From positions 4,167,840 to 4,231,839 of the forward strand of contig CBDCVN010000013.1 in assembly GCA_965223045.1 (NCBI GenBank): a stretch of 64,000 nucleotides of DNA. Direction: 5' to 3'. The DNA comes from Trueperaceae bacterium. Its GTDB lineage: Bacteria > Deinococcota > Deinococci > Deinococcales > Trueperaceae. The notes below the pieces were generated by a model. That model saw only the letters and a program-made list of their open reading frames with translations, ran no database searches and had not been told where the DNA came from. Positions 1 to 64,000 of this stretch are shown here, in pieces. A program made the translations under genes and the position numbers. Each line of letters starts with the position of its first letter. Positions within the stretch are counted from its first letter, which is position 1.

Positions 1-453
1 TTTTAAGGCAGCAGGGTTCATCATTACATGAAGGGCACTACCACACTTTTTACCCTACTTATCCCTCTATTACAAAAAATTTTGAATTGAGAACTATGTA
101 GCATTAGCTTTAGGCTCTATTTTTGGCGTTAGTATGTAGTGTTTAAGGAAGTACCCTGAATCACTTAAGATGGCTTCAGGAAAGCGTTAAGAAACCAAAA
201 TCCAATCTATTAAGCTATGGCTAGAGTCGAAATGAATTCTCATGATAAAGTATAGCTAAGGTTGGTATCCACTAGCCAAAGTTTAGAGCTATGTGTAGTT
301 TTAAAGCAACTATTGAGGTGTTACCCAAATAAGTCTGAGTAACTTCTGATAAATATAGACTCTTACTTGGACCTGTCACAGATTATCTCTTTTTGTCATT
401 TGCTAGGCTACCTTACCTAAGAATTGTACTAAACACTGAGAGGCTATATTGCG

Positions 454-2484
454 ATGATTGAAAGTTTGAAAGATATTCCTAACCCTTTCGGTAGCAGCCG
501 TGTAGACACACCTTTTCAGCAGCACTTGGATCTACAAGAAGTTTATCATACTGAGTTTGAAGTGCTTACTTCCGCACTAACAGATGTTAAGCGAGATCCT
601 AATCACCAAAGTAAAGGAGCTGTTTTAATTGGTGAGGCAGGTTCAGGTAAAACCCATTTGATAATGCGTTTGGCAAAGGAACGGTTAAAAACCAATCGCT
701 TACTATTTGTTCGTCAGCCTAACAATTCTAGTGCTGTATTTTATCATACATATGCTCGTATTCTAGAGTCGTTTGCTGAAAGAATCCCTAGTACAGGACA
801 CACCCAACTCGAGCAATTCCTAGCCAGCAGTTTTGCTGCCATTTTACGTTCCATACCTGAAGTTACTGAGTCAGTGCGAGGTAAAGAAGTAGTTCTGGCT
901 TTAGAAGAGCACGGCGTTTATCTCTACAGCCGTGCTAGGACAGAAGATACCGCAAAGTTCAGAGAAACATGGAAGTATATTTTGCGCTATACAGGCCGTT
1001 GGTGGACACGTACATATGCTAATGCTGGTTATGCCAAAGATATTCTTATAGGCATTGTTAAATTTTGCAGCTACACTGATCCTCACAAGAAAGAAGCAGT
1101 AATGCGTTGGTTAGCTGCTAACGAACTTACTGATAAAGAAATTGCTGATATTGGGCTTAATAATTGGCAAGATGAGATGAGTCGTGAGGAGTTTGCGCTC
1201 GAGGCTATGGCAGTTTTTGGCAAACTCTCAGTTTGTGATGAGCCGCTAGCAATAGTTTTTGATCAATTAGAGGGACTAAGCACAAAACCTGAACTGCTAG
1301 AAAGTTTTAGCAATGCTACTAAAGAAATGCTTACCTATGTTCCAAATAGCTTGATCATTTTCAATGTTTTTCCTAATCGCTGGGAAGAATTAAAACAGGC
1401 TCTTGATGATTCAGTAGTAGGCCGTATGTCTCAGTATGAGGCGCATTTACATCTTCCTGCAAAAGATAAACTCAAAGGAATCCTTCAACTTAATGCTCAA
1501 CAAGCAAATGTAGAAATAGATACTTTGTTTGAGCTATTTGAGCTTACTGATGTGCTCGAGCAGCGTTCAATTCGCAGTGTCTTAAATCGTGCAGCTGCTT
1601 ATTATCGTGCTAAAGCTAGCAACCTTTCTTTGCCGCTAGAAACTCCTACCCAAAAAGAGAGTGTGAGAGGCAACGTTGAAACAAAACTTGAAGAGCTAGA
1701 TACTGATGTTAAATTGATTAAGCAAGGGTTAAATAATCTTGCCACAGCTTTACAGCCTTTTATCGTGCAAGAAATTGATGTACAAGAAGGCGATCCTTCC
1801 AAATCTTTAAAATCTGCTGAAGATTCACCAGAACCTATTCTATCAGAAAAAACTGCTAAAACTATAAAAAAGAAAAAGACCAAAGCCTCAAAATTAACAG
1901 ATGCTTCAGAAACCTTAGATTCTCCTTCAAGCCTAGTGTCAGATTATTTAAAGCAAAAACGCGATTCTTTAGAGAAAGCTTATGATAAGCCCACTATCAT
2001 TGCTGATAGTGATGATCTTGGTAAGCTTAGAACAATTGTGGAAGCTTTCCAAAAACTCAAAACTTTAGACATAGAGCAACTAGAGTTAGGTAAATCTAAG
2101 TTACCTGAACATTTATTGCTTAAAACAGAGAAAAAATCTTATGTTTTAGGTTTCCTTAACATAAGTGGTGGTCCATTTACCACTCGTTTGAAGAACTTTA
2201 ATATAATCCTATCTAGGAATCCTGAAATACACTTTTATCTCATTCGTGATGTTAGGCAAGCAAACATTACTGGTGAGGTAGGCAAAGAAGAAGTTGAAAA
2301 GTTTAATAATGCTAATAATAGTACTTTTATTATTATGGACAAACAGCAAAGGCTCTCTTTTGAGTTAGCCTACTATTTAATAATAGGCATTCACAACCGT
2401 GATCTAGAAGTTGATCTGGAGGTTGCTTTACAAGAACTTGTGGTACAGTCAGAAAAGATGTGGTTATTTGATGTACTTATTTGA
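454..2484 (+). CDS. P-loop NTPase of unknown function (AAA/STAND-like, 676 aa)
   Basis: Walker A GEAGSGKTH and Walker B-like AIVFDQLE. A long charged linker and an unassigned C-terminal domain follow. No recognisable effector domain. Confidence 0.6.
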   Translation: MIESLKDIPNPFGSSRVDTPFQQHLDLQEVYHTEFEVLTSALTDVKRDPNHQSKGAVLIGEAGSGKTHLIMRLAKERLKTNRLLFVRQPNNSSAVFYHTYARILESFAERIPSTGHTQLEQFLASSFAAILRSIPEVTESVRGKEVVLALEEHGVYLYSRARTEDTAKFRETWKYILRYTGRWWTRTYANAGYAKDILIGIVKFCSYTDPHKKEAVMRWLAANELTDKEIADIGLNNWQDEMSREEFALEAMAVFGKLSVCDEPLAIVFDQLEGLSTKPELLESFSNATKEMLTYVPNSLIIFNVFPNRWEELKQALDDSVVGRMSQYEAHLHLPAKDKLKGILQLNAQQANVEIDTLFELFELTDVLEQRSIRSVLNRAAAYYRAKASNLSLPLETPTQKESVRGNVETKLEELDTDVKLIKQGLNNLATALQPFIVQEIDVQEGDPSKSLKSAEDSPEPILSEKTAKTIKKKKTKASKLTDASETLDSPSSLVSDYLKQKRDSLEKAYDKPTIIADSDDLGKLRTIVEAFQKLKTLDIEQLELGKSKLPEHLLLKTEKKSYVLGFLNISGGPFTTRLKNFNIILSRNPEIHFYLIRDVRQANITGEVGKEEVEKFNNANNSTFIIMDKQQRLSFELAYYLIIGIHNRDLEVDLEVALQELVVQSEKMWLFDVLI

Positions 2485-2497
2485 CAGGAAACAGGTT

Positions 2498-3280
2498 TTA
2501 GTAAAGTTGTGGCACAAAAGTTTGGTCAGCCATAGGAGGGCGTACATAACCCTTTTTATTTTGCAGTGGTGGTAATTCTATAGCTTTTGGTGTAAGGTCC
2601 TCATAAGGAATCATGCTTAATAGGTGTGCTATACAGTTAAGTCTAGCACGTTTTTTGTCATCACCATCTACTACCCACCAAGGTGCTTGCTTAATGTCGG
2701 TGTGAGCAAACATTTCATCTTTAGCTTTGGAATATTCTTGCCAACGTGATCGGGACTCAACATCCATAGGGCTAAGTTTCCAGCGTTTTGTGGGGTTTTT
2801 GATACGTGCCCTGAAACGTCTTTCCTGTTCATCATCACTGACAGAAAACCAGTATTTGACAAGTATTATGCCGCTTCTAATCAACATACGTTCAAATTCG
2901 GGGCAAGAGCGTAAGAATTCATGATACTCACCTTCAGTGCAAAAATTCATAACACGCTCAACACCAGCACGATTATACCAACTGCGATCAAAAAGCATCA
3001 TTTCACCTGCTGCAGGTAGATGGGGTACATAGCGCTGAAAGTACCATTGAGTTATCTCTCGTTCTGTAGGTTTACCCAGAGCAATAATGCGGCAAACACG
3101 TGGGTTAAGGGGTTGGGTTATACGCTTAATCACTCCACCTTTACCAGCAGCATCTCTACCTTCAAAAATAACCACAACCTTGAGACCTTTTTTGACAATC
3201 CACTCTTGAAGTTTAACAAGTTCAACTTGAAGTTTAGCCAGTTCTTTTTCATACTTGAAATTTTTTTGCTTCACTTTCAC
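2498..3280 (-). CDS. ppk2: Polyphosphate kinase 2 family protein
   Basis: Characteristic PPK2 P-loop VVIFEGRDAAGKGG and typical length (260 aa). Confidence 0.9.
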   Translation of the reverse strand: MKVKQKNFKYEKELAKLQVELVKLQEWIVKKGLKVVVIFEGRDAAGKGGVIKRITQPLNPRVCRIIALGKPTEREITQWYFQRYVPHLPAAGEMMLFDRSWYNRAGVERVMNFCTEGEYHEFLRSCPEFERMLIRSGIILVKYWFSVSDDEQERRFRARIKNPTKRWKLSPMDVESRSRWQEYSKAKDEMFAHTDIKQAPWWVVDGDDKKRARLNCIAHLLSMIPYEDLTPKAIELPPLQNKKGYVRPPMADQTFVPQLY

Positions 3281-3286
3281 TTTCCT

Positions 3287-4522
3287 TCACTTTACCAAGC
3301 TAAAGATAGTTAACCATCCTTGAAATATTAGTATAAATATACAAGAAAAAAAGCCTAGCAGTGGTAACCAACTTGGAATATTAAGACCATTGTCTTCCAC
3401 TTTAGTCTTTTTCCTTTTTACTTGCCACGCTGCCAGGTTAACACTGGAAAATACTACCAGAATAATACTGCTAGTTACTCGAGCAAGGGTAGTTAAAGGT
3501 AAGAAAAGAGCAAGAATTAAAATGACCCCAGTCATCACAGCAGTAGCGTGCAGTGGGGTTCGTGTTATTGGATTCACCTGGGCTAACCATGCTGGTGCTT
3601 GCTGCTTTTTGGCCATCCCGTAGGCTACTCGAGCTGCCATAATAATTTGTACCAATGCTCCATTAATCCCTGTCAGCATGCTAACAAGCCACAAACCCGT
3701 GGTAGAATACCAACCATAGTCGCTAACAATTTCAGCCATAGGAGTCTGGCTTGCTGCTAGCACGCTAGGTGAAACAGATAATACTGCTACTGTAGACACG
3801 ACCATATAAATCAGTGTGGTGAGTACAACACTAGTTAAAATAGCAATGGGCAAGGCCTTACGTGGGTTTTTTACCTCTTCAGCCATATTAACCATGTCCT
3901 CAAAACCTATGAAAGCATAAAAGGCTAAGAATGTTCCTGAAAAAACACCTATCCAAGCTTGGACATTTGCGGGCCACAAGAGTTCATGCCAACGCTCAGG
4001 TAGTTGCTCGAAATTATTTCCAGCAAGGACAATTATGTAGATTAATGCTACCACCTCAATAATAGTAATGGTAGCTACTAGCCCAACAGACTGACCAATA
4101 CCCCAGCCAGCCACCAATCCCATAGCCAGTACCAAAAGTAATATTCCTAGAGTATTAGGTACAGGCACAACATCTTGCAAGAAACCAATAGTAGCTACTG
4201 CTAGTGTGGCAGCAGAAACTACTCCAGTAGCAATTACCAGCCAGCCTATAGCAGTAGCAAAGATTTTACTATTGAATCCTTCTTTAATATATTGTACTTC
4301 TCCTGCGCTGACAGGGAAACGGGATGAGAGTGCAGCAAAGGAGGTAGCACTTAAAAATGCTAACAAGCCAGAAAAAATCAAAGCTATTGGGGCAAGCAAA
4401 CCAGCCTCGCCTGCTACTTTACCCAGCAAAGCATAAAAACCCCCACCCACCATAGTCCCTAGGCCATAAAGAATTAGTAGTGGTAGGGGGATAGCACGTT
4501 TGAGAGATAGATTATTTGTCAT
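3287..4522 (-). CDS. APC-superfamily amino acid permease
   Basis: 411 aa, about 12 hydrophobic helices, glycine-rich N-terminal helices typical of APC transporters. Confidence 0.8.
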   Translation of the reverse strand: MTNNLSLKRAIPLPLLILYGLGTMVGGGFYALLGKVAGEAGLLAPIALIFSGLLAFLSATSFAALSSRFPVSAGEVQYIKEGFNSKIFATAIGWLVIATGVVSAATLAVATIGFLQDVVPVPNTLGILLLVLAMGLVAGWGIGQSVGLVATITIIEVVALIYIIVLAGNNFEQLPERWHELLWPANVQAWIGVFSGTFLAFYAFIGFEDMVNMAEEVKNPRKALPIAILTSVVLTTLIYMVVSTVAVLSVSPSVLAASQTPMAEIVSDYGWYSTTGLWLVSMLTGINGALVQIIMAARVAYGMAKKQQAPAWLAQVNPITRTPLHATAVMTGVILILALFLPLTTLARVTSSIILVVFSSVNLAAWQVKRKKTKVEDNGLNIPSWLPLLGFFSCIFILIFQGWLTIFSLVK

Positions 4523-4724
4523 ACCTTACTGTAAAACTTCACTTAAGCATCCTTGTTGACCTTAATAGCCTACTCAATTTCATCAGAGTAGGTTCTTGCA
4601 TATAGAACAAGAGTTTGTAAGGTTTTTTAATTAGTTTGCTTTCTATATCGTAAAACACTGTCATGTCATTATAGCTCGTGACGTTTTTTCACATCTACTA
4701 ATTTCACTCTTTTAATTTTACCTA

Positions 4725-4980
4725 GGGCGTGTGGACACCTAGAGTGTGAAATCGAAAACGCTACTCTTAAATACCTTGGATAATCCTGATGCTGACGCAT
4801 AAGCTCCTCTGCAATCTGGTAAAGATTATGTGGTTAACAACTAAAGCTTCTCGCAAATATAGGCTATCCTGCAATTTTTTTTGGAATTCACATTTTCTAA
4901 CAAATAGCTGTCCTGAGACTGGCTAGTTTGGTTTTGATATCCAATGCGTGCAATTTCTGATTTGTCATATCCACATGCCC
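4725..4980 (+). mobile_element. 256-bp MITE, copy A
   Basis: Terminal inverted repeats GGGCGTGTGGACA / TATCCACATGCCC flanked by TA (within CTAG). Near-identical copies at 27127, 34428, 36509 and 48717. Confidence 0.85.
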
Positions 4981-5104
4981 TAGCACCCAAGCCCAGTTAA
5001 GTTACTGATTGTTTTGAGTCCCCATAAAAACTGCTAAATTCCTACCTCAAGGCAAATCACTAATCTAAACAAGTACCTCGCCAGCCTCAAACAAAGATAA
5101 TGCA

Positions 5105-5248
5105 TTACTCACGCAGCTCAGGAACGTGCACGTCCTCATAACGCTCAATAAGTACACCAAGTACTTCCATAAGAGAGGCTAATGGGTGTCTCTCATCTTC
5201 ACCCACTTCATCGGTTATTTTCAGTAGGTCATATTTGTTGCAAAGCAT
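5105..5248 (-). CDS. Small ORF (47 aa), possible N-terminal fragment of an HTH antitoxin-like protein
   Basis: Below the ORF-track cutoff. Translation is MLCNKYDLLKITDEVGEDERHPLASLMEVLGVLIERYEDVHVPELRE. The LxxLIExYE motif resembles N-termini of some HigA-type antitoxins (from memory). Confidence 0.2.
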   Translation of the reverse strand: MLCNKYDLLKITDEVGEDERHPLASLMEVLGVLIERYEDVHVPELRE

Positions 5249-5432
5249 GGCTATTGAGGAGTTTCTGTCTAGAACATGTTTTTCTCAATTCACACGTTCT
5301 TTTTAGGGCTATTGTTTTTTTAGCTGACAGGGGATGAAAATAATTACCTATACTTGTAGGTATGCCCTAAATAAAGAACAAGGGATTTCAATCCCTTGTT
5401 CACAGAAACATTCAATCTATATAAAAACTAAA

Positions 5433-7484
5433 TCAGTAACATGTTACTTTTGCCTCGACCAATAAACCTGTAATAGTTTCATTATTAGTCACTTCAGCTA
5501 TCAAAGTGTGTGTGCCACTTGGTGAGAAAGTTGCTGAAGTACTTGTCCCAACCTGGAAAGAATTGGCACCATTTGCTGGAAGATCAGATATTACCGTTCC
5601 ATCAAGCTTGAGTTTAGATCCGTTATCAGAAGCATGGCGAGCAACATCAAGAGTGCAAGTGGAAAAACCAGAGGGTATGGAAAAAGTTCTCTGATATATA
5701 TATAGATCAGGAACAAGTACCCAAGTATGCCAGTTTGCTATATCTGGTGGATTTGTTGGGTCATAGGGCATAATCCATTCGGAATGAGGTGAGTGACTAG
5801 CTTTCCAAGTTAAATTGGGAGCATATTCAGTAACAAAAGTTTCTGATGCGACATTAGCATTAGGAGGTGATAGAGTAATTATCCAATCATAGTCAAGGTC
5901 ACCAATATTAAGGGGAGTATTACTATCTATTGATCCAGTACTTATATCCAAACAAAATTCGACTGGATTCTTCGTGCAAGCCTCATCGTTCTGGGGATTG
6001 AAATTGCTAGGAGAGTCTACTGTTGCACAATTCTTAACTATATTTCCTTGCACTTCATTTGTAACATCAACTTCAAGAACTAAAGTTATGATATCACCGG
6101 GGTTAATTGGATAGGGGCCATTGTATTCACATACAACAACAGGGGTATAGGGAGGAGGACAACTCCAACCAGAAGAAGCAGAAACAAAATCAACTCCTGT
6201 AGGAAGAGTATCAGTTACAATAATCGGACCATTGTCTGGATCTGGGCCATTGTTGATAACATCTATAATGTAGTTAGCATGACTGCCTACAGTTAAAGTC
6301 TCTCCCTCTAAACGTTTTCTAATTGATAGGTCGGATCTACTAGGGGTAGAAACAGGATTTTTTATACAGCTTTCATTATTGCTGTCAACAGTATCACCAG
6401 CAGCACTTACTTGTGCACAATTCTTAGCTATATCATCTGCATCTGCCGTAACCTCAACAGTCAAACTCAATGTAACAAAGTTGTTTGGCCCGTTAGGAGG
6501 TATTGGTGGACCTGTGTAAATACATTCAACAACATCAGGGTTACTGCTTTGGAGGGTACAGCTCCAATTAGGGGGAGAGTTATCATCCCAAGAGATGCCT
6601 ACAGGAAGAGTATCTGTGATAATAATTGGACTGTTAGCTGTGCTATTAGCTGCACTAGGGCCACTATTAGTTACTTGTATGTTATAGGTAGATTGGCTGC
6701 CTATAGTTAAAGTATCTCCTTCAAGACTTTTCTCAATAGATAAATCAAACCTTTCTTTCTTTTTGTAGCATACATGTAAACGTGTAAAGTCAACAGATGT
6801 ATCGTCTTGTACTACTACATCAAGCTTTTGGCTGCTTCCTAAAGGTGTAAAGGCAGCTGATGTTTGATTTATTTCTATTGCTGCTACTATTTCACCATTA
6901 CTAGAAAGTGTATCAGTAATCCAAACAGTAGAATTAGTTAGGTCTACAATAGGAGATCCAAGAGTATTATTTGTTCCCACTTCTCCTATGGTTAACCCAT
7001 CATTATTTTGAATTTCTCCAATACCACGAACTCCTGTTATAAAAAATGCTTTAGTAATATTGCTTGGTAAGCCTGAAAAGGTCTCACCGAAGAACTGATT
7101 TACAAACTGTCCATCATATCCTGCAAGTGTTTGTTGCCCTTGGTAATTATTGGTACCAAGAATGACACTATTAAACCACGTATCCAAATTACTATCTGGT
7201 AGAGTAGTAGTAGTGGAAGGATCTACAACAACATCAAACATATCCAAAAATCCTTTTGTAATAACCTTATGTTGCTCTTCCCGACCACATTCAAATTTTG
7301 TCTCCAGCTTCTCAACTGCCAAAAGCAGTTCAGACTGTGGTTTATCATCAATTGGATTTTGACCACAGCTAGCCATCAAACCTAAAGCAAGAACTACCAA
7401 AAACCAAACTAACAATCTATATACTAATGCTCTATTCCACAATTGTGTTGAGCTAACTTCTGAAGTAAAAACTTTCTGATTCAT
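5433..7484 (-). CDS. Lipoprotein with two DUF11-type repeat domains and an unassigned C-terminal domain
   Basis: Lipobox LMASC after a hydrophobic leader. Two repeats carry the ITDTLPxG / VTDTLPTG signature typical of DUF11. Confidence 0.7.
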   Translation of the reverse strand: MNQKVFTSEVSSTQLWNRALVYRLLVWFLVVLALGLMASCGQNPIDDKPQSELLLAVEKLETKFECGREEQHKVITKGFLDMFDVVVDPSTTTTLPDSNLDTWFNSVILGTNNYQGQQTLAGYDGQFVNQFFGETFSGLPSNITKAFFITGVRGIGEIQNNDGLTIGEVGTNNTLGSPIVDLTNSTVWITDTLSSNGEIVAAIEINQTSAAFTPLGSSQKLDVVVQDDTSVDFTRLHVCYKKKERFDLSIEKSLEGDTLTIGSQSTYNIQVTNSGPSAANSTANSPIIITDTLPVGISWDDNSPPNWSCTLQSSNPDVVECIYTGPPIPPNGPNNFVTLSLTVEVTADADDIAKNCAQVSAAGDTVDSNNESCIKNPVSTPSRSDLSIRKRLEGETLTVGSHANYIIDVINNGPDPDNGPIIVTDTLPTGVDFVSASSGWSCPPPYTPVVVCEYNGPYPINPGDIITLVLEVDVTNEVQGNIVKNCATVDSPSNFNPQNDEACTKNPVEFCLDISTGSIDSNTPLNIGDLDYDWIITLSPPNANVASETFVTEYAPNLTWKASHSPHSEWIMPYDPTNPPDIANWHTWVLVPDLYIYQRTFSIPSGFSTCTLDVARHASDNGSKLKLDGTVISDLPANGANSFQVGTSTSATFSPSGTHTLIAEVTNNETITGLLVEAKVTCY

Positions 7485-7698
7485 TTAAATCATCCTTTTT
7501 ATTCTTAAAGTCACACCTTTTTGGTGTGCTAGATAGAAGCTTAAGTCAGATTTTGCAAATGAGCAGGAAAGTTAGAGTAACTTCTTTATAGAGCAAAAGT
7601 GCTTTTCTGGTAAGAGTTTTTTTAGCTAGTTTAGAAATGATACAAAGAGCAAGTCAAAGGCTACAAAGTTTCCTAGCTAGATTGGTAAAAATTATTAG

Positions 7699-8628
7699 CT
7701 ATTCAGGGCTTGTTGTGGGTATTTGATCAAGTAAACTATTTAATCCAATACCGTTAGTGTGTAGCAGGCTATTTGTAAACCAAGCAGGTAAAAGTTGCTC
7801 ATCACAAGTAAAGCGTGAAACAAAATCTCCTTTTGATAGATAAGAAGTTATTTTGTTACTAGGAAAAGCTAAATTATCAAGGTCAGTCCACTTACTAATA
7901 GCTTTGTAGGGATAATCTAAGCCAAATTCCACTAATTTTGCTGTTAACTCAGGTAAAAAAGTTATTTCAAAAATTCGACCGTGTAAATCAATATTTAAAT
8001 CCTCTAAGATGCACACAGGTTGACTAACCCATATTTGCCCAGCTGAAACTGTTGTAAAAGGCCCTAAACCCGTATCTATTTTAGCAGCAGCCTGCACACT
8101 GCCTTCTAATACAACTACTAAAGTCATATCAATTTCAAAATAGTAACTTACTGTATACCAAGTTCCCATTTCGATAATAACAGCATCACCTGTTTCAGTG
8201 ACATGCTCGCGACAGTTTTTATAAGCTACTGTGCCCTCGAGCGCCTGACACTGCAAGTAATTACTTTCTTTCGAACACTTTTCTAAAGTAGCCCTGCTGC
8301 CAAATATGCCCCAAAGTTTGCTACGACGAAAAAGATAAGACTCACAAACTGGCTCTTCTATACCTAAATCAAAGCCAAGTAAATGAACTTCGCCTTTATC
8401 ATCAGTAATTATTTTATAGCTTTCTTGCTCAGGGTTTTCAGGAACCTTAAGTCTAAAAGGTTCATTTTTGTAGATAGAAAGTATACTATTGGATTCAAGT
8501 AATACTTCCCAAACCTCTACAGAAAGTGCTATAGGGTCTGAAAGAAATTCATCTGGTTTGCCATCTTGTGCTAGTGCGTGGTTGATATAAATTAGAACTA
8601 TAAAGACAGTTCTATAAAAGGTTCGCAC
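7699..8628 (-). CDS. Secreted hypothetical protein (309 aa), last gene of the protease-NTPase operon
   Basis: N-terminal signal-peptide-like leader (FIVLIYINHALAQD). Starts 20 nt after the stop of the upstream gene. No recognisable motif. Confidence 0.6.
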   Translation of the reverse strand: MRTFYRTVFIVLIYINHALAQDGKPDEFLSDPIALSVEVWEVLLESNSILSIYKNEPFRLKVPENPEQESYKIITDDKGEVHLLGFDLGIEEPVCESYLFRRSKLWGIFGSRATLEKCSKESNYLQCQALEGTVAYKNCREHVTETGDAVIIEMGTWYTVSYYFEIDMTLVVVLEGSVQAAAKIDTGLGPFTTVSAGQIWVSQPVCILEDLNIDLHGRIFEITFLPELTAKLVEFGLDYPYKAISKWTDLDNLAFPSNKITSYLSKGDFVSRFTCDEQLLPAWFTNSLLHTNGIGLNSLLDQIPTTSPE

Positions 8629-8648
8629 CTGTAACCACCTCCTGCATC

Positions 8649-11327
8649 TTAAAACTGCTTAATATTTATTGATGATCCACCAATAATAATAAGCACTACT
8701 ACACTAACATCTATTAGAGGTAAGTAAGTTAAATATGGAAAACTACCTATTGCATACATTTGCTCACTCCAAGCAAATATAAGCCCTTCAGAGAAGTTGA
8801 AAATATTAGGTAAGGACCATTGTACAATGGCAGCTAGTAGAACAGCTAGTGAAGCATGCAGAAATTTTCTATGAAGCAATTTATGCCCTATAGAATTACT
8901 AATACCGATTCCTAATAGAAAACTGCCTAAAATAGCAGGTAATGGATTTCTAAGGAAGTTGGTAGGGCTTATGGTTAGTGACATTATCAGTGTTATAAGG
9001 GTAAAGCAGCCTGCTCCCACTGCTAATTTAAAAATGGTTTTGAGGTGCACTTTTTTTAAGTTAAGGAAAATATTAACGATTGTACTAAAGGCTATACTAG
9101 CTCCTAGCAGCATTCCCCAAAAGAAATAATCTAGGGCGGCACGAGAGTCTGAACCTATCAGACTAAGAGTTAGGTATCTAAAAAGGGTATAGAGAATTCC
9201 CACAGATATACTGCTGCTTATAAGCGAGCGAATGAATTCATCTTTCTGAATTTGTTTTAGGCTGTTTTCAACTAACTTTTCTTCTTGTTTTGTCCACTTA
9301 CGCATTCCAAGTCTGCCATCTTTAACAAGTGTTAAATCTGACTTGTCTAAAGTAGGGAAGGTTGATTTTCTTTGATATGTTAGTACACCCTCTTGCTTTA
9401 CTAAGCGGCTCTCTAAAACCCGCCTAGCCCTTTGCCCTAATTTATTAGAATTTGCAAAACGATCACGTATCAGTGGGGCAAGAATGTCATGAGTAAGGCG
9501 GATATACTTATCCTTATTGATATCTTCTTTACCTAGGTCAGCTAGCAGATAGTGCTCCTTTAACTTATCTATTAGTCCGCTTAAGTTATGGTAGTGCCCA
9601 TACCTTCTTTCGACCTTTTTAGCTAAGCGTTGTTTTGCTGTACCTACAAAGGTAGTATGGTACTCTAGGACATCTAGCACTAATCCTAAATCAACAACAT
9701 CTTTTTGCCATTTCCCAATGGTTTCAAGCCGCTCATCTAAGAAGTCTCCAAGCAAAATACCTTGTGTCCTTAACCTTTCATAAAGGGCAAGATTGAAAAT
9801 AGGCTTTGACCCGCTTATTTCCGTAGCCTTATTCCACATTTTGGTCAAAATAATTTGTAGAATTGGGGCAATGCTCGAGCCAACATCTCTTAGCAAATCT
9901 CGAGCAATAATTTCAGCCACATTATCTTCAACTATTAAGTTATAGTGATGTTTTAGTCTTTCGTTACGAGTAATTCCTTCGACAATCTCTATAACCCCTT
10001 CATAGTCAAGGGGTTCTAAGAAAAACTTCTTTACACTGGGTAATTTACTCTCACTTAACTCTTTCTCGATTTCAGCAAGCCACTCTTTACGGAAGCCAAG
10101 AATTAGTCGACCAAGAGGGCGATCTTCTAGCTGAGCGAACACTTGTTCTAAAGCTTGTATGAGTTCACTCATTTCCTGTTTCCAGCTTTGTGCTACTACT
10201 TCTTGTGGAAAACCATTATCTTTTTGGGGATTAGTATAAACTTCCTCAAGCTGATCAAGAACTACTATTAGGGGTTTCTCTACTTCTCTTTCTATACGTT
10301 GCCAACTTGCTTTCAAATTAATTTCTGTTGTTGACTTAACTTCTTTAAAAGCTTGGAGTAGACTGCCTAGGGCACCCCACTCTTGATTTCGCCGCACATA
10401 AAGCACTTTGTATGATGAAAGCCCCTTTACATCTCCCATTTTTAGTCTTGGCAATAAACCAGCTGCTAAAAAAGAAGATTTCCCCACACCTGCTTGACCA
10501 TAAAGTAGAGTGATGGCGGTGCTATCAGGGTTAGTAAGATGTTGATAAAACTCAATGATTGACTTGTTGCGACCAAAGAAAATTTCACTGTGAGCTTCAC
10601 TAAAATGATTGAGGTCACAAAAAGGTTGTTTTGGCAAATCACCTTTAGGCAAGTTAGGTAAATTAGTATCAGGTTCTTTAAGTGAAAATTCTTTAGGTAT
10701 TCTTACCTTATCCCATACCTTGTTTAAAATGTAAGTTGGTATTAGGAAGCCTGTTTTACCTATAGTCGTAGCAGCACTCATAATTCCTACAATGCATCCC
10801 AATTCACTATGCCACACACCACCACCACTAAATCCTTGCCTAATGCCTCTGCCTTGTTGATTATCGTCTACTTGTATCCAACCACTAGCAGCTTCATCAC
10901 GAAATTCTCCAGAAGCCCAAATACCTTCATTGTAGGGTTGAGGAAACCCAAAAATACGAAACTCTTTACCCCAAAACTCAGAAGTAGCATGAAGTACTGT
11001 AGGTGAAGTATCTTCAGGTTTTGAGTTTAGTAATTGTAAACCTGCTACATCTCCACTTTGATTATTTGGTTTTTCATAGAAGATAACTTTTGCCTTGTAA
11101 TTGATGTTTTCTTTACTAAAAGGGAAAGTAAGGCTAATAGCTTCTTGTAAAGGATCTCCGAGTTTATTTCCTTCAGCAGCTAAACACTCTTTAACAACAT
11201 GTGCACAAGTAAGAATGTACTGATCAGAAATCAGTACTCCAGCACCCTTGGGTTTGTTTTTACCCTTGCTACCTCCCCATAGACAAACAGCAGATTGCTT
11301 TAATTTTTGTGGCTCAGTTTGTTTCAA
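8649..11327 (-). CDS. Trypsin-like serine protease / STAND-type P-loop NTPase / polytopic membrane domain fusion (892 aa)
   Basis: Protease triad motifs LTCAHVV (His), GDVAGL (Asp) and GFSGGGVW (Ser). Then FFGR, Walker A GQAGVGKSS, Walker B VVLDQLEE and LTHDILAPLIRDRF. About six hydrophobic helices occupy the last ~190 aa. Confidence 0.8.
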   Translation of the reverse strand: MKQTEPQKLKQSAVCLWGGSKGKNKPKGAGVLISDQYILTCAHVVKECLAAEGNKLGDPLQEAISLTFPFSKENINYKAKVIFYEKPNNQSGDVAGLQLLNSKPEDTSPTVLHATSEFWGKEFRIFGFPQPYNEGIWASGEFRDEAASGWIQVDDNQQGRGIRQGFSGGGVWHSELGCIVGIMSAATTIGKTGFLIPTYILNKVWDKVRIPKEFSLKEPDTNLPNLPKGDLPKQPFCDLNHFSEAHSEIFFGRNKSIIEFYQHLTNPDSTAITLLYGQAGVGKSSFLAAGLLPRLKMGDVKGLSSYKVLYVRRNQEWGALGSLLQAFKEVKSTTEINLKASWQRIEREVEKPLIVVLDQLEEVYTNPQKDNGFPQEVVAQSWKQEMSELIQALEQVFAQLEDRPLGRLILGFRKEWLAEIEKELSESKLPSVKKFFLEPLDYEGVIEIVEGITRNERLKHHYNLIVEDNVAEIIARDLLRDVGSSIAPILQIILTKMWNKATEISGSKPIFNLALYERLRTQGILLGDFLDERLETIGKWQKDVVDLGLVLDVLEYHTTFVGTAKQRLAKKVERRYGHYHNLSGLIDKLKEHYLLADLGKEDINKDKYIRLTHDILAPLIRDRFANSNKLGQRARRVLESRLVKQEGVLTYQRKSTFPTLDKSDLTLVKDGRLGMRKWTKQEEKLVENSLKQIQKDEFIRSLISSSISVGILYTLFRYLTLSLIGSDSRAALDYFFWGMLLGASIAFSTIVNIFLNLKKVHLKTIFKLAVGAGCFTLITLIMSLTISPTNFLRNPLPAILGSFLLGIGISNSIGHKLLHRKFLHASLAVLLAAIVQWSLPNIFNFSEGLIFAWSEQMYAIGSFPYLTYLPLIDVSVVVLIIIGGSSINIKQF

Positions 11328-11425
11328 TTAGCTGGTCCTTTTTTGGAGTTGTGATTACTTTATTTATTCCTACACCTTGATCTGCATATTTCATTAACCA
11401 AGCAGCTTGTTAATCAGCAAAAGAT

Positions 11426-12406
11426 TTAACTTTTGCGAGGAATAAATACTATAGCAATAAGCCCAAACCAAAACTTTTCCCAATTGATCTCTTCAACTAA
11501 AGAAAGTTCTTGCCAATTTTTAGGTTGCTCGAGAGTAATATGTAAAGTATTAAATGAAGAGGTTATCTCAAGGTGATCACCTAAAAAGGATAGTGGCTCC
11601 TCTTTAAGATCAGTAATTAAGCGTAAAATCCAAGCAGTATCTTGTAAACTAGCAAGCAAATCCGCTGCTGTTTCTTGGGGAGAGAGTTCTAAAGAGAACT
11701 CTAAAAACTCATAATTTGGTTCAATATTTATGAGCTGGGTTTCAAAGTCTACAAAGCGGGCCAAACGTGGCTCAGTAAAAATCCTTACTGTAGGATTTTG
11801 CTGTTCTTCTTCAGCTCTATAAATATAGGTTAAACCACTTGCTGGTGGCATAAATCCTACTTCTTGTGAATTGTCTAAACTAGCATGAATTATTGAATCA
11901 TAAAGCTGATTTTGGGCTTGGCTATCCTCTACTAGCATTTCACCTAGTAAGTCTTGCACTTTTGGATCAGACACCTGAGCTGCACCCAATAAAGCATTCT
12001 CTAAGGCGTAGTTTTCGCGATACATCTTGTAGCGATTAGCAAATATCTTGCTGGCCTCTTCATCACCTACTAGCTGAGCTACTTTATCAGCAAAGCAATA
12101 AAAAAAACCTCTAAAGGGGTCAACTCTTAACTTGAGATTTTGAGTTGCCTTAGCTACTTCCAAAGCCCGCCTATTATCGCCTTTTGCAAACATTAAAAGT
12201 GAATCGGTGGCTTGCCTTAACAAGAAAAGGTTAGTTTTGCTAGCAGAATTAGCTGCCTCTGAGCTTTTTGGCAATGTTTTATATGTTGAGGAATTTTGGA
12301 AGCTGGTCAAAATTAGCTTATCTTCCTTTGTGAGTACTTCTGAGAGAACTACTTTTTGAAGCAAGGGCTGTAAACGTTTAAAATTACTTATGAAATGTGC
12401 CATCAC
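11426..12406 (-). CDS. Hypothetical protein (326 aa) with C-terminal membrane anchor
   Basis: 4-nt ATGA overlap with the upstream gene. Single hydrophobic segment FWFGLIAIVFIP at the extreme C-terminus. No known motif. Confidence 0.6.
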   Translation of the reverse strand: MMAHFISNFKRLQPLLQKVVLSEVLTKEDKLILTSFQNSSTYKTLPKSSEAANSASKTNLFLLRQATDSLLMFAKGDNRRALEVAKATQNLKLRVDPFRGFFYCFADKVAQLVGDEEASKIFANRYKMYRENYALENALLGAAQVSDPKVQDLLGEMLVEDSQAQNQLYDSIIHASLDNSQEVGFMPPASGLTYIYRAEEEQQNPTVRIFTEPRLARFVDFETQLINIEPNYEFLEFSLELSPQETAADLLASLQDTAWILRLITDLKEEPLSFLGDHLEITSSFNTLHITLEQPKNWQELSLVEEINWEKFWFGLIAIVFIPRKS

Positions 12407-13500
12407 TTTCCTTTTGCTTTAATCCGAAAAATAACTGCCTCTAAAACGGCAGCCTCAATAGTTTCAATATTATCTAAGTGTTCTTGCACAGATTCATGCC
12501 AAGGTTTGCCTCCAAAGAGTTCAGGAAAATCATCACAGTGCTCGAGCCACCCGTCAATAACTCTTATTGCTTGAGGAAAAGCAGCACTTAGGCTCAGGCA
12601 TACTAACTCAAGTGGACGGCGGCTATCTTCTCTACTATCAACACCAAAAAGTACTCCAAAGTTTATTTTATCTTGTTCAGAGAGGTAGCAACTTGCTGCC
12701 TGCCATTGCCTTGCCATAAGCTTTATATCTTTTCTTTTAAAGGGAGTAGAATCTGTAGCAAGAATGTAGAACACTGCAAAGCTATAATCTTTTGGTACTA
12801 AATTATATTTATCTTCCAAATAATCAGCAATAATGTTTAGTAGAGAAGTGCCAGAAAGAGGTAAGCAACCAAAAACGTAAAGGAGTGGGAGCAAATCATT
12901 TTTAGGCCATAGTTTAATTACCTCATACCAAGATTCACTAAAAAGTTGGCGCACCAACTTAAGCAAGCTCCCACCAATAGCGTGCTTACCTTTATTATCT
13001 ACTTGTGCAAGGTTTGGTAACCAAGCAAATATATCTGCTACACTCATTGAATCTATATCGAGTTGGTCAAGGTATTCATTACCCAAATAGAGTTTTAAAG
13101 GACTTTCTTGCGTCAAATAATTTTTAATGGTTATGTCAGTGAGGGTTGCTATTTCATTTAAGGAAATGTTTTTCAAGCAGGCTATGAAGTTTTGCCACGG
13201 TTGCTCGAGCCCCTTTTGAATAAGGCGTTTTATCTCTTTTTCACTCTTGCCAGACAGCAAATAGCCATTTAAATAATCGCTCACCACATCAAAAAGCAAT
13301 GCTAGCCATTGGTGTGGTGCTTTACTTGGACAATATTTAGAAGTCTCTCTAACAAAAGCAAGTTCTAAAAAGTGTAAAATAAAAAAGTGGCGACCTCTTG
13401 CTAAGTCACCACGTCCTTTGAGGGCCAAATTATAAAAGTGATCCACAAGCCACTGAAATTTATAACTACTATTATTTACCATGTAAGTTACCTCCAGCAC
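12403..13500 (-). CDS. Hypothetical cytosolic protein (365 aa), first gene of the operon
   Basis: Long ORF with coding-like composition, translationally coupled to the next gene. No known motif. Confidence 0.6.
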   Translation of the reverse strand: MLEVTYMVNNSSYKFQWLVDHFYNLALKGRGDLARGRHFFILHFLELAFVRETSKYCPSKAPHQWLALLFDVVSDYLNGYLLSGKSEKEIKRLIQKGLEQPWQNFIACLKNISLNEIATLTDITIKNYLTQESPLKLYLGNEYLDQLDIDSMSVADIFAWLPNLAQVDNKGKHAIGGSLLKLVRQLFSESWYEVIKLWPKNDLLPLLYVFGCLPLSGTSLLNIIADYLEDKYNLVPKDYSFAVFYILATDSTPFKRKDIKLMARQWQAASCYLSEQDKINFGVLFGVDSREDSRRPLELVCLSLSAAFPQAIRVIDGWLEHCDDFPELFGGKPWHESVQEHLDNIETIEAAVLEAVIFRIKAKGK

Positions 13501-13738
13501 ACTGACTTACCTTATAGTAAGATTACTACTTTTACAGGAAAGTTAGAGAATGGTTGATCGGTAATCGACTCAAATCTGTTTGAGCCTCTATATCACTAAC
13601 CACAAAAATTAGAAATCAGTTTTGTATAGGCTACATACCACAGGTAATTTCAGACTTTATTAACCTTCTACTCAAGTTGGTAGCCTAATTTTTCTTTAGG
13701 GTTTTTAGTAAACCCTTGTTAATTTTAAGGAGTTAATT

Positions 13739-14431
13739 TTGAAAAGCCTGCTTTTCTTACTAATATTTATAATTGCTTTGGCAAACGCTCAGAGTCTAAC
13801 TGCAGAAGAAATACTTGCGGAACTCGAGCAATCTGCAAAGTCACTAGAAGATGCTGAATTTTTGCTTACAGGCAAAATTATTGATTCTATAGATAATACA
13901 GAAATAGAGCTTGAAATTGAATGCCAACTTATTTCTAAAGAAGAAGTAGGGAAAGCCTATTTTATTAAGCCTGAGGCTTTAGCCGATAACTTTATTGTCT
14001 ATAATGAAGATACTGTCTATAATTACCTTTTTCTAACCAATCAAGTTACTGTTTTAGATGCTCGAGATCCTGATGCCTTAGGTGGTCTTTTTCCTGAAGC
14101 AGAAGATGCTAAGGAAGATCTCAATCTAGACCTAAGTTTAGAGAGTCTTTTTGTAGATTGGGATGTATCTATTTTAGATTATGGAGATACCCCTTTGGGC
14201 AAGGCCTACCACTTACGCTTTGATGATACTACTGAAGACGAAGATGGTATAGATTATGTAATTGCTGTAGTTTTAGACGATACCTGGGATCCTTATAAGT
14301 TGTCTTTTTATGAACAAAATGATTATCTTTTAGCTGAATTACAATTTAATGATTTTCAGCGTAATATTGACCTAGACTCTGAAGAAGTAATTTATATTCC
14401 TGAAGACGCAGAAGTAATTGATGAAAGGTAG
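13739..14431 (+). CDS. Secreted acidic protein, possibly with a LolA-like fold
   Basis: Signal peptide (LLIFIIALANAQS), TTG start. The N-terminal layout resembles outer-membrane lipoprotein-sorting (LolA-like) proteins. Weak assignment. Confidence 0.45.
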   Translation: MKSLLFLLIFIIALANAQSLTAEEILAELEQSAKSLEDAEFLLTGKIIDSIDNTEIELEIECQLISKEEVGKAYFIKPEALADNFIVYNEDTVYNYLFLTNQVTVLDARDPDALGGLFPEAEDAKEDLNLDLSLESLFVDWDVSILDYGDTPLGKAYHLRFDDTTEDEDGIDYVIAVVLDDTWDPYKLSFYEQNDYLLAELQFNDFQRNIDLDSEEVIYIPEDAEVIDER

Positions 14432-14501
14432 GCTACTACAAAGTTTTGATGCTTGCAGGGAATTTCTCGCAAATTTTTAGCCAACATGAGGTTCTGTAAG
14501 T

Positions 14502-14510
14502 TGTGGATAA
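14502..14510 (-). promoter_or_regulatory. Perfect DnaA box (TGTGGATAA, complement of TTATCCACA)
   Basis: Exact 9-mer match to the canonical DnaA box, in the 216-bp intergenic region. Confidence 0.5.
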
Positions 14511-14646
14511 CTTACGAACTTGACAGAGTGCTGACAATTTTGTTAGTTTACCTTAATTCATAAGTGAGTAACCGAGAAGCCTTGCCAGAAGGCCATAATT
14601 GCTTTAAGTTAATATTGCTTTTATTTATGCTAATGTTTAATAAAAA

Positions 14647-14670
14647 GTTATCCACAACCTTGTGGATAAC
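14647..14670. promoter_or_regulatory. Inverted pair of perfect DnaA boxes (GTTATCCACAA-CC-TTGTGGATAAC); could also act as a hairpin terminator
   Basis: Two exact TTATCCACA 9-mers in inverted orientation, preceded by an AT-rich tract (14606-14646) and followed by a T-run. Overlaps the last codons of trpF. Confidence 0.5.
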
Positions 14671-15271
14671 TAGTGTTTTTTGCATTAAGAATAAAATCTA
14701 ACATTTTTTGATAATCCTTTATACCGTAATTTACTTCTACTCCAGAAGATACATCAACAGCATAAGGCTTAAAGAGTTCCACACCTTGACTAACGTTTTC
14801 AGGAGTGAGTCCTCCTGCTAGTATAAACTTAGATATTTTTGGTAAGTAATTAGCTTTTGACCAGTCAAAAGTTTTGCCACTACCTGGCACATCACCATCA
14901 ACCAAAATTGCATCAGCTGATGAGCTTTGTAAGACATTAACATCTACAGGAGTTTTTATGTTAATAGCTTTAATAACAGGAAAATGCTCTTTGATTTTGA
15001 GTATGTAGGTTTCAGATTCCTTCCCATGAAGTTGCACTGCGCTTAACTGTAAACGTTTGGCCAAATCTAAAACATATTTAGGATTTGCATTTGCAAAAAC
15101 ACCTATCCTAGCTGTAAATACTCCTAAAGCTTTACAAATATTTAGAGCCTTATCAAAATCTATAAAGCGTTTGGAACTCTCACAAAAAACTAACCCTATA
15201 GCATCTGCACCTGCCCTTTCAGCACAAAGAGCATCCTTAGCACTAGTTATACCACAAATTTTAACTTTCAT
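14648..15271 (-). CDS. trpF: Phosphoribosylanthranilate isomerase
   Basis: N-terminus MKVKICGIT, then GADAIGLVF. About 205 aa, a typical TrpF layout. Confidence 0.9.
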   Translation of the reverse strand: MKVKICGITSAKDALCAERAGADAIGLVFCESSKRFIDFDKALNICKALGVFTARIGVFANANPKYVLDLAKRLQLSAVQLHGKESETYILKIKEHFPVIKAINIKTPVDVNVLQSSSADAILVDGDVPGSGKTFDWSKANYLPKISKFILAGGLTPENVSQGVELFKPYAVDVSSGVEVNYGIKDYQKMLDFILNAKNTSYPQGCG

Positions 15272-15291
15272 TATTTGTATTTATTATCAGC

Positions 15292-16608
15292 TTAATTAGT
15301 TTTTTGACTCCTCATAGTTACATTACTAGTTACATTACTGTGTTTGGGACTAACTATTTCACGGGTTCGTGGGGTTTTAACCCAGCGCATCTCACGCTGT
15401 AATAGAGCATCTTTACAGATGTCAATTAAAGCTTTAGCTGAAACTGGCACAAAGAGTTGTGCATAAGTAAAGTAACTTAGAAAACCTAAAAGATAGTTCG
15501 ATGGTTGTGGTTCCTCAACATGTGTAGCAAAAGTAACCTGATAGCTATATATAAAAAAAGATAATGCCCAGACTAGGCTAAAAATTATGGGCACTGTAAC
15601 TTCTGCTAGACCTGTTATATTCAGAAGAAAAACACTGTGGCTTAAGAAAAGAGTAGGTAGGAAAATGACATAATTAAGCAAGATGTTTATAAATTCTAAG
15701 CCTACCATGCGTGGTTTTTTTATGGCTGTTGGAAAATACTTCCAGACTACATAAAGATTACCCCTTGCCCAACGTACTCGTTGCCTAAACCATACTGGTA
15801 AAGTTTCTGGTTCTTGTTCCCAGGTAACAGCTTCGGGGATCCAACGGATACGCTTACCTTTCTCAAATATGCGTAAGCTCATTTCCATATCATCAACTAG
15901 TGAGCTTTCATCAAAACCACCAAGTTCTAGTAAGGTGTTTTTATAAATAAGATAGTTAGTGCCCATTAGTGTAGAAAGTTTAAACCAATGCCAGCGACCT
16001 GCTTGAAAAAGCCACTGAAAATTAATGAACTCTATGTTTATAAAGCGGGTTAAAAGGCTTGCATTACGATTACGAGTACGCACTTTGCCATTTACTGCAA
16101 CAAGTTCTGGATCACTTAAAAGTGTATGAACAAGATACTTAAGCGCGTCTGTTTTAGGAGTGTTATCTGCATCATAAACAGCTATAAGCTCACCTTTTGC
16201 ATACTTTAAACCACAATTTAATGTAGCGGATTTACCTTTACCTCCTTCTCCTTTAGGAACATTTATACAGGTAAGGTTAGAAACATCTTGGCATAATGAC
16301 TCCAAGATATCACCTGTATTGTCACTTGAACCATCATTAATAGCGATAATTTCAAAATTAGGATAGTCTAAAGCCTGAAAAGAACGTATGCTTTTCTCTA
16401 TCACTAGGGATTCGTTGTGGGCAGGCACTAAAATAGATACCAGAGGAGAGTTTTTAAATTTCAGATTTTCTAGTGGAGTTTTGTGAAAATTTCTATGATA
16501 AAGGTAGGCACCCCAACTCAGAATAAGCCAATAAATAAGTGCCACAAACATACCTAGAAGGGCAACAGAGAAAAGTAGATTAATTGTTGACATATACCAT
16601 GCTTTCAC
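15292..16608 (-). CDS. Family 2 glycosyltransferase, processive synthase type (membrane-bound)
   Basis: ILVPAHNE, DADN and QRVRWARG (QxxRW) motifs, with an N-terminal and several C-terminal transmembrane helices. Confidence 0.85.
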   Translation of the reverse strand: MKAWYMSTINLLFSVALLGMFVALIYWLILSWGAYLYHRNFHKTPLENLKFKNSPLVSILVPAHNESLVIEKSIRSFQALDYPNFEIIAINDGSSDNTGDILESLCQDVSNLTCINVPKGEGGKGKSATLNCGLKYAKGELIAVYDADNTPKTDALKYLVHTLLSDPELVAVNGKVRTRNRNASLLTRFINIEFINFQWLFQAGRWHWFKLSTLMGTNYLIYKNTLLELGGFDESSLVDDMEMSLRIFEKGKRIRWIPEAVTWEQEPETLPVWFRQRVRWARGNLYVVWKYFPTAIKKPRMVGLEFINILLNYVIFLPTLFLSHSVFLLNITGLAEVTVPIIFSLVWALSFFIYSYQVTFATHVEEPQPSNYLLGFLSYFTYAQLFVPVSAKALIDICKDALLQREMRWVKTPRTREIVSPKHSNVTSNVTMRSQKTN

Positions 16609-17151
16609 CTAAAGATTTATAGACTTGGTAGTAACAAAAAGAAAGCAAAGGCAATTTGCTCAAATCAAAAGTTATTTTTAATTGCATAAAAAATTCTTAC
16701 CTCATAAAGTTCTTGAATTAGGTGTTTTTATAAAAAATTTCAGGGCTATAGTCTTTAGGTTGAAAAGTAATTACAAACCATTATTGCTTGCCTGACCACA
16801 AGGATCTTTTAGCACAACAGTTAGTTGGGAAAGCTTTTTCCCAAAGTAGAAGCTGTGTTCCTGTAAGGCATAGATTATGCTGAAAAGCTAGCTCTTCCAA
16901 GGATGTAATGATGAATGTATCTCTCATAGCACAATGCATTAAAATTCTTCATTTAATTTACCCTCATAAAAGTTCATAATTACATCTTTCCATTTTATGG
17001 AATGCAGGGGATGAAGCTTCCTGAAAATCCATATAGGTAAATACATTTGATTTTTTAAAAGTTATAATGATTATGTTGCTCATTTTATTCCTTATAAATG
17101 AAGATTAATAAATTAAGTATAAAGTAACATTAACTTAGAAGATCATATACT

Positions 17152-18258
17152 TTAGCAAATGATACCACCACCTAAAAGTCGATTATCTTCATATATTACT
17201 GCTGATTGACCTTTAGTAATAGCAAAAACTGGTTTATCAAAGCTTAACTTAAAACTACTCTCACTTATGCGCTGAAAAGTTGCTGTTTGAGGACTTTGGC
17301 GATAACGTGTTTGTGCCAAGACCTTTTTAGGTATATTGTCAGTTAAGAAATTAGCCCCTTTAGCTTCTAGATCAAAGGAGTAGCACATTTCTCTTGTACC
17401 TACTACAACAGCATTGTTTTCAACATCAAGTTTCATCACAAAACGTTCTAAATGAGAGTGATAAAGCCCTAAACCTTTACGTTGTCCTATAGTATAAAAT
17501 TGTAAACCTTGATGTTCTCCAATCACTTTATAGCTATCTGTTGCATCTATAATTGGCCCTAATTTTGGTTTAGTATTTTCCTTCAAGTAATCTTTAACCG
17601 TTGTTGAAATAAAACAAAGACTATGGGAGGAAGGTTTGTAAGCGGTAGTAAATTTACGTTTTTCAGCTTCATGCCTCACTTGGTCTTTGCTAAGATTTGC
17701 TAAAGGGAAGAGTAAATAGGGAAGGTTTTCCTTAACAATAGCCCAAAGAAAGTAGGTTTGATCTTTATTATCATTACCTCTATGAAGCTCTACACCTTCT
17801 TGACCAACTATCTGCTTGACATAGTGACCAGTAGCTAGGTAATTACAGCCAAGCATAAAGGCTTTTTTTAATAGTGCCCCGAACTTAATCTCGCGGTTGC
17901 ACCCTACACAAGGATTAGGAGTCTCACCTTTTTGATAGATTTGGGGGAATGGGTTAATGACTACATCTTCAAAAGTATCACGATAATCTACTAAGTAAAA
18001 AGGTATTTCTAGGCTGTCGGCGATTCGTCTAGCATCATAGGCGGCTTCGGGGCTACAGCAAAGGTCGAAAGCTCCACAAGCTTTGTCATCAGGCCAGAAA
18101 CGCATCATTACACCTACAACTTCAAACCCCTGCTCCTTCAAAAGTGCAGCTGTTAATGAGGAGTCTACACCACCTGACATAGCACAGAGGACTTTGGTGT
18201 GAGGCATAGCTTTACTAGAATACTTTTTGTTGGAGGTGTTTTTTGGCACACTGATCAT
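17152..18258 (-). CDS. mnmA: tRNA 2-thiouridine(34) synthase MnmA
   Basis: PP-loop CAMSGGVDSS and conserved CVGCN. The true start may be the internal Met at 18207. Confidence 0.95.
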   Translation of the reverse strand: MISVPKNTSNKKYSSKAMPHTKVLCAMSGGVDSSLTAALLKEQGFEVVGVMMRFWPDDKACGAFDLCCSPEAAYDARRIADSLEIPFYLVDYRDTFEDVVINPFPQIYQKGETPNPCVGCNREIKFGALLKKAFMLGCNYLATGHYVKQIVGQEGVELHRGNDNKDQTYFLWAIVKENLPYLLFPLANLSKDQVRHEAEKRKFTTAYKPSSHSLCFISTTVKDYLKENTKPKLGPIIDATDSYKVIGEHQGLQFYTIGQRKGLGLYHSHLERFVMKLDVENNAVVVGTREMCYSFDLEAKGANFLTDNIPKKVLAQTRYRQSPQTATFQRISESSFKLSFDKPVFAITKGQSAVIYEDNRLLGGGIIC

Positions 18259-18371
18259 TGAAGTATATATTATAGGAGGATTAATTAAGTTTTATAAAAC
18301 ATTCAAATCACTTACTAAAAAGGATGGGTTTATCAGCATATATCTAAGCAGAAAAGGTTAGAATCAAATCT

Positions 18372-19850
18372 ATGAGAAAGTTTTTGTTACTTTTGCTCTT
18401 TTTATTCTTATTTGTTAAGGCACAAGATTTACAGGAATTTACCACTGAATTTCAACTAGATAATGGTTTAAGAGTTATTATGGTTAAGCAAGGCTTTGCT
18501 CCAGTTATTAGCTTTAACTTGATGTTTGATGTAGGTGGTATGGATGAGCCTGATGGTTTAGGTGGTTTGGCTCACATGGTTGAGCACATGGCTTTTAAAG
18601 GCACTCAGAGTATAGGCAGCAATGATTTAGAGGCTGAACTAGCAGCCCTTGAAAAAATTGAAGAACTAATTACTAGATTAGATCAAGTTGAAGAAGAGGA
18701 TGCAACTGAAGAAGAGCTAGAAGAGCTTAGGGAGCAAATTGCTGAAAGTCGGGAATATGCTAAAAGCTTAGCTTCTCCTAATGCCTTTGACACACTCTTC
18801 GATAGTAATGGTGCAGTAGGTTTAAATGCTACTACAGGATATGATCGTACATCTTTTGTGGTTTCTTTACCTGCTAATCGTTTGGAGTTTTATGCTCGAG
18901 TTTATGCTGATGTTTTGCTCGAGCCAGTCTTCCGTGGCTTTTATGAAGAGAGTGATGTAGTCCACGAAGAGCGCCGCCAACGTGAAGCAGATGACCCTCG
19001 TGGATTTTTATTTGAGCGCTTTTTAGGCACGGCTTTTGAGGTGCACCCCTACGGCAGACCACTTATTGGCTCTGATGAAGAAATAGATGGTTACCGCGCT
19101 AGTGAGGCTGAAGATTTTTTTGAACTTTATTACCATCCTAATCGCGCTGTACTAGTATTAGTGGGTGATGTTGAACCTGAACGGGACATTGAAATCATAG
19201 ATAATTATTTTGGAGCCGTGCCTAGAGGCCCAGAAGACCACATTAGTATTCCTAAAGAGCCAAAACAAATAGAAGAGCGTCGCTTAACACTTAATTATGA
19301 TGCTGAACCACAAATGGTAATAGGTTTTCACAAGCCTACTTATCCTGCTAGGGACGCTTATATATTAGATGTTATAGATGCTATTCTAACATCAGGACGT
19401 ACTTCTAGGCTTTATAAGAGTCTTGTTACAGAAGAGCAATTAGCTTTAAGCATAGTAACTGGTTCAGGCTTCCCAGCTATACGTGATCCCAATCAGTTTG
19501 TGATATATGCTTTGCCGCTTTTTCCCAACACAAATGAAGATCTTGAAGCTGCTATTTATGAGGAGCTCGAGCAACTAAAGACAGAACCTGTAAGCGAACG
19601 TGAGTTTATTAAGGTAAAAAATCAAGTGCGGGCTGGTTTTATACGTGGATTAGGATCGAGCAGTGGCCTTGCTTCCCAGTTGGCCTTTTATGAACTCTTT
19701 TTAGGTGGATGGGAAAATATTGTTAGTTATGCTGATATTATAGAAGGCATAACAACTGAAGAGATTATGGCTACTGCGAATCGTTATTTTGTGCCAGAGA
19801 ACCGTACTGTAGGGTACCTATTACCTTTAGAGGAAGTAGCTGAGGAATGA
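18372..19850 (+). CDS. M16 (pitrilysin/insulinase) family zinc peptidase, secreted
   Basis: HMVEHMAF (HxxEH) zinc motif, downstream VVHEERR glutamate, signal peptide. Confidence 0.9.
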   Translation: MRKFLLLLLFLFLFVKAQDLQEFTTEFQLDNGLRVIMVKQGFAPVISFNLMFDVGGMDEPDGLGGLAHMVEHMAFKGTQSIGSNDLEAELAALEKIEELITRLDQVEEEDATEEELEELREQIAESREYAKSLASPNAFDTLFDSNGAVGLNATTGYDRTSFVVSLPANRLEFYARVYADVLLEPVFRGFYEESDVVHEERRQREADDPRGFLFERFLGTAFEVHPYGRPLIGSDEEIDGYRASEAEDFFELYYHPNRAVLVLVGDVEPERDIEIIDNYFGAVPRGPEDHISIPKEPKQIEERRLTLNYDAEPQMVIGFHKPTYPARDAYILDVIDAILTSGRTSRLYKSLVTEEQLALSIVTGSGFPAIRDPNQFVIYALPLFPNTNEDLEAAIYEELEQLKTEPVSEREFIKVKNQVRAGFIRGLGSSSGLASQLAFYELFLGGWENIVSYADIIEGITTEEIMATANRYFVPENRTVGYLLPLEEVAEE

Positions 19851-21376
19851 ATAGACTAAAGGTAAAGGTTGTCTTATCTACTCAAAATATTGTTATCAAA
19901 AGGTTGTGCTTTATCTTGCTCACAACCTTTTTGTTTGCCACGGCTCAAAATTTACATGAGATTACCACAAAATTTGAGCTTGATAATGGCCTAAGGGTTA
20001 TCATGGTTAAGCAAGGCTTTGCTCCGGTGATTAGCTTTAACTTAATGTTTGATGTGGGTGGCATGGATGAGCCTGAAGGTTTAGGTGGTTTAGCTCATAT
20101 GGTTGAGCATATGGCTTTTCAAGGCACCCAGACTATAGGTAGCAATGACTTAGAGGCTGAACTTGCAGCCCTTAGAGAAGTTGAACTCTTTACAGCTATG
20201 CTAGCACAAACTGAAAAGAGTGGTGCTAGCAATGAAGAAGTTAAAGAACTTAGGGAAAGACTGATGCAAAGTCGTGAGTATGCTAAGGATTTGGGTTCTC
20301 CCAACGATTTTTCTACACTTTTTGATAGTAATGGGGCAGTAGACCTAAATGCCTTTACAGGGTATGACTACACTTCTTATGTGGTTTCTTTACCTGCTAA
20401 TCGACTAGAGCTTTATGCACGGGTTTATGCTGATGTTTTGCTCGAGCCAATCTTTCGCAACTTTTATGAAGAACGTGATGTGGTACGCGAGGAGCGACGT
20501 CAAAGTGATGAAGATGATCCTTGGGGCTTTTTGTCTGAAAGGTTTTTAGCAACTGCTTTTGAAGTTCATCCTTATGGTAGGCCACTTATTGGTTCTCCTG
20601 AAGAGATTAAAAATTATCGTAGCACTGAAGCAGAAGCCTTTTTTAAACTTTACTATCATCCTAACCGTGCTGTTTTAGTACTAGTTGGTGATGTTGAGCC
20701 TAATAGTGATATTGAAATAATAAAACGCTATTTTGGATTGATTCCTCGTGGCCCAGAAATCCGTGCTAAAATTCCAAAGGAGCCTGAACAGTTAGAAGAG
20801 CGGCGCATAACAGTTAATTACGATGCCAAGCCACAAATGGTAATAGGTTTTCACAAGCCTACTTACCCAGTCAGAGATGATGCTGTATTGGATGTTATAG
20901 ATGCCCTGCTAACTTATGGACGTACTTCTAGGTTGTACAAACGTCTTATTACTGAAGAGCAATTAGCCTTAGAGGTAGGGTCAACTGAGGTTTTTCCAGC
21001 CTTGCGTGATCCTAATCTGTTTATAATATATGCTACTCCACGTTCCCCAAACACAAATGAGGCTTTAGAAGCTGTTATTTATGAGGAATTAGAGAAATTA
21101 AAAGGGGAATTTGTAACTGAGAAGGAGCTTCATAAAGTAAAAAACCAAGTTAGGGCTGACTTTATATATAATTTGAGCTCGAGCGATGATCTTGCTTCTC
21201 AAATAGCTTTTTCCGAACTTTTCTTAGATGGTTGGGAAACTATTATAAATTACAATGCTGTTATTGAAGAAATAACAGCTGAAGAGATTATGACTATTGC
21301 AAATAATTATTTTGTAGCAGAAAATCGTACTGTAGGATATTTATTGCCTGTAGAAGAAATTGAGGAAACTCAATAA
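19847..21376 (+). CDS. M16 family zinc peptidase, tandem paralogue
   Basis: Same HMVEHMAF motif. Roughly three quarters identical to the upstream gene by eye. 4-nt ATGA overlap with it. Confidence 0.9.
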   Translation: MNRLKVKVVLSTQNIVIKRLCFILLTTFLFATAQNLHEITTKFELDNGLRVIMVKQGFAPVISFNLMFDVGGMDEPEGLGGLAHMVEHMAFQGTQTIGSNDLEAELAALREVELFTAMLAQTEKSGASNEEVKELRERLMQSREYAKDLGSPNDFSTLFDSNGAVDLNAFTGYDYTSYVVSLPANRLELYARVYADVLLEPIFRNFYEERDVVREERRQSDEDDPWGFLSERFLATAFEVHPYGRPLIGSPEEIKNYRSTEAEAFFKLYYHPNRAVLVLVGDVEPNSDIEIIKRYFGLIPRGPEIRAKIPKEPEQLEERRITVNYDAKPQMVIGFHKPTYPVRDDAVLDVIDALLTYGRTSRLYKRLITEEQLALEVGSTEVFPALRDPNLFIIYATPRSPNTNEALEAVIYEELEKLKGEFVTEKELHKVKNQVRADFIYNLSSSDDLASQIAFSELFLDGWETIINYNAVIEEITAEEIMTIANNYFVAENRTVGYLLPVEEIEETQ

Positions 21377-21434
21377 GATGTTATGATTAAGGTGGAGTGA
21401 TTCAGAGTAAGTCTCCATTATTTCCATTTCGAAA

Positions 21435-22301
21435 ATGGGTTTATTGCTCAGTTTAACAATTAGAGGAGTAGCTTTAATGCTCACTTGGAAACTACTTAAA
21501 AATTTTTCTTCAGATACTCTCCAAGAAACTCGCTTACAGCTTCATTGGGCAGTGCAATTAGTGGCAGCTGCTAATAGTGCTACTTTGCCTCCTAAAGATG
21601 ATTATAGTCATACTAGCCTTAATCTAATTGATGAGGATATTCTAGCAGGAGGTTTTGTTGGTGGTAACCAACCTTTTGCCACTGCTATACAAATAAGTAA
21701 CCTAACGCTTTTAAATCTTGATGAAACTGGAAGGCCTGTAAATGCTTATGAGTTAATTGGCCAGAAATTTAGTGACGCCCTTATATGGCTTACTTCCTCT
21801 TTGGGTGGGCTTGGCTCACAAGATGTTATCTTGGTAAAACCAACTTATGATATGCCTGAACACCTAGTTGCTAATGATAAAAAACCTTTTGAACCAAACC
21901 TTAATGCCCTTGCTTTGCTTTCAAGTTGGTATAGTAATGCTCATAAAGTTCTAAGCAAAATACAAGAAAGTGAGAGTTCTTCTCCAGTATTTTGTTGGCC
22001 ACACCACTTTGATATAGCTACTCTTATTGATTTAGGACAAGGAAAATCTGTAGGAGTGGGTTTAAGTCCGGGAGATGGTAGTTACAACGAACCTTACTGG
22101 TATGTTTCACCTTGGCCTTATCCCAAAGAAGGTAATCTTCCTAAATTACCTATAGGTCACTGGCATACTGAAGGGTTTACAGCTGGTGTTTTGAGTAGTT
22201 CAGAAGTTGTGCAAGCTAATGATGCTACAGAGCAAGAAAAAAGAGTTATGGGTTTTTTAGAAGCCACTGTCAACTCTTGTAAAACATTATTGGGAACTTA
22301 G
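21435..22301 (+). CDS. Hypothetical protein
   Basis: Long ORF with coding-like composition and no recognised motif. The start may be the internal Met (MLTWKLL). Confidence 0.5.
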   Translation: MGLLLSLTIRGVALMLTWKLLKNFSSDTLQETRLQLHWAVQLVAAANSATLPPKDDYSHTSLNLIDEDILAGGFVGGNQPFATAIQISNLTLLNLDETGRPVNAYELIGQKFSDALIWLTSSLGGLGSQDVILVKPTYDMPEHLVANDKKPFEPNLNALALLSSWYSNAHKVLSKIQESESSSPVFCWPHHFDIATLIDLGQGKSVGVGLSPGDGSYNEPYWYVSPWPYPKEGNLPKLPIGHWHTEGFTAGVLSSSEVVQANDATEQEKRVMGFLEATVNSCKTLLGT

Positions 22302-22309
22302 AAAGAGGG

Positions 22310-22393
22310 ATGTCATTCTAAGCGAAGCAAGCAATCTCAAGTGCGTTACTCTGCCTGAGATTCTTTGTCACTAAAACTCCATCAGAATGACAT
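22310..22393. repeat. Nested-hairpin intergenic element between convergent genes
   Basis: Outer arms ATGTCATTCT (22310-22319) / AGAATGACAT (22384-22393). Inner arms AATCTCA / TGAGATT. Partial GTCATTCTGA(A/G)G motifs recur at 26718 and 31238. Confidence 0.5.
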
Positions 22394-22414
22394 GTTTACC
22401 TTTGTCTAAACCTC

Positions 22415-22912
22415 TTATAAATTTTCTACTAACTCTTTGACAATTCTACCCCCAATATTTTCCCCACCAGCACACCATATGCCACGCTCATTCTTTATTA
22501 AACCTGAAAACATTTCATAGTTTTTTAAACTCTCAAAGTTTTCAAATTCTAGATCGGTCAAGAGTCCTAATTCATCTAATAAGGATATTCCCCTAGAAAG
22601 CCCTATCATATATTTGAGTTGTCCAAGCTTTATCTTTAAATAGTTCATAATGACCTTGTCATGACGGGCAAAGTTTGAATTACCACCAACTATGATTATT
22701 ACTTCGGGTTCTGGAGCACTCATAAACCCCCAATGAGGTGAAATTATGACATCAGCTTGAGTTTCTACGGCATTGCGTGATTTTGCAAGAGTATAAGTAT
22801 TGAGCTTAAGCCCTTTAGTGTGCTCACTCCTTCTAAGATTACTATAGACACTCATAAACTCGAGTTCATCTACCTGATGGTAGAGTAAACAGGCAATGTT
22901 TATTACTTGCAT
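22415..22912 (-). CDS. Possible DJ-1/PfpI-like (class I glutamine amidotransferase-like fold) protein
   Basis: Rossmann-like beta-strand IIIVGGNS and the overall length. The nucleophile-elbow cysteine seems to be replaced (GLSRG). Weak call. Confidence 0.35.
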   Translation of the reverse strand: MQVINIACLLYHQVDELEFMSVYSNLRRSEHTKGLKLNTYTLAKSRNAVETQADVIISPHWGFMSAPEPEVIIIVGGNSNFARHDKVIMNYLKIKLGQLKYMIGLSRGISLLDELGLLTDLEFENFESLKNYEMFSGLIKNERGIWCAGGENIGGRIVKELVENL

Positions 22913-23098
22913 TAGAATACCACCACAGTCATTAAAAACACGCTAGCTTTTAAAGCTTTGTTAAGCTGCATAAGGCTACTATACTACTATACCAATCCTT
23001 CTGAACATAATTTAGAACGCAAGCCCATAAACCCTAAGTGCTTTAGCCTTGGGAGCAGTCACTTATTATTCCTTAACAATGTTATTCTAGTAAACATT

Positions 23099-23752
23099 AT
23101 GATTTATCCCATTCGCACTTATGGTGACCCTATATTAAGACAAAAAGCCCAGCTAGTAACTAGGTTTAATGAATCTTTAAAAGAACTAGCTAACAATATG
23201 ATTGAAACTATGTACGATGCTAATGGTGTAGGTTTGGCTGCACCTCAAATTGGCTTGTCAGCTAGACTTTTTGTTGGGCTAGAATTAGATCTAAGTGAAG
23301 AAAGAGAAGAAAAGAAATATTCTGAAGAAGAGTATAAACTCTTAAGTATAGAAGAGAAAAAAGAACTTTGGAGGGTTGTTGATGAACACATAATGGTAAA
23401 TCCTGAAATATTAGAGCGTGAGGGAATTCAATATGGGCCAGATGGTTGTCTTAGTTTGCCAGGACTTCAAGTGGAAAAGATTCAGCGTGATAACAGAGTT
23501 AAGGTACGCTACCAAGATTTAGAAGGTAACTGGCACGAGGAAAACCTAGAGGGTCATTTTTCTCATGTTGTTCAACACGAGCATGATCATTTAGAAGGGG
23601 TACTTTACATTGACAGGTTACCTGAAGAAGAAAGAAAGTCCTTTATAAATGAATATAGGCAAGAACTAGCTGAGATGCAGCGAAATGCTAAAGTATTTTT
23701 AAAGCGGCTTAAGCGTGCACCAGAAATGATAATAGTACCCCAATTAGCATAA
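23099..23752 (+). CDS. def: Peptide deformylase (long form with internal insertion)
   Basis: Motifs GVGLAAPQIG, DGCLSLPG and QHEHDHLEG. Start chosen at internal ATG 23099 (MIYPIRTYGDPILR), since the upstream 47 codons look non-coding. Confidence 0.9.
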   Translation: MIYPIRTYGDPILRQKAQLVTRFNESLKELANNMIETMYDANGVGLAAPQIGLSARLFVGLELDLSEEREEKKYSEEEYKLLSIEEKKELWRVVDEHIMVNPEILEREGIQYGPDGCLSLPGLQVEKIQRDNRVKVRYQDLEGNWHEENLEGHFSHVVQHEHDHLEGVLYIDRLPEEERKSFINEYRQELAEMQRNAKVFLKRLKRAPEMIIVPQLA

Positions 23753-23754
23753 GT

Positions 23755-24681
23755 ATGTTACGTTTAGCCTTCTTTGGCTCCCCTACATTTGCGTTGCCTA
23801 CACTGGATAAACTTTACGAAAAGCACGAGCTAGTTTTAGTAGTAACACAGCCAGATAAACCTGCTGGGCGGGGCCATAAGCTTACTTCTCCACCTATAGC
23901 ACTTAGAGCAAAGGAGCTAGGTATAAAGTTTAAGCAACCTAGTAAGCTTAAAAAGGATTTGCATTTTGCCAAACTTCTGGAGAGTCTCAAGCTAGATGTT
24001 GCTATTACTGCAGCTTATGGCAAGTTTTTACCAAAGCAGTTAATTGATATCCCTAAGTATGGTTTTCTAAATATTCATGCTAGCTTACTACCCAAATATC
24101 GTGGAGCCGCACCTATTCAGTGGGCACTTATCAATGGTGAAACTGAGACTGGCATTACCATTATGCAAACCGATATTGGTATGGACACAGGTGACATTCT
24201 TTTAGTCGAGAAAATACCGATAGCTTTTGAGGATAATGCCCTTACCCTTTTTGAAAGGCTTGCTGAGTTAGGGGCAGAGACATTACTTAAGGCTTTAGAA
24301 AAGCTCGAGGTTGGTCAGTTACCTTCTAAAAATCAAAATGATACAGAGGCAAGCCATGCTCCGCTACTAACTAAAGAAGATGGTCGTATACGCTGGAATG
24401 AAAGTGCTACAAGTATTTATGATCGCTATCGTGGTGTCTATGCTTGGCCGGGAAGTTTTACAACTTTTAAGGGTAAACCACTTAAAATTAACGAGCTTTT
24501 ACCAGTAATAGGGGAGGGCAAAGCAGGTTTTATTACTAACATTGATTCTAATGGTGTTACTGTTGCTGCAGGCGAGGGGGCTATATTGCTTAAGACCGTT
24601 CAGCCTAGTGGTAAAAAAGCTATATCAGCAAGAGATTGGGTTAATGGCTATAAGGTAGAGGTTGGGCAAGCTTTTTCTTAA
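23755..24681 (+). CDS. fmt: Methionyl-tRNA formyltransferase
   Basis: Immediately follows def. Contains the HASLLPKYRGAAPI motif. Confidence 0.95.
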   Translation: MLRLAFFGSPTFALPTLDKLYEKHELVLVVTQPDKPAGRGHKLTSPPIALRAKELGIKFKQPSKLKKDLHFAKLLESLKLDVAITAAYGKFLPKQLIDIPKYGFLNIHASLLPKYRGAAPIQWALINGETETGITIMQTDIGMDTGDILLVEKIPIAFEDNALTLFERLAELGAETLLKALEKLEVGQLPSKNQNDTEASHAPLLTKEDGRIRWNESATSIYDRYRGVYAWPGSFTTFKGKPLKINELLPVIGEGKAGFITNIDSNGVTVAAGEGAILLKTVQPSGKKAISARDWVNGYKVEVGQAFS

Positions 24682-24694
24682 AAGGACATTATAG

Positions 24695-26622
24695 ATGAGA
24701 AAGTTACAGCAAAATATTATCTTTGTTTTACTGCTATTTATGGGTACACTACTTTCACAAGCACAAGATGCTAAAGCACTTACTGAAGCTGTTCAAACTC
24801 TTCTTCAGCTTAGTAGCTTTGTTGAAGCAAATGTAGAATTTTGCAATGAGGAAGCATCTGAGGTAGCAGTAAGTGTGCAAGATGCTGCCAAGATGTGGCG
24901 TATGAATAGCAAGCTTGAGCTTTTAGATGCTATTCGTGACTTTTCTATTGATGGGAATAGTGCCTTTACTGATATGGAGTCAATTCTTTTTCAAGAAAGC
25001 TTGCAAGACCTTAAATCCCGTGCTGGTTCAAGGGCACTTGAGTGGTGTCAACACTTCCCAACACTGTTACAACAACCTGAATGGAATATACCCATACACT
25101 ACTCTAATGAAATTGCCTTACTAAGCAACCTAAATGAAATGATGGCGGGACAGCAGAGCACAGAAGGCCTTACTACTTTAACCAAACAGACATTGCAACC
25201 TGTAGTAAGCCCAAGCTATAGCCAAGTTATGGCACAAAACATTAACCTTGAAGAGCAATTTATTCAAGATGAATTCCGCTGCTATGAGGAGCGTGAGGGA
25301 AGTAATTATGACACTGCTGATATGGTTGTACAGATTCTAGCAGGGGGACAGTATCGTAGTTCCTATGGTAATGGTAGATATAGCATTGACCTCGAAGAGG
25401 AAGAAATTGTTTGGCAAAGTGGGCCATTGGTAGAGGCTGTTACTGGTTGGATAAGATTTAGTGATTATGGTCAGGAATTTCCCTTGCGTAGGGTTGAACT
25501 AGATGAACGCCGTGACTTTAATTGCTACCAGCAAGGAGCCAGTGAGCAACATGCATTAACCAAGTTTCGCCTGAAAGATCCACAAGTGGGCAGTTATAAC
25601 TGCCATAATGCTGAGGGCAACGAATTAGGCGCACTCGAGCTTTCAGGTAGCCATTACAGCATCAATGGACAAAGAGGCACCTACCAAGTTGATCTGCGTG
25701 GCTATGACAATGACCGCTCTCGAATCAACTGGATATCAGGCCCCTTAAAAGAACAACGTACATTCTATGAAGAAGAAGTGGGAACAGGCTATCGTGAACT
25801 TAGCCTTAGTATTTCTGATACCTCAGTGGTTGCTAATTTTTTTACTGGAGGTGTGTTTGCAGGTGGCTCTAGCAGCTTAGAAGCAGTTTGCTCTAGCATT
25901 GGTGAGGCTGTTCACTTTCAAAAATATGGTAGTGAAGCTGCACCGCCCCCACCCGAAAAAGCTGGAAGTTTGTCAGGTTTCTTTGTTGCCCATGATCCGG
26001 ATTTTAAATTTATGGGTAAAGGGCCATCAGATTACGCTTTTTACACATTTTTCCCTAATGGCTATGTTTATACCAAAGAACCTGAGGCTGAACCTGCTGA
26101 GGTTGATTGCACGCGTACTAAACCAAATGGTGCACCACTTTACTTTGTGAAGTCTACATTATTCATGGCAATACCATTACCATTGGTGCTGAAGAAGCAA
26201 CAGCTTTTTCTCAGCAAGAAAATAAGCTGATAATTGATGAAAAAGAGTTATTACCTGTACCGTCAGGAATTACTAGTTTAAGTGGTAAGTTCTGGGCCAA
26301 TGCAGGTGAAACAGTTGGAGTTTGTGGCCCTTATTCTTATTGCTCGAGTTGGTATAAGGAAAAAGTCTTCACCTTTACCCCCGATGGTCATTTTCTTGAT
26401 GAAAGTAGTAGTAAGAGTCTTGCCTCACTAGATTCAGCACTGGGCTCTTCTCATGCTTCTTCTTCTGGCAATGAAGAAAATGGCGGGACATACCAAATTA
26501 AGGGTAATATTATAGAACTTCGCTATAACAATGGGCGTGTAGAGCGGCAGTTTGTCACAGTATTTGATTCTGAAAGGTTTCATATGGGAGGTTGGAGCTT
26601 TTCACCAAAGGAAAATGACTGA
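24695..26622 (+). pseudogene. Secreted hypothetical protein, apparently frameshifted near 26122-26150
   Basis: The 24695-26230 ORF ends in a non-protein-like tail. Another frame is open from 26122 to the TGA at 26620-26622 with protein-like sequence (CEVYIIHGNTITIG...GGWSFSPKEND) but no ATG/GTG/TTG start. Confidence 0.6.
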
Positions 26623-26685
26623 AAGTCATTTTTATTTGTAATTTTTTCCTTATATTTATAGATCAAGTATAGTGTTCCAGAATGG

Positions 26686-26705
26686 GATTTTCTCTAGAGA
26701 AAATC
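26686..26705. terminator. 20-bp perfect palindrome downstream of the frameshifted gene
   Basis: GATTTTCTCTAGAGAAAATC. No clear T-run follows, so terminator function is uncertain. Confidence 0.3.
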
Positions 26706-27126
26706 TTATCTATAAGCATGTCATTCTGAAGTTTATTTATAAATACTATAGCTAGACCTCTCCCTCACGCCAATAATCCTGTTTTAGGGGTACATCGTTC
26801 TGTCTACATTTCTATAGCTTCAAGTAGGTCATATGCTCTTTGCTGTTGCTTATTCGCTATAGTGTCTACTTTTACTAAATTTGCATCCTCCTCTCCTTTG
26901 TAATTGCAAGTATTTCTTACTATGCTACTTAGATCCGATAGTAATGTCTGAAAACTGTGAACTTTACTACCATCTTCTAATTTTTTAGTCTTTGTTTTTG
27001 CTAATGCCTTCTTTGACCTTGCCGCTCTTTTCACGGGGTTACTTTCCTCTTTTTTACCTTTTTCTTCATCAGCAAATAATATTGACCTCCATGCCTCCAT
27101 CATATGCCACTTCACGTTGTAAGCTA

Positions 27127-27382
27127 GGGCGTGTGGACACCTAGAGTGTGAAATCAAAAACGCTACTCTTAAATACCTTGGATAATCCTGATGCTGACGC
27201 ATAAGCTCCTCTGCAATCTGGTAAAGATTATGTGGTTAACAACTAAAGCTTCTCGCAAATATAGGCTATCCTGCAATTTTTTTTGGAATTCACATTTTCT
27301 AACAGATAGCTGTCCTGAGACTGGCTAGTTTGGTTTTGATATCTAATGCGTGCAATTTCTGATTTGTCATATCCACATGCCC
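27127..27382 (+). mobile_element. 256-bp MITE, copy B (inside the IS1634-family transposase gene)
   Basis: Same terminal inverted repeats and TA flanks as copy A. Shares three diagnostic substitutions with copy E. Confidence 0.85.
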
Positions 27383-27727
27383 TAGCATGCACAAGAATAT
27401 GTGTCCCCTTACTCGTTGCTCCATATGGTGATATATTGGTCTTAATTCCAAATCTACACTTTTTATTGACCTAAATCCCTGTTCTACATCACTTAATCCT
27501 TTGTAATTCCTGATTACTTCTTTTGTATCCACTTTCTCCTTTGTTAGACTTGTTCTTATTACATATATCCCATCTAACTCGCTTTCCTTCTTTACTTTCT
27601 CTTCGTCTATCTCAAAATTTAGCCTTGCTGGTGTTATCTTTAACTTAATGTGCTTTGCTACTTTATATTTGTTGACTACTCTTCCTACTCGCACTCCTAT
27701 TTCCCCTTTCCCTCTTACACTTCCTTA

Positions 27728-28728
27728 GAGTTGTTCGGAAATAGCCAAATCAGCTAAAATAGTAGCTAGTATGGTAGTTTTCAAAACCAGAAGTGACAGA
27801 CAAGTAAGAGCCTTGACAGGTTTGCCTGAAGAAAAGATAAATGAGTTAGAGACAGTGTTTGAAGAGGTATATGAGGAGCAAAGTCAAAAAGACTATGAAG
27901 AACAACAAGCTAAAGGGGAAAGAGAACGATCTAGGGGAGGAGGAAGAAAAAGTAAACTTCCTTCTACTAAACACAAACTCGAATTTATTCTCTACTACCT
28001 GAAAAGTTATCCTACAATGGATGAATTAGCAGAGAAGTTTGATATGTCTCGTTCCAGTGCACACTATTGGGTACATAAGCTGCTGCCAATTCTCTCAGCA
28101 GCCTTGGCAAAATTAGGTATGTTGCCTAAGAGAGAGTTCAATACACCTGAGGAGTTAAAAGAAGCGCTTGAAGAAGCAAGAAAAATACTGATTGATGCTA
28201 CAGAAAGGAAACATAGACGCCCTAGTGAAGAAGAAAAGCAGGAGGAGCTATATAGTGGAAAAAAGAAGGGTCACACGGTAAAAAACACAATAATAGCAAC
28301 AGGAAGAAAGGTAATAATCTATGTAGGAAGGACATTTGCTGGGCGGAGACATGACTATGGGATGTTTAAGGAGGAGTTTCCACCTAAACAAGGCTGGCTG
28401 AAAGAGGAGGGAAAAAGAGCAAATCTAGACTCAGGTTATCAAGGTATAAACAAGGATTATGGGATAGGAGCAGCGATACCAAAGAAAAAGCCAAGGAAGA
28501 GTAAAAAGAATCCTAATCCAGAGCTAACAGAAGCAGAGAAGGAGAGGAATAAAAGGCTGGGCAAAGCAAGGATATATGTAGAACATGCCATAGGAGGTAT
28601 GAAACGCTTTAATATACTAGTGCATGCCTTTCGGAATCGCAAGACAGGTTTTGTAGATAGCGTTATAGCTGTCTGTGGGGGGCTTTGGAATTTTTTGATT
28701 GTTTAAACTATTTATTTCCGAACAACTC
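27728..28728 (+). mobile_element. IS with a DDE_Tnp_4 (Harbinger/IS5-like) transposase, nested in the IS1634-like element
   Basis: Terminal inverted repeats GAGTTGTTCGGAAATA at 27728 and its complement ending at 28728. Confidence 0.7.
27771..28706 (+). CDS. DDE_Tnp_4-type transposase
   Basis: N-terminal HTH region, then YSGKKKGHTVKN...AGRRHD...DSGYQG, which looks like a typical DDE_Tnp_4 layout. Confidence 0.75.
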   Translation: MVVFKTRSDRQVRALTGLPEEKINELETVFEEVYEEQSQKDYEEQQAKGERERSRGGGRKSKLPSTKHKLEFILYYLKSYPTMDELAEKFDMSRSSAHYWVHKLLPILSAALAKLGMLPKREFNTPEELKEALEEARKILIDATERKHRRPSEEEKQEELYSGKKKGHTVKNTIIATGRKVIIYVGRTFAGRRHDYGMFKEEFPPKQGWLKEEGKRANLDSGYQGINKDYGIGAAIPKKKPRKSKKNPNPELTEAEKERNKRLGKARIYVEHAIGGMKRFNILVHAFRNRKTGFVDSVIAVCGGLWNFLIV

Positions 28729-30110
28729 TCTTTCTTTACCATCTCCTTTATCTTCTCTAACTCTTCTTTTGTTGCTTTTAGCAAATCTTGTCGCTTTTTC
28801 CCTTTCCACTCCGCTACTTCTCTATTACAGCACCCTATCAATCTCTCTTTTTCATATTCTTGATCTTTAAACTCTAAATATTCTTCTTTCTTCAATTCTT
28901 CTATATTCAAATTCCCACTTTCTATCAGCTTTTTTATACTTGCTGTCTTCAATGCTGCTATCCAACCTACTCCCTCTTCTTTTTTTAACTCTTCTATCTG
29001 TTTTTTCCCTATTACTCCTCTGTCTCCTACGATCACTATTTCTTTTATTCCAAATTCCTCTTTTAGCTCTTTTATCATTGGTTTTAGTATCTTTGACTCT
29101 GTGTAATTGCCCTCGTACACCCTAGTTACTATTGGACATCCCCTTTTGTCCGTCAGCAATGTGTAATTTACTTGCTTTTTCCCTCTCTTTTTATCTTTAT
29201 TCTGTCCCCATTTTGCTAATGGACATTCCTCTCCTTCAAAATAACTTGAACTCATGTCATACATTAATACTTTCTCCCCTTTGACATGCCTATTTGTTAA
29301 TTTCTTTTCTATATATCCTTGCCTTGCTTCCAACCATTCAATTACCTTACACACTTCTTCTTCCCTTGCTTTCCTTACTTCTAGCATTTCTGGTAAAGTT
29401 GTTGTTTCCCACCATCTTATTGTTGCTAATTTACTATTTGGTGCTAGTATCCTTGCTGCTATCAATGCTTCTACTAAGTTTCTTTCTTGTGTGGCACGAC
29501 TTGCTATTAACCTCTTAAACTCTAGTTTCTCCATAGCTTTTATTACTGCTTTTACATGTCCATGATGCTTAGATTCAATCACTTCAAAAGCTTGATCTAT
29601 AGGTACAAACTGCTTACCCTTTAAACAGCTTCGGATCATTTCTATAATTTCATCACCTAGTGGACTTAGGTTTGCTAGGGTTTCTTTTTTTACCTTGCCA
29701 TCTTTACGATAAGAACGTCTCAGTAAGTAAGATTTATAAGTTTTTCCTTTATACTGGCGAGTGCTTGTAGCTACATGCACCCCAGAAGACCTATTCCTCA
29801 TAGCTAAAGTACAGGATAGCAGATTTTGACAATTAATTCAACTTTTAGTGTCTACAGTATTGCACCCTAAATTACCCATTTGCATTGTGTAGAACAAGAG
29901 TTTGAACTAAAAAAATAACCTTGTTTAAAACATACTTAAGCAACTCAAGGGTGGCAAAGTATCCGGTCAAAGCGACGTTTATGCCCAATTGAATTTACAC
30001 CCTCGTACAAAGCAATTGCAAGGTGCAAAAAACCATGATAAATTATGCTCCCTCTTCATACTCAAACATTAGTTCTAGCACGCAACCTCTGAAATGCTAC
30101 CAATTTTATA

Positions 30111-31072
30111 GAGGGTGTTTGGAAATTAGTGCTCCTTTGAAAGATCTAGCATTTTGGCTGAAATTTGAACTAAGTATATCATTTCAGAAATGAAGTAGCT
30201 ATACCCAATATATGTCAGTATAGCTACTATGAAAACAAATCATAGACAAGCATACTCTACTGACGTTACTGATGTACAGTGGCTTATAATTGAAGCCTTT
30301 CTACTTAAAGTTTTGACCAAAAGTACTAAGCGGGGACGTCCCATGAGCCTTGATCTCCGTGAAATCGTAAATGCTATACGTTACCTTCTGCGCAATGGTT
30401 GTACTTGGCGTGATCTTCCACATGATTTTCCTGCCTATCAAAGTGTGCGTTATCACTTTGATAAATGGTGTAAATCAGGTTTGTGGAAGGCTTTAAACAA
30501 ACATTTACGCAGAAAACTCCGTGAGCAGGAAGGAAAACTTGCTGATTGCAGTGTAGGTATTGCCGATAGTCAATCGGTCAAAGGTAGTGTGCATGAAGAG
30601 AATGGGTACGATGGAGGAAAAAAGGTTAATGGACGTAAACGTCATATATTGGTTGATACCATGGGATTATTGATAGTTGTACTTGTAACTACAGCGAATA
30701 GGTCAGATAAGAAAGGATTAGAGCAAATGTTGAAGGCCATAAAAAGCACTATGCCAAGATTGAAAGTAATAAAAGCAGATCAAGGTTATGTCAGTGCGAG
30801 ATTAGAGAAGTGGGTGCTGGACATATGTGGGTGGATATTAGAAGTAACAAAGAAACCAGAAGGAAAAGGTTTTCAAGTTATCCCACAAAGATGGGTAGTG
30901 GAGAGGACATTTGCATGGTTAGGAAACTATAGACGCTTAAGTAAAGATTATGAAGTATTAGCAGCAACAAGTGAAGCCTTTATCTACATGGCTATGTGTG
31001 ATATCATGACCAAGCGTTTAGCGCATCAATCCACTCCCAATTTTGCTTAATAGATATTTCCCAAACACCCTC
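30111..31072 (+). mobile_element. IS5-family insertion sequence (962 bp)
   Basis: Terminal inverted repeats GAGGGTGTTTGGAAAT / ATTTCCCAAACACCCTC flanked by a TA duplication. Confidence 0.8.
30229..31050 (+). CDS. IS5-family transposase (273 aa)
   Basis: N-terminal WRDLPHDFP...YHFDKW region followed by a DDE domain (ADSQSV...ADQGY...ERTFAWL). Confidence 0.85.
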   Translation: MKTNHRQAYSTDVTDVQWLIIEAFLLKVLTKSTKRGRPMSLDLREIVNAIRYLLRNGCTWRDLPHDFPAYQSVRYHFDKWCKSGLWKALNKHLRRKLREQEGKLADCSVGIADSQSVKGSVHEENGYDGGKKVNGRKRHILVDTMGLLIVVLVTTANRSDKKGLEQMLKAIKSTMPRLKVIKADQGYVSARLEKWVLDICGWILEVTKKPEGKGFQVIPQRWVVERTFAWLGNYRRLSKDYEVLAATSEAFIYMAMCDIMTKRLAHQSTPNFA

Positions 31073-31423
31073 TAGAGCTCGAGAAACATCTGTTTCTGAG
31101 GGCTTTAATTTGAATTACCTTGCTTTGACCGGATGTTCCCCTGTGTCAACATGTATATTTAAAGCTAGAACGGCCCTTAAAAATCAGTTCAAACTCTTGG
31201 TAGAAAGATGCTAACGCCGATTTTGATCAATAAACTTCAGTCATTCTGAGGGGCTTGGTCCTTACAGGATATAATGAGTAAGAACTTTTGAGGCCATTAA
31301 TGTATGAGAGATCATTTGTGTAGTTTACCCTTGTAAGGGCTCATAATGATATTTCTCGCATTGATAAAGCAAATATTTATCGGGCTCTTATCCGTTGAGT
31401 AAGATTTTCACAAACTAATAATA

Positions 31424-31774
31424 TTGCGTTGCAATATTAACGGGGATTCTAAAAAGACGGATTTGGATAAGGTTTATGCTGCAAAGCTGTTTAGAATCTA
31501 CGCTGAGGCTTTCTTTGGAAAGATGCACCTCACATGGTCAAAGGGACTGAAGAAACTGTTACTTGGTGCAGAAGGCAAGACGGATCAAGAAATAGCGGAA
31601 TCCTTGAATGAATTAGATGCGGTTCTTGCCACTATCAACCGTTTTCAGTGGGTCGAACTCCTCAAACTTCGCAGCAAGGCGTGGCGGGGTGAGCTGTTGC
31701 AAGTCGTGAACGACTTTGGGCAGCAAGGATTGCAACACTACCTTGAAGGGAAAGGTATCTGGACAGCTGCTTGA
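31424..31774 (+). CDS. Hypothetical protein, possibly a C-terminal fragment of a replication-type protein
   Basis: TTG start with the ORF open from an upstream stop. The weak resemblance of FFGKMHLTWSKGLKKLL to C-terminal regions of rolling-circle Rep proteins is from memory only. Confidence 0.3.
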   Translation: MRCNINGDSKKTDLDKVYAAKLFRIYAEAFFGKMHLTWSKGLKKLLLGAEGKTDQEIAESLNELDAVLATINRFQWVELLKLRSKAWRGELLQVVNDFGQQGLQHYLEGKGIWTAA

Positions 31775-32160
31775 AAGCTGAGTCAGGTTTCAACCATGAG
31801 GAAAATTTCTGATCAGAAGAAAATTCTCACCTAACTCATCGGATTTCTTAGGATTCTCATCTTGAATTCCGTGCAGGTATTCCACTCTCATAATGAATTT
31901 GGTTTTGTTTGGTTTTGGGTTTTTTGAGGATAGGGTCCAAACTCTTTTCCAAATACCTTCTATTTTGCTCTCAAATCATCGAGAAGGGCCTGAGTTAAAA
32001 TTTTTGATGCCTATCTACCTCAGAAACCTCTTGGCCTCTCTAGGGTGCTCTTACGGCCCCACAACCGCAAACCCCATCTGCTAAGCCATTTTACCGATCT
32101 AAAAACAATCTTAAAAGGAATATGGTGAGTCTGTGGACTCTCAGCTTCCCGTTTTGGGAG

Positions 32161-32169
32161 TTATCCACA
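32161..32169 (+). promoter_or_regulatory. Perfect DnaA box (TTATCCACA) of the plasmid-type origin
   Basis: Exact 9-mer, followed by an AT-rich tract (32170-32274) and the iterons. Confidence 0.6.
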
Positions 32170-32274
32170 GGGTTGTTAGTGTTATATTATGTGTTAAATA
32201 TAGTGTTACGGTATTATGGAACGTATTTAAAGCGTTGAAAAATATTTTTTAAATTGATGTTTTGTGTGTCTTTT

Positions 32275-32444
32275 GGTGTGTAGAATATCGAAAGTCGGTG
32301 TGTGAAATATCGAAGATTGGTGTGTAGAATATCGAAAGTCGGTGTGTGAAATATCGAAGATTGGTGTGTAGAATATCGAAAGCACTTGCATTGGTGTGTG
32401 AAATATCGATAGTGAGGTGTATGGTGTGTGAAATATCGAAAGTA
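32275..32444 (+). repeat. Seven 22-bp iterons (oriV)
   Basis: GGTGTGT(A/G)(G/A)AATATCGAA(A/G)... units start at 32275, 32297, 32319, 32341, 32363, 32393 and 32423. Two alternating subtypes give a 44-bp periodicity. Confidence 0.85.
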
Positions 32445-33485
32445 GACCGTTCCCCTCTCCTGCCAGAACGTCATCCACAACAGGATTTATTTATCTGCGA
32501 TATTTTCGATGCCGTTCCCAAGGGGGACATAGCATCTATGGAACATCCTGTTTTTAGCCTCTCCACGAAGCCAGATGTAAGGCCTCGTCGTTATGAGAGA
32601 AATGGAAAAGTGCTTGAAATTACTCCTTCTGTAAAAGGTCTTGCAACAGTTTATGACCGTGATGTTTTGATATATTGCATTTCTCAGGTTATTGCTGCTT
32701 TGAATGAAGGAAGGAGTGTAGCAAAAACCTTGCGCTTTAAGGCTCATGATTTGTTGATCTCTACAAATAGGCAAACTAATGGGCAAGCATACGAGGCTTT
32801 AAAAGCTGCTTTTGAACGCTTACGTGGGACAACCATTTCAACAAATATCATGACAGGTGGTACGGAACAACTGGATGTATTTGGCCTGATAGATCGAGCG
32901 AAGATCATACGAAAAACCCGTGATGGACGGATGCTAGATGTAGAAATTACTCTTTCGGATTGGGTGTTTAATGCAATTCGCTCTAATGAAGTACTGGCGT
33001 TGAATAAGCGTTACTTTCAACTTCGGAAGCCGTTAGAACGTCGCTTGTATGAATTAGCACGGAAGCATTGCGGACGCCAAAGGGAATGGCGAATTAGCTT
33101 AGAAACCTTGCAAGAGAAAACGGGCTCAAGCTCAACACCAAAAGAATTCAAGCGGCTGATTAATAAAATTATCAAGGATGACTCGCAATACAATCACATG
33201 CCTGATTACTTCGTTAGTCTTGAAAGCGAAATTGTAATTTTTAAACCCAAGCCTGAGTTTTCAGAGGCGTATCGTGGTGTGAAAAAGGGGGAATCGAGTT
33301 ATGGGTTTTTGAAGTCCGAGACATACGAGAAAGCAAAAGAGTATGCACCAAGTTGGGATATTTATTTTCTTGAACAGGAATGGCGAGAATGGATGGTTGA
33401 GCCTCCTCAATATCCAGATGCTGCTTTCCTTGGTTTTTGTCGTAAGTACTATGAGAGGCATGGGAAGGCAAAGGGAAGTATTTAG
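32421..33485 (+). CDS. repA: Plasmid replication initiator protein RepA (Replication initiator protein A family)
   Basis: HPQQDLFICDIFDAVPKGDIASMEHPVFSLS motif. The start is uncertain: the ORF is open from 32346, but those codons are iteron sequence, so ATG 32421 is used here. Confidence 0.75.
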   Translation: MVCEISKVDRSPLLPERHPQQDLFICDIFDAVPKGDIASMEHPVFSLSTKPDVRPRRYERNGKVLEITPSVKGLATVYDRDVLIYCISQVIAALNEGRSVAKTLRFKAHDLLISTNRQTNGQAYEALKAAFERLRGTTISTNIMTGGTEQLDVFGLIDRAKIIRKTRDGRMLDVEITLSDWVFNAIRSNEVLALNKRYFQLRKPLERRLYELARKHCGRQREWRISLETLQEKTGSSSTPKEFKRLINKIIKDDSQYNHMPDYFVSLESEIVIFKPKPEFSEAYRGVKKGESSYGFLKSETYEKAKEYAPSWDIYFLEQEWREWMVEPPQYPDAAFLGFCRKYYERHGKAKGSI

Positions 33486-33532
33486 TCAATTTGCATTTGA
33501 GGAACAGTGTGTTAGCCTTGCGTAAGTATCAT

Positions 33533-33546
33533 AACTTACGTAAGTT
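33533..33546. promoter_or_regulatory. 14-bp perfect palindrome AACTTACGTAAGTT (par/operator-type box)
   Basis: Lies between the convergent repA and parG-like genes. Same core as the boxes at 35656-35837. Confidence 0.45.
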
Positions 33547-33553
33547 TATTAAT

Positions 33554-33895
33554 TTACTTAACTTTCATAAGTTGTGAAATTATATCTTCCTTTGGTTGAC
33601 TTTTCAGTAGGTCAATAGCAGCCTTGACTACATCTGATCTACTGGCTCGGAAATCCTTCGGCATATAGGAAATCTCGTCTATTGAGGTGCTAACTTCTTT
33701 GGTGAGAGAGAACGTATGCCTTTCATATAGTTTTTTCCTCTTTTCGTTACTTCTTGTATCAATTCTTTTTTGTACCCCTTTGATAAACTCCTGAGCTTTT
33801 TCTTCTTCCACTTTAGGATTAATTGTTTGCCGTGCTTTTTCTGTTGCATCTTTTCTATCACGTTTGTTTAGTCCTTTAATACCAGCCATCATCAA
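33554..33895 (-). CDS. Ribbon-helix-helix partition protein (ParG-like)
   Basis: C-terminal RHH-like segment HTFSLTKEVSTSIDEIS...RSDVVKAAIDLL. 4-nt ATGA overlap with the parA stop. Confidence 0.55.
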   Translation of the reverse strand: MMMAGIKGLNKRDRKDATEKARQTINPKVEEEKAQEFIKGVQKRIDTRSNEKRKKLYERHTFSLTKEVSTSIDEISYMPKDFRASRSDVVKAAIDLLKSQPKEDIISQLMKVK

Positions 33896-34427
33896 ACTCC
33901 TAGAAATTCATAGGCTAAGGCTTCAATTTCTTCTTTGGCTTTTGGATCATTGCTTAATTCTAAGACAGAGTAACCTCCCTCATCTGCGTCATCATAGCTG
34001 TTTCTATGAACAGTGATTGCTTCTAAGGGCTCAATTTCAAAGGAGGCACATGCTTCTCTTGCATCGTCAATGCGTTGCCTTTGGCTTGGGAGAGGTGGAC
34101 ATTGTGTAATGATTGCTCGTGCAATCAGGTCAGGATTGACAGAATACGCGAGTTTTAAGAGTTGTTCGACATTTGACAGAGTTTTGAGATCACGTCGCTT
34201 TGGTCTGAATGGTAAGAGAATATGGGTTGCAACTGTCATGGCAGAGCGTAAGGCTTCTGAGTCATGACCACCAGCATCTATCACGATAACTTCGTACCGT
34301 TCTGTCAGGTCGAGCAATGTCTGGCGAATATTTCCTGATGCGTGGACACAGGATATTGCTACTAGTGCGTCATTTTCTTCTCGTTCTTTTGCCCAGTCGG
34401 TTGTTGTTCCTTGGGGATCAGAGTCTA

Positions 34428-34668
34428 GGGCATGTGGATATGACAAATCAGAAATTGCACGCATTGGATATCAAAACCAAACTAGCCAGTCTCAGGACAG
34501 CTATTTGTTAGAAAATGTGAATTCCAAAAAAAATTGCAGGATAGCCTATATTTGCGAGAAGCTTTAGTTGTTAACCACATAATCTTTACCAGATTGCAGA
34601 GGAGCTTATGCGTCAGCATCAGGATTATCCAAGGTATTTAAGAGTAGCGTTTTCGATTTCACACTCTA
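34428..34668 (-). mobile_element. MITE copy C, lacking its last ~17 bp and abutting an IS5-family IS
   Basis: Identical to copy D up to CACACTCTAG, then runs directly into the IS terminal inverted repeat. Confidence 0.8.
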
Positions 34669-35529
34669 GGGCGTGTTGACACTAAAAGTGCTAAATCAAA
34701 AATATTACTTGAAGGGATTTTAGCGTAGCCATATAAGTACCGACGCAAACTGGCAAAATGCTAAATAGTTTCGAGACAACTTTTCAAATCTAGAAAAAAC
34801 TCTTCTATATTGCTTAATTTTGTTGAAAAAATTCTCTATTAAATGCCTTTCCTTGTAAAATTCTTTGTCATACTCCCGCTGCTCTTTCCTATTTGCCTTT
34901 GGAGGTATTACTGCTTCTGCTTCCATTTCTGCTACCTTGTCTAGTACAACTTGAGCATCATATCCCTTGTCCCCCATTACTCTTTCAGCCTCCAGATCTT
35001 CTAGCAAATCCTCTGCTTGGGTAACATCATTACGTTGCCCTGGAGTCAATATTAACTTGAGAGGATTGCCTAGAGCATCTGTTGTAGCGTGTACTTTGGT
35101 GGTGTAACCTCCTTTGCTTCTACCCAATTCTTGTTCTTCGTTTCCCCCTTTTCCTCCTGCTGCACAGGAGTGAGCTCTTACAATGGTGCTATCTATCATT
35201 ATACTTTCCATATCAGCATCCTCAGCAAAGTGTTCAAACATCGCTTGCCAAATTCCTTGTTTGCCCCAGCGGTCAAAACGCTTAAAAACACTATTCCATT
35301 TTCCATATTCTTCTGGCAACAAACGCCACTGTGCACCACTTTTAGTTACCCAAAGGACTCCTTCAATAAACTTCCTGCATTGATCCTCATTGCCAATTCT
35401 AAATTTCCTAAACATACACACTATCTTGTAACCCTTGAGAAAATTTAGTATTTTTTGCCATTGCTCGTCTGTTAATTTAACTTTCATATCCTAAGTTTGC
35501 AAATTATGACTTACTTTATCAACATGCCC
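34669..35529 (-). mobile_element. IS5-family insertion sequence, copy 1 (861 bp), probable autonomous parent of the MITE
   Basis: Terminal inverted repeats GGGCGTGTTGACAC / TATCAACATGCCC. About 35 bp at both ends resemble the MITE ends. A second copy starts at 63606. Confidence 0.85.
34720..35487 (-). CDS. IS5-family transposase (255 aa)
   Basis: [22 protein letters not shown]-terminal region followed by a DDE domain (IDSTIVRAH...GDKGYD...IENFFNKIK). Confidence 0.9.
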
Positions 35530-35655
35530 TAGTAGTAAGACATCTTTCCCTTTTGTTTTCAGGTAGACTGCAAGATTTTGAGCGATGCAGCTTTTGCCGC
35601 TACCACCTTTTTCTCCACCTAATAGGATAATCATGGTCACTTCCTTAAGTTTCGT

Positions 35656-35837
35656 AACTTACGTAAGCTACGCAAATTCTATAACCTTCATCAGTTACGT
35701 AACTATATTCTCTTTTGAGTAATTGGTGCAAGTATTATCTCTAAAATTTTTCGGCTCATGAATATAGGAAGATATGTGGTGTGTTTAAGTAAGTTTTGTA
35801 ACTAGAATAAGTTATGAACTTTATGAAACTTACGTAA
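35656..35837. promoter_or_regulatory. Three ACTTACGTAA-type palindromic boxes upstream of parA
   Basis: AACTTACGTAAG at 35656-35667, AGTTACGTAACT at 35693-35704, AACTTACGTAA at 35827-35837. Confidence 0.45.
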
Positions 35838-35976
35838 CAATGCAACTCAAAAATCAAAAAAGAAGTGTGTTTGCACTTCTGCCCTAGTGGCGAACGAGCG
35901 CAGGGAATTTTGCAAGGGGAGGGGGATCACCTGCCCTGCACAAACGAAGTGCGGAAGGGTGGGGATACCCCTTGCA

Positions 35977-36002
35977 AAAGGGGTGACAAGACACCCCTTT
36001 TT
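35977..36002. terminator. Bidirectional rho-independent terminator downstream of vapC
   Basis: Stem AAAGGGGTG / CACCCCTTT with a 6-nt loop, flanked by an A-run and a T-run. Confidence 0.6.
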
Positions 36003-36402
36003 AGATTTCCCAATCTGTGAGGGAAAGTTCGGTTATGCGGTTAAGGTGTTTAACATTGTGCGTTACAAGCGTTGCGTCGTTTGCTTTGGCGATTGCCCCT
36101 GTGAGAAGGTCAGCATCTTCTATTAATGTGCCCCTCTGGCGTAAGTCCTGATAGATGCTGATAGCCTCATCTAGAGCGAGTGTATCAAGGTCTAAGAGTC
36201 CATATTTTTGAACTAAGGTATCAAATGCTGTTAGCTTCCGTTTAAATCTAGGTAAAGCCAGCCCTCTTTTGATTTCGTAATAACAGATAGCGTTTAGGAC
36301 AATTTCGTGACCATCGTTTGAAGCGCCACGGAGGTTTGCAAGTGCCGTTTGGTTCCCGCTAAGTAATTTGCTGACGAAGTTAGTGTCGAGGGTATAAAGC
36401 AT
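36001..36402 (-). CDS. vapC: PIN-domain toxin VapC
   Basis: MLYTLDTNFVS (first acidic residue), then later conserved acidic positions. 133 aa. Confidence 0.85.
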   Translation of the reverse strand: MLYTLDTNFVSKLLSGNQTALANLRGASNDGHEIVLNAICYYEIKRGLALPRFKRKLTAFDTLVQKYGLLDLDTLALDEAISIYQDLRQRGTLIEDADLLTGAIAKANDATLVTHNVKHLNRITELSLTDWEI

Positions 36403-36407
36403 TGAGC

Positions 36408-36908
36408 TTAATCGGGCTGGGCATTAAAATCTCTCTCACCAAAGAAGGGGCGGCGTTTTATTGCATCCGCAAACTCTGCTTGGTCTTCCTCATTCATTGG
36501 CTCTGCTAGGGCATGTGGATATGACAAATCAGAAATTGCACGCATTGGATATCAAAACCAAACTAGCCAGTCTCAGGACAGCTATTTGTTAGAAAATGTG
36601 AATTCCAAAAAAAATTGCAGGATAGCCTATATTTGCGAGAAGCTTTAGTTGTTAACCACATAATCTTTACCAGATTGCAGAGGAGCTTATGCGTCAGCAT
36701 CAGGATTATCCAAGGTATTTAAGAGTAGCGTTTTCGATTTCACACTCTAGGTGTCCACACGCCCTAGTGTTTCCCAGAGTGCTATTGTTTCGGCTATATC
36801 CTTGGATATATTAGGTTCTTCCTCAAGGGAAAGCTGCCTTGCTAGGTGAGCAAGCATACCTTCATCTGCTTGGTCTATTATTTCGTGTAGTTTTTCTCGT
36901 AACGTCAT
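36408..36908 (-). pseudogene. Putative cognate antitoxin gene interrupted by MITE copy D
   Basis: Halves are MTLREKLHEIIDQADEGMLAHLARQLSLEEEPNISKDIAETIALWET and EPMNEEDQAEFADAIKRRPFFGERDFNAQPD. Removing the MITE plus one TA joins them in frame. The stop lies 5 nt before the vapC start. Confidence 0.65.
36509..36764 (-). mobile_element. 256-bp MITE, copy D
   Basis: Full-length, inverted relative to copies A, B and E, with TA/CTAG flanks. Confidence 0.85.
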
Positions 36909-36967
36909 GCTCTTAGAGTAACGGATTTCTGCGTTTAGAGCAAGATTTCAAAATGCTAGTTGCTTTG

Positions 36968-37006
36968 TCCTATTCACTGACAAATAGGGTTCCCCCTAGT
37001 TTCAGC
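36968..37006 (+). repeat. 39-bp direct repeat, copy 1 (flanks the higBA-type cassette)
   Basis: TCCTATTCACTGACAAATAGGGTTCCCCCTAGTTTCAGC. The partner at 37950-37988 differs at about 4 positions. Confidence 0.7.
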
Positions 37007-37342
37007 CTACTCGTCCTTATCTAGGTTCGTGAAGTCGCCAATTCCTCCGATTAGCACAGGGGAACGATCAGGAAACTCGGCCATGATTTTAAGGTCACCT
37101 CCCATTGCTTGTACATAGTTTCTTAGGGTTGAGAGTAGCATGTCAGATCGTTTTTCAAGCCTAGAAATACTGCTTTGAGGCATGTTTAATTCCTGTGCAA
37201 TGCGTTCCTGCGTAAGTGATTGTGCCTTACGTAAATCCTGTAAAGTTAAGTATTCATCCAGAAGCTCTTGGCCGCGTTTTTCAACATACTCACGGCGCTC
37301 TTTCGGAAGTTCATCCATTATACTTTCTAAAGACCTACCCAT
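37007..37342 (-). CDS. XRE-family HTH antitoxin (HigA-like)
   Basis: HTH segment LTQERIAQELNMPQSSISRLEKR. Overlaps the upstream toxin gene by 8 nt. Confidence 0.8.
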   Translation of the reverse strand: MGRSLESIMDELPKERREYVEKRGQELLDEYLTLQDLRKAQSLTQERIAQELNMPQSSISRLEKRSDMLLSTLRNYVQAMGGDLKIMAEFPDRSPVLIGGIGDFTNLDKDE

Positions 37343-37703
37343 TTTTTGTCTCCTCTAAGTCCGTTAAGTGCATATCGAAACGCTCATCCGCTTTTCTAAT
37401 GAGTTTCTTGTAGAATTTCTTCTGACTCGTTCCTGACTTGTCGCCAGCAAAAAGCAGAATTGCTTTTCTTGCTGGGTCAAACGCAAAGGCTACACGCCAC
37501 ACTCCATTGTCTGCATCAAATCGCAGCTCTTTCATGTTGGCATGCTTGGAACCGTTTAATGTGTCTGCGTTTGGCCTTCCAAGCATCGGGCCGAGTGCTT
37601 TTAGTGGTATAAGAGAAGCCAATAGCTCATCCTGTACTACCTCGGAGAGATTCTGAAACTCTGTCTCGAATTCGCTAAAGAACTCCACTTTCCACTGACT
37701 CAT
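37335..37703 (-). CDS. RelE/ParE-superfamily toxin (HigB/Gp49-like)
   Basis: Toxin-first order with an HTH antitoxin. Segment KELRFDADNGVWRVAFAFDPARKAILLFAGDK is typical of Gp49-like toxins. Confidence 0.75.
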   Translation of the reverse strand: MSQWKVEFFSEFETEFQNLSEVVQDELLASLIPLKALGPMLGRPNADTLNGSKHANMKELRFDADNGVWRVAFAFDPARKAILLFAGDKSGTSQKKFYKKLIRKADERFDMHLTDLEETKNG

Positions 37704-37949
37704 ATTATACCCTATATGCTATATAGCTTCAACTGCATATTTCAGGAAATACATTACGTCAGCGCTTTTTACAACTCCAAATCGTAAATTTCCTTGATCT
37801 CTTTGATTTGGAAGGGGTAACAGGCACGTTTAAATCCTGAGCGGCAATTTGTGATCTAACTTACTGCTTTGATTCCTTGTTTTACCATACGCCACACGGT
37901 GTTGTGCGAAACTCCCAGCAATTCCGCTACTTCTTGGTCCTGTTAGGCC

Positions 37950-37988
37950 TTCTATTCACTGACAAATAGGATTCCCCCTGATTTCAGC
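37950..37988 (+). repeat. 39-bp direct repeat, copy 2
   Basis: TTCTATTCACTGACAAATAGGATTCCCCCTGATTTCAGC. Directly abuts a 28-codon HTH gene fragment (QDQEVAELLGVSHNTVWRMVKQGIKAVS, minus strand, about 37853-37940). Confidence 0.7.
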
Positions 37989-38108
37989 ATTAGGGAGTTG
38001 CTCTAGCACTGAATTTCAGGGGAGGGTAGGGGTATGTCGTTTAGAGTTAACCCTTGTTGTCATTTAATAGGGTTGCCTTCTGACATCTGCCTTCCTATCC
38101 TACCTGTC

Positions 38109-38687
38109 ATGGGGATTGGTGTTTACATTCGGGTATCGTCTCATAGCCAGAAATCAGATAGCCAGAGGGTTGAAATTGAGCAGTGGCTTACAGCTCACGG
38201 TCATGATCTGGATAGTGTGCAATGGTTTGAGGATAAGGAAACAGGTGCACATCTGAACCGCTCAGGGTTTAATGCCCTTTGTGAAGCTATTTTTGAGGGA
38301 ACCGTTAAAACGGTAGTGGTCTGGAAACTTGACAGGATAGCCCGTTCCATGCGTGAGGGTATAGATATCTTGACAAAATGGTGTGAAATCGGTGTCCGTG
38401 TCGTTTCCGTTACCCAGCAAATTGATCTCTCGGGCACAGTCGGGCATTTGGTGGCAGGGGTGTTGTTTGCTGTTGCACAGATAGAATTGGAGCACACCAA
38501 AGAGAGGCAAGCTGCGGGGATTGCTCTTGCGAAGGAAAGGGGAGTCTATAAGGGAAGGAAAAAGGGAAGCACCAAGGCGAAGCCCAAGCGAGCAAGAGAA
38601 TTGAAAGTGCAGGGGTTAAAAGCTCCTGAAATAGCGACTGTGCTGGGAGTCAATGAAAGAACCGTGTTCCGCTATCTGAAAGGGTAG
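38109..38687 (+). CDS. Small serine recombinase (resolvase/invertase family)
   Basis: GVYIRVSSHSQ catalytic-serine motif, VVWKLDRIARS, C-terminal HTH. Start placed at internal ATG 38109. Confidence 0.85.
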   Translation: MGIGVYIRVSSHSQKSDSQRVEIEQWLTAHGHDLDSVQWFEDKETGAHLNRSGFNALCEAIFEGTVKTVVVWKLDRIARSMREGIDILTKWCEIGVRVVSVTQQIDLSGTVGHLVAGVLFAVAQIELEHTKERQAAGIALAKERGVYKGRKKGSTKAKPKRARELKVQGLKAPEIATVLGVNERTVFRYLKG

Positions 38688-38705
38688 GGAAGGTTTTCCT
38701 TGCAA

Positions 38706-38725
38706 ATATGGTAGATTCACCATAT
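38706..38725. promoter_or_regulatory. Operator-like palindrome upstream of the second higBA-type pair
   Basis: ATATGGT-AGATTC-ACCATAT, 34 nt upstream of the toxin start. Confidence 0.35.
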
Positions 38726-38758
38726 TATAGAGGTAGGGTAAAACGGTAGTATGGTCTT

Positions 38759-39133
38759 ATGGTGAATGAAAAACTGGTGATATGGATGGGAACGTCCAAA
38801 AAAGACCTGAAAGCAATGCCTGATGATGTGCAGGATGCCATAGGTTTTGTACTGGACAGAGTGCAAAAGGAGAAGCCACATCCCAAGATCAAACCGCTCT
38901 CAGGGAAAGACCTTGGGGGTGTTTATGAGATTCGCAGCGATCATGACACTGACACTTACCGAGCGGTGTATGTAATTAATTTGGGAGGCAGAGTATTTAT
39001 GCTTCATGTCTTTAAGAAGAAATCGAAAAAGGGAATAGAAACCCCTAAGCCTGACATGAACGTAATCAAAACAAGGCTGAAACAGGCCAAGGAATTAGCG
39101 AAGGAGTTGGATGATGAGCAAAACAAACATTGA
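38759..39133 (+). CDS. RelE/ParE-superfamily toxin (phage-related HigB-like)
   Basis: GVYEIRSDHDTDTYRAVYVINLGGRVFMLHVFKKKSKKG pattern. Followed by an overlapping HTH antitoxin gene. Confidence 0.75.
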   Translation: MVNEKLVIWMGTSKKDLKAMPDDVQDAIGFVLDRVQKEKPHPKIKPLSGKDLGGVYEIRSDHDTDTYRAVYVINLGGRVFMLHVFKKKSKKGIETPKPDMNVIKTRLKQAKELAKELDDEQNKH

Positions 39134-39476
39134 TTACGAGGTGGGAAGTGGGAACGTATTTGCTGATTTAGACTTACCTAATCCAGAAGAGCGCTTACTT
39201 AAAGCACGCCTCGCTGGCATGATTTATGATGTGATAGAAGAGCGAAGCTGGACACAAAAGCATACGGCTTCCATTTTGAACATCACACAACCAGATGTGT
39301 CAAAAATAGTGAATGGCATCCTGAAAGACTTTTCAGTAGAGCGTTTAATTAATTTTCTGGCGAAGCTAAATCAGCGCATTACCATCACCGTGCAGGATGA
39401 AATGCACGATCTGCCTCCAAGGGAAGTAGTTATTGCTGCTCAGATGCAAGAAACGGGGAGCCGTACAAGTCTCTAG
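39111..39476 (+). CDS. XRE-family HTH antitoxin (HigA-like)
   Basis: HTH segment WTQKHTASILNITQPDVSKIVNG. 23-nt overlap with the toxin gene. Confidence 0.75.
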   Translation: MMSKTNIDYEVGSGNVFADLDLPNPEERLLKARLAGMIYDVIEERSWTQKHTASILNITQPDVSKIVNGILKDFSVERLINFLAKLNQRITITVQDEMHDLPPREVVIAAQMQETGSRTSL

Positions 39477-39485
39477 GTCATGACT

Positions 39486-39520
39486 TCCCAACTTTTCTCT
39501 AATTCAAGGCATTAATTGGG
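39486..39520. repeat. Cassette-boundary palindromic repeat R1 (degenerate)
   Basis: TCCCAACTTTT ... AATTGGG with a longer loop. Confidence 0.4.
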
Positions 39521-39606
39521 CAAGTGGTTCTTGCACTTTTTCTGAAAGAAGTCCAAAACCGCCTTCTATTCCTTACTGGAAGCCAAAGTAAGACAAGCGA
39601 AGTTTG

Positions 39607-39631
39607 TCCAACTTTTAGAAAATAGTTGGGA
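39607..39631. repeat. Cassette-boundary palindromic repeat R2
   Basis: TCCAACTTTTAGAAAATAGTTGGGA. Confidence 0.65.
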
Positions 39632-39652
39632 TTGGGGGGTGGGTAGTTTTCT

Positions 39653-40228
39653 TTAAATTGCTTCCTTGTAGGCCCTGTTTATCTCTGCCATTTGCTCTGC
39701 ACTGCCTCCGTTATCGGGGTGAGCCAACTTTGCTAGACGGCGGTAGGATCGCTTGATTTTGTCTTTTGAGGCGTTTGGAGGTACTGATAGTATTTCGTGC
39801 CAAGATCGCTTAGTATCGGGTGCTGGGAGTGCCTGAAACCCTCTGAATGCTGCTTGCACTGTGTCGTCCCCACCCCAACGATTAATACCCCGTAGTGCAT
39901 TAATGGTTTTGCCGATAGCGTGGAGATTGTCTGCCACATCAATCCATTTGTCACAGGTGAAACACGTGTCCTGCCCGTTGTATTTAAAGTAAACTGCTAT
40001 GCCTGTATCATCGGGTTTTTTGTGATTGGCGTAGGGTAGCCCGTCCCTGCGTAATGGAATGTTGCTGGAGATAATGACATCCTTGCCACCTAGCAAACGT
40101 ACCTCATCCAATAACTGAGTCCTTGCCCATGTAAAACTCGTGTCAAAGCGGCTTTTTTGTGGATATTTGGTTCGAGGTTTATTGCTAGGCCAGTAAAGTG
40201 GGTAGGCTTCAATAGCATCCATTTTCAC
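39653..40228 (-). CDS. J-domain protein with an unassigned N-terminal domain
   Basis: C-terminal J domain WHEILSVPPNASKDKIKRSYRRLAKLAHPDNGGS with the HPD motif. Confidence 0.75.
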   Translation of the reverse strand: MKMDAIEAYPLYWPSNKPRTKYPQKSRFDTSFTWARTQLLDEVRLLGGKDVIISSNIPLRRDGLPYANHKKPDDTGIAVYFKYNGQDTCFTCDKWIDVADNLHAIGKTINALRGINRWGGDDTVQAAFRGFQALPAPDTKRSWHEILSVPPNASKDKIKRSYRRLAKLAHPDNGGSAEQMAEINRAYKEAI

Positions 40229-40311
40229 CCTCTCGTTTTAAGTGTTGTGATTTGCTTTTTAGATAGTGGAAAAGCAGCGAAAAACAAGGGTAAGAGTGGG
40301 TTTTGCATTAC

Positions 40312-40339
40312 ATCCCAACTTTTATAGAATAGTTGGGAT
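40312..40339. repeat. Cassette-boundary palindromic repeat R3
   Basis: ATCCCAACTTTTATAGAATAGTTGGGAT, with 9-bp arms. Confidence 0.7.
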
Positions 40340-40380
40340 AAAAAAGCAGGCTGTCCCGATGGGTAGAACAGCCCGTTTGC

Positions 40381-40710
40381 TCAGCCAGATGCAGCCCTCT
40401 CTTCCATTTGGCCTGCTATGCGTTCGCAGGCATACCAAACTAACAGGTTTTTTAGGCCTCCATCACTGAAAGCCATATCTATGCGTTTGAAGGTAGCGAT
40501 GAGTGCTATGGGGGTTTTATACCCCATAGCCCCCACGTCCTCGTTCAACATTTCCCAGATGTCTTCTTGGTACTGGTTGTAAAGCTTCACACAGTCATTG
40601 GTATAGGTTATGTGAGGCCAGCCAGCATCTGCACCATGCTGGTCAATATCTGAGGCCTCCTCGCTCAAATTTTCTTGGAACCACTCCTTGAAATTTTCGG
40701 GATTTTCCAT
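40381..40710 (-). CDS. Hypothetical acidic protein (109 aa)
   Basis: ORF with coding-like composition, no recognised motif. Confidence 0.45.
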   Translation of the reverse strand: MENPENFKEWFQENLSEEASDIDQHGADAGWPHITYTNDCVKLYNQYQEDIWEMLNEDVGAMGYKTPIALIATFKRIDMAFSDGGLKNLLVWYACERIAGQMEERAASG

Positions 40711-40931
40711 AATCCCTCGATCCTGAGTTTTACAGGATTATGCACGATAGGAAATCCCATCTCAGACATTGCAGAACGCAACGTTTGAATTCCCCTGCGT
40801 GCATGTCAAACTCGTCAGGGAGTGTAGTGAGACTTGTGGCTTCTGTTAAGGCCTAACGGGAGGGTAGTTAAAAAAATCCGCCAAATTTCTTTGCTGGAGA
40901 TATAATCCTTTGATATTGTTTCACATCAGGG

Positions 40932-41073
40932 ATGATCACCATGCGAATGCACTGGACGGATATTGAACTTGAAGAGCATTGGTCGCTAACGGACGCTGAA
41001 CAGCAAGCACTTTTGCTTGGCAAGACACAGGGGCAGAGATTAGCCATTGCGGCACTGCTAAAGTTTCACCAGA
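40932..41073 (+). pseudogene. N-terminal (DUF4158-like) fragment of a second Tn3-family transposase, cut by the inner transposon
   Basis: WTDIELEEHWSLTDAEQQALLLGKTQGQRLAIAALLKFHQ resembles Tn3-family TnpA N-termini. The reading frame then runs into the inner IR. Confidence 0.5.
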
Positions 41074-41180
41074 TTGGGTTCGTCCCAACAAAGGTACGTG
41101 AAGTCCCACAGGAATACCCCCCATTGATTTGATGTGATTGCGTTTTCGGCTTTTTTCGTCCTCCTGAATTAGTTCCTTTT

Positions 41181-44100
41181 TCATGCGGCTACTTTCAGGG
41201 GAAGAATTCCGATAGAATCTTTGAGTTTTTCGTCAGAGAAATCGTACTCGCCAAGCATATTCACATGTGCCCATGACATGGGCGAGTGTGCTGTGATTAT
41301 GCGGTGTAAATTTTCTTTGGTTTCGACGTCTGTCGCTTTTTCGATCTGGCGAGTGAGATAGAGGTAATTCCAGCAGATGATGCTGTTTTTGATGAGTCGA
41401 TTGCAGGCTTCAGCAATTTCCTGTTCCTCTTTTTCAGTCTGTGTAAATTCGCGGGGGTTTCCGACGGCGACGGCACGGGTGAATTTATTAGCTAACTCGA
41501 CTTTGTTGAGTTGTTTCTCAATGGCTTGCCGTAATTCCACATCGTCTATATAGCGAAGTATAAACAGTGACTTGATGATCTGCCCAAAGGCTTTGAGCGT
41601 CTGATACAGTGCATGCTGGCGAGAATAGGAATTAAGCCGCCGAAAAATATCCGAAGCGGTGTTTTCCTTGAGTTTGATGGTAGCAACTAAACGCAGTAGA
41701 TCATCCCAGTTTTCGTGGATCAGCGTGTCATTGACGTAATTGGCAGGGATGATCTTCCATCCCTCGCGGTTACTTCGCTTATGACCGTGAAACAGATAGA
41801 GCCTTTGCTTGCCAATCCCTTTGATACGTGGGGCAAAAGAAAATCCCAACAGGTGGATAAGGCCAAACACCGCCTCAGTATAGCCGTGTGTGTCGGTGGA
41901 ATGGATATCACTTTTGATGACATCATTGTGCATGAGACCGTCGATAACATAGGCGCTTTCACGGTCAGCGGCGCTGATCATCAGCGAATGCCACAGAAAA
42001 TGCCGTTCATCGGCGAAGGTGTAGGCGCTGACACCTTGTCCTTGCCCGAAATACTTGAATGACCGACTGGCATGCAGGGAGTCGCCACGCACCTCGAATT
42101 TCTGTCCGTCGCTAGCGGTATGAAGTGTATCCTTCTCCCGGCGATAGAGATTGGGAAGATCCATTTTATCCATGGCTTTGAGCACCGTATCATGGGCAGT
42201 ACGGATATTGTCGAGCGAGAAACGCCAGTTGACGGTGTGTTCCAGCTCACTTTCGGTAACACGCGAAGAAATTCGCGCCATTTTTCGTACACCAATGCCA
42301 CAACCCAGTCCCATGATCCCAGCCAGTAATGCGGGATGTGATGTGGATGGTCGGATATGGGTCTGTCGCCAATGTTCGAAAGCATCCAGCATGCCGCAGT
42401 GATTGTTGATAGTTTCCAGCACCTGTGCCAACGGCACATCGTGCCGTTCGGGAAACAAGGCTCCAAGCGGATCGACATCAAAAGCGTCGAGTGCAGGTGT
42501 AGCGACATGAAAGGTGCTATCAGAGCGGAATTTCAGATGTGGGTTGTTGGTCACACGATCGTTTGTCGTTTGATACTGTGCATAAAGAGCCTCGTCCAAT
42601 TTTGTTAGAATGGGTACGGGAGCGGCAAAACCGTCAAGACCGGCTCGTTCCAGCAAACAGGATTTCTCTCGTTTCCACCTTTCAGGAGCAATCAGATAGG
42701 CATCCATTGGGCGGTATTTATAGGATTGGACAAGGTTCAGATCGCCGGACTTGATTGCACCAGTGACGTGCTGGAACAGGAACACCTTGTAAAGTGAGGG
42801 ACGAAATGTACCATCTTCACGTGTCAATATTTCTCTCTCATCAGCATCAAGGAAATCCATCGGTGCTCGGTCACTAACACCTCCATTGCTGGCCTTGAAA
42901 TGCTCAATAGCTGCAATCAGTGAGGTAGCACGATCATTCGGTTTGAAAGAAAGTGCTCGCAAAATTGGGCGGAGACGATTTTGTAACCGCAGGGAATGTG
43001 CTTCCAGTACGTTATACCAGCTTCCATCTTGCGCCGTATCGTGCAGACTGACTTTCAATCGTTCAAACGCACCAGTTTGACCGCAATTCAGCAATGCTCG
43101 GATCTCTGTGATTTTCTGCGTATCGGACAGGCTATCAGCATCGGTCAGGGTGCGGATTTCCCGAATCAAGCCGAACACTTCAGTGTCGAGTGTCTCAACT
43201 ACGGATGTAATCCTTTCCTGTTGTCCCTTGCGGTTTTCCAGCAATCTTTCCTTGTGTTCACGCGCAGCGGTTGTTTGAAAGGAGGCCATGACATTAAGCC
43301 AAAGATCGACCAGATTATCTTGCATGCGGAAAAATTGATGTGCAACAAAGGCGGTAGCATGGATATAGCGATCGTTATCTTCACGCCGATGTATCTGAAA
43401 CACTTCAGATTTCAGCACACTGCCAGCATAATAGCGGATACCGGCAGTACCAAGATCAAGAACTGACAGAATCTTTTCAAGTTGGCTATACAGCACTGCC
43501 AGTGTCTCGAAATCTGCAATGCTTTCCTTGATCCGTGTCGGTTTTGTCGATTGCGATAGTTTTTTAAGCAACGTCAGACAGTAGCGATTCTGGTCGTCTG
43601 TCGTGCTGAACAGGTCATCCAGCAACCCCCGCGTTTCGTCGGTTAGATGGGTATCCATCAGCGCTACCAGCTCGGATTTTCGGGTATACAGACCCCCGCG
43701 GATTAGTTCGAGTATGACACCTGCTCGTGGAACCTGTACCCGACGCTGCATGAGGAAATCCACGCAGCGGTCAAACATCAGCCGTGGCTTGAGGTGCATG
43801 CGTGCCATGGTAGCAATTTCAATAGACAAGATTTTTTTCGCCGTCTCATTAAAAGGCGCAAAGCCATAGAACTCCAGAATCAGTTGCTGATGACGAGCAC
43901 GCGTCTGCTTGGCATATGCATCTGATGAAAAATCGGAACTTTGTAGCTCCAGAATTCGTGCAACTACTTCTCTATCGCGTTCATGAAAATCCTGTGGCTG
44001 ATAAAACCGCTTGGTTGCTTTGAAATATCCACACATCAGCAAAAATCCAATTTTCCCACTGGGTGTGCGCAGCGTAGCAGCGGTATCCATCAAACCTTTG

Positions 44101-44198
44101 GGTGGACTAAAAGAATGCTTCCGCTCACGATGATTGAACAGGGGCGGCTTGTCGAAAGACTCCTGCTCGTTTGCAGTAAGGATTCGCATTCGGGGCAT
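41181..44198 (-). CDS. tnpA: Tn3-family transposase
   Basis: 1005 aa, with a DUF4158-type N-terminus and a Tn3-type DDE C-terminal region. Confidence 0.95.
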   Translation of the reverse strand: MPRMRILTANEQESFDKPPLFNHRERKHSFSPPKGLMDTAATLRTPSGKIGFLLMCGYFKATKRFYQPQDFHERDREVVARILELQSSDFSSDAYAKQTRARHQQLILEFYGFAPFNETAKKILSIEIATMARMHLKPRLMFDRCVDFLMQRRVQVPRAGVILELIRGGLYTRKSELVALMDTHLTDETRGLLDDLFSTTDDQNRYCLTLLKKLSQSTKPTRIKESIADFETLAVLYSQLEKILSVLDLGTAGIRYYAGSVLKSEVFQIHRREDNDRYIHATAFVAHQFFRMQDNLVDLWLNVMASFQTTAAREHKERLLENRKGQQERITSVVETLDTEVFGLIREIRTLTDADSLSDTQKITEIRALLNCGQTGAFERLKVSLHDTAQDGSWYNVLEAHSLRLQNRLRPILRALSFKPNDRATSLIAAIEHFKASNGGVSDRAPMDFLDADEREILTREDGTFRPSLYKVFLFQHVTGAIKSGDLNLVQSYKYRPMDAYLIAPERWKREKSCLLERAGLDGFAAPVPILTKLDEALYAQYQTTNDRVTNNPHLKFRSDSTFHVATPALDAFDVDPLGALFPERHDVPLAQVLETINNHCGMLDAFEHWRQTHIRPSTSHPALLAGIMGLGCGIGVRKMARISSRVTESELEHTVNWRFSLDNIRTAHDTVLKAMDKMDLPNLYRREKDTLHTASDGQKFEVRGDSLHASRSFKYFGQGQGVSAYTFADERHFLWHSLMISAADRESAYVIDGLMHNDVIKSDIHSTDTHGYTEAVFGLIHLLGFSFAPRIKGIGKQRLYLFHGHKRSNREGWKIIPANYVNDTLIHENWDDLLRLVATIKLKENTASDIFRRLNSYSRQHALYQTLKAFGQIIKSLFILRYIDDVELRQAIEKQLNKVELANKFTRAVAVGNPREFTQTEKEEQEIAEACNRLIKNSIICWNYLYLTRQIEKATDVETKENLHRIITAHSPMSWAHVNMLGEYDFSDEKLKDSIGILPLKVAA

Positions 44199-44329
44199 AT
44201 GAGACCTTGGTTTAGATGGCCGGAACCGTTCCCTTTTGGACAGGTGAAAAACACATGTTCAGAAATTAGCTTGAAAGACTATAGGACATACTTATAATTC
44301 CGTACACCTATTTCTTACAGGAAAACATA

Positions 44330-44905
44330 ATGACCAGAACATTTGCCTATGCTCGTGTCTCAACAATTGAGCAAAACCCCGAAAATCAAATCCGGGAAAT
44401 CGAAACGGCAGGATTTGCCATAGAGCCGCACAGGATCATCACGGAAACCGTTTCCGGGTCGAGGGCCATTACACAACGCAAGGGATTTTCCAGATTGCTC
44501 GACAAGATGGAAAAAGGAGATGTACTGGTTGTTACCAAGCTCGACCGACTGGGACGCGATACTGTCGATGTCAGCATGACTGTGACCAAGCTGGAAAAAA
44601 TGGGAATTCGCGTGCATTGTCTTGCCTTGGGAGGCGTTGATCTAACCAGTTCAGCCGGAAAAATGACGATGAACGTCATCAATGCCGTTGCCCAGTTTGA
44701 GCGTGATCTGCTTATCGAGCGAACACAGGCAGGTCTATCTCGCGCGAAAGCGCAGGGAAAACCTCTTGGGAGACCACCAGTCCTGTCATCCGATCAGCAG
44801 AAAAGGGTGCGTGAAAAAATTGAAAACGGTGAACCCATCTCAGCTATCGCACGCCAGTTCAACACTAGCAGACAAACAATCATGCGAGTCAGAGAGGTCA
44901 CATGA
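44330..44905 (+). CDS. tnpR: Tn3-family resolvase (serine recombinase)
   Basis: FAYARVSTIEQ catalytic motif, VVTKLDRLGR, C-terminal HTH. Divergent from tnpA across a 131-bp putative res region. Confidence 0.95.
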   Translation: MTRTFAYARVSTIEQNPENQIREIETAGFAIEPHRIITETVSGSRAITQRKGFSRLLDKMEKGDVLVVTKLDRLGRDTVDVSMTVTKLEKMGIRVHCLALGGVDLTSSAGKMTMNVINAVAQFERDLLIERTQAGLSRAKAQGKPLGRPPVLSSDQQKRVREKIENGEPISAIARQFNTSRQTIMRVREVT

Positions 44906-45200
44906 ACCTGTGGGACTTTACGTACCTTTGTTGGGAAAAACCCCCTATTGGTTGCTTGCCCCCTTTTTGTTGCAACGGTTTGGTTTGACTTGGAAGGAAA
45001 CAATGGTAGCAATTCTTGCGCTGACCTTAATTTTGGTAGCATCGGCGGGCTTCACACTGGATATTGATGCACTACGCACTAAGGTGTGAAGAAAGGAACC
45101 TGATTCTATAGCGACCTTGGAAGAAATTAAGCGCAGCATGAACTAGCTCCAAAATCCAAAACTGAAAAATCTGGCGGGAAAATGAAGCTACCCTCCCGTT

Positions 45201-45465
45201 AGGCCTTATTGGCAGTACCGAAGGTCATAGCTTTGTGAACGGTCAGAATGATGATCTTGTTGGGGTCGATCCAAAATTAGGGTCTCTTGCTGATAATGGT
45301 GGTCTCACTCAAACCGTCTCCTTGTTAACAGGCAGTCCAGCTATTGACGCCGTACCCATAGCCAAATGCAGGGATTTGGATGGGAATCAAATAGCAACCG
45401 ATCAACGGGGCATTACCAGACCACAGGCTTCTGGTTGTGATATTGGCGCGTATGAGGTGAACTGA
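45201..45465 (+). pseudogene. C-terminal fragment of a choice-of-anchor-Q / beta-helix type secreted protein
   Basis: DPKLGSLADNGGLTQTVSLLTGSPAIDAV...DQRGITRP...GCDIGAYEV tail. The frame opens right next to the outer transposon IR. Confidence 0.55.
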
Positions 45466-45475
45466 GATGAGCTAA

Positions 45476-45501
45476 TCCCAACTTTTAAACAATAGTTGGG
45501 G
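45476..45501. repeat. Cassette-boundary palindromic repeat R4
   Basis: TCCCAACTTTTAAACAATAGTTGGGG. Confidence 0.7.
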
Positions 45502-45510
45502 TAATTTCTC

Positions 45511-45780
45511 TTAGTCAAATAATTCTGAGTGACTGCCTGTACGTACCAACCAGAGTATCTCCTCATCATAACGATAGATCAAAAGCCAGTCAGGGCGTAT
45601 GTGGCACTCTCTGTGGTCTTTCCAGTTTCCTGATAAAAGATGATCGGAATACCTTTCATCTAGGGCATTTCCTGCTTGCAAAATATCGACAACATTTTCC
45701 AATTCATCAATATCCTTTCCCTGCTTCCCTGCCTTCTTCAGGTCCTTCCTGAAGCGAGATGTGGTTTTGACAATGTACAT
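45511..45780 (-). CDS. YafQ/RelE-family toxin
   Basis: FRKDLKKAGKQGKDIDEL...YSDHLLSGNWKDHRECHIRPDWLLIY pattern. Confidence 0.85.
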   Translation of the reverse strand: MYIVKTTSRFRKDLKKAGKQGKDIDELENVVDILQAGNALDERYSDHLLSGNWKDHRECHIRPDWLLIYRYDEEILWLVRTGSHSELFD

Positions 45781-46037
45781 TAAACATCTAGCTCATTGCG
45801 TAGATCAGCAAAGCTACCATAAGTACGAGAATCATCTCCAGACTCTGCTTCTCTCATGGCTTCAAGCGTTTCGGAGTTGGGGATTTTTACCTCGAATGGC
45901 AATCCCTCTTGCAATACTACCTGACGCAAGAACAGATTTATTGCCTGCGCAGGCTTCATGCCTACTTCCTCGAAAATCGCAAACGCAGCTTTTTTTGTTT
46001 CTACATCGAGTCTTAGGTTTGTGGGTTCTGTAGCCAT
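45780..46037 (-). CDS. RelB/DinJ-family antitoxin
   Basis: LRLDVETKKAAFAIFEEVGMKPAQAINLFLRQVV RHH motif. Its stop overlaps the toxin start. The start could be 46049 or 46037. Confidence 0.85.
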   Translation of the reverse strand: MATEPTNLRLDVETKKAAFAIFEEVGMKPAQAINLFLRQVVLQEGLPFEVKIPNSETLEAMREAESGDDSRTYGSFADLRNELDV

Positions 46038-46112
46038 AGCAGTCTCCATAGGTTACAATTGTATATCATTTGTAACCTTCTGGCAAGATGCTTTCTAGGT
46101 GCAGCTTCTACA

Positions 46113-46140
46113 ATCCCAACTTTTAAACAATTGTTAGGGT
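46113..46140. repeat. Cassette-boundary palindromic repeat R5
   Basis: ATCCCAACTTTTAAACAATTGTTAGGGT. The right arm is degenerate. Confidence 0.6.
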
Positions 46141-46239
46141 TAAGGCTTACCTGTAGTTGTTCTCTTGATCTAGATTGCATTGTGATTTTATTCCATAATA
46201 TTATATTGAAGTATTTCAAATGGTTATTAGGAGAATAGC

Positions 46240-46752
46240 GTGGAAAGTTTTATTAGGAAGTTTGTCAGGTTAGGTTTTGTAGGTACAGTTGTTTTTGTTC
46301 TTTCAAGTCCTCTAGCACTAGCTCAAGGAAGGGAAGGAATCTGGGTAACGGGACGTGATGGTTTTGCAGGAGATTCACCTGTGTGGGGTGGAACTGATAA
46401 TCAACAAGATATTTTTGTATGTAGAGCTGAACACAATGGAGAGCTAATCCCTGGTAAATTACATACAAATTACCAGAAGTGCTATGTTGCATATGGTCAC
46501 AAGGAGCATGAATACTCTAGGTATTCTGTTTTACAGCAAGGTGGGTATTGGTGGGAACCATTGACGGGTGCTATACCTAGTAATGCAGTTATCGGTGGCA
46601 GTGATAAGGGAGAACCGCTTTTTATATGTATTAGTATTGTGGATGGTGAGTGGACAACAGGAAAATACCTTGAGTCTCATGATGTGTGTTACTCGCCTTG
46701 GGGTGGAGAGGAACATTCTAATCGCGAATTGTACATCTTAGTCTATCAGTAA
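46240..46752 (+). CDS. Secreted protein with two DM9/DUF3421-like repeats
   Basis: Signal peptide, then two repeats of the pattern W..GG.D....+F+CR......PGK.....C...+G..E (GTG start). Confidence 0.55.
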   Translation: MESFIRKFVRLGFVGTVVFVLSSPLALAQGREGIWVTGRDGFAGDSPVWGGTDNQQDIFVCRAEHNGELIPGKLHTNYQKCYVAYGHKEHEYSRYSVLQQGGYWWEPLTGAIPSNAVIGGSDKGEPLFICISIVDGEWTTGKYLESHDVCYSPWGGEEHSNRELYILVYQ

Positions 46753-46813
46753 GAGGATTTAAGGGGCAATAGTTTGATAAATTATTAATTTGAATGTTTT
46801 TAACAATAGAGTT

Positions 46814-46829
46814 ATCCCAACTTTTATAG
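46814..46829. repeat. Cassette-boundary repeat R6, left arm only, cut by the IS701-family element
   Basis: ATCCCAACTTTTATAG immediately abuts the IS inverted repeat at 46830. Confidence 0.55.
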
Positions 46830-48359
46830 TATTACAGCGCAATGTCATGGAATATAACTCCTAGACAATATAGCAAGAGTACGTTTTCGATGCGAAGCAT
46901 AAGCAGTATAATTTCTGCGCTGATAGTAACGAATTAGATTTAGTGATTGAGCTATTGTCAATCTAGGTAACGGTATTGCTGCCTTGAGCAGCACTCTTGC
47001 CTGTGGCAAAGTTAAAGCTGGAGACTTTTCTCCTAACATTAAACGCATCCTCACCAGAAAATGATGTGCTAGACAAGTTAATAGTATATGGTGATGCCAA
47101 CCTAAGTAGCTTCTAGTTTCGTAGTGATCAAGCCCCAGTTCTTCTTTTGATTCCTCAAACGATGTTTCTATCGGCCATCTCATTCCACTTAGCCACACTA
47201 ATGTTTCTAGGCTGACTTCTTCTGAGTCATTGCACAAATAATAGCTTATCTCTCTTTTCTCATTTAGGTTACGCCGAATTACCAACCACAGTTCCACTGG
47301 CTCTTCTTCTCCCCTTGTTTCCCATATTCGCTCAAAGGCAAATTCACATACTATTGGCCCTTTACTTCCTTCTTTCACTACATGTTTACTCCATTTTTCT
47401 GCTTCTATTTCCTTTGCTAACTCATCTATCCGTATTGATTCAATATTTGCCCTTGCTAGTTTCGGCTTCCTTCCCCTACCTTTATATTCAGGTACCTTGA
47501 CCTCTGGCTTCTCCTTGTATACCTGCGTATCGCAAGATACTGCTGTAAAGTACTTTTTTCCTAATTCAGCTACTCCATCTCTAAACTCGATATTATTTCC
47601 ATACAATGCATCTGCTAGCACATATTCAAAGCTCAAACGCCCTCTCTCTTCTGTCTTTTTTATCATTCCTAACGCTATTTCTGGTTTGGTTCTAAATTCT
47701 AGATCCTTTGGCACTCCACATTCTTCCCTTTTTTGTTCATGCTCTTTATCAAACCATTGTTCTGGTAAGTACAACTGCCCTTCTGTTAAGGTATGTCCTT
47801 TGTTACTGGCATACCCTAGGTATACTCCTACTTGACTGTTCTCCACTTTTCCTACTGATCCACAATATTGCCTTGCTACTCCTACTGAGCTTTTTCCTTG
47901 TTTTACATTCCCTGATTCATCAACTATCAGTACTCCATCATTACCTAAACTTTCTGCAATAAGTTTTTGATGCGTGTCAATCACAGGTTCTAACTGCCAA
48001 GGGCTTTGTCCTACAAAGTTTTGCATGCTACGGACATTCAGTCCTATTGATAGTGCCATTGCTTCTATATTTTTTCGATCAAGGTTGCTTAACAAACCTT
48101 TTAGATAATGTCCTGTCCAGATCAAACTTTCAGGTCGTTTAAATGCTTCTTCAAACTCTGCTACGTATTCTTTGAGTTCTTTTGCTAGCGCTTCTATATC
48201 TGCTTCAACTAAGTTGCATTCTGGAGGACTTAAATTTACGGCCTCTTCTAATATTTCATTGTGTGCTTTATAAATGTTTTTCATAGCCTTAATTTATTAT
48301 TCACACTCGCACTTTTTTCGCACTTCCCCTTACTTAATATGCAACATTGCGCTGTAATA
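46830..48359 (-). mobile_element. IS701-family insertion sequence
   Basis: Perfect 16-bp terminal inverted repeats TATTACAGCGCAATGT (46830-46845) / ACATTGCGCTGTAATA (48344-48359). Confidence 0.8.
46845..48284 (-). CDS. IS701-family transposase (479 aa)
   Basis: N-terminal region ...WTGHYLKGLLSNLDRKNIEAMA...SMQNFVGQSPW and a DDE domain (LIVDESG...LADALYG...FEESKEELGLDHYE). Confidence 0.85.
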   Translation of the reverse strand: MKNIYKAHNEILEEAVNLSPPECNLVEADIEALAKELKEYVAEFEEAFKRPESLIWTGHYLKGLLSNLDRKNIEAMALSIGLNVRSMQNFVGQSPWQLEPVIDTHQKLIAESLGNDGVLIVDESGNVKQGKSSVGVARQYCGSVGKVENSQVGVYLGYASNKGHTLTEGQLYLPEQWFDKEHEQKREECGVPKDLEFRTKPEIALGMIKKTEERGRLSFEYVLADALYGNNIEFRDGVAELGKKYFTAVSCDTQVYKEKPEVKVPEYKGRGRKPKLARANIESIRIDELAKEIEAEKWSKHVVKEGSKGPIVCEFAFERIWETRGEEEPVELWLVIRRNLNEKREISYYLCNDSEEVSLETLVWLSGMRWPIETSFEESKEELGLDHYETRSYLGWHHHILLTCLAHHFLVRMRLMLGEKSPALTLPQARVLLKAAIPLPRLTIAQSLNLIRYYQRRNYTAYASHRKRTLAILSRSYIP

Positions 48360-48716
48360 TTACATACCCCTTATTTTTAACTTCACCTATTAAATCTACA
48401 AACCCTAAAATATCTGTGCTTTGCCTAACTTCCTCAACATAATTATTTGTCTTCAATAATCTGATTATATGTTTCCTGATCAATTAGTATACAAATTCGT
48501 TTACTTTCTCGCTGCTCAAGATCTTGTTTTTCCCTTTGACATTCTCTATTCTTGTGTTGAGGTGTTTCTTGGTCCATATCATGTATAACACCTCATTTTG
48601 CTCCCTTTTTTCAATAGCCACAGAATTAGTTAGAATTTGATCACTACATTTAGATGAAAGCCTTATTAAGGCACTATCAAAACAAGGCTTGTTAGCACTT
48701 GCTATCGGTGATACTA

Positions 48717-48972
48717 GGGCGTGTGGACACCTAGAGTGTGAAATCAAAAACGCTACTCTTAAATACCTTGGATAATCCTGATGCTGACGCATAAGCTCCT
48801 CTGCAATCTGGTAAAGATTATGTGGTTAACAACTAAAGCTTCTCGCAAATATAGGCTATCCTGCAATTTTTTTTGGAATTCACATTTTCTAACAGATAGC
48901 TGTCCTGAGACTGGCTAGTTTGGTTTTGATATCTAATGCGTGCAATTTCTGATTTGTCATATCCACATGCCC
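48717..48972 (+). mobile_element. 256-bp MITE, copy E
   Basis: Full-length with TA flanks. The right flank reads TAT rather than TAG, which argues for a 2-bp TA duplication. Confidence 0.85.
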
Positions 48973-49103
48973 TATTACTACTATTAAAAGTCCAAAAGAT
49001 TTTGAGTGGAAGGCATTTTAGAGTTTTTGTAGAGAATATAGCACTAATAAAAGCAGAACTTACAGCTCTAAGCCATCAACTCTGTTAGTATATACCTTCT
49101 TGG

Positions 49104-52100
49104 TCAGTTTTCCTCTTTTGGTAATTTCATAGAATCACTTATTTCTAGCTCTATACCTGCTTCAGAAAAGTGATCCCATATATGGCTCCAAATTTCGTTT
49201 CTTATTTCATATCGACGATGATAGTCATCTACATGCCAGCGAGGCCAGTACTCCATAACTACTGTGTCTTCCAATTGCTTTTGCCCAACTAGGAGAGTAT
49301 TTTTTGCTTTCTCTGCCATAATTGAGGGGCATTTTGCTAAAGACTGATTTGCTAAAGAGATGATTTTTTGAGGGTCATGATCAGCTGAAACATATATAGA
49401 AATGTAATCTTCAGCTATGGAATCTTTGGTGTAGTTAATAATGTTTGATTCAGTAACTTGGCTATTAGGTATGTTTATATGGTAGTTAAAAGGATCAATA
49501 AATCTAGTAGTGCGCCATGTCATACCAATAACCTTTGATACAGGGGAATCACCAACTTGAACTACATCCCCTATTTTAAAGGGGCGTTCTATAAAAATCA
49601 TGATTCCTCCTAATATGTTAGCAAGGGTTTCCCTAGCAGCCATTGCCAAAGCCAACCCACCTATACCAAGGCCTGCTACAAGTGTCCCTATCTTAAATCC
49701 TAGGCTGCTTAAGACTACAAAAAAGGCTGTTGTCCAGATTACTAACTTAAAAAACACTAATAGGAAAGAAATACCAAATAGAAGATGTAAATGCTCTTGA
49801 TTGTTCAGCGATCTGTTTTTTACTACTCGATGCATGAAAAAATTAGCTAGCCATATAATTAATCTTGCAGCTAGCAAGATACTTATAACTTTTACCAGAT
49901 CTCTTGCTACTTTCTGGCGACGAATTTTATAGCGATCTGCTCTTAGTACACCAATTTCACCTTCTTCAAAGCGTAGTTTTTCCGTAGCTGTTTTAGGTTT
50001 TTCCTCTAGCCCAGAATCACTTTCAGCATGACCCAAGAGGTACTCAATCCGGCGTTTAAGGGTCGCAGATTGAGCATCTAAAGCTCCAAGCTTATCTTGA
50101 TAATCACCAACTTCTGCATTAATGCCAGAAGGAGTGAGCTTCTGTCCAAAAAGATTAAGCCATTTGTCAGTAGCCACAATTTGGACATGCTTTTCAAAAA
50201 GAGTTTGTGTTACCTTAGCAATGAAATCTATTTTAGCTTCTTCTGGTATAGGTACTGGGGTAGCAAGGTGACGTCCAGTTCTTGCCTCATAGTTGCCAAG
50301 TAGTTCTTCAGCTTTTTCAGGTACTAGCTGAGCACGAATTTTTAACCATTCGTCATCATTTTCACTTGCTAACTGGGTCTTTTGGTCTCTAAGCAAAGTT
50401 AGTAGTTCAGCAGTAACTACTTTTTCCTCTTCAGCAAGTTCAATTAGGCGTTCAGATGCTTCTCTTTGTTTTTGTAGGTTTTCTTTCTTGCTCTCTAATA
50501 ATACCAGCTCTAGGTAATAACTTCCTAAGGTATTACTCAGTTCCTGAGCTTCTTCTGAGGGAATCCAATTAAGTATTGCATCTATTTGACTGTCTTCTGA
50601 GATTAGGTGGCGGATAGCTGTACGTCTTAAGCTTTGTAACTCAGCTTCAGAGTAGTCTTCTATCTCTAGTGCAAACTCACCTTCTAAAGAAGTTAAAACT
50701 GCCAAGGAATCAAGTCTAGTGCTAAATAACCTTTCTATACTACTTAAGTGCTCCTGTATCTTTTCTAAGGTTTGGTCTTGCTTAGTTAGTTTTTCAATTT
50801 GTTCCTTAATCTCTATCTGATCACGTAAGAATTTATCTAAATCAACCTCAAGTTCATCAATAAACGTTCGCTTTAGAACTTTAGTAATCCCACTAGGGAT
50901 TTCGTTATTGACAAGCTGACCGCGCCCTAAGCGTTTTTTTAACTCTACGGCACTGGTATAATGTTGCAGGGCAAGTCCTCTAGTTGTTGAAAGTAAGGCT
51001 ATATGTTCATCAAATTTTTCACCTAAAGTTCTTAAAGCTTCTAAAAATTCCTTGCGATGTTTTTGTTGCTCTTCTATAATTCTTACTCGAGTCGACAATA
51101 AATTTTGATAACCCTCCACACCATTAAAACCCGCTTGATTTGAAGAGGATAATGTATCTTTAGTTTCTGAATCAAAACTTTCTTCTTGAGTTAGCAAGTC
51201 TAAGGCAGCAAATTCGTAGAGTGTTTCTAGAAATTCTTGCTTTTGGTCAAGATTTTCTTGCTCGGCTAAGCGAAGTAAGGGATCTCTCAAGATTTCTAAC
51301 TTTTGTTGTAAACCCTCAATGTTTTCTTGAGCAAGTTGTAACTCTTCAAACTGTCCTAGTAAAGCCACCTGATTGTTTTCTAATTGCTGAGTACTTTGGC
51401 TAAAGTGCTCCAATAATTGTTTTGCTGTAAAACTCTTAAGCTCACTTTCCCATTCTTGGGTTTGTAAAGCAGTTTCATAAGCTTTTTGTAAAGCCAAGAG
51501 TATTTCTTCTGTTTCTTGTTGGGCTTTCCCAGCCACACTTATTTTCTCATCTATTTGGGCAAGCTGTTCTTTAGCTTGTTCTGTAACAGCAATGGCTTTG
51601 GACATAAACTCAGTTGTAGTTTCGCCAGCAGCTACTAAGTTATCTAAATGACTATCTTCTGATAAATCATCCTGCTGGGTTTCGCCATTAACAGTAGATT
51701 CCCCTAGGATAGTTGCTATTACCTGCATTTTAAAAAGATGCTCAGTTAAGATTCGAGCGTCCCCCTCAAAAACATTGCCATCTGTAACAAGGTTTTGTAA
51801 GGCAACTTTTAGTGTCCTAAGCTTTTGACCGTGTTGGTTGTGATAATCTATTAACTCTTTGGCTACTTCAATATTTTCCTTAGCTTCTGCATCAGAAGTT
51901 ACTTGAGGCACTTCTGAGGGTACTAGTTGCTCAAGCTCCTGTTGCAAACTCAAAACTCTGGCTTGGCTACTGTTAAATTGGCGGTAGGATAAATCAAAGG
52001 TGCCTTTTAGCCAAACCCTTTCTTCTTGCCACTGAGAAATTTGGCTAAGGAGTTCTTTTAGTGTTTGCTTAGTGTATTCTTGCTCGAGTTGTTGTTTCTG

Positions 52101-52853
52101 TAGTTGCCGCTCATATGTCTCCTGAATAGAGATGTATTGTGCCTCTGCTTCAATAATGGTGTTTCTGACATCTTCAATCTCTAAAATAGTTTTATCTAGC
52201 TCTCGCTGTGCATTAACAGACTCCCGCTTTAGACTTCTTAGTTTTGCAACAGTGCTTCTTTCTAGCCTTGTTAAACTTATTTCTTCAAATGAGTGGGGTA
52301 CTTGCTCGAGAGGCAAAGTCTTGTCATTAACACGCAGAGATATCTCTAGTAGGAATGAATCCATCTCTTCAACAGCTTTTACAAGACTTTGTGCTGCTAA
52401 CTCAGCTTGTTGTATATTATCAATGTATTTATCTAGGAACTCTTTCTTAGTAGATACTAACTCCAACTTATCATTCAAAGCGTTAAACTTGTCTTGGGCC
52501 TGATCTAAAGCCAGTTGAGCAGACTCTGCAGAAGATGTGTCTACCAAGGGATAATCTGGTATATCTAAAACCTCTATGTTCTGACGAGTTTCTTCAAGAC
52601 GGGTTTCGCTGGTTATTAAATTTCTAGTCTGTCTTAAAAATGCATCATTGGCCTGATCTAAGATAGTTTGAGCTTGTTCTAACAACTCTGAGTTACTTAG
52701 AGTATAAAGCTCAGAAAGTATAACCTCAGCTCCTGCTGTTTCAACACTTTCAGATAATGCTATTAAAATAATATTTAGTAATAATAGAATTGATATAAGC
52801 TTGTTAGCATTGAGGAAAGGTCCTCCACAAATAGTACTACAGAGGGGTTTCAT
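49104..52853 (-). CDS. MscK/KefA-like mechanosensitive channel with a long coiled-coil N-terminal domain
   Basis: C-terminal MscS core (ETLANILGGIMIFIERPFKIGDVV). About 900 aa of Q/E/L-rich coiled coil after a signal anchor. The ORF is open to 52901, but those first codons are IS-end sequence. Confidence 0.85.
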   Translation of the reverse strand: MKPLCSTICGGPFLNANKLISILLLLNIILIALSESVETAGAEVILSELYTLSNSELLEQAQTILDQANDAFLRQTRNLITSETRLEETRQNIEVLDIPDYPLVDTSSAESAQLALDQAQDKFNALNDKLELVSTKKEFLDKYIDNIQQAELAAQSLVKAVEEMDSFLLEISLRVNDKTLPLEQVPHSFEEISLTRLERSTVAKLRSLKRESVNAQRELDKTILEIEDVRNTIIEAEAQYISIQETYERQLQKQQLEQEYTKQTLKELLSQISQWQEERVWLKGTFDLSYRQFNSSQARVLSLQQELEQLVPSEVPQVTSDAEAKENIEVAKELIDYHNQHGQKLRTLKVALQNLVTDGNVFEGDARILTEHLFKMQVIATILGESTVNGETQQDDLSEDSHLDNLVAAGETTTEFMSKAIAVTEQAKEQLAQIDEKISVAGKAQQETEEILLALQKAYETALQTQEWESELKSFTAKQLLEHFSQSTQQLENNQVALLGQFEELQLAQENIEGLQQKLEILRDPLLRLAEQENLDQKQEFLETLYEFAALDLLTQEESFDSETKDTLSSSNQAGFNGVEGYQNLLSTRVRIIEEQQKHRKEFLEALRTLGEKFDEHIALLSTTRGLALQHYTSAVELKKRLGRGQLVNNEIPSGITKVLKRTFIDELEVDLDKFLRDQIEIKEQIEKLTKQDQTLEKIQEHLSSIERLFSTRLDSLAVLTSLEGEFALEIEDYSEAELQSLRRTAIRHLISEDSQIDAILNWIPSEEAQELSNTLGSYYLELVLLESKKENLQKQREASERLIELAEEEKVVTAELLTLLRDQKTQLASENDDEWLKIRAQLVPEKAEELLGNYEARTGRHLATPVPIPEEAKIDFIAKVTQTLFEKHVQIVATDKWLNLFGQKLTPSGINAEVGDYQDKLGALDAQSATLKRRIEYLLGHAESDSGLEEKPKTATEKLRFEEGEIGVLRADRYKIRRQKVARDLVKVISILLAARLIIWLANFFMHRVVKNRSLNNQEHLHLLFGISFLLVFFKLVIWTTAFFVVLSSLGFKIGTLVAGLGIGGLALAMAARETLANILGGIMIFIERPFKIGDVVQVGDSPVSKVIGMTWRTTRFIDPFNYHINIPNSQVTESNIINYTKDSIAEDYISIYVSADHDPQKIISLANQSLAKCPSIMAEKAKNTLLVGQKQLEDTVVMEYWPRWHVDDYHRRYEIRNEIWSHIWDHFSEAGIELEISDSMKLPKEEN

Positions 52854-52876
52854 AAAAACATTATAACTCTTTGCTT

Positions 52877-52894
52877 TAGAGGGTGTTTGGAAAT
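52877..52894 (+). repeat. Solo copy of the IS5-family terminal repeat (TA plus GAGGGTGTTTGGAAAT)
   Basis: 18/18 identical to the left end of the IS at 30109-30126. No similarity continues beyond it. Confidence 0.7.
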
Positions 52895-53441
52895 GGCTCA
52901 TGATGGATTCCTGGGGCTTAGTTTACAAAAATATACGCTTAGCTCCCTGTTGAACAAGGATATTCTCAAGTTAGCCTTAAATTTCATCTGATCAATGTTT
53001 TAAGTGTACTGTACAAAGTTATTGCAAATATTGAAAATTCAGGCCCTTAAAACACATCAAAAGCCTATTCCTAAGCAGAGTTCAGGGAGCAAGGTAAGGG
53101 AAGGGCACTTGTCATTAAAGCAGTGTTGTAGGGGTTCTGAACCCCTACGATCGATACTTATAAATAAGTTCTGTGACTAAATGCTGGGGGCTTGGTAACA
53201 CATTTGGGGTCATTTGCAGGACGCAGAGCGTCCAAGGTATGTATTCCCAAGCAGAGCTTAAGGTGATCATCCCAGTTGTATAGGACTCTGGTAGCTTTCC
53301 TAGTTACTTTTGATGTTGATTTGCTTGACAATTATATACGTGCTGTTTTGCTCGTACACCAAGGTAATTGTAGCATAGTAAAGTTTTTAGGCAAACTGGC
53401 AGTTATAATGTTTTGATGGAAAGTGATTTGAGGAAATTAAT

Positions 53442-54161
53442 ATGCCTGTGATTTTACAAAACAAGCCCTTATCAACTATAGTGCCTAATAACAAAGTTCC
53501 TATTTTGCAAAATGGTGATAAGCTCAGCCATAATACATTTATGCAACGTTATGAGGCAATGTCTAGTATAAAAGCTGAACGCATAGAAGGAGCTGTTTAT
53601 ATGGCTTCACCAGTAAGAGCTAATTTACATGGTGATCCCCACAGTCGAGCTATAACTTGGCTTGGTTACTATAAGGCCTTTACTGTCCATGTTAGTTTAT
53701 TTGATAACAGCACAGTACACCTTGATATTGATAATGATCCCCAGCCAGACGCAATCTTGAGCTTTGCAACAGAGGTGGGAGGACAATCTCACATTAATGA
53801 AAAAGACTATATAGTGGGTGCACCTGAACTTATAGTGGAAATTGCTGCTAGTACAGCCTCTTATGACTTGCATGATAAGTTAAATGTTTATAGGCGTAAT
53901 GGTGTGAAAGAATACCTTGTATGGCGGGTGTATGACAAGGCTTTTGATTGGTTTGTTCTTGATAAGGGAGAATATCACCAGCTTTTGCCTAATAGTGAGG
54001 GTTTATTACAAAGCACAGTATTTATGGGTTTGTGGCTTGATGTTGAAGCTCTTTTAAGTGGTAATCTTGCCAAGGTTATTGAAACTGTTAGTGCAGGGGT
54101 GCAAAGTTTAGAGCATCAAAGCTTTGTTGCTGGGCTCGAGCAAAAAAATAAAACACTATAA
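53442..54161 (+). CDS. Uma2-family (DUF820) putative endonuclease
   Basis: ERIEGAVYMASP...PQPDAILSF...APELIVEIAASTASYDLHDKLNVYRRNGVKEYLVW pattern. Confidence 0.8.
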   Translation: MPVILQNKPLSTIVPNNKVPILQNGDKLSHNTFMQRYEAMSSIKAERIEGAVYMASPVRANLHGDPHSRAITWLGYYKAFTVHVSLFDNSTVHLDIDNDPQPDAILSFATEVGGQSHINEKDYIVGAPELIVEIAASTASYDLHDKLNVYRRNGVKEYLVWRVYDKAFDWFVLDKGEYHQLLPNSEGLLQSTVFMGLWLDVEALLSGNLAKVIETVSAGVQSLEHQSFVAGLEQKNKTL

Positions 54162-54173
54162 AACCCGCGAATA

Positions 54174-56114
54174 ATGTCTGAAACTAATCATCAATCTAAA
54201 AACGCTCTCACTGACATGTCAGACTCTAGTTATGACATTAATGAAGTTAAACATCAGTATAGGGAATTGCGTCGTAAAAAGCGTAAGAATTTTCGCGATG
54301 AAGGAAATTTGGATGAAGATGGCGAAGCTTTTAAAAAAGCTTTTGATAGCCAGATTATGGGGCGTTTGCTTAAGTATTTACGCCCTTATGTAAAACAAAC
54401 TCTCTTGGCTATATTATTGCTAGGATTGTACAGTGCTATAGTACCAATTTTCCCCTATCTAATGCAGCTCTCAATTGATCGCTACATTAACCCTGCTCTA
54501 GAGCCTTTTACTAATACGTCAACTGAAGCAAGGTTTAATGGTCTTGTCTTTTTATTGCTAATTTATTTGGTACTTAGAATAGTAAATTTTGCTTTGCGCT
54601 ATGGTTATACCTATTTAATCTCTTGGTTAGGACAATATGTCATTTATGATATTCGCGAGGAAATTTTTGCCAAAATTCAAAGACTTCACCTAGGTTTCTT
54701 TGACCGCACACCAGTAGGCCGCCTCATGACTCGTATTACTAGTGATACCGAGGCTATTCAACGCATGATTTCTGATGGAGTAGTTGGTCTAATTGCTGAC
54801 ATTGGCCTCATGATTGGCATTATGGTGTATATGTTTAACATCAACTGGCAACTTACTCTTGTTACTTTGGCTGTCATGCCTCTTTTATTTATTACCCTTA
54901 ACTTCCTACGTTCCCGTTTACGCGATGCCTACCGCGTGGTACGTTTGCGCCTTTCTAAATCAAATACTTACTTACAAGAAAATCTGACTGGTATGAAAAC
55001 GGTACAACTTTTTAATCGTGAAACCAGAAACGAGCAAAAATTTGATGAAATAAACCTTGATTTACTTGATGCTTACATAGAGCAGGTGCGTTGGTTTAGC
55101 CTTTTTTGGCCTACAGTTAGGATGGTTGGTGGACTTGCTACAATTTTTATTCTTTTCTATGGGGTAAAGGCTTTAGGTGGCGGAGCCAGTGACACCATAA
55201 CAATTGGTGTTTTAACTTCTTTTTTGTTTTATTCTAGTATGTTTTTTCGTCCTATTCAGGATTTGTCTGACAAATACAACATCATGCAAGCAGCTATGGC
55301 CTCTTGTGAACGTATCTTTGGATTGTTAGATACCAAAGAGGCTATGGTTAATAAGCCCAAGCCAACTCAGTTCGAGACCAACTTTCGTGGTGAAGTCACT
55401 TTTGAAGATGTGTGGTTTGCTTATGATGGCGAAGATTGGGTACTGCAGGAAGTAAGTTTTAAAGTAGCTCCCGGTGAGTCAGTAGCTTTTGTAGGGCATA
55501 CTGGCGCAGGTAAGACTACTGTAATTAGCCTAGTCAGCCGTTTTTATGATGTGCAGCGGGGCACTGTTAAGATTGATGGTAAAGATGTACGTGATTATGA
55601 GCAAGTTAAGCTTCGTAAGCATATAGGTATAGTTTTACAAGACCCTTTCTTATTTAGTGGCACTATTAGAAGTAACATTACTTTAAATGATGACTCTATA
55701 GATTTGGATAGGATTATTGAAGCAGCTAAATTTGTAAATGCCCATGAATTTATTAGTCGTTTGCCTAATGGTTATGATACTGAGGTGCTCGAGCGCGGTG
55801 CAGGTTTCTCGACAGGACAAAAACAACTTATAGCTTTTGCCAGAGCCCTAGTGCAAAACCCTGATATTCTTTTGGTTTTAGACGAAGCAACGGCAAACAT
55901 AGACACCGAGACTGAAGATCTTATACAAGATGCTCTTAAGAAACTTATGCAAGGCCGTACCAGCATTGTAATTGCTCATAGACTCTCTACTATTCAAGGT
56001 GTAGATAGGATTATGGTTATGCGTAAAGGTAGATTAATTGAAAGAGGCAATCACTTTGAGCTTCTAAAGCAAGATGGTTACTATCGTAAGCTTTATGAGC
56101 TTCAGTACCAGTAG
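54174..56114 (+). CDS. ABC exporter, fused permease/ATPase (MsbA/multidrug type)
   Basis: Six-helix transmembrane domain, then Walker A GHTGAGKTT, signature FSTGQKQ, Walker B ILVLDEAT. Confidence 0.9.
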   Translation: MSETNHQSKNALTDMSDSSYDINEVKHQYRELRRKKRKNFRDEGNLDEDGEAFKKAFDSQIMGRLLKYLRPYVKQTLLAILLLGLYSAIVPIFPYLMQLSIDRYINPALEPFTNTSTEARFNGLVFLLLIYLVLRIVNFALRYGYTYLISWLGQYVIYDIREEIFAKIQRLHLGFFDRTPVGRLMTRITSDTEAIQRMISDGVVGLIADIGLMIGIMVYMFNINWQLTLVTLAVMPLLFITLNFLRSRLRDAYRVVRLRLSKSNTYLQENLTGMKTVQLFNRETRNEQKFDEINLDLLDAYIEQVRWFSLFWPTVRMVGGLATIFILFYGVKALGGGASDTITIGVLTSFLFYSSMFFRPIQDLSDKYNIMQAAMASCERIFGLLDTKEAMVNKPKPTQFETNFRGEVTFEDVWFAYDGEDWVLQEVSFKVAPGESVAFVGHTGAGKTTVISLVSRFYDVQRGTVKIDGKDVRDYEQVKLRKHIGIVLQDPFLFSGTIRSNITLNDDSIDLDRIIEAAKFVNAHEFISRLPNGYDTEVLERGAGFSTGQKQLIAFARALVQNPDILLVLDEATANIDTETEDLIQDALKKLMQGRTSIVIAHRLSTIQGVDRIMVMRKGRLIERGNHFELLKQDGYYRKLYELQYQ

Positions 56115-56622
56115 GGGCATACAAGTCAAAATAAAATTACCACACTGCTACATTATCATTACCTAATCTTCTATTCTAATAAGGGTAAGGCTAAGTTAAA
56201 ATTTCTACTTTAGTGTTTTTGAGACTGAAAGGATGTCTAGTAAATTAGAGTGCAGGGCAGGTTATCTAGACACCTATAACTGTCACTTTCAAAAATGATT
56301 GTGATGCAGAAAACCCTATCCCTATGACTTTATAAGAATAATGTAAGGGTAAGCCGATTATTATATTTACTAATCCCTATTATTTTCATGGGGATATTAT
56401 AGAGTAAGATTAGGCAACTTACCATTCTACAACGTACTATTCTACTCGGAAGTTTATAATGAAGAACTTGAAAACAATTAGTCCTAAACATGCCCAAACA
56501 AGATTTTAGGTGTGCTACACACTATATCCAAGCTTTTTTGTTTTATTGGTGGGTTATTTAATGATCAAGTAGCAAATTATACTAAGGTGGATTTTAAAGT
56601 CTTAAGTGTATAAGGAGAATAT

Positions 56623-57567
56623 ATGAAAATTTTTGTCCCTTTAATTAGCGTTCTTATTGTCTCTGGTTTTATATATATTTTTTACTCCTCTAACCAAGAT
56701 GTAGAAGAAATTCCCATAATACCCCTTACAAACACTTTTCCAGAAGGTCGAATCCTTACTGTAGGTTCTATAGCAGTAGAAGACGTTCAGGATGAGGTTA
56801 ATGACTTTTTGCCCTTTACTGAATTTATAGCTGGTAGGCTTAAAGAAAGAGGTGTTGTTGGTGGGCAAGTAAAAATAGCACGTGATATACCTGAAATGGC
56901 AACCTTTTTAGAGCAAGGAGAGGTAGATATTTTTATTGACAGCCCTTTTCCAGCACTTACTATGGTCCAGCTAGGGGTGGCAGAGCCTATGTTAAGACGT
57001 TGGAAAAAAGGAGTTGCCTCTTACCATACCATCTTCTTTGCTTGTAAAAGCGATGAAATTACTACCCTTGATGATTTGAAAGGTAAGATTGTTGCTTTTG
57101 ACTCTCCTTCATCTACTTCAGGATACTTGCTTCCTAAAGCTATGCTTTTGCAACTAGGATATACATTAAAAGAATACAAAAGTGTTTCCCAGAGAGTCTC
57201 AGATGAGAATATAGGATATGTTTTTTCTGGGGATGATGTTAACACTATGGCATGGGTATTGGAAGGGAAAACTCACGTAGCTGCTATAGATAACCATAAT
57301 TTTTACAAGGAAGCAGGGGAACGTTTAGAGGAGCTTGAAATTTTGGCTAGATCACCAGAGATTGCAAGGCATCTAGTAGTTAAAAGCCATAAATTGGATG
57401 AAGAGATTGCTAGTGCGATAAAAGAGACTTTGACCCTTTTAGATCAAGATGAGGCTGGAAAAGTGATGCTTTTTGAGTTCCAAAAAACAGTTAAATTTGA
57501 TGAAATTCCTGAAGATAGCTTGGAAAAAACTTTAGAGTTAATGCAAATTGTGGAAAGCGAGCTATAA
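56623..57567 (+). CDS. PhnD-like periplasmic substrate-binding protein (membrane-anchored)
   Basis: N-terminal anchor. The layout resembles phosphonate/phosphite-type binding proteins. Confidence 0.6.
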   Translation: MKIFVPLISVLIVSGFIYIFYSSNQDVEEIPIIPLTNTFPEGRILTVGSIAVEDVQDEVNDFLPFTEFIAGRLKERGVVGGQVKIARDIPEMATFLEQGEVDIFIDSPFPALTMVQLGVAEPMLRRWKKGVASYHTIFFACKSDEITTLDDLKGKIVAFDSPSSTSGYLLPKAMLLQLGYTLKEYKSVSQRVSDENIGYVFSGDDVNTMAWVLEGKTHVAAIDNHNFYKEAGERLEELEILARSPEIARHLVVKSHKLDEEIASAIKETLTLLDQDEAGKVMLFEFQKTVKFDEIPEDSLEKTLELMQIVESEL

Positions 57568-57577
57568 CTGATAAGTT

Positions 57578-60388
57578 ATGAAATTAGCTTTCTGGCCTTT
57601 AGATTTGCGTGGCAAGTACTTATTTTTCAGTACACTTATTCTTGCTATTATAGTTGTTTATTTTACTTTTGATAATACAAGCCATCAAGAAAAGGTAATA
57701 AAGGAAAGCTTTACCAAACAAGCGCAAGTAACCATAGGTTTTTTAGAAGAGCTATCTATAAATCATTATTATTATCTTGACCTTGAAGCCTTACGCTTTC
57801 TTTTAGAAGACGTTAAAACCCTGCATAATCTTACCTATGCGTACTATCTTGATCCTAAAGGGCGTGTTTTAACTGATGGCACGAATAGTAATATTTATAA
57901 ATACAAGTTTTTAGACGATGAATTAAGCAGAAAACTACCCAATATAACTCAAGGTGTTCAAGCAGTTTCCAAAAATGTTTTTGATGTGCTTGAGCCCATA
58001 GATTTAGGCAATGAGCGGCTAGGAGCTGTGCGGCTTGGCTTTTCTCTTAAAAAGATTAATCAAGACATCATAGCTGTACGTAAGCGTAATTTCCTAATTG
58101 GTGTAGGACTATTACTTATTTTTAGTTTGATAAATTACTCTGCAGCCAGTTATATAGTTAGACCAATTAAAAAGCTTACCTTGGCCTCTTATGCTGTTGC
58201 TGAAGGGAATTTTAGTAGGCCAATAAAAATTGATAGAAAAGACGAGCTTGGACAATTGGAAAAAGCCTTTAACCATATGATGCGCCAAGTTGAAATATCA
58301 AATCATGAACTCTCCAAAGCACGGAGGTATACTGAGCAAATCATACAAACAATAAGTAGCATACTAATAGTCACTGATTGTAAAGGAAGTATTCAGTTCG
58401 CAAACACAGCTGCTTGTACTAGCTTAGAGTATGAGGAAGAAGGGTTGCTTACACAATCTATAGAAATACTCCAAACAGAACCACTTATTCTTCCAAGTAA
58501 ACCCTTACCCGAAGATAAATATGTTGGTGATGTTGAAACTCATCTCAAGACAAAAAAAGGTACAACTATTCCGGTATGGTTGCAGAGTTCTTTTTTGTAT
58601 GAGGGTAAAGAATTGAATTCTATAATTTGGGTTGCTCGAGATATTAGCAAATTCAAACAAGTGACAGAGGCTTTGAGTGTCTCAGAAAACTATCAAAGTG
58701 CTATGATTAAGGCTGTTCCTGACCTGATGTTTATCTTTAGTAAAGAAGGAATTTATATTGATTTATTCCTAGATGATACACATCCTCAAGTAGAGCCACT
58801 TGTAGGCAAAGATATTACAGAAGTTGAGTTTTTGCCCAAAAAAGTTGCCGAAGAAATGAAGTACAAAATTGCACTAACAGCAAGGTGTGGACAAATACAA
58901 ACTATGGAATATACTCTTCCTGTTCCCAAAGAAGAAACTCACTATGAGGCCCGTCTAACATCTATAGATGGCGAGCGTGTGCTCATGCTAGTTAGGGATA
59001 TAACAGAGCATAAAAAAGTAGAAGAAGCTTTGCGTTATAAAGCGCTTCATGATACTTTAACGGGCCTTGCAAATAGAGCAAACTTCAGTAGCGTGCTTCA
59101 GCGTACACTAGATTTGTGTAGTCGTCATCCTAATTTCGTCTTTGCTGTATTGCTCTTAGATCTTGATGGCTTTAAGCATGTTAATGATAGCCTTGGTCAT
59201 ATTGCTGGTGATGAAATGCTATGTGAAATGTCAAGGAGGCTTAGGCATTGTATTAGACAACAAGATACAGTAGCCCGTCTTGGTGGTGACGAGTTCTCAA
59301 TTTTATTGATGGATATTGATAATGTCCACGGTGCCATTCAAATTGCTGAGCGTATACAAGAAGAGCTTGCTATACCTTTCCTCATAAGTGATCAAGAAAT
59401 CTTCTCGAGTGTTAGTATCGGAATTACTTTAAACACTTTTAAATACAAAGAGCCTAGCGAAATCTTGCGTGATGCAGATATTGCCCTTTACCGTGCCAAA
59501 GATAGTGGCAAGGCTAAATACGAAGTTTTTGATTCTGCCTTACACCAACAAGCAGTGCAGCGCCTACAAATTGCTAGTGAACTTAGGTATGCTGTTAAAG
59601 AGCTTAGCTTTTTTCCGCACTACCAGCCTATCATTGATCTCAAATCTCAAAAAATTACAGGTTTTGAAGCTTTAGCTCGTTGGCAACGTTCTAAAAATAA
59701 TCTTGAATATCCTGATAGCTTTATTGGAGTTGCTGAGGAAACACAACAAGCTGTTGAGATAGATTACATAATTTTAAATAAAGCCTGTCAGCAATTAGCC
59801 CGCTGGCAAAAAGAAACAGGCCTCGAGCTATCAATAAATACTAATTTATCGGGGCATCAATTTGTACGATCTGACCTTGTGGAACAAATAGAAATGGCAC
59901 TTAAAAGAAGCGGTGTAGATAGCCAATACCTACACCTAGAAATTACTGAGAGTGTTCTTTTACAAAATCCTGAGCTAGCAAGTAACATGCTTAACCAACT
60001 TAAATCCTTAGGAGTAAAAATCTATCTAGATGATTTTGGTACAGGTTACTCATCACTTAGTTATCTTCATAAGTTCCCTATAGATACTTTAAAGTTAGAT
60101 CGTTCCTTTATTTATGACATGGATTTTTCAAGTAATAGCTGTAAAATAGTACAGGCCATTATTGCTATGGCTCAAAATCTTGGTATTAGTGTGGTAGCTG
60201 AAGGTATTGAAAGAATAGAGCATTTTCAAAAGCTATATGATTGGGGCTGTACCTATGGTCAAGGTTATTTTTTCAGTAAGCCATTGGATATAAGCCAAGC
60301 TGATATCCTTTTGACAAATACAGATGCAATGGAAGCTAAAAATTTTGCTAATATTCACTCAGGTAGCAAAAATCACCTTTTAAATTAG
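57578..60388 (+). CDS. Membrane sensor with HAMP, PAS, GGDEF and EAL domains
   Basis: Two transmembrane helices flank a periplasmic segment. HAMP, PAS regions, RLGGDEFSILL (GGDEF), EALARW and DDFGTGYSSLSYL (EAL). Confidence 0.9.
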   Translation: MKLAFWPLDLRGKYLFFSTLILAIIVVYFTFDNTSHQEKVIKESFTKQAQVTIGFLEELSINHYYYLDLEALRFLLEDVKTLHNLTYAYYLDPKGRVLTDGTNSNIYKYKFLDDELSRKLPNITQGVQAVSKNVFDVLEPIDLGNERLGAVRLGFSLKKINQDIIAVRKRNFLIGVGLLLIFSLINYSAASYIVRPIKKLTLASYAVAEGNFSRPIKIDRKDELGQLEKAFNHMMRQVEISNHELSKARRYTEQIIQTISSILIVTDCKGSIQFANTAACTSLEYEEEGLLTQSIEILQTEPLILPSKPLPEDKYVGDVETHLKTKKGTTIPVWLQSSFLYEGKELNSIIWVARDISKFKQVTEALSVSENYQSAMIKAVPDLMFIFSKEGIYIDLFLDDTHPQVEPLVGKDITEVEFLPKKVAEEMKYKIALTARCGQIQTMEYTLPVPKEETHYEARLTSIDGERVLMLVRDITEHKKVEEALRYKALHDTLTGLANRANFSSVLQRTLDLCSRHPNFVFAVLLLDLDGFKHVNDSLGHIAGDEMLCEMSRRLRHCIRQQDTVARLGGDEFSILLMDIDNVHGAIQIAERIQEELAIPFLISDQEIFSSVSIGITLNTFKYKEPSEILRDADIALYRAKDSGKAKYEVFDSALHQQAVQRLQIASELRYAVKELSFFPHYQPIIDLKSQKITGFEALARWQRSKNNLEYPDSFIGVAEETQQAVEIDYIILNKACQQLARWQKETGLELSINTNLSGHQFVRSDLVEQIEMALKRSGVDSQYLHLEITESVLLQNPELASNMLNQLKSLGVKIYLDDFGTGYSSLSYLHKFPIDTLKLDRSFIYDMDFSSNSCKIVQAIIAMAQNLGISVVAEGIERIEHFQKLYDWGCTYGQGYFFSKPLDISQADILLTNTDAMEAKNFANIHSGSKNHLLN

Positions 60389-60521
60389 TTACCTATGTTT
60401 AAACAAATTTTTGCCTCATAAACATAAAGGCAAAAAATATTGTTCAGGTGAGCCAGTTTGCACAGATGCTTAGGAAGTGTTAGCTCTATCAAAATGATAT
60501 GTCCCTAGAGAGAATTTCTCT

Positions 60522-62348
60522 TTAAAGAAGGAGCCTTTTTGGAGAACTATAATTGGCAAATAACTCTTGCCAGCGCCTATCTACAACTTCTTTTATCTCT
60601 TTTGTCATTACGATCTTCTCAGGCCAGGTGCGTGTAAAGCCTTCTTCAGGTAATTTGAGTGTTCCATCTATTATAAAACAAGGAACAGAGCCCAAAATTT
60701 GTATGTCTCTTTGAGGGTCAATATTATTCAGCATTGTCCATATACAATCTTCAAAGTCTTGAGGGTCAGTCAGTTCATCAAGCACCGCTATTAGACGCAC
60801 ATCTTTAGCAGCTTCTTGCTGACTTGCCCATTTACCAAGAAGCTTTCCTTGATTAGGACGCTCTTTTTTAGTGGTTATAAACCAAAATCCCCCAGCAGGC
60901 TGATGTTGAGCAACAATATCAGGGTTTTGTGGTAATTCTTCTTTATTGCGTTCAGGGTTTGCCATCCAAGAAGTTTGACCTCCTTCTTCTGGGTGTTTAA
61001 CAGTGCCATCTATAATGATTTTGCTGCCATAACTCCATGATTGGCTCGAGTGATCAAGCACATCAATTGGACCTTTAGCAAATTGGCAATCTCTACCTGG
61101 CAAAGCATTTTTTAACACTGTTTGCCAAAATTTAAGATGCTCTTGGGGTTTAACATTTTCATCAGTAACTAGTAGGACTTTAGCTAGCATCATTTGCCCT
61201 AAACCTAAAAGGCCATTAGCTACCTTATAAGCTTGTCCGGGATAGCTTTTTTCAATAATTATATTTACTAAGTTATGTGCTATGCCTGCTGGTGGCATAC
61301 TATAATCTTTAAGTTCAGGTAGAATGAGCTGCGCAGGGACTAAGAAAATTCTTTCTGAAGCTTCAATAAAATAAGCGTCCTCCATAGGTGGTCTTCCTAC
61401 TATGGTTGCAGGGTAAATAGGATTTTTGCGCATAGTTATAGCTGTCACATGAAAAATAGGATAAAGGTCAGGCAGGGTATAAAAACCAGTATGGTCACCA
61501 AAGGGACCTTCCAAGCGCCAATCTTCTTCTGGATCAATATAGCCTTCCAGAACAAACTCTGCTTCAGCAGGCACCTCTAAATCAACAGTTATCCCTTTAA
61601 CAAGCTTAATAGGCTTATTACGCAAAAAACCAGTCAGCGAAAACTCATTGATGCTAGGTATAGCAGGTAAGGGAGCAGTAGCTGCATAAGTAAGAGCAGG
61701 ATCACCACCTAGTGCAACAGCCACCTCTAATTTCTGACCTGCTTTTTTAGCACTTTCCAAGTGCCTTGCCCCTGTCTTATGGCGTTGCCAATGCATACCT
61801 GTAGTGGATTTATCAAAGACCTGCATACGGTACATACCAACATTAACCTCTTTAGTTAGAGGGTCTTTACTAATAACTAATGGTAGGGTGATAAAAGGTC
61901 CACCATCATCTGGCCAACACTTAAGAACAGGTAATTTAGTTAAGTCAATTTCATCACCTTGCCAAATTACTTCTTGCACAGGGGCCTTCTTAACTTTTTT
62001 AGGTGGCAATGAGGTAACTGTTTTTAGCTTTGGTAAATTTGTTGCTAAACCTAGGAGGCCACCGCCTACCTTTACATTCAATAGCTCCCTTAACCTTTTA
62101 GTAATATCATCAAGGGATTCTACTCCTAGAGCTAGGGCCATACGTTTTTGTGAACCATAAAGGCCAATAACTAAAGGGAAGTCTTTTCCTATAACTTTTT
62201 CGAAATAAAGTGCAGGCCCACCTTTTTTAACCACTCTGTCAGCAATTTCGGTTATCTCTAGCTCAGATGATACAGGTTTACTAATTTCTACGATCTCATC
62301 ACGTTTTTTCAGCTCGGAGATGAAATTCCTAAGGTTTATATAATGCAT
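60522..62348 (-). CDS. UbiD-family decarboxylase (long form, menaquinone/ubiquinone biosynthesis type)
   Basis: The N-terminus LRNFISELKKRDEIVEISKPVS...GGPALYFEKV and conserved core look typical of UbiD-family enzymes. 608 aa. Confidence 0.8.
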   Translation of the reverse strand: MHYINLRNFISELKKRDEIVEISKPVSSELEITEIADRVVKKGGPALYFEKVIGKDFPLVIGLYGSQKRMALALGVESLDDITKRLRELLNVKVGGGLLGLATNLPKLKTVTSLPPKKVKKAPVQEVIWQGDEIDLTKLPVLKCWPDDGGPFITLPLVISKDPLTKEVNVGMYRMQVFDKSTTGMHWQRHKTGARHLESAKKAGQKLEVAVALGGDPALTYAATAPLPAIPSINEFSLTGFLRNKPIKLVKGITVDLEVPAEAEFVLEGYIDPEEDWRLEGPFGDHTGFYTLPDLYPIFHVTAITMRKNPIYPATIVGRPPMEDAYFIEASERIFLVPAQLILPELKDYSMPPAGIAHNLVNIIIEKSYPGQAYKVANGLLGLGQMMLAKVLLVTDENVKPQEHLKFWQTVLKNALPGRDCQFAKGPIDVLDHSSQSWSYGSKIIIDGTVKHPEEGGQTSWMANPERNKEELPQNPDIVAQHQPAGGFWFITTKKERPNQGKLLGKWASQQEAAKDVRLIAVLDELTDPQDFEDCIWTMLNNIDPQRDIQILGSVPCFIIDGTLKLPEEGFTRTWPEKIVMTKEIKEVVDRRWQELFANYSSPKRLLL

Positions 62349-62414
62349 GTTGCTGATTCTAACTTTTCTTGGGTGAGATTGTTCCCTATCTTGTAAGCCA
62401 AAGGATACTAAAGA

Positions 62415-63206
62415 CTACCAAACCATTTTGAGTTGATTGACAACTTCACCATACCACTTGATTTGCCTTACCGAGTTACTATTTGTTTGTTTTCTGCCAG
62501 TATCCAAATAAGTAGCATAGTTTCTACCTACTTTAGTTAGTGTCCAATGCAAACGGCCTTTGTCATCTCTGTAAAAAGATTGGAAACCTGCTAGCTCGAG
62601 CAAAGAATTAGTTCTACGTGCAGAAAGATTTAATTTTTTCCCTAGTTCTGTAACGGTAAGTAGCTCGTCTTTGTTTATGGGTTTTGGTATTAGGTGGGTT
62701 GCTCCTATTAGCTCGAGCACATCTACACCAGTTAATTGTTTAGTAGCTTTATTTGCTGAAACTATGGTTTGATTGTGATTAGGGTGAACCAATTTAGTAA
62801 TTTCCAAAGAAGTTTTAAAGAAGTTGTAAGCGTTTAGAGCTTCTTCTATTGTGAGCTGTGATTGAAGTGAGTAACTACCTGTTTTTCTAATTGCTGGTAG
62901 CACTTCCTCAAACCACCAGTCACGAATAGCTTCTGCTTGTGGAAGTTTAGAGCTAAAGATAAGACGATTGATATCTCCTTCATTAATTAACTTTGTTTGG
63001 GGGTCTAATTTTAGGGAGCGTGCTTCACGCTCCCCCAACAATTTGGCTGCTGGACAAGCATGCTTGCAATGTCTAGCAATAGCATCGACTGTGTTACTAT
63101 ATCCAAATATGCCTGCTATATCTTTAGCGGCAGCCCAAACCTCACCAGCTATAATAAATGTTCTAACCTTTTTACCTTCAAAGTTGAAAATCTCAATATT
63201 ATTCAT
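62415..63206 (-). CDS. BRO-N domain protein (phage antirepressor-like)
   Basis: N-terminus FNFEGKKVRTFIIAGEVWAAAKDIAGIFGYSNTVDAIARHCK matches the BRO-N pattern. Confidence 0.65.
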   Translation of the reverse strand: MNNIEIFNFEGKKVRTFIIAGEVWAAAKDIAGIFGYSNTVDAIARHCKHACPAAKLLGEREARSLKLDPQTKLINEGDINRLIFSSKLPQAEAIRDWWFEEVLPAIRKTGSYSLQSQLTIEEALNAYNFFKTSLEITKLVHPNHNQTIVSANKATKQLTGVDVLELIGATHLIPKPINKDELLTVTELGKKLNLSARRTNSLLELAGFQSFYRDDKGRLHWTLTKVGRNYATYLDTGRKQTNSNSVRQIKWYGEVVNQLKMVW

Positions 63207-63421
63207 TAGTTGCCCTCAACCCTATTTTGTAATTGAGAAATAAGTTGTGTAGGAAAATGGAAGTAAATAACTATGTTAAGATTCATCTGAATCCTTTCAT
63301 TACGTTTAGGTTTCAACGAAGGCGGAATGACTTTAGCGGTTGTTAACCGCCTTCATTGTTATTTGTAGCTTAGCATAATTAATTCAGAATGCCAATACTT
63401 ACTGCATTTACTTATTTAGAG

Positions 63422-63571
63422 TTATGGGACGTTATGAACTAAAGGATACTGAGGACAAGTTTTTTCATATGGTCTGCCAGCCATGTATTTTTCCCACTCT
63501 TTTTGGGTGAGGTTGCGTCCTGCTTTGTAGCAAGCTTGTTCTTTCCAGATTGCTCGAGAAAATCGGTATCG
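63422..63571 (-). pseudogene. Short C-terminal gene remnant next to an IS
   Basis: Open frame AIWKEQACYKAGRNLTQKEWEKYMAGRPYEKTCPQYPLVHNVP, bounded upstream by an in-frame stop. Confidence 0.3.
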
Positions 63572-63605
63572 TCAACAATACTTCCTACACTATAAGGGTT
63601 TGCTA

Positions 63606-64000
63606 GGGCATGTTGATAAAGTAAGTCATAATTTGCAAACTTAGGATATGAAAGTTAAATTAACAGACGAGCAATGGCAAAAAATACTAAATTTTCTCAA
63701 GGGTTACAAGATAGTGTGTATGTTTAGGAAATTTAGAATTGGCAATGAGGATCAATGCAGGAAGTTTATTGAAGGAGTCCTTTGGGTAACTAAAAGTGGT
63801 GCACAGTGGCGTTTGTTGCCAGAAGAATATGGAAAATGGAATAGTGTTTTTAAGCGTTTTGACCGCTGGGGCAAACAAGGAATTTGGCAAGCGATGTTTG
63901 AACACTTTGCTGAGGATGCTGATATGGAAAGTATAATGATAGATAGCACCATTGTAAGAGCTCACTCCTGTGCAGCAGGAGGAAAAGGGGGAAACGAAGA
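63606..64000 (+). mobile_element. IS5-family insertion sequence, copy 2 (runs off the window)
   Basis: Starts with TA plus GGGCATGTTGATAAAG. The sequence matches the inverted copy at 34669-35529. Confidence 0.85.
63648..64000 (+). CDS. IS5-family transposase, 5-prime partial
   Basis: Encodes [23 protein letters not shown]..., identical to the 34720-35487 product as far as the window extends. Absent from the ORF track because no stop is reached. Confidence 0.85.

Follow-up and report, generated by a model that had tools for sequence, protein, structure and literature searches.

A highly iterated CTCGAG palindrome shared by Trueperaceae-like lineages, Marinithermus and Meiothermus

Why does CTCGAG, an XhoI-type restriction target, recur about once per kilobase in the core DNA of a Trueperaceae bacterium and nearly vanish from the transposon and plasmid mosaic lying between two core blocks? 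The question arises from a 64,000-nucleotide stretch of DNA (hereafter the window), whose first-pass annotation listed 35 such sites and likened them to HIP1, the highly iterated palindrome of cyanobacteria. Here we show that CTCGAG is a lineage-wide highly iterated palindrome in Trueperaceae-like lineages, Marinithermus and Meiothermus, with a 6-17x excess, and apparently a new counterpart of HIP1 in Deinococcota, undescribed so far. The earlier interpretation is, overall, partly supported.

Results

CTCGAG stands out from all other words of the window

A recount reproduced all 35 coordinates and their distribution (22 sites at 808-26343, 12 at 51086-63553 and one at 31078; Table 1), with 34 sites in 41.7 kb of core DNA and one in the 22-kb mosaic. 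The GC content, judged AT-rich by eye in the annotation, measures 39.3%, and the single-digit chance expectation estimated there agrees with dinucleotide shuffling (5.96 +/- 2.16, maximum 11 in 100 shuffles) and with Markov models of orders 1 and 2 (5.6 each). The excess stays at higher orders, with 10.8 sites expected at order 3 and 23.5 (z = 4.2) under the maximal-order model, which builds on pentamer counts that CTCGAG itself dominates. Among the 4096 hexamers CTCGAG ranks first for over-representation (z = 17.6), the words ranked just below it all overlap it, and the other palindromic hexamers all stay at or below 1.8x. The core has 69 TCGA tetramers; 34 of them lie within CTCGAG, and the other NTCGAN words are at expectation. 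The full octamer GCTCGAGC, put at about a third of the sites, makes up 12 of the 35, against 0.43 expected by shuffling and 1.4 expected given 35 hexamers and base composition (p = 4e-9). Spacing is near exponential (CV about 1), with no sign of constraint at the tested scale, and HIP1 itself is absent.

Table 1. Blocks of the window and CTCGAG sites within them. In-frame, CTC-GAG (Leu-Glu); phase 1, xCT CGA Gxx; phase 2, xxC TCG AGx.
Feature	Positions	Phase	Gene or context (strand)	Remark
Core block 1	1..26700		housekeeping genes mnmA, trpF, def, fmt, PPK2, M16 peptidase pair	22 CTCGAG, 0.82 per kb
Accessory mosaic	26701..49000			single CTCGAG, chance level
Core block 2	49001..64000			12 CTCGAG, 0.80 per kb
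CTCGAG	808..813	in-frame	STAND NTPase, 454-2484 (+)	
CTCGAG	1198..1203	in-frame	STAND NTPase, 454-2484 (+)	
GCTCGAGC octamer	1554..1561	in-frame	STAND NTPase, 454-2484 (+)	
CTCGAG	3478..3483	1	permease, 3287-4522 (-)	
CTCGAG	3628..3633	1	permease, 3287-4522 (-)	
CTCGAG	8236..8241	in-frame	7699-8628 (-)	
GCTCGAGC octamer	9873..9880	2	8649-11327 (-)	
CTCGAG	9899..9904	1	8649-11327 (-)	25 bp from site at 9873..9880
CTCGAG	11528..11533	in-frame	11426-12406 (-)	
GCTCGAGC octamer	12540..12547	in-frame	12403-13500 (-)	
GCTCGAGC octamer	13203..13210	in-frame	12403-13500 (-)	
CTCGAG	13823..13828	in-frame	13739-14431 (+)	
CTCGAG	14061..14066	1	13739-14431 (+)	
CTCGAG	18895..18900	1	M16 peptidase, 18372-19850 (+)	common to L152, not L146 or L151
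GCTCGAGC octamer	18917..18924	in-frame	M16 peptidase, 18372-19850 (+)	
GCTCGAGC octamer	19565..19572	in-frame	M16 peptidase, 18372-19850 (+)	
GCTCGAGC octamer	20440..20447	in-frame	paralogous M16, 19847-21376 (+)	same sequence context as 18917
GCTCGAGC octamer	21177..21184	2	paralogous M16, 19847-21376 (+)	
CTCGAG	22859..22864	in-frame	22415-22912 (-)	
CTCGAG	24304..24309	in-frame	fmt, 23755-24681 (+)	
CTCGAG	25634..25639	in-frame	24695-26230 (+)	
CTCGAG	26343..26348		intergenic	final site of core block 1
CTCGAG	31078..31083		non-coding	sole site of mosaic
CTCGAG	51086..51091	1	MscS-like, 49104-52901 (-)	
CTCGAG	52083..52088	in-frame	MscS-like, 49104-52901 (-)	
CTCGAG	52305..52310	in-frame	MscS-like, 49104-52901 (-)	
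GCTCGAGC octamer	54134..54141	in-frame	Uma2-family, 53442-54161 (+)	
GCTCGAGC octamer	55787..55794	in-frame	ABC transporter, 54174-56114 (+)	
CTCGAG	58635..58640	1	GGDEF-EAL, 57578-60388 (+)	
CTCGAG	59404..59409	2	GGDEF-EAL, 57578-60388 (+)	
CTCGAG	59822..59827	in-frame	GGDEF-EAL, 57578-60388 (+)	
CTCGAG	61045..61050	2	UbiD, 60522-62348 (-)	
GCTCGAGC octamer	62594..62601	in-frame	Bro-N, 62415-63206 (-)	
GCTCGAGC octamer	62711..62718	in-frame	Bro-N, 62415-63206 (-)	
CTCGAG	63553..63558		intergenic	45 nt before IS copy starting at 63603

Codon usage does not explain the excess

In-frame CTC-GAG accounts for 21 of the 32 coding sites (66%), hence a strong phase preference, though every phase is enriched: against 21, 7 and 4 sites in phases 0, 1 and 2, synonymous-codon resampling predicts 3.8, 0.96 and 0.13, such that phase 1 is enriched 7x and phase 2 about 30x, with sites on both coding strands. 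Codon context therefore shapes site placement and does not create the excess. The same holds for the 88%-identical relative L146 (15/8/2 sites against 1.2/1.5/0.06 expected). The annotation's doubt that codon usage is the cause stands as far as frames and strands are concerned and has to be tempered by the in-frame share.

The opposing case, that the sites are a by-product of coding through a Leu-Glu codon-pair preference or as the decaying relic of a high-GC ancestor preferring CTC and GAG, can cite that share and the high-GC relatives, in which codon usage alone gives 13-33 sites per 20 kb and already yields most of the density, the excess over resampling being only about 2x and, in L012, nil; some window sites, moreover, coincide with those of high-GC relatives (alignment column 1215, for example). 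In the window, however, CTC is seldom used elsewhere, GAG follows 20% of its occurrences, and CTC-GAG is seen 21 times against a single CTC-GAA; the G(-1)/C(+1) flank preference falls on an otherwise AT-rich wobble position; GC-rich words other than CTCGAG are not retained; and site density in pooled low-GC loci is alike without a called gene and in coding sequence (0.75 and 0.89 per kb). Together with the enrichment of phases 1 and 2 and the gains and losses described below, these data largely refute such an origin, which we regard as extremely improbable.

The accessory mosaic is at chance level

Between 26.7 and 49.0 kb, 18.2 sites would be expected at core density and one is seen (P = 2.4e-7). 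As the region's own composition predicts 2.6-3.3, the single site reflects chance level and no avoidance. The annotation's view of this region as foreign is borne out by its contents, namely IS4/5 and other DDE transposases, a Tn3 transposon, two resolvases and a plasmid RepA (RPA) gene with 22-bp iterons, and by a GC content higher than that of the core (up to 49%). The site at 31078 had been placed inside a MITE-like element; it instead falls beyond the right inverted repeat (31055-31074) of an IS4/5-type IS at 30109-31074, at a distance of 4 nt and between paired 18-nt inverted repeats (29961-29978 and 31117-31134), and is not part of the 264-nt MITE-like family, which has four copies in the mosaic and five in the window. 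Mobile DNA of the relatives likewise lacks CTCGAG sites.

The excess is lineage-wide

The closest relatives of the source organism are low-GC 'Trueperaceae' MAGs (Deinococcota), which places the host outside the cyanobacteria. Comparison with related genomes, suggested in the annotation, extends the excess across the lineage: Trueperaceae-like, Marinithermus and Meiothermus DNA, spanning 37-69% GC, carries 0.7-3.8 sites per kb, with pooled observed-to-expected ratios of 17x in low-GC, 14x in mid-GC and 6.7x in ~60% GC loci. In a 21.5-kb Marinithermus locus CTCGAG is the top palindrome (57 sites, where base composition predicts 9.5-13.6), and codon resampling leaves an excess in both Marinithermus (47 against 26.7 +/- 4) and Meiothermus (30 against 14.1 +/- 3.4). 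The G...C flank is preferred in some lineages, its requirement differing among them; in the source lineage GCTCGAGC is the preferred form.

Sites are retained, and new ones are gained

Among syntenic pairs, the nine longest (>11 kb aligned) have CTCGAG identical at 0.49-0.81 of aligned positions, against 0.24-0.52 for all hexamers. Its retention at orthologous positions is about double that of other hexamers, and it ranks 4th of 645 for conservation. Where Leu-Glu is conserved (pairs with at least 18 such positions), the probability of a site is 0.71-0.93 given one in the partner and 0.11-0.40 otherwise. Most of the data behind these figures are ~60% GC metagenome contigs, the source's own low-GC lineage contributing few alignable kilobases. 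Turnover is also evident: the low-GC clade has gained sites where high-GC relatives encode other residues, some via amino-acid change, and has lost sites shared among high-GC relatives. The position at 18917..18924 is kept in all four low-GC relatives, and high-GC outgroups encode Leu-Asn or Met-Asn there, hence a gain in the low-GC clade; at 19565..19572, CTCGAG is also found in L146, Marinithermus (L147) and L071.

One alternative is a neutral mutational ratchet, Elhai's model for HIP1 (PMC4390886), in which methylation-linked or very-short-patch-type repair would correct near-cognate mismatches to functionless CTCGAG sites. The excess, a G...C flank favored in some lineages, slow build-up in resident DNA and irregular spacing would all follow from it. 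Yet none of the nine one-substitution neighbor classes is clearly depleted in the low-GC and mid-GC pools, including the transition neighbors (O/E 1.00, 0.82 and 1.24 for CTTGAG/CTCAAG; 0.87, 0.92 and 0.94 for TTCGAG/CTCGAA), and the alleles facing a site are for the most part synonymous codings of Leu-Glu that differ by C/G transversion (CTGGAA, CTGGAG), whereas deamination repair predicts transitions. In addition, relatives are documented to carry m6A, a modification not known to have a deamination-repair pathway. We consider the ratchet quite improbable.

Orphan methyltransferases recognize CTCGAG in relatives

SMRT methylomics of three Thermaceae lists active type II m6A cTcgAg enzymes without a partner nuclease (Blow et al. 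2016, PMC4752239, S3 Table): M.Mhy14884I in Marinithermus hydrothermalis (Marky_0034), M.Mru1279II in Meiothermus ruber (Mrub_2385) and M.Mch9957IV in M. chliarophilus; the same table gives no CTCGAG enzyme for Meiothermus silvanus. The paper also describes a Nocardia orphan CTCGAG methyltransferase family with site clusters adjoining dnaA, and its main text is silent on Deinococcota and on CTCGAG over-representation. A methyltransferase gene was sought in the window and in all fetched clade loci, and none was found. The link to methylation comes from relatives at about 65% protein identity; a conserved orphan enzyme of this kind probably recognizes CTCGAG in the source lineage.

Discussion

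We lean, with modest confidence, toward CTCGAG being a HIP-like word kept at the DNA level and read by a clade-conserved orphan N6-adenine methyltransferase in the service of a chromosome-wide function; both methylation in the source genome and a function of the word are what we infer. A process reading DNA rather than protein would hold CTCGAG at ~1 per kb in the long-resident chromosome, placing it wherever coding sequence permits and most easily at Leu-Glu. Existing sites are retained far above synonymous alternatives as fresh ones continue to appear, and the recently acquired mosaic would have yet to gather them. The likeliest reader would produce CTCGm6AG, as measured in Marinithermus and Meiothermus, and the methylated or transiently hemimethylated word could support a function relying on marks roughly a kilobase apart, candidates being the marking of strands or of self for repair, the control of replication, and recombination of incoming DNA. 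HIP1 has been proposed to serve in such roles, and Dam GATC has been shown to.

An array of binding sites for an abundant protein in nucleoid organization, segregation or replication control, with selection acting on binding independently of methylation, would fit retention and clade-wide upkeep across 37-69% GC, and a link between HIP1 and chromosome structure has been argued for (PMC5861425). The analysis yielded no candidate protein, however, the spacing is random-like, and the dedicated methyltransferase co-occurring in relatives would be left unexplained, making this account very unlikely.

A further parallel is offered by the DUS of Neisseriaceae and USS of Pasteurellaceae, which likewise occur at ~1 per kb in core genes and in all frames with a permissive-position bias, are missing from recent islands and form clade-specific dialects. 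CTCGAG alleles could, by analogy, be preferentially taken up or integrated in competent populations and so spread through the core, where methylation may or may not take part in recognition. The density, the occupation of all frames with a bias toward tolerant positions, retention, nonsynonymous gains and absence from recent islands all belong to the genomic signature of uptake sequences, and Thermus and Deinococcus are naturally competent. HIP1, too, has been tied to transformation in two preprints (10.64898/2026.06.24.733823 and 10.1101/2024.09.10.611283). DUS and USS, however, are non-palindromic, 9-12 nt long and have a known receptor or demonstrated uptake bias, whereas a palindrome of 6-8 bp discriminates poorly, and Deinococcus is competent yet avoids CTCGAG. 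To our knowledge, no uptake bias exists for CTCGAG and no uptake specificity in competent members of the phylum. Such a drive therefore appears unlikely to us.

The annotation's likening to HIP1 holds for form and behavior, in a host that belongs to another phylum. HIP1 is GCGATCGC, with GGGATCCC, TCGATCGA, GGCGCC, rCCGGy and GCsGC as cyanobacterial alternates (Elhai 2015, PMC4390886; Xu et al. 2018, PMC5861425). Like it, CTCGAG is a short GC-rich palindrome with a 6-bp core and an octamer form G C-xxxx-G C, recurs at about 0.5-2.5 sites per kb as an extreme outlier among words, in coding and non-coding DNA and throughout a lineage, is kept at orthologous positions above control words, has a methyltransferase without restriction partner in relatives and shows a lineage-dependent flank requirement, as do HIP1 derivatives. 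Unlike it, CTCGAG belongs to Deinococcota, is not among the alternates given in 2015, persists over 37-69% GC and is modified in relatives at N6-adenine rather than by C5-cytosine and Dam-type GATC methylation. With the orphan m6A enzymes (PMC4752239) it shares the word and, for the three Thermaceae enzymes, the phylum; what has been reported for them is methylation, orphan status and, in Nocardia, local clusters near the origin.

The annotation had also expected avoidance of a restriction target; an orphan cognate methyltransferase, the kind that methylomes list for Marinithermus and two Meiothermus species (PMC4752239), would remove the ground for that argument. Classical under-representation of the same word is found in the sister genus Deinococcus (0.32x of expectation), opposite in sign to the window and its clade. 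Thermus brockianus has 16 in-frame sites where codon usage would give 33, which counts against the reading that we favor, and it has purged TCGA outside CTCGAG.

CTCGAG excess in the window and its specificity

Pattern search recovered every one of the 35 CTCGAG coordinates reported by the first-pass annotation, and at 12 of these 35 sites the word extends to the octamer GCTCGAGC. Dinucleotide-preserving shuffles of the window predict 5.96 ± 2.16 CTCGAG (maximum 11) and 0.43 octamers, the latter against 12 observed. The over-representation claimed in that annotation also withstands Markov modeling: orders 1 and 2 expect 5.6 sites and order 3 expects 10.8, vs. the 35 present, and the maximal-order model predicts 23.5 (z = 4.2), its pentamer counts being largely due to CTCGAG itself. 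Among all 4096 hexamers of the window CTCGAG ranks first in over-representation (z = 17.6), the hexamers and octamers ranked next are without exception words that overlap it, and the other palindromic hexamers stay at or below 1.8-fold. Observed counts exceed expectation 6.3-fold over the window as a whole and about 12-fold in the core, which measures 41.7 kb (core block 1, 1-26700, and core block 2, 49001-64000), where 34 sites, or 0.82 per kb, face an expectation of 2.9. Of the 69 TCGA tetramers in the core, 34 lie inside CTCGAG, and the nine remaining NTCGAN classes are at expectation; the window's GC content is 39.3% and its CpG odds ratio 0.55, so that CTCGAG is conspicuous in DNA generally short of CpG. 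The preference reaches one base outward: 63% of the half-sites in the window have G(-1)/C(+1), vs. 20% in the background, and the flank information beyond position -1 is less than 0.2 bit.

A repeat-element origin of the sites was considered and ruled out: each of the 35 sites has unique flanks, so the word is not carried by repeats, and neither the five MITE-like copies nor the IS copies contain a site. The annotation had placed site 31078 inside a MITE-like element, an assignment that has to be withdrawn, as the site lies beyond the right inverted repeat of an IS, at a distance of 4 nt, and not in the MITE-like family.

Coding context and codon usage

With gene calls that are approximate, 32 sites map to coding sequence, 21 of them in phase 0 (in-frame CTC-GAG, Leu-Glu), 7 in phase 1 (xCT CGA Gxx) and 4 in phase 2 (xxC TCG AGx), and they fall on both strands, in agreement with the earlier claim of several reading frames and both coding strands. 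As a control, codons were resampled synonymously with the codon usage of the same genes, which is conservative because that usage already includes CTCGAG; the window expectations for phases 0, 1 and 2 are 3.8, 0.96 and 0.13. CTCGAG is clearly accommodated most easily in the Leu-Glu frame. The window genes write this dipeptide as CTC-GAG 21 times and as CTC-GAA once; CTC is otherwise rare (106 of 1428 Leu codons), and in a fifth of cases the codon after it is GAG. Accessory genes hold no coding CTCGAG, vs. 2.5 expected. In the low-GC metagenome contig L146, at 88% protein identity the closest relative obtained, 15, 8 and 2 sites occupy the three phases vs. 1.2, 1.5 and 0.06 expected from codon resampling, and pooled low-GC loci carry, within the limits of approximate gene calls, 0.75 sites per kb outside called genes vs. 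0.89 in coding DNA. Because all three phases exceed resampling in both the window and L146 and noncoding density is near coding density, an explanation by one or two codon-pair preferences fails, in keeping with the initial view that codon usage alone is an unlikely cause.

Lineage of the window and extent of the excess across Deinococcota

Uma2, STAND NTPase and DUF11 genes initially pointed to a cyanobacterium, an origin rejected on genome matches to Deinococcota. The best matches of MnmA, at 80-83%, come from MAGs labelled Trueperaceae or Deinococcales and are followed by Deinococcus at about 52%. The M16 peptidase of the window has a database match of 100% identity on a contig of 5,160,581 bp, reaches 88%, 81% and 73% identity with proteins from three contigs in the long-read metagenome ERZ25072999, and is 66% identical to a Marinithermus hydrothermalis protein. 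Because the MnmA and M16 matches point to Trueperaceae/Deinococcales and Marinithermus, the window comes from a low-GC (38-39%) Deinococcota lineage. The cyanobacterial HIP1 word GCGATCGC has no site in the window. Three related low-GC species occur together in ERZ25072999, the source of contigs L146, L151 and L152; these contigs, the window and the comparison loci L001, L062 and L003 have 37-40% GC, and most fetched relatives of the lineage have about 60-70%. A Uma2-family gene of the window (53442-54161; PD-(D/E)XK "putative restriction endonuclease") ends with GCTCGAGC, and L151 carries three genes of this family within 6 kb (12914-13468, 16275-16895 and 17882-18598). The Uma2 family is greatly expanded in HIP1-rich cyanobacteria too.

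Comparison of related genomes extends the enrichment from the window to Trueperaceae-like genomes and metagenome contigs, Marinithermus and Meiothermus, and not to Deinococcus (see the table of counts).

CTCGAG counts in comparison sequences
Sequence set	Observed	Expected	Ratio
Low-GC loci (window core, L001, L062, L003)	79	4.6	17x
Mid-GC loci	202	14	14x
~60% GC metagenome contigs, closest M16 genes	672	101	6.7x
Low-GC contig L146	27	0.8-1.7	
Low-GC contig L151	15	1.2-1.7	
Low-GC contig L152	16	0.9-1.5	
Marinithermus hydrothermalis (21.5 kb)	57	9.5-13.6 (composition)	
Marinithermus, coding sites only	47	26.7 ± 4.0 (codon resampling)	
Meiothermus MAG, coding sites only	30	14.1 ± 3.4 (codon resampling)	
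Deinococcus (732 kb pooled, L014-L058)	45	140	0.32x

Nearly all enriched loci have CTCGAG as their highest-ranking palindrome, and its density stays at about 0.7-3.8 per kb over 37-69% GC, a range across which the chance expectation shifts more than ten-fold. Preferred codons yield most of this density in the high-GC genomes and almost none of it in the low-GC lineage, which is the most informative case because the density is kept there although next to no sites are predicted from composition and codon usage. The flanks differ between lineages, G(-1)/C(+1) occurring in more than 90% of half-sites in loci L002, L003, L005 and L010, in about 60% in the window, L001, L062 and L059, and near background in L006-L008 and L011, and such dialects recall the derivatives of HIP1. 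In the Deinococcus loci GTCGAC and TTCGAA are low too, and the CTCGAG depletion is opposite to the sister lineages.

Retention and turnover of sites

In the nine longest syntenic contig pairs (more than 11 kb aligned, 77-87% nucleotide identity) the fraction of CTCGAG sites matched by CTCGAG in the partner is 0.49-0.81, compared with 0.24-0.52 for all hexamers; with sequences shared between pairs, these retention figures are consistent rather than independent. Over the pooled pairs CTCGAG is the 4th most conserved of 645 hexamers. About half of the conserved Leu-Glu dipeptides are written CTCGAG, and the probability of a site at such a position is 0.71-0.93 given a site in the partner vs. 0.11-0.40 otherwise (pairs with at least 18 positions). 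Other synonymous codings of Leu-Glu are identical in 0.1-0.5 of cases in most pairs, where third-position identity is 62-67%, and in 0.73 in the closest pair. The alleles facing CTCGAG are mainly CTGGAA and CTGGAG, i.e. synonymous C/G transversions.

Turnover is visible in the M16 genes. Over a short alignable stretch of the window and L146, three of five window sites are common to both and three are specific to L146. In the M16 codon alignment, all four low-GC genomes share site 18918 at a position that codes for Leu-Asn or Met-Asn in the high-GC relatives, a gain with an amino-acid change; further sites are confined to one or two low-GC genomes, and one site common to all three high-GC relatives is missing in all four low-GC genomes. 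Because the alignment thus shows gains as well as losses, the low-GC density is not that of a decaying relic. The notion that the excess is a coding by-product or a high-GC relic is largely refuted, and we find it hardly credible. The adjacent paralogous M16 genes of the window carry GCTCGAGC in the same context (GCTGATGTTTTGCTCGAGCCA) at 18906-18935 and 20429-20458, and a third M16 paralogue is present in L146 and L152.

Inter-site spacing is close to exponential (CV 0.93-1.19), the sole departure being slightly more pairs at 6-30 bp than expected in the low-GC loci (6 vs. 1.5). That CTCGAG would itself be a binding site, and the whole set a protein-binding array, strikes us as very improbable.

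The accessory mosaic

The 26.7-49.0 kb interval contains one CTCGAG, vs. 18.2 expected at core density (P = 2.4e-7). Its own composition predicts 2.6-3.3 sites, so that the single site found represents chance level and no avoidance. GC content is higher in this interval, reaching 49%.

Features of the accessory mosaic and its repeats
Feature	Position in window	Description
Accessory mosaic	26.7-49.0 kb	IS4/5-type and other DDE transposases, two resolvases, Tn3-family transposon, RepA gene, MITE-like copies
Tn3-family transposon	41076-44943	37-nt inverted repeats; most GC-rich part of the window, 46-49%
Tn3-family transposase, 1005 aa	41181-44198	Inside transposon 41076-44943
Resolvase	44330-44905	Inside Tn3-family transposon 41076-44943
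RepA gene (Pfam RPA)	32346-33485	In accessory mosaic
Seven tandem 22-bp iterons, TGGTGTGTGAAATATCGAAAGT-like	32274-32443	At RepA gene start
MITE-like element, 264 nt, five copies	4722-4985, 27124-27387, 34425-34670, 36504-36767, 48714-48974	98.8-100% identical

As the CTCGAG-poor region is packed with transposases, the Tn3-family transposon, resolvases, the plasmid-type RepA gene and MITE-like copies, and has the higher GC content, the proposal that CTCGAG marks out foreign DNA is sound, and in these genomes the word can serve as a sensitive indicator of DNA acquired recently. Four of the MITE-like copies lie in the accessory mosaic and one in core block 1; those starting at 27124 and 48714 form identical direct repeats, over 27124-27384 and 48714-48974, flanking the mosaic, and the element has the termini CTAGGGCGTGTGGA... 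/ ...CCACATGCCCTAG. The iterons and RepA at 32274-33485 have the look of a plasmid replicon that has integrated into the chromosome. Plasmid sequences gave no megablast match to 25 kb of the window. Site-free, transposase-bearing stretches are also seen in the low-GC contigs L146, L151 and L152. Of the IS4/5-type element at 34671-35540 a second copy, 100% identical and in inverse orientation, lies at 63603-64000, cut by the window end. A separate octamer, TTTGACCG/CGGTCAAA, occurs 9 times in the window vs. 0.8 expected (29964, 30575, 31124, 35270, 43076, 43768, 51824, 54699 and 63858); several copies are inside or adjoining IS elements, and those at 29964 and 31124 fall within the 18-nt inverted repeats flanking the IS at 30109-31074.

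Together, these data show that, in a Deinococcota clade, a DNA-level process keeps CTCGAG in resident DNA close to one site per kb, and that this process retains existing sites, adds new ones and has yet to act on recently acquired DNA. A density of about 1 per kb in the core and absence from recently acquired DNA are also features of DUS/USS words, and maintenance by an uptake- or recombination-signal drive, which would be compatible with methylation, is under discussion for HIP1 (10.1101/2024.09.10.611283; 10.64898/2026.06.24.733823). DUS/USS are, however, non-palindromic words of 9-12 nt, whereas CTCGAG is a palindrome of 6-8 bp, and we regard such a drive as unlikely.

Methylation of CTCGAG in relatives and candidate mechanisms

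Blow et al. 2016 (PMC4752239, S3 Table) list active type II N6-adenine enzymes for cTcgAg, with the partner-nuclease column empty, in three Thermaceae species: Marinithermus hydrothermalis (M.Mhy14884I, Marky_0034; 94.6% of cTcgAg sites modified), Meiothermus ruber (M.Mru1279II, Mrub_2385; 99.5%) and Meiothermus chliarophilus (M.Mch9957IV; 94.1%). Meiothermus silvanus is without a cTcgAg enzyme entry in that table, Nocardia has an orphan CTCGAG enzyme with motif clusters adjoining dnaA, and the main text is silent on Deinococcota and on over-representation. The Marinithermus locus shows the CTCGAG excess, so at least one genome combines measured orphan methylation with the iterated word.

We lean towards the reading that CTCGAG is the target of an orphan adenine methyltransferase conserved in the clade, an enzyme extrapolated from the relatives, which would recognize the word and whose methylated marks would serve a chromosome-wide process. 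The same logic is known for Dam at GATC and has been proposed for HIP1 and its methyltransferases (PMC4390886). A more far-reaching version, which we put forward only tentatively, is that the non-Deinococcaceae Deinococcota possess an independently evolved adenine-methylation counterpart of HIP, in which an orphan CTCGm6AG methyltransferase and the word would be co-maintained at ~1 site per kb despite a drift from ~65% to 38% GC because the mark would be read chromosome-wide. Candidate readers would be mismatch-repair strand discrimination (the phylum being without MutH), replication control and self-recognition in natural transformation.

Creation of CTCGAG by a neutral repair ratchet seems decidedly unlikely by comparison. 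Very-short-patch bias of the Dcm/Vsr type predicts depletion of transition neighbors, but the observed-to-expected ratios in the three GC pools are 1.00, 0.82 and 1.24 for CTTGAG/CTCAAG and 0.87, 0.92 and 0.94 for TTCGAG/CTCGAA, and neither the low-GC nor the mid-GC pool shows clear depletion of any of the nine one-substitution neighbor classes. The undepleted neighbors and the methylation chemistry, which is m6A, both weaken the ratchet.

A methyltransferase motif screen of 1,498 ORFs from the window and the clade loci gave 11 candidates, and the only DNA methyltransferase among the eight checked against Pfam was L102:4767-6014 (N6_N4, SPPY motif); apart from this unrelated-looking N4/N6 enzyme, no DNA methyltransferase was found in the 64-kb window or the clade loci. 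It is the 415-aa product of a three-gene cluster (1213-6014) on L102, a Trueperaceae-like contig of ~62% GC, that also encodes a 744-aa ATPase-like and a 437-aa protein and resembles a defence or restriction-modification island; nothing evident links it to CTCGAG. With M.TaqI (query identical to PDB 1AQJ) as seed, a database search retrieved close TaqI homologues only (at least 56% identity), and neither the window's genome nor Marinithermus was represented among them; Meiothermus ruber and M. silvanus were not among the matches of a search seeded with the Marinithermus M16 protein. No dnaA or origin region is seen in the 64-kb window.

Relation to highly iterated palindromes and other known systems

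The descriptive part of the initial comparison with HIP1 stands. As in HIPs (Elhai 2015 / Xu 2018), the word is a short GC-rich palindrome with an octamer built on a 6-bp core, is an outlier among all words with a core density inside the HIP range of about 0.5-2.5 sites per kb, occurs in coding and noncoding DNA beyond codon and amino-acid usage, is common to the whole lineage, and has sites conserved above control words. Its identity with HIP does not hold, as HIPs belong to cyanobacterial hosts and consist of GCGATCGC or a listed derivative, whereas the nearest genomes here are Trueperaceae/Deinococcales MAGs and Marinithermus, and CTCGAG is not among the alternate HIPs of PMC4390886 (Elhai). 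Restriction-site avoidance leaves its target word under-represented, the opposite of what the window and the clade display and a pattern found only in the Deinococcus loci. The literature on Truepera, Thermus, Meiothermus and Deinococcota, in a search with most subscription journals outside its coverage, yielded no report of CTCGAG over-representation, and the clade-wide trait appears to be undescribed so far; a report on CTCGAG in the honey bee (PMC3903499) is unrelated.

The role of highly iterated palindromes has been debated since HIP1 in cyanobacteria, i.e. in one phylum only. Recurrence of this genomic signature in another, unrelated lineage with its own word and, in relatives, another methylation chemistry would show the phenomenon to be convergent and would set its general traits (orphan methyltransferase, retention of sites, ~1 site per kb, gradual build-up in resident DNA) apart from those specific to cyanobacteria. 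The window is one instance of a clade-wide trait, in a partly cultivable clade in which the question of HIP function can be taken up, and if the adenine-methylation counterpart of HIP proved true, Meiothermus, Marinithermus and possibly Thermus would provide a second experimentally tractable system.

In L153 (Thermus brockianus AP025593.1, 1797301-1818488) a M.TaqI-like methyltransferase adjoins gyrB, with no recognizable nuclease gene beside it. TCGA is almost gone from this locus, with 21 sites vs. the tens predicted by composition; 18 of the 21 are CTCGAG, the other NTCGAN words are at 0-2, and in-frame CTC-GAG, at 16 vs. 33 from codon usage, is at half its expectation.

Follow-up and report, generated by a model that had tools for sequence, protein, structure and literature searches.

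A 64,000-nt stretch of a Trueperaceae genome (the window) encodes on its minus strand an 892-aa protein in which a trypsin-like protease, an nSTAND1 NTPase and a six-helix membrane (6-TM) domain are fused. We give about an even chance to the view that the core of this locus is a two-gene signalling module spanning the inner membrane, made of the 892-aa protein and a 309-aa secreted protein, in which a sensor formed by the 6-TM domain and the partner drives a cytoplasmic NTP-gated protease. Because the 309-aa protein is the single constant companion of the 892-aa switch, the locus is a rare new form of the nSTAND1 switch, one that may sense extracellular events, and not a wholly new four-gene machine.

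Locus and the protease-NTPase fusion

Four minus-strand genes occur in the order 365-aa, 326-aa, 892-aa and 309-aa, followed by a DUF11 lipoprotein gene. Their features are given below in window coordinates, with the evidence in brackets; loci with homologues carry L numbers.

12403..13500, minus strand: 365-aa protein, first gene of a separable pair (homologues in L001, L003 and L005; overlap with the 326-aa gene)
11426..12406, minus strand: 326-aa protein, second gene of the separable pair (homologues in L001, L003 and L005; AF2)
8649..11327, minus strand: 892-aa gene, TTG start, encoding trypsin-like protease, nSTAND1 NTPase and 6-TM domain (ORF; Pfam Trypsin_2 and nSTAND1 above cut-off)
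10683..11327, minus strand: S1/chymotrypsin-fold serine protease domain, residues 1-215, predicted cytoplasmic (PF13365, PF00089, PADLOC)
9258..10625, minus strand: nSTAND1 NTPase module, residues ~235-690 (PF20703, 96 bits; >100 CHAT-nSTAND1 relatives)
8652..9230, minus strand: C-terminal 6-TM domain, residues 700-892 (hydropathy, loop charges, homologues)
7699..8628, minus strand: 309-aa secreted partner, tentatively of FecR-like fold (adjacency in 6/6 loci; alignments; AF2 and Foldseek)
7702..7722, minus strand: C-terminal heptapeptide IPTTSPE of the 309-aa protein (identical in the L001 and L002 homologues)
5433..7484, minus strand: DUF11/CARDB-type repeat lipoprotein (Pfam DUF11, 3.8e-22)
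5376..5401, minus strand: strongest terminator-like hairpin, 11-bp stem, 3' of the DUF11 gene (hairpin scan)

The N-terminal domain of the 892-aa protein matches Trypsin_2 (PF13365) over residues 28-182 and the full profile (1-144) with 38.7 bits against a cut-off of 27.6 (2e-9, Pfam), and also PF00089 (3.6e-6, Pfam). Its PADLOC matches are the LmuA protease (3.3e-10), RT-Protease and Avs1b, and a search of PDB sequences with this domain gave no match. An identity as Avs1b (AVAST type 1 protease) was rejected at 17.8 bits against an NCBIfam equivalog cut-off of 1500, with only the protease domain matched. The triad motifs LTCAHVV (H43), GDVAGL (D93) and GFSGGGVW (S167) are in canonical order and invariant in three orthologues. 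The nSTAND1 profile (PF20703) matches residues 235-518 with 96 bits against a cut-off of 27.1 (Pfam). Walker A GQAGVGKSS (277-285, K283) and Walker B VVLDQLEE (355-362, D358) are kept in orthologues and in the relative P0128, and an LGQRARRVL motif at residue 631 closes the NTPase module. All motifs of this protein quoted in a first-pass annotation are thus present, and they are conserved in its two full-length relatives (78% identity at L001, 76% at L002); neither the triad nor the P-loop proved degenerate on alignment. Pfam and hydropathy agree with the earlier description of the product as a trypsin-like protease, a STAND NTPase and a polytopic membrane domain, and an NLR-like, NTP-gated proteolytic switch remains its best reading.

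The same annotation had called the system a type not recognised, which has to be revised. More than 100 CHAT-nSTAND1 proteins share 39-47% identity with the 892-aa protein over 50-64% of the query, and the alignment of its NTPase module with clade members continues across the helical part at the C-terminus (RLTHDxLAPL...GQRARRxL). Judged by sequence, the protein is a member of the nSTAND1 conflict-system family of Kaur et al. (PMC8195603, PMC7159879). Its unusual features within the clade are the polytopic domain and the trypsin head.

Tight linkage of the four genes had also been reported, and the gene positions and spacing hold. The reported ATGA overlap does not: the 365/326 junction reads aaGTGATGgca, in which the overlap is GTGA with a GTG start or TGATG with an ATG start, a trivial correction. 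These two genes are translationally coupled. The gap between the 326-aa and 892-aa genes is 98 nt and that between the 892-aa and 309-aa genes 20 nt, with AGGAGG located 8 nt 5' of the 309-aa GTG start. A further 214 nt separate the 309-aa gene from the DUF11 gene; no hairpin comparable to that at 5376..5401 was found between them, and the lipoprotein gene is possibly co-transcribed with the upstream genes. The N-terminal 378 aa of the DUF11 protein are 81% identical to the gene downstream of the L002 copy, and the lipoprotein gene is absent at L001 and L006. Its tie to the protease-NTPase system is weak.

The membrane domain and its secreted partner

Residues 700-887 of the 892-aa protein contain six hydrophobic segments, the first TM at about 700-722. 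The loop charges fit an N-in/C-in topology, in which both termini would be cytoplasmic: the loops assigned to the cytoplasm have K+R counts of 3 and 3, and those assigned to the outside 1, 1 and 0. The outer loop at 846-866 (GL[IV]FAW) is conserved. Outside its own cluster, an exhaustive search with the 6-TM domain gave only P0128 (38% identity, 4.6e-23), a CHAT-nSTAND1-6TM protein, and P0129 of L007 (7e-4), with the architecture CHAT..nSTAND1-multiTM. An HMM of the domain matches DAETH_RS21020 of Deinococcus aetherius (35 bits), a C14 caspase-linker-6TM protein with the caspase as its sole Pfam domain and no P-loop motif on reading of its sequence. The 6-TM domain is rare and recurs with three cytoplasmic heads, trypsin-nSTAND1, CHAT-nSTAND1 and C14 caspase.

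Effector-STAND fusions had been said to end normally in soluble repeat sensors. This fails for the present clade, in which a membrane helix follows the GQRARR motif at a distance of 40-100 aa in 91 of 108 close motif-bearing CHAT-nSTAND1-WD40/TPR/FGE relatives. It is a single helix, sited where the first helix of the 892-aa protein is. Mean K+R is 5.9 before and 2.6 after this helix, and the charge is higher before than after in 83 of the 91, which fits a predicted N-in/C-out orientation. Such a helix, with the N-in/C-out charge bias, precedes the WD40/TPR/FGE domains of about 85% of the closest nSTAND1 relatives.

The 309-aa protein carries the signal peptide that had been noted for it, a Sec-type one (residues 1-21, cleaved between ALA and QD), and has a beta-rich core. 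Cysteines C118, C127 and C139 are invariant across all six members of its family; the four closest members also share C95, which is displaced in the other two, distant ones. Given the cleavable signal peptide and conserved cysteines, the protein should be periplasmic. A homologue lies directly downstream, on the same strand, of the 6-TM-domain gene in 6/6 loci, which span four divergence levels and 35-69% GC and, with three close relatives among them, amount to about four independent observations. The expected synteny of a partner gene with protease-NTPase homologues was therefore found for this gene. The L002 homologue is 80% and the L001 homologue 61% identical; more distant homologues show 41.5% (E 5e-59), 25% (E 9e-9, with the closest family member) and 28% (E 1e-5, against all plasmids). 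Compared with L001, the partner has diverged further than the protease gene (61% vs 78%), and compared with L002 the reverse is seen (80% vs 76%), so that the hint of a fast-evolving sensor is mixed. The L001 copy has a ~40-aa insertion resembling an internal duplication. The L001 and L002 homologues end in the identical IPTTSPE, as does an unrelated secreted protein of 231 aa in L003, with differences at third codon positions.

The AF2 model of the 309-aa protein has a mean pLDDT of 45.6, with 62-83 in the core (residues 140-235). In Foldseek against the PDB, the top four matches of this low-confidence model are FecR-type periplasmic domains (PupR, BDI_1681; E 1.9e-5 to 4e-4, probability 1.0) with TM-scores of just 0.22-0.35, and the next match has an E of 0.13. 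Pfam FecR (PF04773) matched none of 5 family members at E <= 10, hhalign against E. coli FecR was negative (probability 0.1), and the family HMM found nothing among PDB sequences. We tentatively assign a FecR-like fold on the basis of the model. As to the earlier idea of an envelope-spanning module, the 892-aa and 309-aa proteins plausibly span the inner membrane into the periplasm; the extension of this idea to a four-gene unit did not stand.

The 365/326 pair and alternative explanations

The three proteins encoded beside the switch had been described as unassignable, and the 365-, 326- and 309-aa proteins indeed have no match in Pfam, NCBIfam, PADLOC, PHROGs or PDB sequences. With Pfam, NCBIfam and PADLOC at E <= 0.1 they also gave no match to EACC1, Pepco, Trypco1/2, MBL or alpha/beta-hydrolase, insofar as these libraries have models for those families. 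The 365-aa protein has no predicted signal peptide; its homologues are 81% (L001), 64% (L003) and 46% (L005) identical, and those of the 326-aa protein 79%, 54% and 47%, respectively. The 326-aa protein begins with a helical domain, followed on the C-terminal side by a weakly modelled beta domain, and ends in a hydrophobic tail that is short and conserved (AF2 mean pLDDT 59.5); its model has no significant fold match. The tail had been taken for a C-tail anchor. The hydrophobic tail is real and a weaker candidate than stated, with ~13 residues (FWFGLIAIVFIP) that fall below the standard hydropathy threshold and are modelled as a strand (pLDDT about 56-60).

It is unlikely, in our judgement, that all four genes are one integrated system with the 365- and 326-aa proteins as obligatory cytoplasmic or membrane partners, e.g. 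latent effectors licensed by cleavage (like Pepco, EACC1 and Trypco-type), and the 309-aa protein as its periplasmic arm. The four-gene order and tight spacing are the same in the window and L001, where the flanking genes are different. A 326-aa remnant upstream of the L002 copy means that the pair accompanies all three trypsin-headed genes, and it accompanies no caspase-headed ones. Effector genes usually lie directly upstream of protease-STAND genes (PMC12642450, PMC7159879), and the IPTTSPE tail is found only where the pair adjoins. However, the shared gene order is weak evidence because the three trypsin-headed loci are closely related (76-86% identity). L003 and L005 contain the pair but no protease-STAND gene (tblastn with the trypsin domain found nothing there), and the pair is absent from L006, L007 and L009, which hold a 6-TM gene and partner. 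At L002 the pair has been destroyed by IS elements, but the protease gene and 309-aa homologue are intact. The four genes proposed as one conserved unit thus break apart at the pair, which, from these locus comparisons, is a distinct, separable module and not a constant part of the protease system. Given its presence with all three trypsin-headed copies, the pair may be functionally linked to the protease, perhaps through recruitment as a protease substrate or regulator in this lineage.

Whether the locus is part of a defence island had been named as a check, and it is not. Its neighbours in the window are housekeeping genes (PPK2, permease, PRAI, GT2 glycosyltransferase, MnmA, M16 peptidases, deformylase), and because of this the defence role that we infer for the module has no contextual support there. 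The loci of relatives hold IS elements, toxin-antitoxin genes or other caspase-family genes. The housekeeping neighbours, with no defence genes nearby, would suit an envelope-signalling or quality-control device in which the FecR-like protein would report the state of the envelope or surface, perhaps of the DUF11 lipoprotein, to a membrane protease that processes a regulator (cf. FecR/anti-sigma regulated proteolysis). The fold hint to FecR-type signalling domains, the DUF11/CARDB lipoprotein downstream in the window and L002, the fusion of the L007 partner domain to Big_7/CARDB/Big_5 and the lack of a strong terminator 5' of the DUF11 gene point in the same direction. We nevertheless regard such a housekeeping device, drawn by analogy, as decidedly unlikely. 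The locus encodes no sigma factor, anti-sigma domain or DNA-binding domain, and the best profiles of the protease domain are defence proteases (LmuA, RT-protease, Avs1b). Rarity, patchiness, paralogues, IS decay and head swapping are typical of accessory conflict genes, and this system is very rare and patchy, with paralogues, an IS-decayed copy and head swaps. L007 and L009 are rich in caspase-family genes, and the nSTAND1 clade has been reported solely in conflict-system contexts (PMC8195603).

We consider it very improbable that the 6-TM domain is instead the effector, a latent pore or membrane-disrupting module released or activated by the fused protease, with the 309-aa protein as inhibitor, chaperone or unrelated neighbour: protease-licensed membrane effectors are established for EACC1 and Pepco (PMC12642450) and the D. 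aetherius version links a caspase to the TM domain apparently without an NTPase, but in STAND proteins the sensor sits at the C-terminus, the first helix is placed like the anchoring helix that precedes WD40/TPR/FGE in the 91 relatives, it is not obvious why a pore would require a beta-rich periplasmic protein conserved alongside it, and a TM domain and secreted partner that stay constant under varying heads are more easily read as a common input than as a common output.

A proposed two-gene transmembrane sensor and known systems

In the two-gene module that we prefer, the 6-TM domain and the secreted, probably FecR-like 309-aa protein would jointly form the input, in the place held by a single TM helix and a WD40/TPR/FGE domain in most nSTAND1 relatives. 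The trigger would be an extracytoplasmic or envelope event that alters the contact of the partner with the TM domain, by ligand binding or by loss, displacement or cleavage of the partner; gene adjacency is what suggests this contact. The change would free the NTPase for NTP binding and oligomerisation, and the cytoplasmic protease domains would then meet and become active. The active protease would cut cellular targets or a latent effector, leading to growth arrest or death (conflict/abortive-infection logic) or to a proteolytic signal. Protease-STAND activation and the logic of protease-licensed effectors follow published work (PMC12642450, PMC7159879, PMC8195603).

With a polytopic domain at the sensor position, always accompanied by a secreted protein, the module would exemplify extracytoplasmic sensing and be a tractable case of its coupling to a cytoplasmic protease. 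To our knowledge, the bacterial STAND/NLR-like immune sensors characterised so far (Avs, bNACHT) recognise phage proteins within the cell. A broader proposal, possible though we lean against it, is that the 6-TM domain and secreted FecR-like protein are a portable outside-in receptor dyad for NLR-like or caspase death or immune proteases, plugged onto three outputs (one apparently without NTPase), and that most WD40/TPR/FGE nSTAND1 proteins are true transmembrane receptors with extracytoplasmic sensors. The proposed triggers of the dyad, acting before anything enters the cytoplasm, are phage adsorption, envelope breach or a kin/non-kin signal. Found with trypsin-STAND, CHAT-STAND and plain caspase heads, the dyad would be a modular input cassette. 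If the nSTAND1 WD40/TPR/FGE sensors truly face the periplasm, the reading of a large class of predicted conflict systems changes. If the defence reading is wrong, the locus would still be a new two-component envelope-signalling architecture, of narrow distribution. The idea is genetically testable, since there is a cultured carrier, Deinococcus aetherius ST0316 (plasmid pDAETH-2, DAETH_RS21020 and RS21015).

Caspase proteins with C-terminal TM and extracellular domains (CHASE2, PBP) or multi-TM regions (EACC1/EACC2 contexts) have been described (Kaur 2020/2021). The D. aetherius and L007 relatives are also caspase-family proteins, they end in the same multi-TM domain, and the idea of a membrane-proximal protease-based conflict system is shared. 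The present 6-TM domain with its obligatory secreted partner is not described in these two papers (PMC7159879, PMC8195603), and FecR is unmentioned in both texts. FecR/PupR-type regulators (PDB 6ovk, 4m0n) are the only significant fold matches of the low-confidence 309-aa model. They share the periplasmic location, and in its proposed role the 309-aa protein would likewise transmit an event on the outside through the inner membrane to an output that depends on proteolysis. Unlike the FecR domain, which is the C-terminus of a single-pass anti-sigma factor, the 309-aa protein is free and secreted; it lacks sequence-level similarity, and its locus lacks a sigma factor and a TonB-dependent transducer.

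Protease-bearing Avs/AVAST STAND proteins (PMC12642450) have the same N-terminal fusion of a trypsin-like protease to a STAND NTPase and the same expected logic, ligand-triggered oligomerisation leading to proteolysis. The profile matches of the 892-aa protease domain to Avs1b and LmuA are weak, and none of the four characterised effector families (MBL, alpha/beta-hydrolase, Pepco, EACC1) was detected near its gene. Sensing is predicted to be extracytoplasmic here, whereas theirs is aimed at cytoplasmic phage proteins. 'Transmembrane STAND ATPases' linked to proteases have been mentioned as sensors (Evans et al. 2025 preprint, PMC12642450).

The closest systems are the CHAT-nSTAND1-TM-WD40/TPR/FGE proteins, including the 'membrane-associated two-gene' EACC1 systems (Kaur et al. 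2020, PMC7159879; 2021, PMC8195603); paralogues of the CHAT-nSTAND1 type (P0012 and P0030) are present in the same genome. They have the same NTPase module (PF20703, 39-47% identity), the same pre-NTPase linker LPxxDLPxxPF...FFGR, a hydrophobic helix equally far past GQRARR, and the same order of effector, NTPase and C-terminal input. No EACC1-like small TM gene is detectable upstream of the 892-aa gene. In contrast to these relatives, the 892-aa protein has a trypsin-fold head instead of CHAT, and six helices with short loops only in place of one helix and a large repeat domain, and a separate secreted protein is co-conserved with the 6-TM gene.

Gene layout and domains of the 892-aa protein

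The four minus-strand open reading frames named in the first-pass annotation are all present in the window, and a lipoprotein gene lies downstream of them:

12403-13500, minus strand, 365-aa protein
11426-12406, minus strand, 326-aa protein
8649-11327, minus strand, 892-aa protein (trypsin-like protease, nSTAND1 and C-terminal six-helix (6-TM) domain)
7699-8628, minus strand, 309-aa secreted protein
5433-7484, minus strand, DUF11/CARDB-type lipoprotein

The reported gaps of 98 nt upstream of the TTG start of the 892-aa gene and 20 nt upstream of the GTG start of the 309-aa gene were borne out, and the 20-nt gap contains AGGAGG. The 365- and 326-aa genes do overlap, but not by the ATGA described; the junction reads aaGTGATGgca, which gives GTGA or TGATG.

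The 892-aa protein matched Trypsin_2 at residues 28-182 (38.7 bits) and nSTAND1 (PF20703) at residues 235-518 (96 bits) in Pfam. Its trypsin and P-loop motifs (H43, D93, S167, K283 and D358) are present as claimed and are invariant in two full-length relatives. The protease domain resembles defence-type proteases in PADLOC (LmuA, 3.3e-10; also RT-protease and Avs1b), and the domain alone matched nothing significantly among PDB sequences. Membership in Avs1b was ruled out (17.8 bits vs. a cut-off of 1500). Residues 700-887 contain six hydrophobic segments. Loops 2-3 and 4-5 have three Lys plus Arg each and the remaining loops 1, 1 and 0, so the 6-TM domain fits a predicted N-in/C-in topology in which residues 846-866 form a 21-residue outer loop. 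Rhomboid-like catalytic motifs were rejected for this domain, since no candidate motif is kept in P0128, a CHAT-nSTAND1-6TM protein.

A search of 5.8 billion proteins with the 892-aa protein gave 644 matches. Among the 120 listed, only P0002 (78% identity) and P0003 (76%) are full-length relatives. The remaining listed matches are nSTAND1 proteins, mostly with CHAT at the N-terminus and WD40, TPR or FGE-sulfatase domains at the C-terminus, and are 39-47% identical to the query over its central 50-64%. The first-pass annotation took soluble repeats as normal in such proteins and a membrane domain as exceptional, a premise that is wrong for the nSTAND1 clade. When 108 listed relatives (within P0004-P0120) bearing the end-of-module motif GQRARRxL were scored, 91 had a single hydrophobic helix 40-100 residues after the motif; clade members are thus normally membrane-anchored at precisely this place. 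Lys and Arg are commoner before the helix than after it in 83 of these 91 (means 5.9 vs. 2.6). Because the helix is present with this positive-inside bias on its N-terminal side, the repeat or FGE 'sensor' domains of these relatives are predicted to be extracytoplasmic. What is unusual in the 892-aa protein is a trypsin head together with a polytopic domain that has short loops only. The feature is real, but its strangeness had been overstated. In a quick neighbor-joining tree without support, the trypsin copies, P0128 and P0012, a CHAT-nSTAND1 paralogue from the same genome, group together and P0129 falls outside, which hints at lineage-specific shuffling.

The 6-TM domain and its secreted partner

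Residues 640-892 were run by exhaustive HMMER against 1.84 billion cluster representatives. Only the query's own cluster, P0128 (876 aa, 38% identity, 4.6e-23) and P0129 (603 aa, 7e-4) were found, and JGI metagenome scans with the domain gave nothing. In P0128, CHAT-nSTAND1 is followed by the same 6-TM domain. P0129 comes from a frameshifted CHAT-nSTAND1 gene, of which it is the nSTAND1-multiTM part, on a low-coverage contig of 62% GC. Searching plasmids by tblastn with the 309-aa protein reached a further locus, L009, on Deinococcus aetherius pDAETH-2 (NZ_AP026562.1, 303731-310712):

DAETH_RS21020, C14 caspase-linker-6TM
DAETH_RS21015, 309-aa-like protein
DAETH_RS21010, C14 caspase-DUF7379

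DAETH_RS21020, upstream of the 309-aa-like gene, has a linker of ~290 residues between the caspase and the six helices. Pfam gave the caspase domain only, and no P-loop motif was noticed on reading by eye. The helices match the 6-TM-domain HMM (35 bits) and P0129 (BLASTP, 37% over 149 residues, 5e-9). A C1 peptidase and an I42 protease inhibitor adjoin these three genes, and a C14-DUF7379 gene is also close to the P0129 copy. D. aetherius is a cultured organism with a relative of the 6-TM/309-aa dyad.

Every gene found with this 6-TM domain is followed immediately, on its own strand, by a homologue of the 309-aa protein (6/6 loci). These loci represent about four independent divergence levels, 35-69% GC and three different cytoplasmic heads.

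Homologues of the 309-aa protein at the other five loci
L001 (trypsin-headed copy): 61% identity
L002 (trypsin-headed copy): 80% identity
L006 (locus of P0128): 41.5% identity, E 5e-59
L007 (locus of P0129): N-terminal ~300 residues of a longer, 788-aa protein; nearest family member ~25% identical, E 9e-9
L009 (D. aetherius): 28% identity

The family has in common a signal peptide, invariant C118, C127 and C139, and the core pattern GTWYxVxY...VVLEG...GxxW...P; C95 is kept in the closest members. The L001 homologue (12694-13680, 336 aa) carries a ~40-residue insertion in which the GQIWVSQP...DLxIDLYGQIF stretch seems to have been duplicated within the protein. Among the close partner copies this one has diverged furthest (61% vs. 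78% for the protease gene). The family was not found in JGI metagenomes.

The three partner proteins had been called unassignable, and indeed none matched in Pfam, NCBIfam, PADLOC, PHROGs or PDB sequences; profiles of all three families against PDB sequences were empty or non-significant. An AlphaFold2 model of the 309-aa protein from a five-sequence alignment was poor (mean pLDDT 45.6), with a beta-rich core at residues 140-235 (pLDDT 62-83). In Foldseek against the PDB, only periplasmic domains of FecR-type anti-sigma regulators reached E <= 4e-4 (TM-scores 0.22-0.35). The top matches were PupR 6ovk (1.9e-5) and BDI_1681 4m0n/4m0h, and the next match had E 0.13. Tests of a FecR link at the sequence level, including the family profile against PDB sequences, were negative. 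We treat a FecR-like fold only as a lead from this model.

The DUF11/CARDB-type lipoprotein gene also follows the partner gene in L002 (15026-16750), and the two lipoproteins are 81% identical across the N-terminal 378 aa. L007 carries a fusion of the partner domain to Big_7/CARDB/Big_5 (12102-14468). This adjacency and the fusion give a weak 'Rosetta stone' hint that the partner may be linked to surface Ig-like proteins.

The 365/326-aa pair and the genomic setting

Synteny, proposed earlier as a check on all three partners, holds between the 309-aa protein and the 6-TM genes but fails for the 365/326-aa pair, which is missing from L006, L007 and L009. All three trypsin-headed copies are adjoined by such a pair, as would be expected of an integrated four-gene system. 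However, L003 has a pair (about 64-67% and 54% identity) and L005 a paralogous pair (46-47% identity), both without a protease gene; lipoprotein genes come next in L005. In L002 the protease gene and 309-aa homologue are intact, and the pair is broken (6046-8955): the 326-aa homologue is split by a Transposase_mut IS into pieces at 6636-6938 and 8338-8955, and an IS1595-type gene replaces the 365-aa homologue. A DUF433/DUF5615 pair lies just upstream of the L002 protease gene. The 365- and 326-aa genes are translationally coupled wherever the pair occurs and so make up a separate module. We consider an integrated four-gene system unlikely. The pair is a candidate protease substrate in this lineage only.

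The 309-aa proteins of exactly the three trypsin-headed loci end in IPTTSPE, and so does an unrelated secreted 231-aa protein adjoining the pair in L003.

Identical C-terminal heptapeptide IPTTSPE in four secreted proteins
Window, 7702-7722, minus strand
L001, 13657-13677
L002, 13559-13579
L003, 6181-6201, minus strand

Third codon positions differ synonymously, indicating selection on the peptide. This variation, together with a lack of conservation in the DNA downstream, led to the rejection of a conserved DNA element. The heptapeptide may serve as a tag for sorting, processing or recognition that is specific to the lineage. In the 326-aa model the N-terminal domain is helical and fairly confident (pLDDT 72-93) and a beta domain is weak; Foldseek gave no match below E 6e-3. 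When the genome collection was scanned with the 365-aa family, the MAG bearing L001 and L005 was the only match.

This MAG, which also holds L002, is labeled Trueperaceae (Deinococcota). Its loci have ~38% GC, which is odd for the label; the Deinococcus match makes the phylum plausible. Viral-contig scans with the three partner families were empty, so there is no sign of phage origin. A defence-island setting is not borne out, because the operon's neighbors in the window are housekeeping genes. Housekeeping envelope signaling, a second alternative, has to be judged by this setting and the FecR-like lead as well as by the likeness of the protease domain to defence-type proteases; we rate it below the four-gene system.

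The 64-kb window as a whole has neither rRNA nor tRNA. Away from the operon, many mobile elements lie at 27771-48284, which is probably integrated plasmid or transposon DNA:

27771-28706, 28617-29801 and 46845-48284, DDE transposases
32346-33485, plasmid-type replication initiator protein A
41181-44198, Tn3-family transposase, within a stretch of raised GC (0.43-0.49 vs. ~0.38)

A 676-aa protein (454-2484, plus strand), with an N-terminal AAA_16 just under the Pfam cut-off (32.2 vs. 32.6 bits), is possibly a MalT/LuxR-type STAND-like regulator. In L005, an ORF of 768 aa (18858-21164) looks, on reading by eye, like a P-loop plus a TPR-like region. A 1265-aa protein (49104-52901, minus strand) has MscS-type mechanosensitive channel domains only C-terminally (1051-1159), after a very long N-terminal extension.

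Proposed mechanism and relation to known systems

The observed features of the dyad are its domain composition, intact catalytic motifs, predicted topology and the partner's export signal. The 6-TM domain and the 309-aa partner co-occur strictly while the cytoplasmic heads vary. Together they would form the input, sitting at the sensor position of the STAND protein. A periplasmic or envelope event would be passed on through the helices, the NTPase would oligomerise in response, and proximity would activate the cytoplasmic trypsin-like domains, which would cleave targets. The outcome would be either abortive infection/cell death or regulatory cleavage. We give this model, in which the 6-TM domain and secreted partner drive an NTPase-gated cytoplasmic protease, an even chance of being right. 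That the 6-TM domain is instead a pore-type effector, an idea raised for multi-TM fusions by Kaur et al., has to be weighed with its strict pairing with a secreted protein and is the least probable of the alternatives.

nSTAND1 proteins with caspase or trypsin heads have already been defined (PMC8195603), and 'transmembrane STAND ATPases' have been named as sensors of protease-effector modules (PMC12642450). The 892-aa system falls within these known nSTAND1 protease-STAND conflict systems. New here are the rare polytopic C-terminal domain and the secreted partner conserved alongside it, which may be FecR-like, as well as the portability of this dyad between heads.

Follow-up and report, generated by a model that had tools for sequence, protein, structure and literature searches.

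The palindromic repeats that separate small gene cassettes at 39.4-46.8 kb of the window (the whole 64-kb stretch of DNA analysed here) are probably the core sites of a family of ~197-aa tyrosine recombinases, bounding exchangeable modules, and the arrangement suggests that gene modules are shuffled by a system not yet described. An undescribed cassette-shuffling arrangement was among the readings offered in the initial annotation and is now the best supported; the recombinase family was not visible there because no tyrosine recombinase is encoded within the 64-kb window.

A pattern search recovered all six copies marking cassette boundaries that the initial annotation had listed (Table 1); each lies at a gene boundary, four are full, one is cut by an IS and one had been called degenerate. 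With up to 3 mismatches to the pattern CCCAACTTTTANNNNNWWGTTGGG, the window had 8 matches as against 0.09 expected from shuffles, and the five strong copies in the 64 kb all lie inside 7.4 kb. One 3-mismatch match, at 21213, falls within an ORF and appears fortuitous. Each site has a 6-bp spacer, usually TANNNA, between two arms of ~12 bp, AATCCCAACTTT; this 12-6-12 layout has near-perfect dyad symmetry and a size of 24-30 bp, typically ~28 bp. Polarity is identical for all copies in the array, and the other multi-site loci listed (L003, L005, L019, L025 and L050) likewise each have one polarity. Neighbouring sites carry unlike spacers (TAGAAA, TATAGA, TAAACA), which would block simple excision of the intervening cassette by most tyrosine recombinases and counts against our preferred reading. 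What is conserved in the palindromes is their sequence and not their structure; the hairpins are weak, the sequence has been retained without compensatory changes, and the copy at 46113 has kept the motif and lost the hairpin. No T-run was found at the palindromes of the window, in agreement with the earlier view that they are not plain terminators, and a comparison with Rfam gave no match.

Table 1. Sites, genes and insertions in and around the cassette array (window positions)
Feature	Position	Strand	Remarks
Upstream region of serine recombinase gene, candidate res site	37958-38108	+	TGTC/GACA-N3-TAG motifs
Small serine recombinase, resolvase/invertase type, plasmid backbone	38109-38687	+	PF00239 + HTH
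HigB-like (Gp49) + HigA-like (HTH_37) toxin-antitoxin pair	38759-39476	+	Pfam
Site II, wide-spaced inverted repeat	39487-39520	-	CCCAAT-N22-GTTGGG on minus strand
Interval between site I and site II of orphan doublet	39521-39605	-	
Tight site I of orphan doublet	39606-39632	+	GTCCAACTTTTAGAAAATAGTTGGGAT, spacer TAGAAA
J-domain protein cassette, site on each side	39653-40228	-	PF00226
Tight palindromic site	40312-40339	+	ATCCCAACTTTTATAGAATAGTTGGGAT, spacer TATAGA
Intrinsic-terminator-like hairpin of DUF7222 gene	40347-40375	-	distinct from palindrome
DUF7222 protein cassette	40381-40710	-	Pfam
Nested Tn3-family insertion	40847-45208	.	splits one cassette
Tn3-family outer inverted repeats	40847-40888 and 45167-45208		42-bp
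Tn3-family inner element inverted repeats	41076-41112 and 44907-44943		
Tn3-family tnpA	41181-44198	-	
Tn3-family tnpR	44330-44905	+	
76-aa ORF fragment, family unknown	45235-45465	+	ends 10 nt before 45475 site
Tight palindromic site	45475-45503	+	ATCCCAACTTTTAAACAATAGTTGGGGT, spacer TAAACA
YafQ toxin + RelB antitoxin cassette	45511-46049	-	Pfam
Tight palindromic site	46113-46140	+	ATCCCAACTTTTAAACAATTGTTAGGGT, spacer TAAACA, right arm mutated to GTTAGG
DM9-repeat secreted protein cassette	46240-46752	+	PF11901
IS-cut site	46814-46829	+	left arm + spacer start
IS701-family IS truncating array	46830-48360	-	inverted repeats 46827-46845, 48344-48362

Among 43 loci outside the lineage of the window that came from a search with the DNA pattern only, ~20 encode a ~197-aa tyrosine recombinase ~50-650 bp from the site, and these recombinase-linked loci come from Desulfobacterota, Cyanobacteria, and Alpha- and Gammaproteobacteria. 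The site lies ~45-190 bp from the start codon in most recombinase loci and ~490 bp upstream of the gene in one Desulfobacterales group (L040, L046 and L014), while in L030 and L043 it directly abuts a truncated copy of the gene. Since the pattern was derived from the window, this first set is not independent for the bases that it specifies; the loci retrieved by protein form the independent set. Among these, L073 has a CCCAAC palindrome at -164, and other subfamilies of the recombinase have palindromes of the form xxAACTTT-N6-AAAGTTxx at -159 to -190, the outer arms being specific to the subfamily (TCTAAC, TTTAAC, ATTAAC, GCTAAC, ACTAAC and CGTCGTC); that is, site and recombinase covary. Subfamily palindromes are also found on the complete plasmids Kovacikia pB, Solidesulfovibrio pDCAR5, Leptolyngbya plasmid2, Acaryochloris pMB06 and Spartinivicinus pC, where the recombinase module occurs once per plasmid and adjoins rep and par genes (pDCAR5 carries RepB and ParA with the recombinase). 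Spartinivicinus pC has another full site 3 kb away, so that the two flank a module. Of the viral loci retrieved by protein, about half had no clear upstream palindrome at the thresholds used, which speaks against our reading. The R-K-H-R-H-Y residues are invariant in the family alignment, and from these intact catalytic residues the recombinase looks active. Its only Pfam content is PF00589, with no recognisable core-binding domain, the nearest solved structures are XerA and XerH, and our literature search found no paper describing the family.

The copy at 39486, once taken to be degenerate, turned out to be a conserved variant (site II) in which the arms of site I are set ~22 bp apart. In recombinase-bearing loci its equivalent lies between site I and the start codon and encloses promoter-like sequence; the order of site II, ~120 bp and site I matches that in L010, L035, L047, L048, L027 and L073, and the same layout is found in the plasmid loci L142, L143, L148 and L150. 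The window site II, 10 nt from the HigA stop codon, is homologous to L050 11184-11220, and window 39488-39635 matches L050 11184-11332 at 78% and, partially, L025 4027-4098. As this copy is a second site that has been conserved, 39487-39630 is, to judge from its sequence, an orphan recombinase control region from which the gene is missing. Further orphan doublets occur in L050, L005 and L025. Like the window, the six 8-kb loci of a related MAG and the whole of the ~20-kb plasmid L050/L147, which carries a homologous array, encode no tyrosine recombinase, and this weighs against our reading.

The initial annotation had looked to the small serine recombinase beside the array (2383 homologues) as the dedicated enzyme, in which case the palindromes would be hix/gix- or res site I-like sites at which it shuffles or inverts the cassettes. 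Its gene stands at the array edge in both the window and L050, L003, L017 and L025 have paralogues or fragments near their sites, and the YafQ-RelB cassette and the resolvase gene are both inverted between relatives; moreover, a 26-28-bp dyad, A/T-rich inside and with a central dinucleotide, would suit a serine recombinase. However, none of 15 loci that encode homologues (30-78% identity) has the palindrome; relative to the gene, the array is downstream in the window and upstream in L003; and the identical palindrome is tied to a tyrosine recombinase in many lineages without this resolvase nearby. The serine recombinase also has its own upstream TGTC/GACA-N3-TAG motifs, which are resolvase-site-like, common to its homologues and invariant in an alignment of the window, L050, L003 and L144-L146; the region that holds them is 81% identical to L050 9852-10000 and is a candidate res site outside the palindrome system. 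The palindromes are probably not sites of this enzyme, and we regard shuffling by it as very unlikely.

Cassette gain, loss and relocation at the repeats, which the initial annotation had envisaged, became apparent when the window was compared with plasmid L050 and the related MAG: cassettes have been swapped, moved or duplicated between relatives, and homology ends at the sites. The FG-GAP cassette of L003 (1375-3576) matches L005 7511-4874 between unrelated flanks, the match running from the first base of one site to just beyond the next. One slot with homologous flanks is filled by the J-domain cassette in the window and by an unrelated 206-aa ORF (orf206) in L050. The YafQ-RelB segment of the window, 45511-46099, is 84% identical to L050 11171-10581, inverted and relocated, with homology ending 10-14 nt from the flanking sites. 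The 40312 site and its adjacent terminator are 84-85% identical to L050 12235-12304 and L025 1543-1609, and adjoin a different gene in each of the three; the DUF7222 protein has 80% amino-acid identity to L025 6413-6736, and nucleotide homology stops at the site edge. Compared with the window, L003 has two additional cassettes between the resolvase gene and higBA. Between the resolvase gene and site II lies the higBA pair, in a slot occupied by RelB-YafQ in L050, and one junction of the slot beside the resolvase gene is without a site, so that other processes have also reshaped the region.

These breakpoints bear on the reading of the palindromes as REP-like or regulatory elements (operators or RNA-stabilising hairpins) that coincide with cassette boundaries since both are intergenic, an option that the initial annotation had kept in the form of a generic or donor-specific REP. 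Most copies indeed lie 3-160 bp past a stop codon, the copies of the related MAG are on six contigs, in one case beside a cysteine desulfurase gene, L005 has IS200-type Y1 transposase genes, and site II looks operator-like upstream of the recombinase, where binding without recombination is conceivable. Against this, copies are few and clustered (9 strict matches in the whole related MAG), the copy at 46113 sits between divergent promoters, away from any 3' end, and the weak, uncompensated hairpins do not fit. In L005 the IS200-like gene is an insertion of its own, ~650 bp long and 237 bp away from the site, and the homology of paralogous or orthologous segments begins or ends at the site itself. 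We therefore hold the REP or regulatory reading to be unlikely.

In Acinetobacter, ~28-bp pdif sites occur in plasmid accessory regions, where the modules are often toxin-antitoxin modules (PMC6449649, PMC13141974). As there, short arm-spacer-arm sites bound discrete modules that vary among related plasmids, and the recombinase (XerC/XerD in the case of pdif) is not encoded beside them. It can be asked, then, if the window sites are dif-like and used by the host chromosomal Xer, the small recombinase being irrelevant here: the 6-bp spacer and ~28-30-bp size fit Xer sites, toxin-antitoxin modules on plasmid DNA fit the pdif picture, and plasmid L050 has no dedicated recombinase. Yet the sites are of one polarity throughout, whereas pdif modules alternate, and the exact palindrome is conserved, together with site II, ahead of the small recombinase gene; the cognate enzyme here appears to be a single dedicated recombinase with its own site I/site II region. 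The hosts differ as well, being the 39% G+C window genome here, with the family in Cyanobacteria, Desulfobacterota and Proteobacteria. The palindrome also appears unlike the conserved XerD arm of dif, TTATGTTAAAT, and use by the host Xer is decidedly unlikely.

Sedentary integrons typically carry small, promoterless-looking cassettes and toxin-antitoxin cargo, and attC sites measure at least ~57 bp. The array shares with integrons its small, mostly single-gene or toxin-antitoxin cassettes, which vary among relatives and are each closely trailed by a recombination site, all sites having one polarity, and CCCAAC/GTTGGG resemble RYYYAAC/GTTRRRY. A degenerate integron would be an attC cluster lacking its integrase, or CALIN (PMC4889954). 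The sites, however, are simple double-stranded palindromes without L'/L'' boxes or extrahelical bases, and not folded single-strand attC (57-141 bp), their shortness having already been remarked on in the initial annotation. Cassette genes point in both directions, there is no attI/Pc platform, and the window has no IntI, as had been noted. The perceived likeness to integron core sites gives way to a 12-6-12 layout tied to small, non-IntI tyrosine recombinases, and the array is almost certainly no CALIN.

The recombinase-linked loci resemble Cre/loxP (P1), XerS/difSL and TnpI/IRS (Tn4430) in that a single tyrosine recombinase gene follows its own palindromic core site. In Tn4430 the ~120 bp ahead of the recombinase gene also contain accessory binding motifs. 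In contrast to all three, the recombinase here is much smaller (197 aa), a second site with wide-spaced arms encloses the promoter, and solitary sites have multiplied into arrays. Invertases of the FimB/FimE type are, like this family, ~200 aa and without a full N-terminal domain; L013, L018 and L006 have two tight sites in inverted orientation, 120-134 bp apart, adjoining the recombinase gene, and the L013 protein weakly matches the NCBIfam entry 'tyrosine-type DNA invertase'. The window sites, unlike those of FimB/FimE, are direct repeats separated by whole genes, with no sign of an invertible promoter switch. For XerS/difSL, the core site preceding its recombinase gene is documented (PMC1914069).

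Taking the palindromes as double-stranded core recombination sites of this large, uncharacterised, catalytic-domain-only family, the native module consists of tight site I, ~120 bp, wide site II around the promoter and the recombinase gene, on plasmids, phage-like contigs and chromosomes, and by analogy with Cre/loxP its most likely role is multimer resolution or integration. The recombinase would bind the arms and cleave at the spacer edges. Recombination between sites could fuse site-bearing replicons or circles and then re-resolve them, a route by which cassettes may have been transferred, and repeated fusion and resolution would leave mosaics of modules split by sites of one polarity. The window would hold such a mosaic within an integrated, IS-riddled plasmid remnant, made up of the orphan doublet, four solitary sites and the toxin-antitoxin, J-domain, DUF7222 and DM9 cassettes. 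With the recombinase gene gone from the doublet, any present-day activity of the array would require a recombinase in trans.

Pfam bore out the cassette content first described (Gp49/HigB with HTH_37/HigA, DnaJ-domain, DUF7222, YafQ with RelB, and DM9), whereas the 76-aa ORF, then called a beta-helix fragment, had no Pfam match. The IS that was said to cut the last copy has a transposase matching IS701-family genes, and no right half-site was found past this element. The Tn3-family insertion inflates the array; minus the Tn3 and the IS, the six sites span ~3 kb. The source genome measures 5.16 Mb.

The palindromic repeats, which the initial annotation had described as separating small gene cassettes, lie at the boundaries of those cassettes. 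With up to three mismatches allowed, CCCAACTTTTANNNNNWWGTTGGG matches the window eight times, against 0.09 expected from shuffled sequences, and the five strong copies in the 64 kb are confined to 7.4 kb and share a single polarity. There are four full palindromes of 27-28 bp, one copy consisting of the left arm only, and one aberrant copy (Table). The sites of the window measure 24-30 bp, are near-perfect dyads and take the form AATCCCAACTTT-N6-AAAGTTGGGATT, in which the arms AATCCCAACTTT are kept and the central 6 bp vary; the left arm is invariably CCCAACTTTTA and the right arm is less constant. The cassette genes lie on both strands, and one site sits between divergent gene starts. The earlier gene calls were upheld by Pfam (small serine recombinase, Gp49/HigB with HTH_37/HigA, J-domain, DUF7222, YafQ with RelB, DM9), except that the supposed beta-helix fragment is a 76-aa ORF without a family match. 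A nested Tn3-family insertion inflates the distance between the second and third full palindromes, and an IS701-family element interrupts the last site; no right half-site was found beyond that element. Judged from sequence, the palindromes are candidate recombination sites whose recombinase gene is absent from the window.

Coordinates of the palindromic sites and associated features (window positions unless a comparison locus is named)
Feature	Position	Remark
Palindrome, wide (site II)	39487-39520	aberrant copy; minus strand, CCCAAT-N22-GTTGGG
Palindrome, full (tight site I)	39606-39632	also given as 39607-39630
Palindrome, full	40312-40339	
Palindrome, full	45475-45503	
Palindrome, full	46113-46140	between divergent gene starts
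Palindrome, left arm only	46814-46829	
Weak match CCGAACTTTTCTTAGATGGTTGGG	21213-21236	3 mismatches; within ORF 19847-21376; probably chance
Doublet	39488-39635	L050 11184-11332, 78%
TATAGA site with terminator	40314-40382	L050 12235-12304, 84%
Terminator	40347-40375	
Nested Tn3-family insertion	40847-45208	
Outer Tn3-family inverted repeats	40847-40888 / 45167-45208	42 bp
DUF4158 transposase fragment	40932-41132	outer element
Inner Tn3-family inverted repeats	41076-41112 / 44907-44943	37 bp
IS701-family element	~46830-48360	
Plasmid remnant	27700-37700	
RPA/RepA replication initiator gene	32346-33485	
PIN-like ORF	36001-36402	assigned by eye
Gp49 and HTH pair	37007-37703	
Protease-NTPase protein	8649-11327	892 aa
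FG-GAP cassette	L003 1375-3576; L005 7511-4874	
IS200-type Y1 transposase genes	L005 3827-4315; 6696-7133	
Inverted ~50-bp copies	L017 4730-4800 / 5778-5830	
Paired inverted tight sites	L013 1458/1579; L018 3602/3722; L006 7527/7661	120-134 bp apart

Several known kinds of repeat had to be weighed against this interpretation. Intrinsic terminators have a G+C-rich stem followed by a T-run. No T-run follows the palindromes, none was called by a terminator scan, and the genuine terminator that adjoins one of them is a separate structure, so the earlier judgement that these are not plain terminators stands. A role as stable hairpins is opposed by the weak single-stranded DNA folding energies (-1.9 to -8.1 kcal/mol) and by the copy at 46113, which retained its sequence and lost its fold; an Rfam scan of the palindromes gave no match to a known RNA family. 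In integrons, an IntI gene is adjacent, the attC sites of about 57-141 bp carry R''-L''...L'-R' boxes with extrahelical bases, and the cassettes are co-oriented with a site 3' of each. The likeness to integron core sites proposed in the initial annotation is not borne out, since the palindromes are too short and too symmetrical for attC, the genes run in both directions and the window encodes no tyrosine recombinase: tblastn of the window for such an enzyme found none, and a catalytic-domain HMM built from A1, our alignment of the ~197-aa tyrosine recombinases discussed below, had no match below E = 0.6 among all 150 window ORFs of at least 70 aa. REP elements are present in high copy number with a genome-wide intergenic spread, and are associated with a Y1 (RAYT) transposase gene that they flank. 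The copy-number census gave, beside the five clustered strong copies of the window, nine strict matches on six contigs of the whole related metagenome-assembled genome (MAG) CBDCWW01. No Y1 gene flanked by the palindrome was found in the window, and the two IS200-like genes in L005, a locus of that MAG, are separate insertions not so flanked. The end hairpins of IS200/IS605 elements were dropped as candidates given that these genes are independent insertions; comparison with L003, another locus of the MAG, places the second of them in a ~650-bp insertion upstream of an FG-GAP cassette. Tn7-like end repeats were also considered and dropped, as were CRISPR repeats, there being no array structure.

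The remaining candidate within the window was the small serine recombinase (resolvase) at the left edge of the array, which had been put forward as its dedicated enzyme. The resolvase belongs to a large, highly conserved family (2383 matches at E <= 1e-30), and the palindrome occurred in 0 of 15 loci of its homologues (30-78% identity); three homologue contigs from high-G+C organisms (L144-L146) are without sites, and tblastn of the resolvase against plasmids at E <= 1e-40 returned nothing. Instead, the 150 bp 5' of the gene contain TGTC/GACA-N3-TAG motifs that do not vary between the window and distant homologues, the pattern to be expected if the resolvase has a res site of its own. Moreover, in L003 the array lies on the opposite side of the resolvase gene. 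It is thus very unlikely that the neighbouring serine recombinase uses the palindromes. The array fails the defining tests of integrons, of terminators and of sites of the neighbouring resolvase, and the RAYT-gene test of REP elements.

A different enzyme emerged from comparison with other genomes. An exact-pattern scan of two collections, one of genomes and one of metagenomes, yielded 48 loci, six of which come from MAG CBDCWW01 (38-43% G+C across loci), a relative by its 78-83% nucleotide identity to parts of the window. The MAG that holds these six loci (L003, L005, L007, L017, L019 and L025) is labelled 'Trueperaceae bacterium', a label that may not fit. In about 20 of the loci outside the MAG, a gene for a small tyrosine recombinase lies within ~50-650 bp of the palindrome; the hosts of these are Desulfobacterales, Desulfobacter, the cyanobacterium Nodosilinea, Marinicaulis, Caulobacterales and Gammaproteobacteria. 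The distance from palindrome to start codon is ~45-190 bp in most and ~490 bp in L040, L046 and L014, and in L030 and L043 the palindrome directly abuts a truncated copy of the gene. The recombinase is ~197 aa long and consists of the catalytic domain only (PF00589), with weak NCBIfam matches to Xer-type models, XerA and XerH as its nearest solved structures, and invariant R-K-H-R-H-Y residues in A1. The family comprises more than 7000 clusters, named only "tyrosine-type recombinase/integrase", and single Desulfobacter chromosomes carry several copies. The sites of the window fit the CCCAAC subtype found 5' of recombinase genes in L010, L013, L018, L035, L045, L047, L048, L073 and others. In many marine-sediment contigs, namely Desulfobacterales metagenome contigs (L014, L028-L046), a conserved ~330-nt non-coding element directly adjoins the palindrome, with deletions between internal ATAGCGG(G/T)(A/C)C motifs in some copies (L011, L036, L042); the opposite flank of the palindrome varies between the recombinase gene and another conserved sequence.

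Independent retrieval by protein rather than by DNA pattern, which gave 79 viral contigs plus annotated plasmids, recovered the same architecture, with a tight palindrome 5' of the start codon, at -159 to -190; a pattern scan of viral contigs had given a single, chance-like match. The inner palindrome, ACTTT-N6-AAAGT, is conserved, while the outer arms vary by subfamily: CCCAAC (L073), TCTAAC (L062, L064, L067), TTTAAC (L069, L071, L074), ATTAAC (L070, L072, Kovacikia pB), GCTAAC (L089), ACTAAC (Leptolyngbya plasmid2, Spartinivicinus pC), CGTCGTC (L075-L086) and CGTCATC (Solidesulfovibrio pDCAR5). About 120 bp gene-ward of the tight site there is a second element, in which the same arms stand ~22 bp apart and enclose promoter-like hexamers, and which stops 10-40 bp short of the start codon. 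That the arms covary with the protein subfamily and that the 6-bp centre is variable fits a cognate tyrosine-recombinase core site accompanied by an operator or accessory site. In the 9.5-kb pDCAR5 the recombinase gene lies alongside RepB and ParA, and in Spartinivicinus pC another full site, 3 kb off, brackets a module that includes the genes for the recombinase and for a chemotaxis receptor. That the palindromes represent predicted sites of this ~197-aa family is well supported by sequence comparison. Literature searches, both sequence-based and conceptual, turned up no account of the site or of the family. In three loci, paired tight sites are inverted relative to their spacers, and it is a possibility that such pairs 5' of the recombinase gene delimit a small invertible segment, a switch like that of FimB/FimE.

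With this architecture in hand, the copy that had been called degenerate could be reinterpreted: it is a real copy, but rather than degenerate it is a wide site II, at the canonical distance of ~120 bp from the tight site I. Site I turns its better-conserved arm towards site II, which is also the case in most recombinase-bearing loci, and the doublet is common to the window, L010, L035, L047, L048, L027, L073, L142, L143, L148 and L150. The position where the recombinase would start is taken in the window by HigA, which has its stop codon 10 nt away from site II, and the equivalent position in L050, a related ~20-kb plasmid, is the stop codon of YafQ. The presence of these stop codons in place of a recombinase gene indicates orphan sites belonging to an incomplete module. 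The window, as far as its sequence can be read, holds an orphan recombinase control region and four solitary putative core sites. Further orphan doublets occur in L050, L005 and L025, and no tyrosine recombinase was found on the whole of L050 or in the loci of MAG CBDCWW01 that were examined.

Comparing the window to its relatives, cassettes were found to have been replaced, relocated and added, with homology ending at or near the sites, as the initial annotation had proposed to look for. L050 encodes MobA, Rep_1, RPA and ParA, along with a resolvase 86% identical to that of the window. Its source (L050/L147, ENA ERZ25072490 ctg190514) is a 33.6-kb contig, a ~1.7x concatemer whose gene order repeats every ~20.0 kb. 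The window and L050 have four segments in common: the resolvase region, the doublet, the TATAGA site with its terminator, and the YafQ-RelB cassette. The slot enclosed by the doublet and the TATAGA site is filled by the J-domain cassette in the window and by an unrelated 206-aa ORF in L050. The YafQ-RelB cassette, 84% identical, lies beside the resolvase in L050 and, inverted, between two TAAACA sites in the window, where it ends 10-14 nt from them. In the MAG, a cassette for an FG-GAP protein is present twice, and the homology runs from the first base of one site to just beyond the next, the outer flanks being unrelated. Between its resolvase gene and higBA, L003 carries two more site-bounded cassettes than the window, TacA-GNAT and FG-GAP. 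The unit of TATAGA site and terminator has a different gene beside it in each of the window, L050 and L025. The junction of the resolvase gene with the first cassette is without a site. Each multi-site locus (window, L003, L005, L019, L025, L050) keeps a single polarity. In L017, downstream of a truncated resolvase gene, inverted copies of a ~50-bp sequence with a terminator-like hairpin flank a cassette of a 237-aa ORF and its palindromic site.

If the recombinase works as Xer, Cre and other simple tyrosine recombinases do, its dimers would bind both arms and swap strands across the 6-bp spacer. The probable role of the native module, made up of site I, site II and gene, is to resolve multimers of plasmids and phage-plasmids. 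When sites on separate molecules recombine, these molecules would become fused, and their resolution at other sites would produce mosaics. The spacer classes recur in different genomes, with seven occurrences of TATAGA, three of TAAACA and two of TACCCA, and cassettes are flanked by sites of differing spacers, which suggests, speculatively, exchange between like spacers of two molecules rather than simple excision; site pairs with different spacers could support a natural form of recombinase-mediated cassette exchange. It can be hypothesized, with somewhat more doubt than confidence, that these very small, catalytic-domain-only tyrosine recombinases and their loxP-like ~30-bp sites form a widespread and as yet undescribed gene-module exchange system which, beyond resolving plasmid and phage multimers, acts in trans on solitary sites, assembling and rearranging cassette arrays, of single genes and of toxin-antitoxin pairs, in the plasmids and chromosomes of several phyla.

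To our knowledge, integrons and Xer/pdif modules are the only systems in which short recombination sites serve to assemble gene cassettes or modules, and the Xer/pdif modules seem so far to be confined to Acinetobacter. The pdif sites are dif-like, with two ~11-bp arms around a 6-bp spacer; they are recombined by XerC/XerD, and neighbouring sites alternate in orientation. The site in the window shares the plan of arm, 6-bp spacer and arm. However, the sites of the window and its relatives have one polarity per locus instead of alternating, and the array differs in site sequence and in presumed enzyme, the palindrome being linked to another recombinase family. In its logic, the pdif module system of Acinetobacter is nevertheless the closest to the array (PMC6449649, PMC13141974). 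If the exchange reading is true, it would add a third route to cassette arrays beside these two. If the palindromes are live sites, the same strategy would have arisen with a separate, very abundant recombinase family, and an unannotated family with members on plasmids of cultured cyanobacteria would acquire a definite DNA target and a function that can be tested. Live sites would also account for how, in these lineages, toxin-antitoxin and other accessory genes travel between chromosomes and plasmids, and the compact recombinase/site pairs, with their naturally diverged specificities, could serve as tools.

The array sits in degraded, integrated plasmid DNA. The replication initiator gene (RPA/RepA) has proteobacterial plasmid RepA genes as its nearest relatives, with 58-62% identity to alphaproteobacterial ones, and the region from 27 to 38 kb is filled by several IS transposases and more toxin-antitoxin pairs. 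The window is taken as chromosomal from a 100%-identical resolvase entry on a 5,160,581-bp contig, in a genome that seems to have 39% G+C. The sole megablast match in PLSDB was a Tn3 transposase. At least four IS4/IS5-type transposase genes lie in the plasmid remnant, which also includes a PIN-like ORF and a pair of Gp49 and HTH genes. Within the nested insertion, the inner Tn3-family transposon encodes a 1005-aa transposase and a resolvase, and the short outer element keeps only a DUF4158 transposase fragment. Unrelated to the array, the window also encodes a protein with trypsin-like protease and STAND NTPase (nSTAND1) domains, of a type met in conflict and defence systems.
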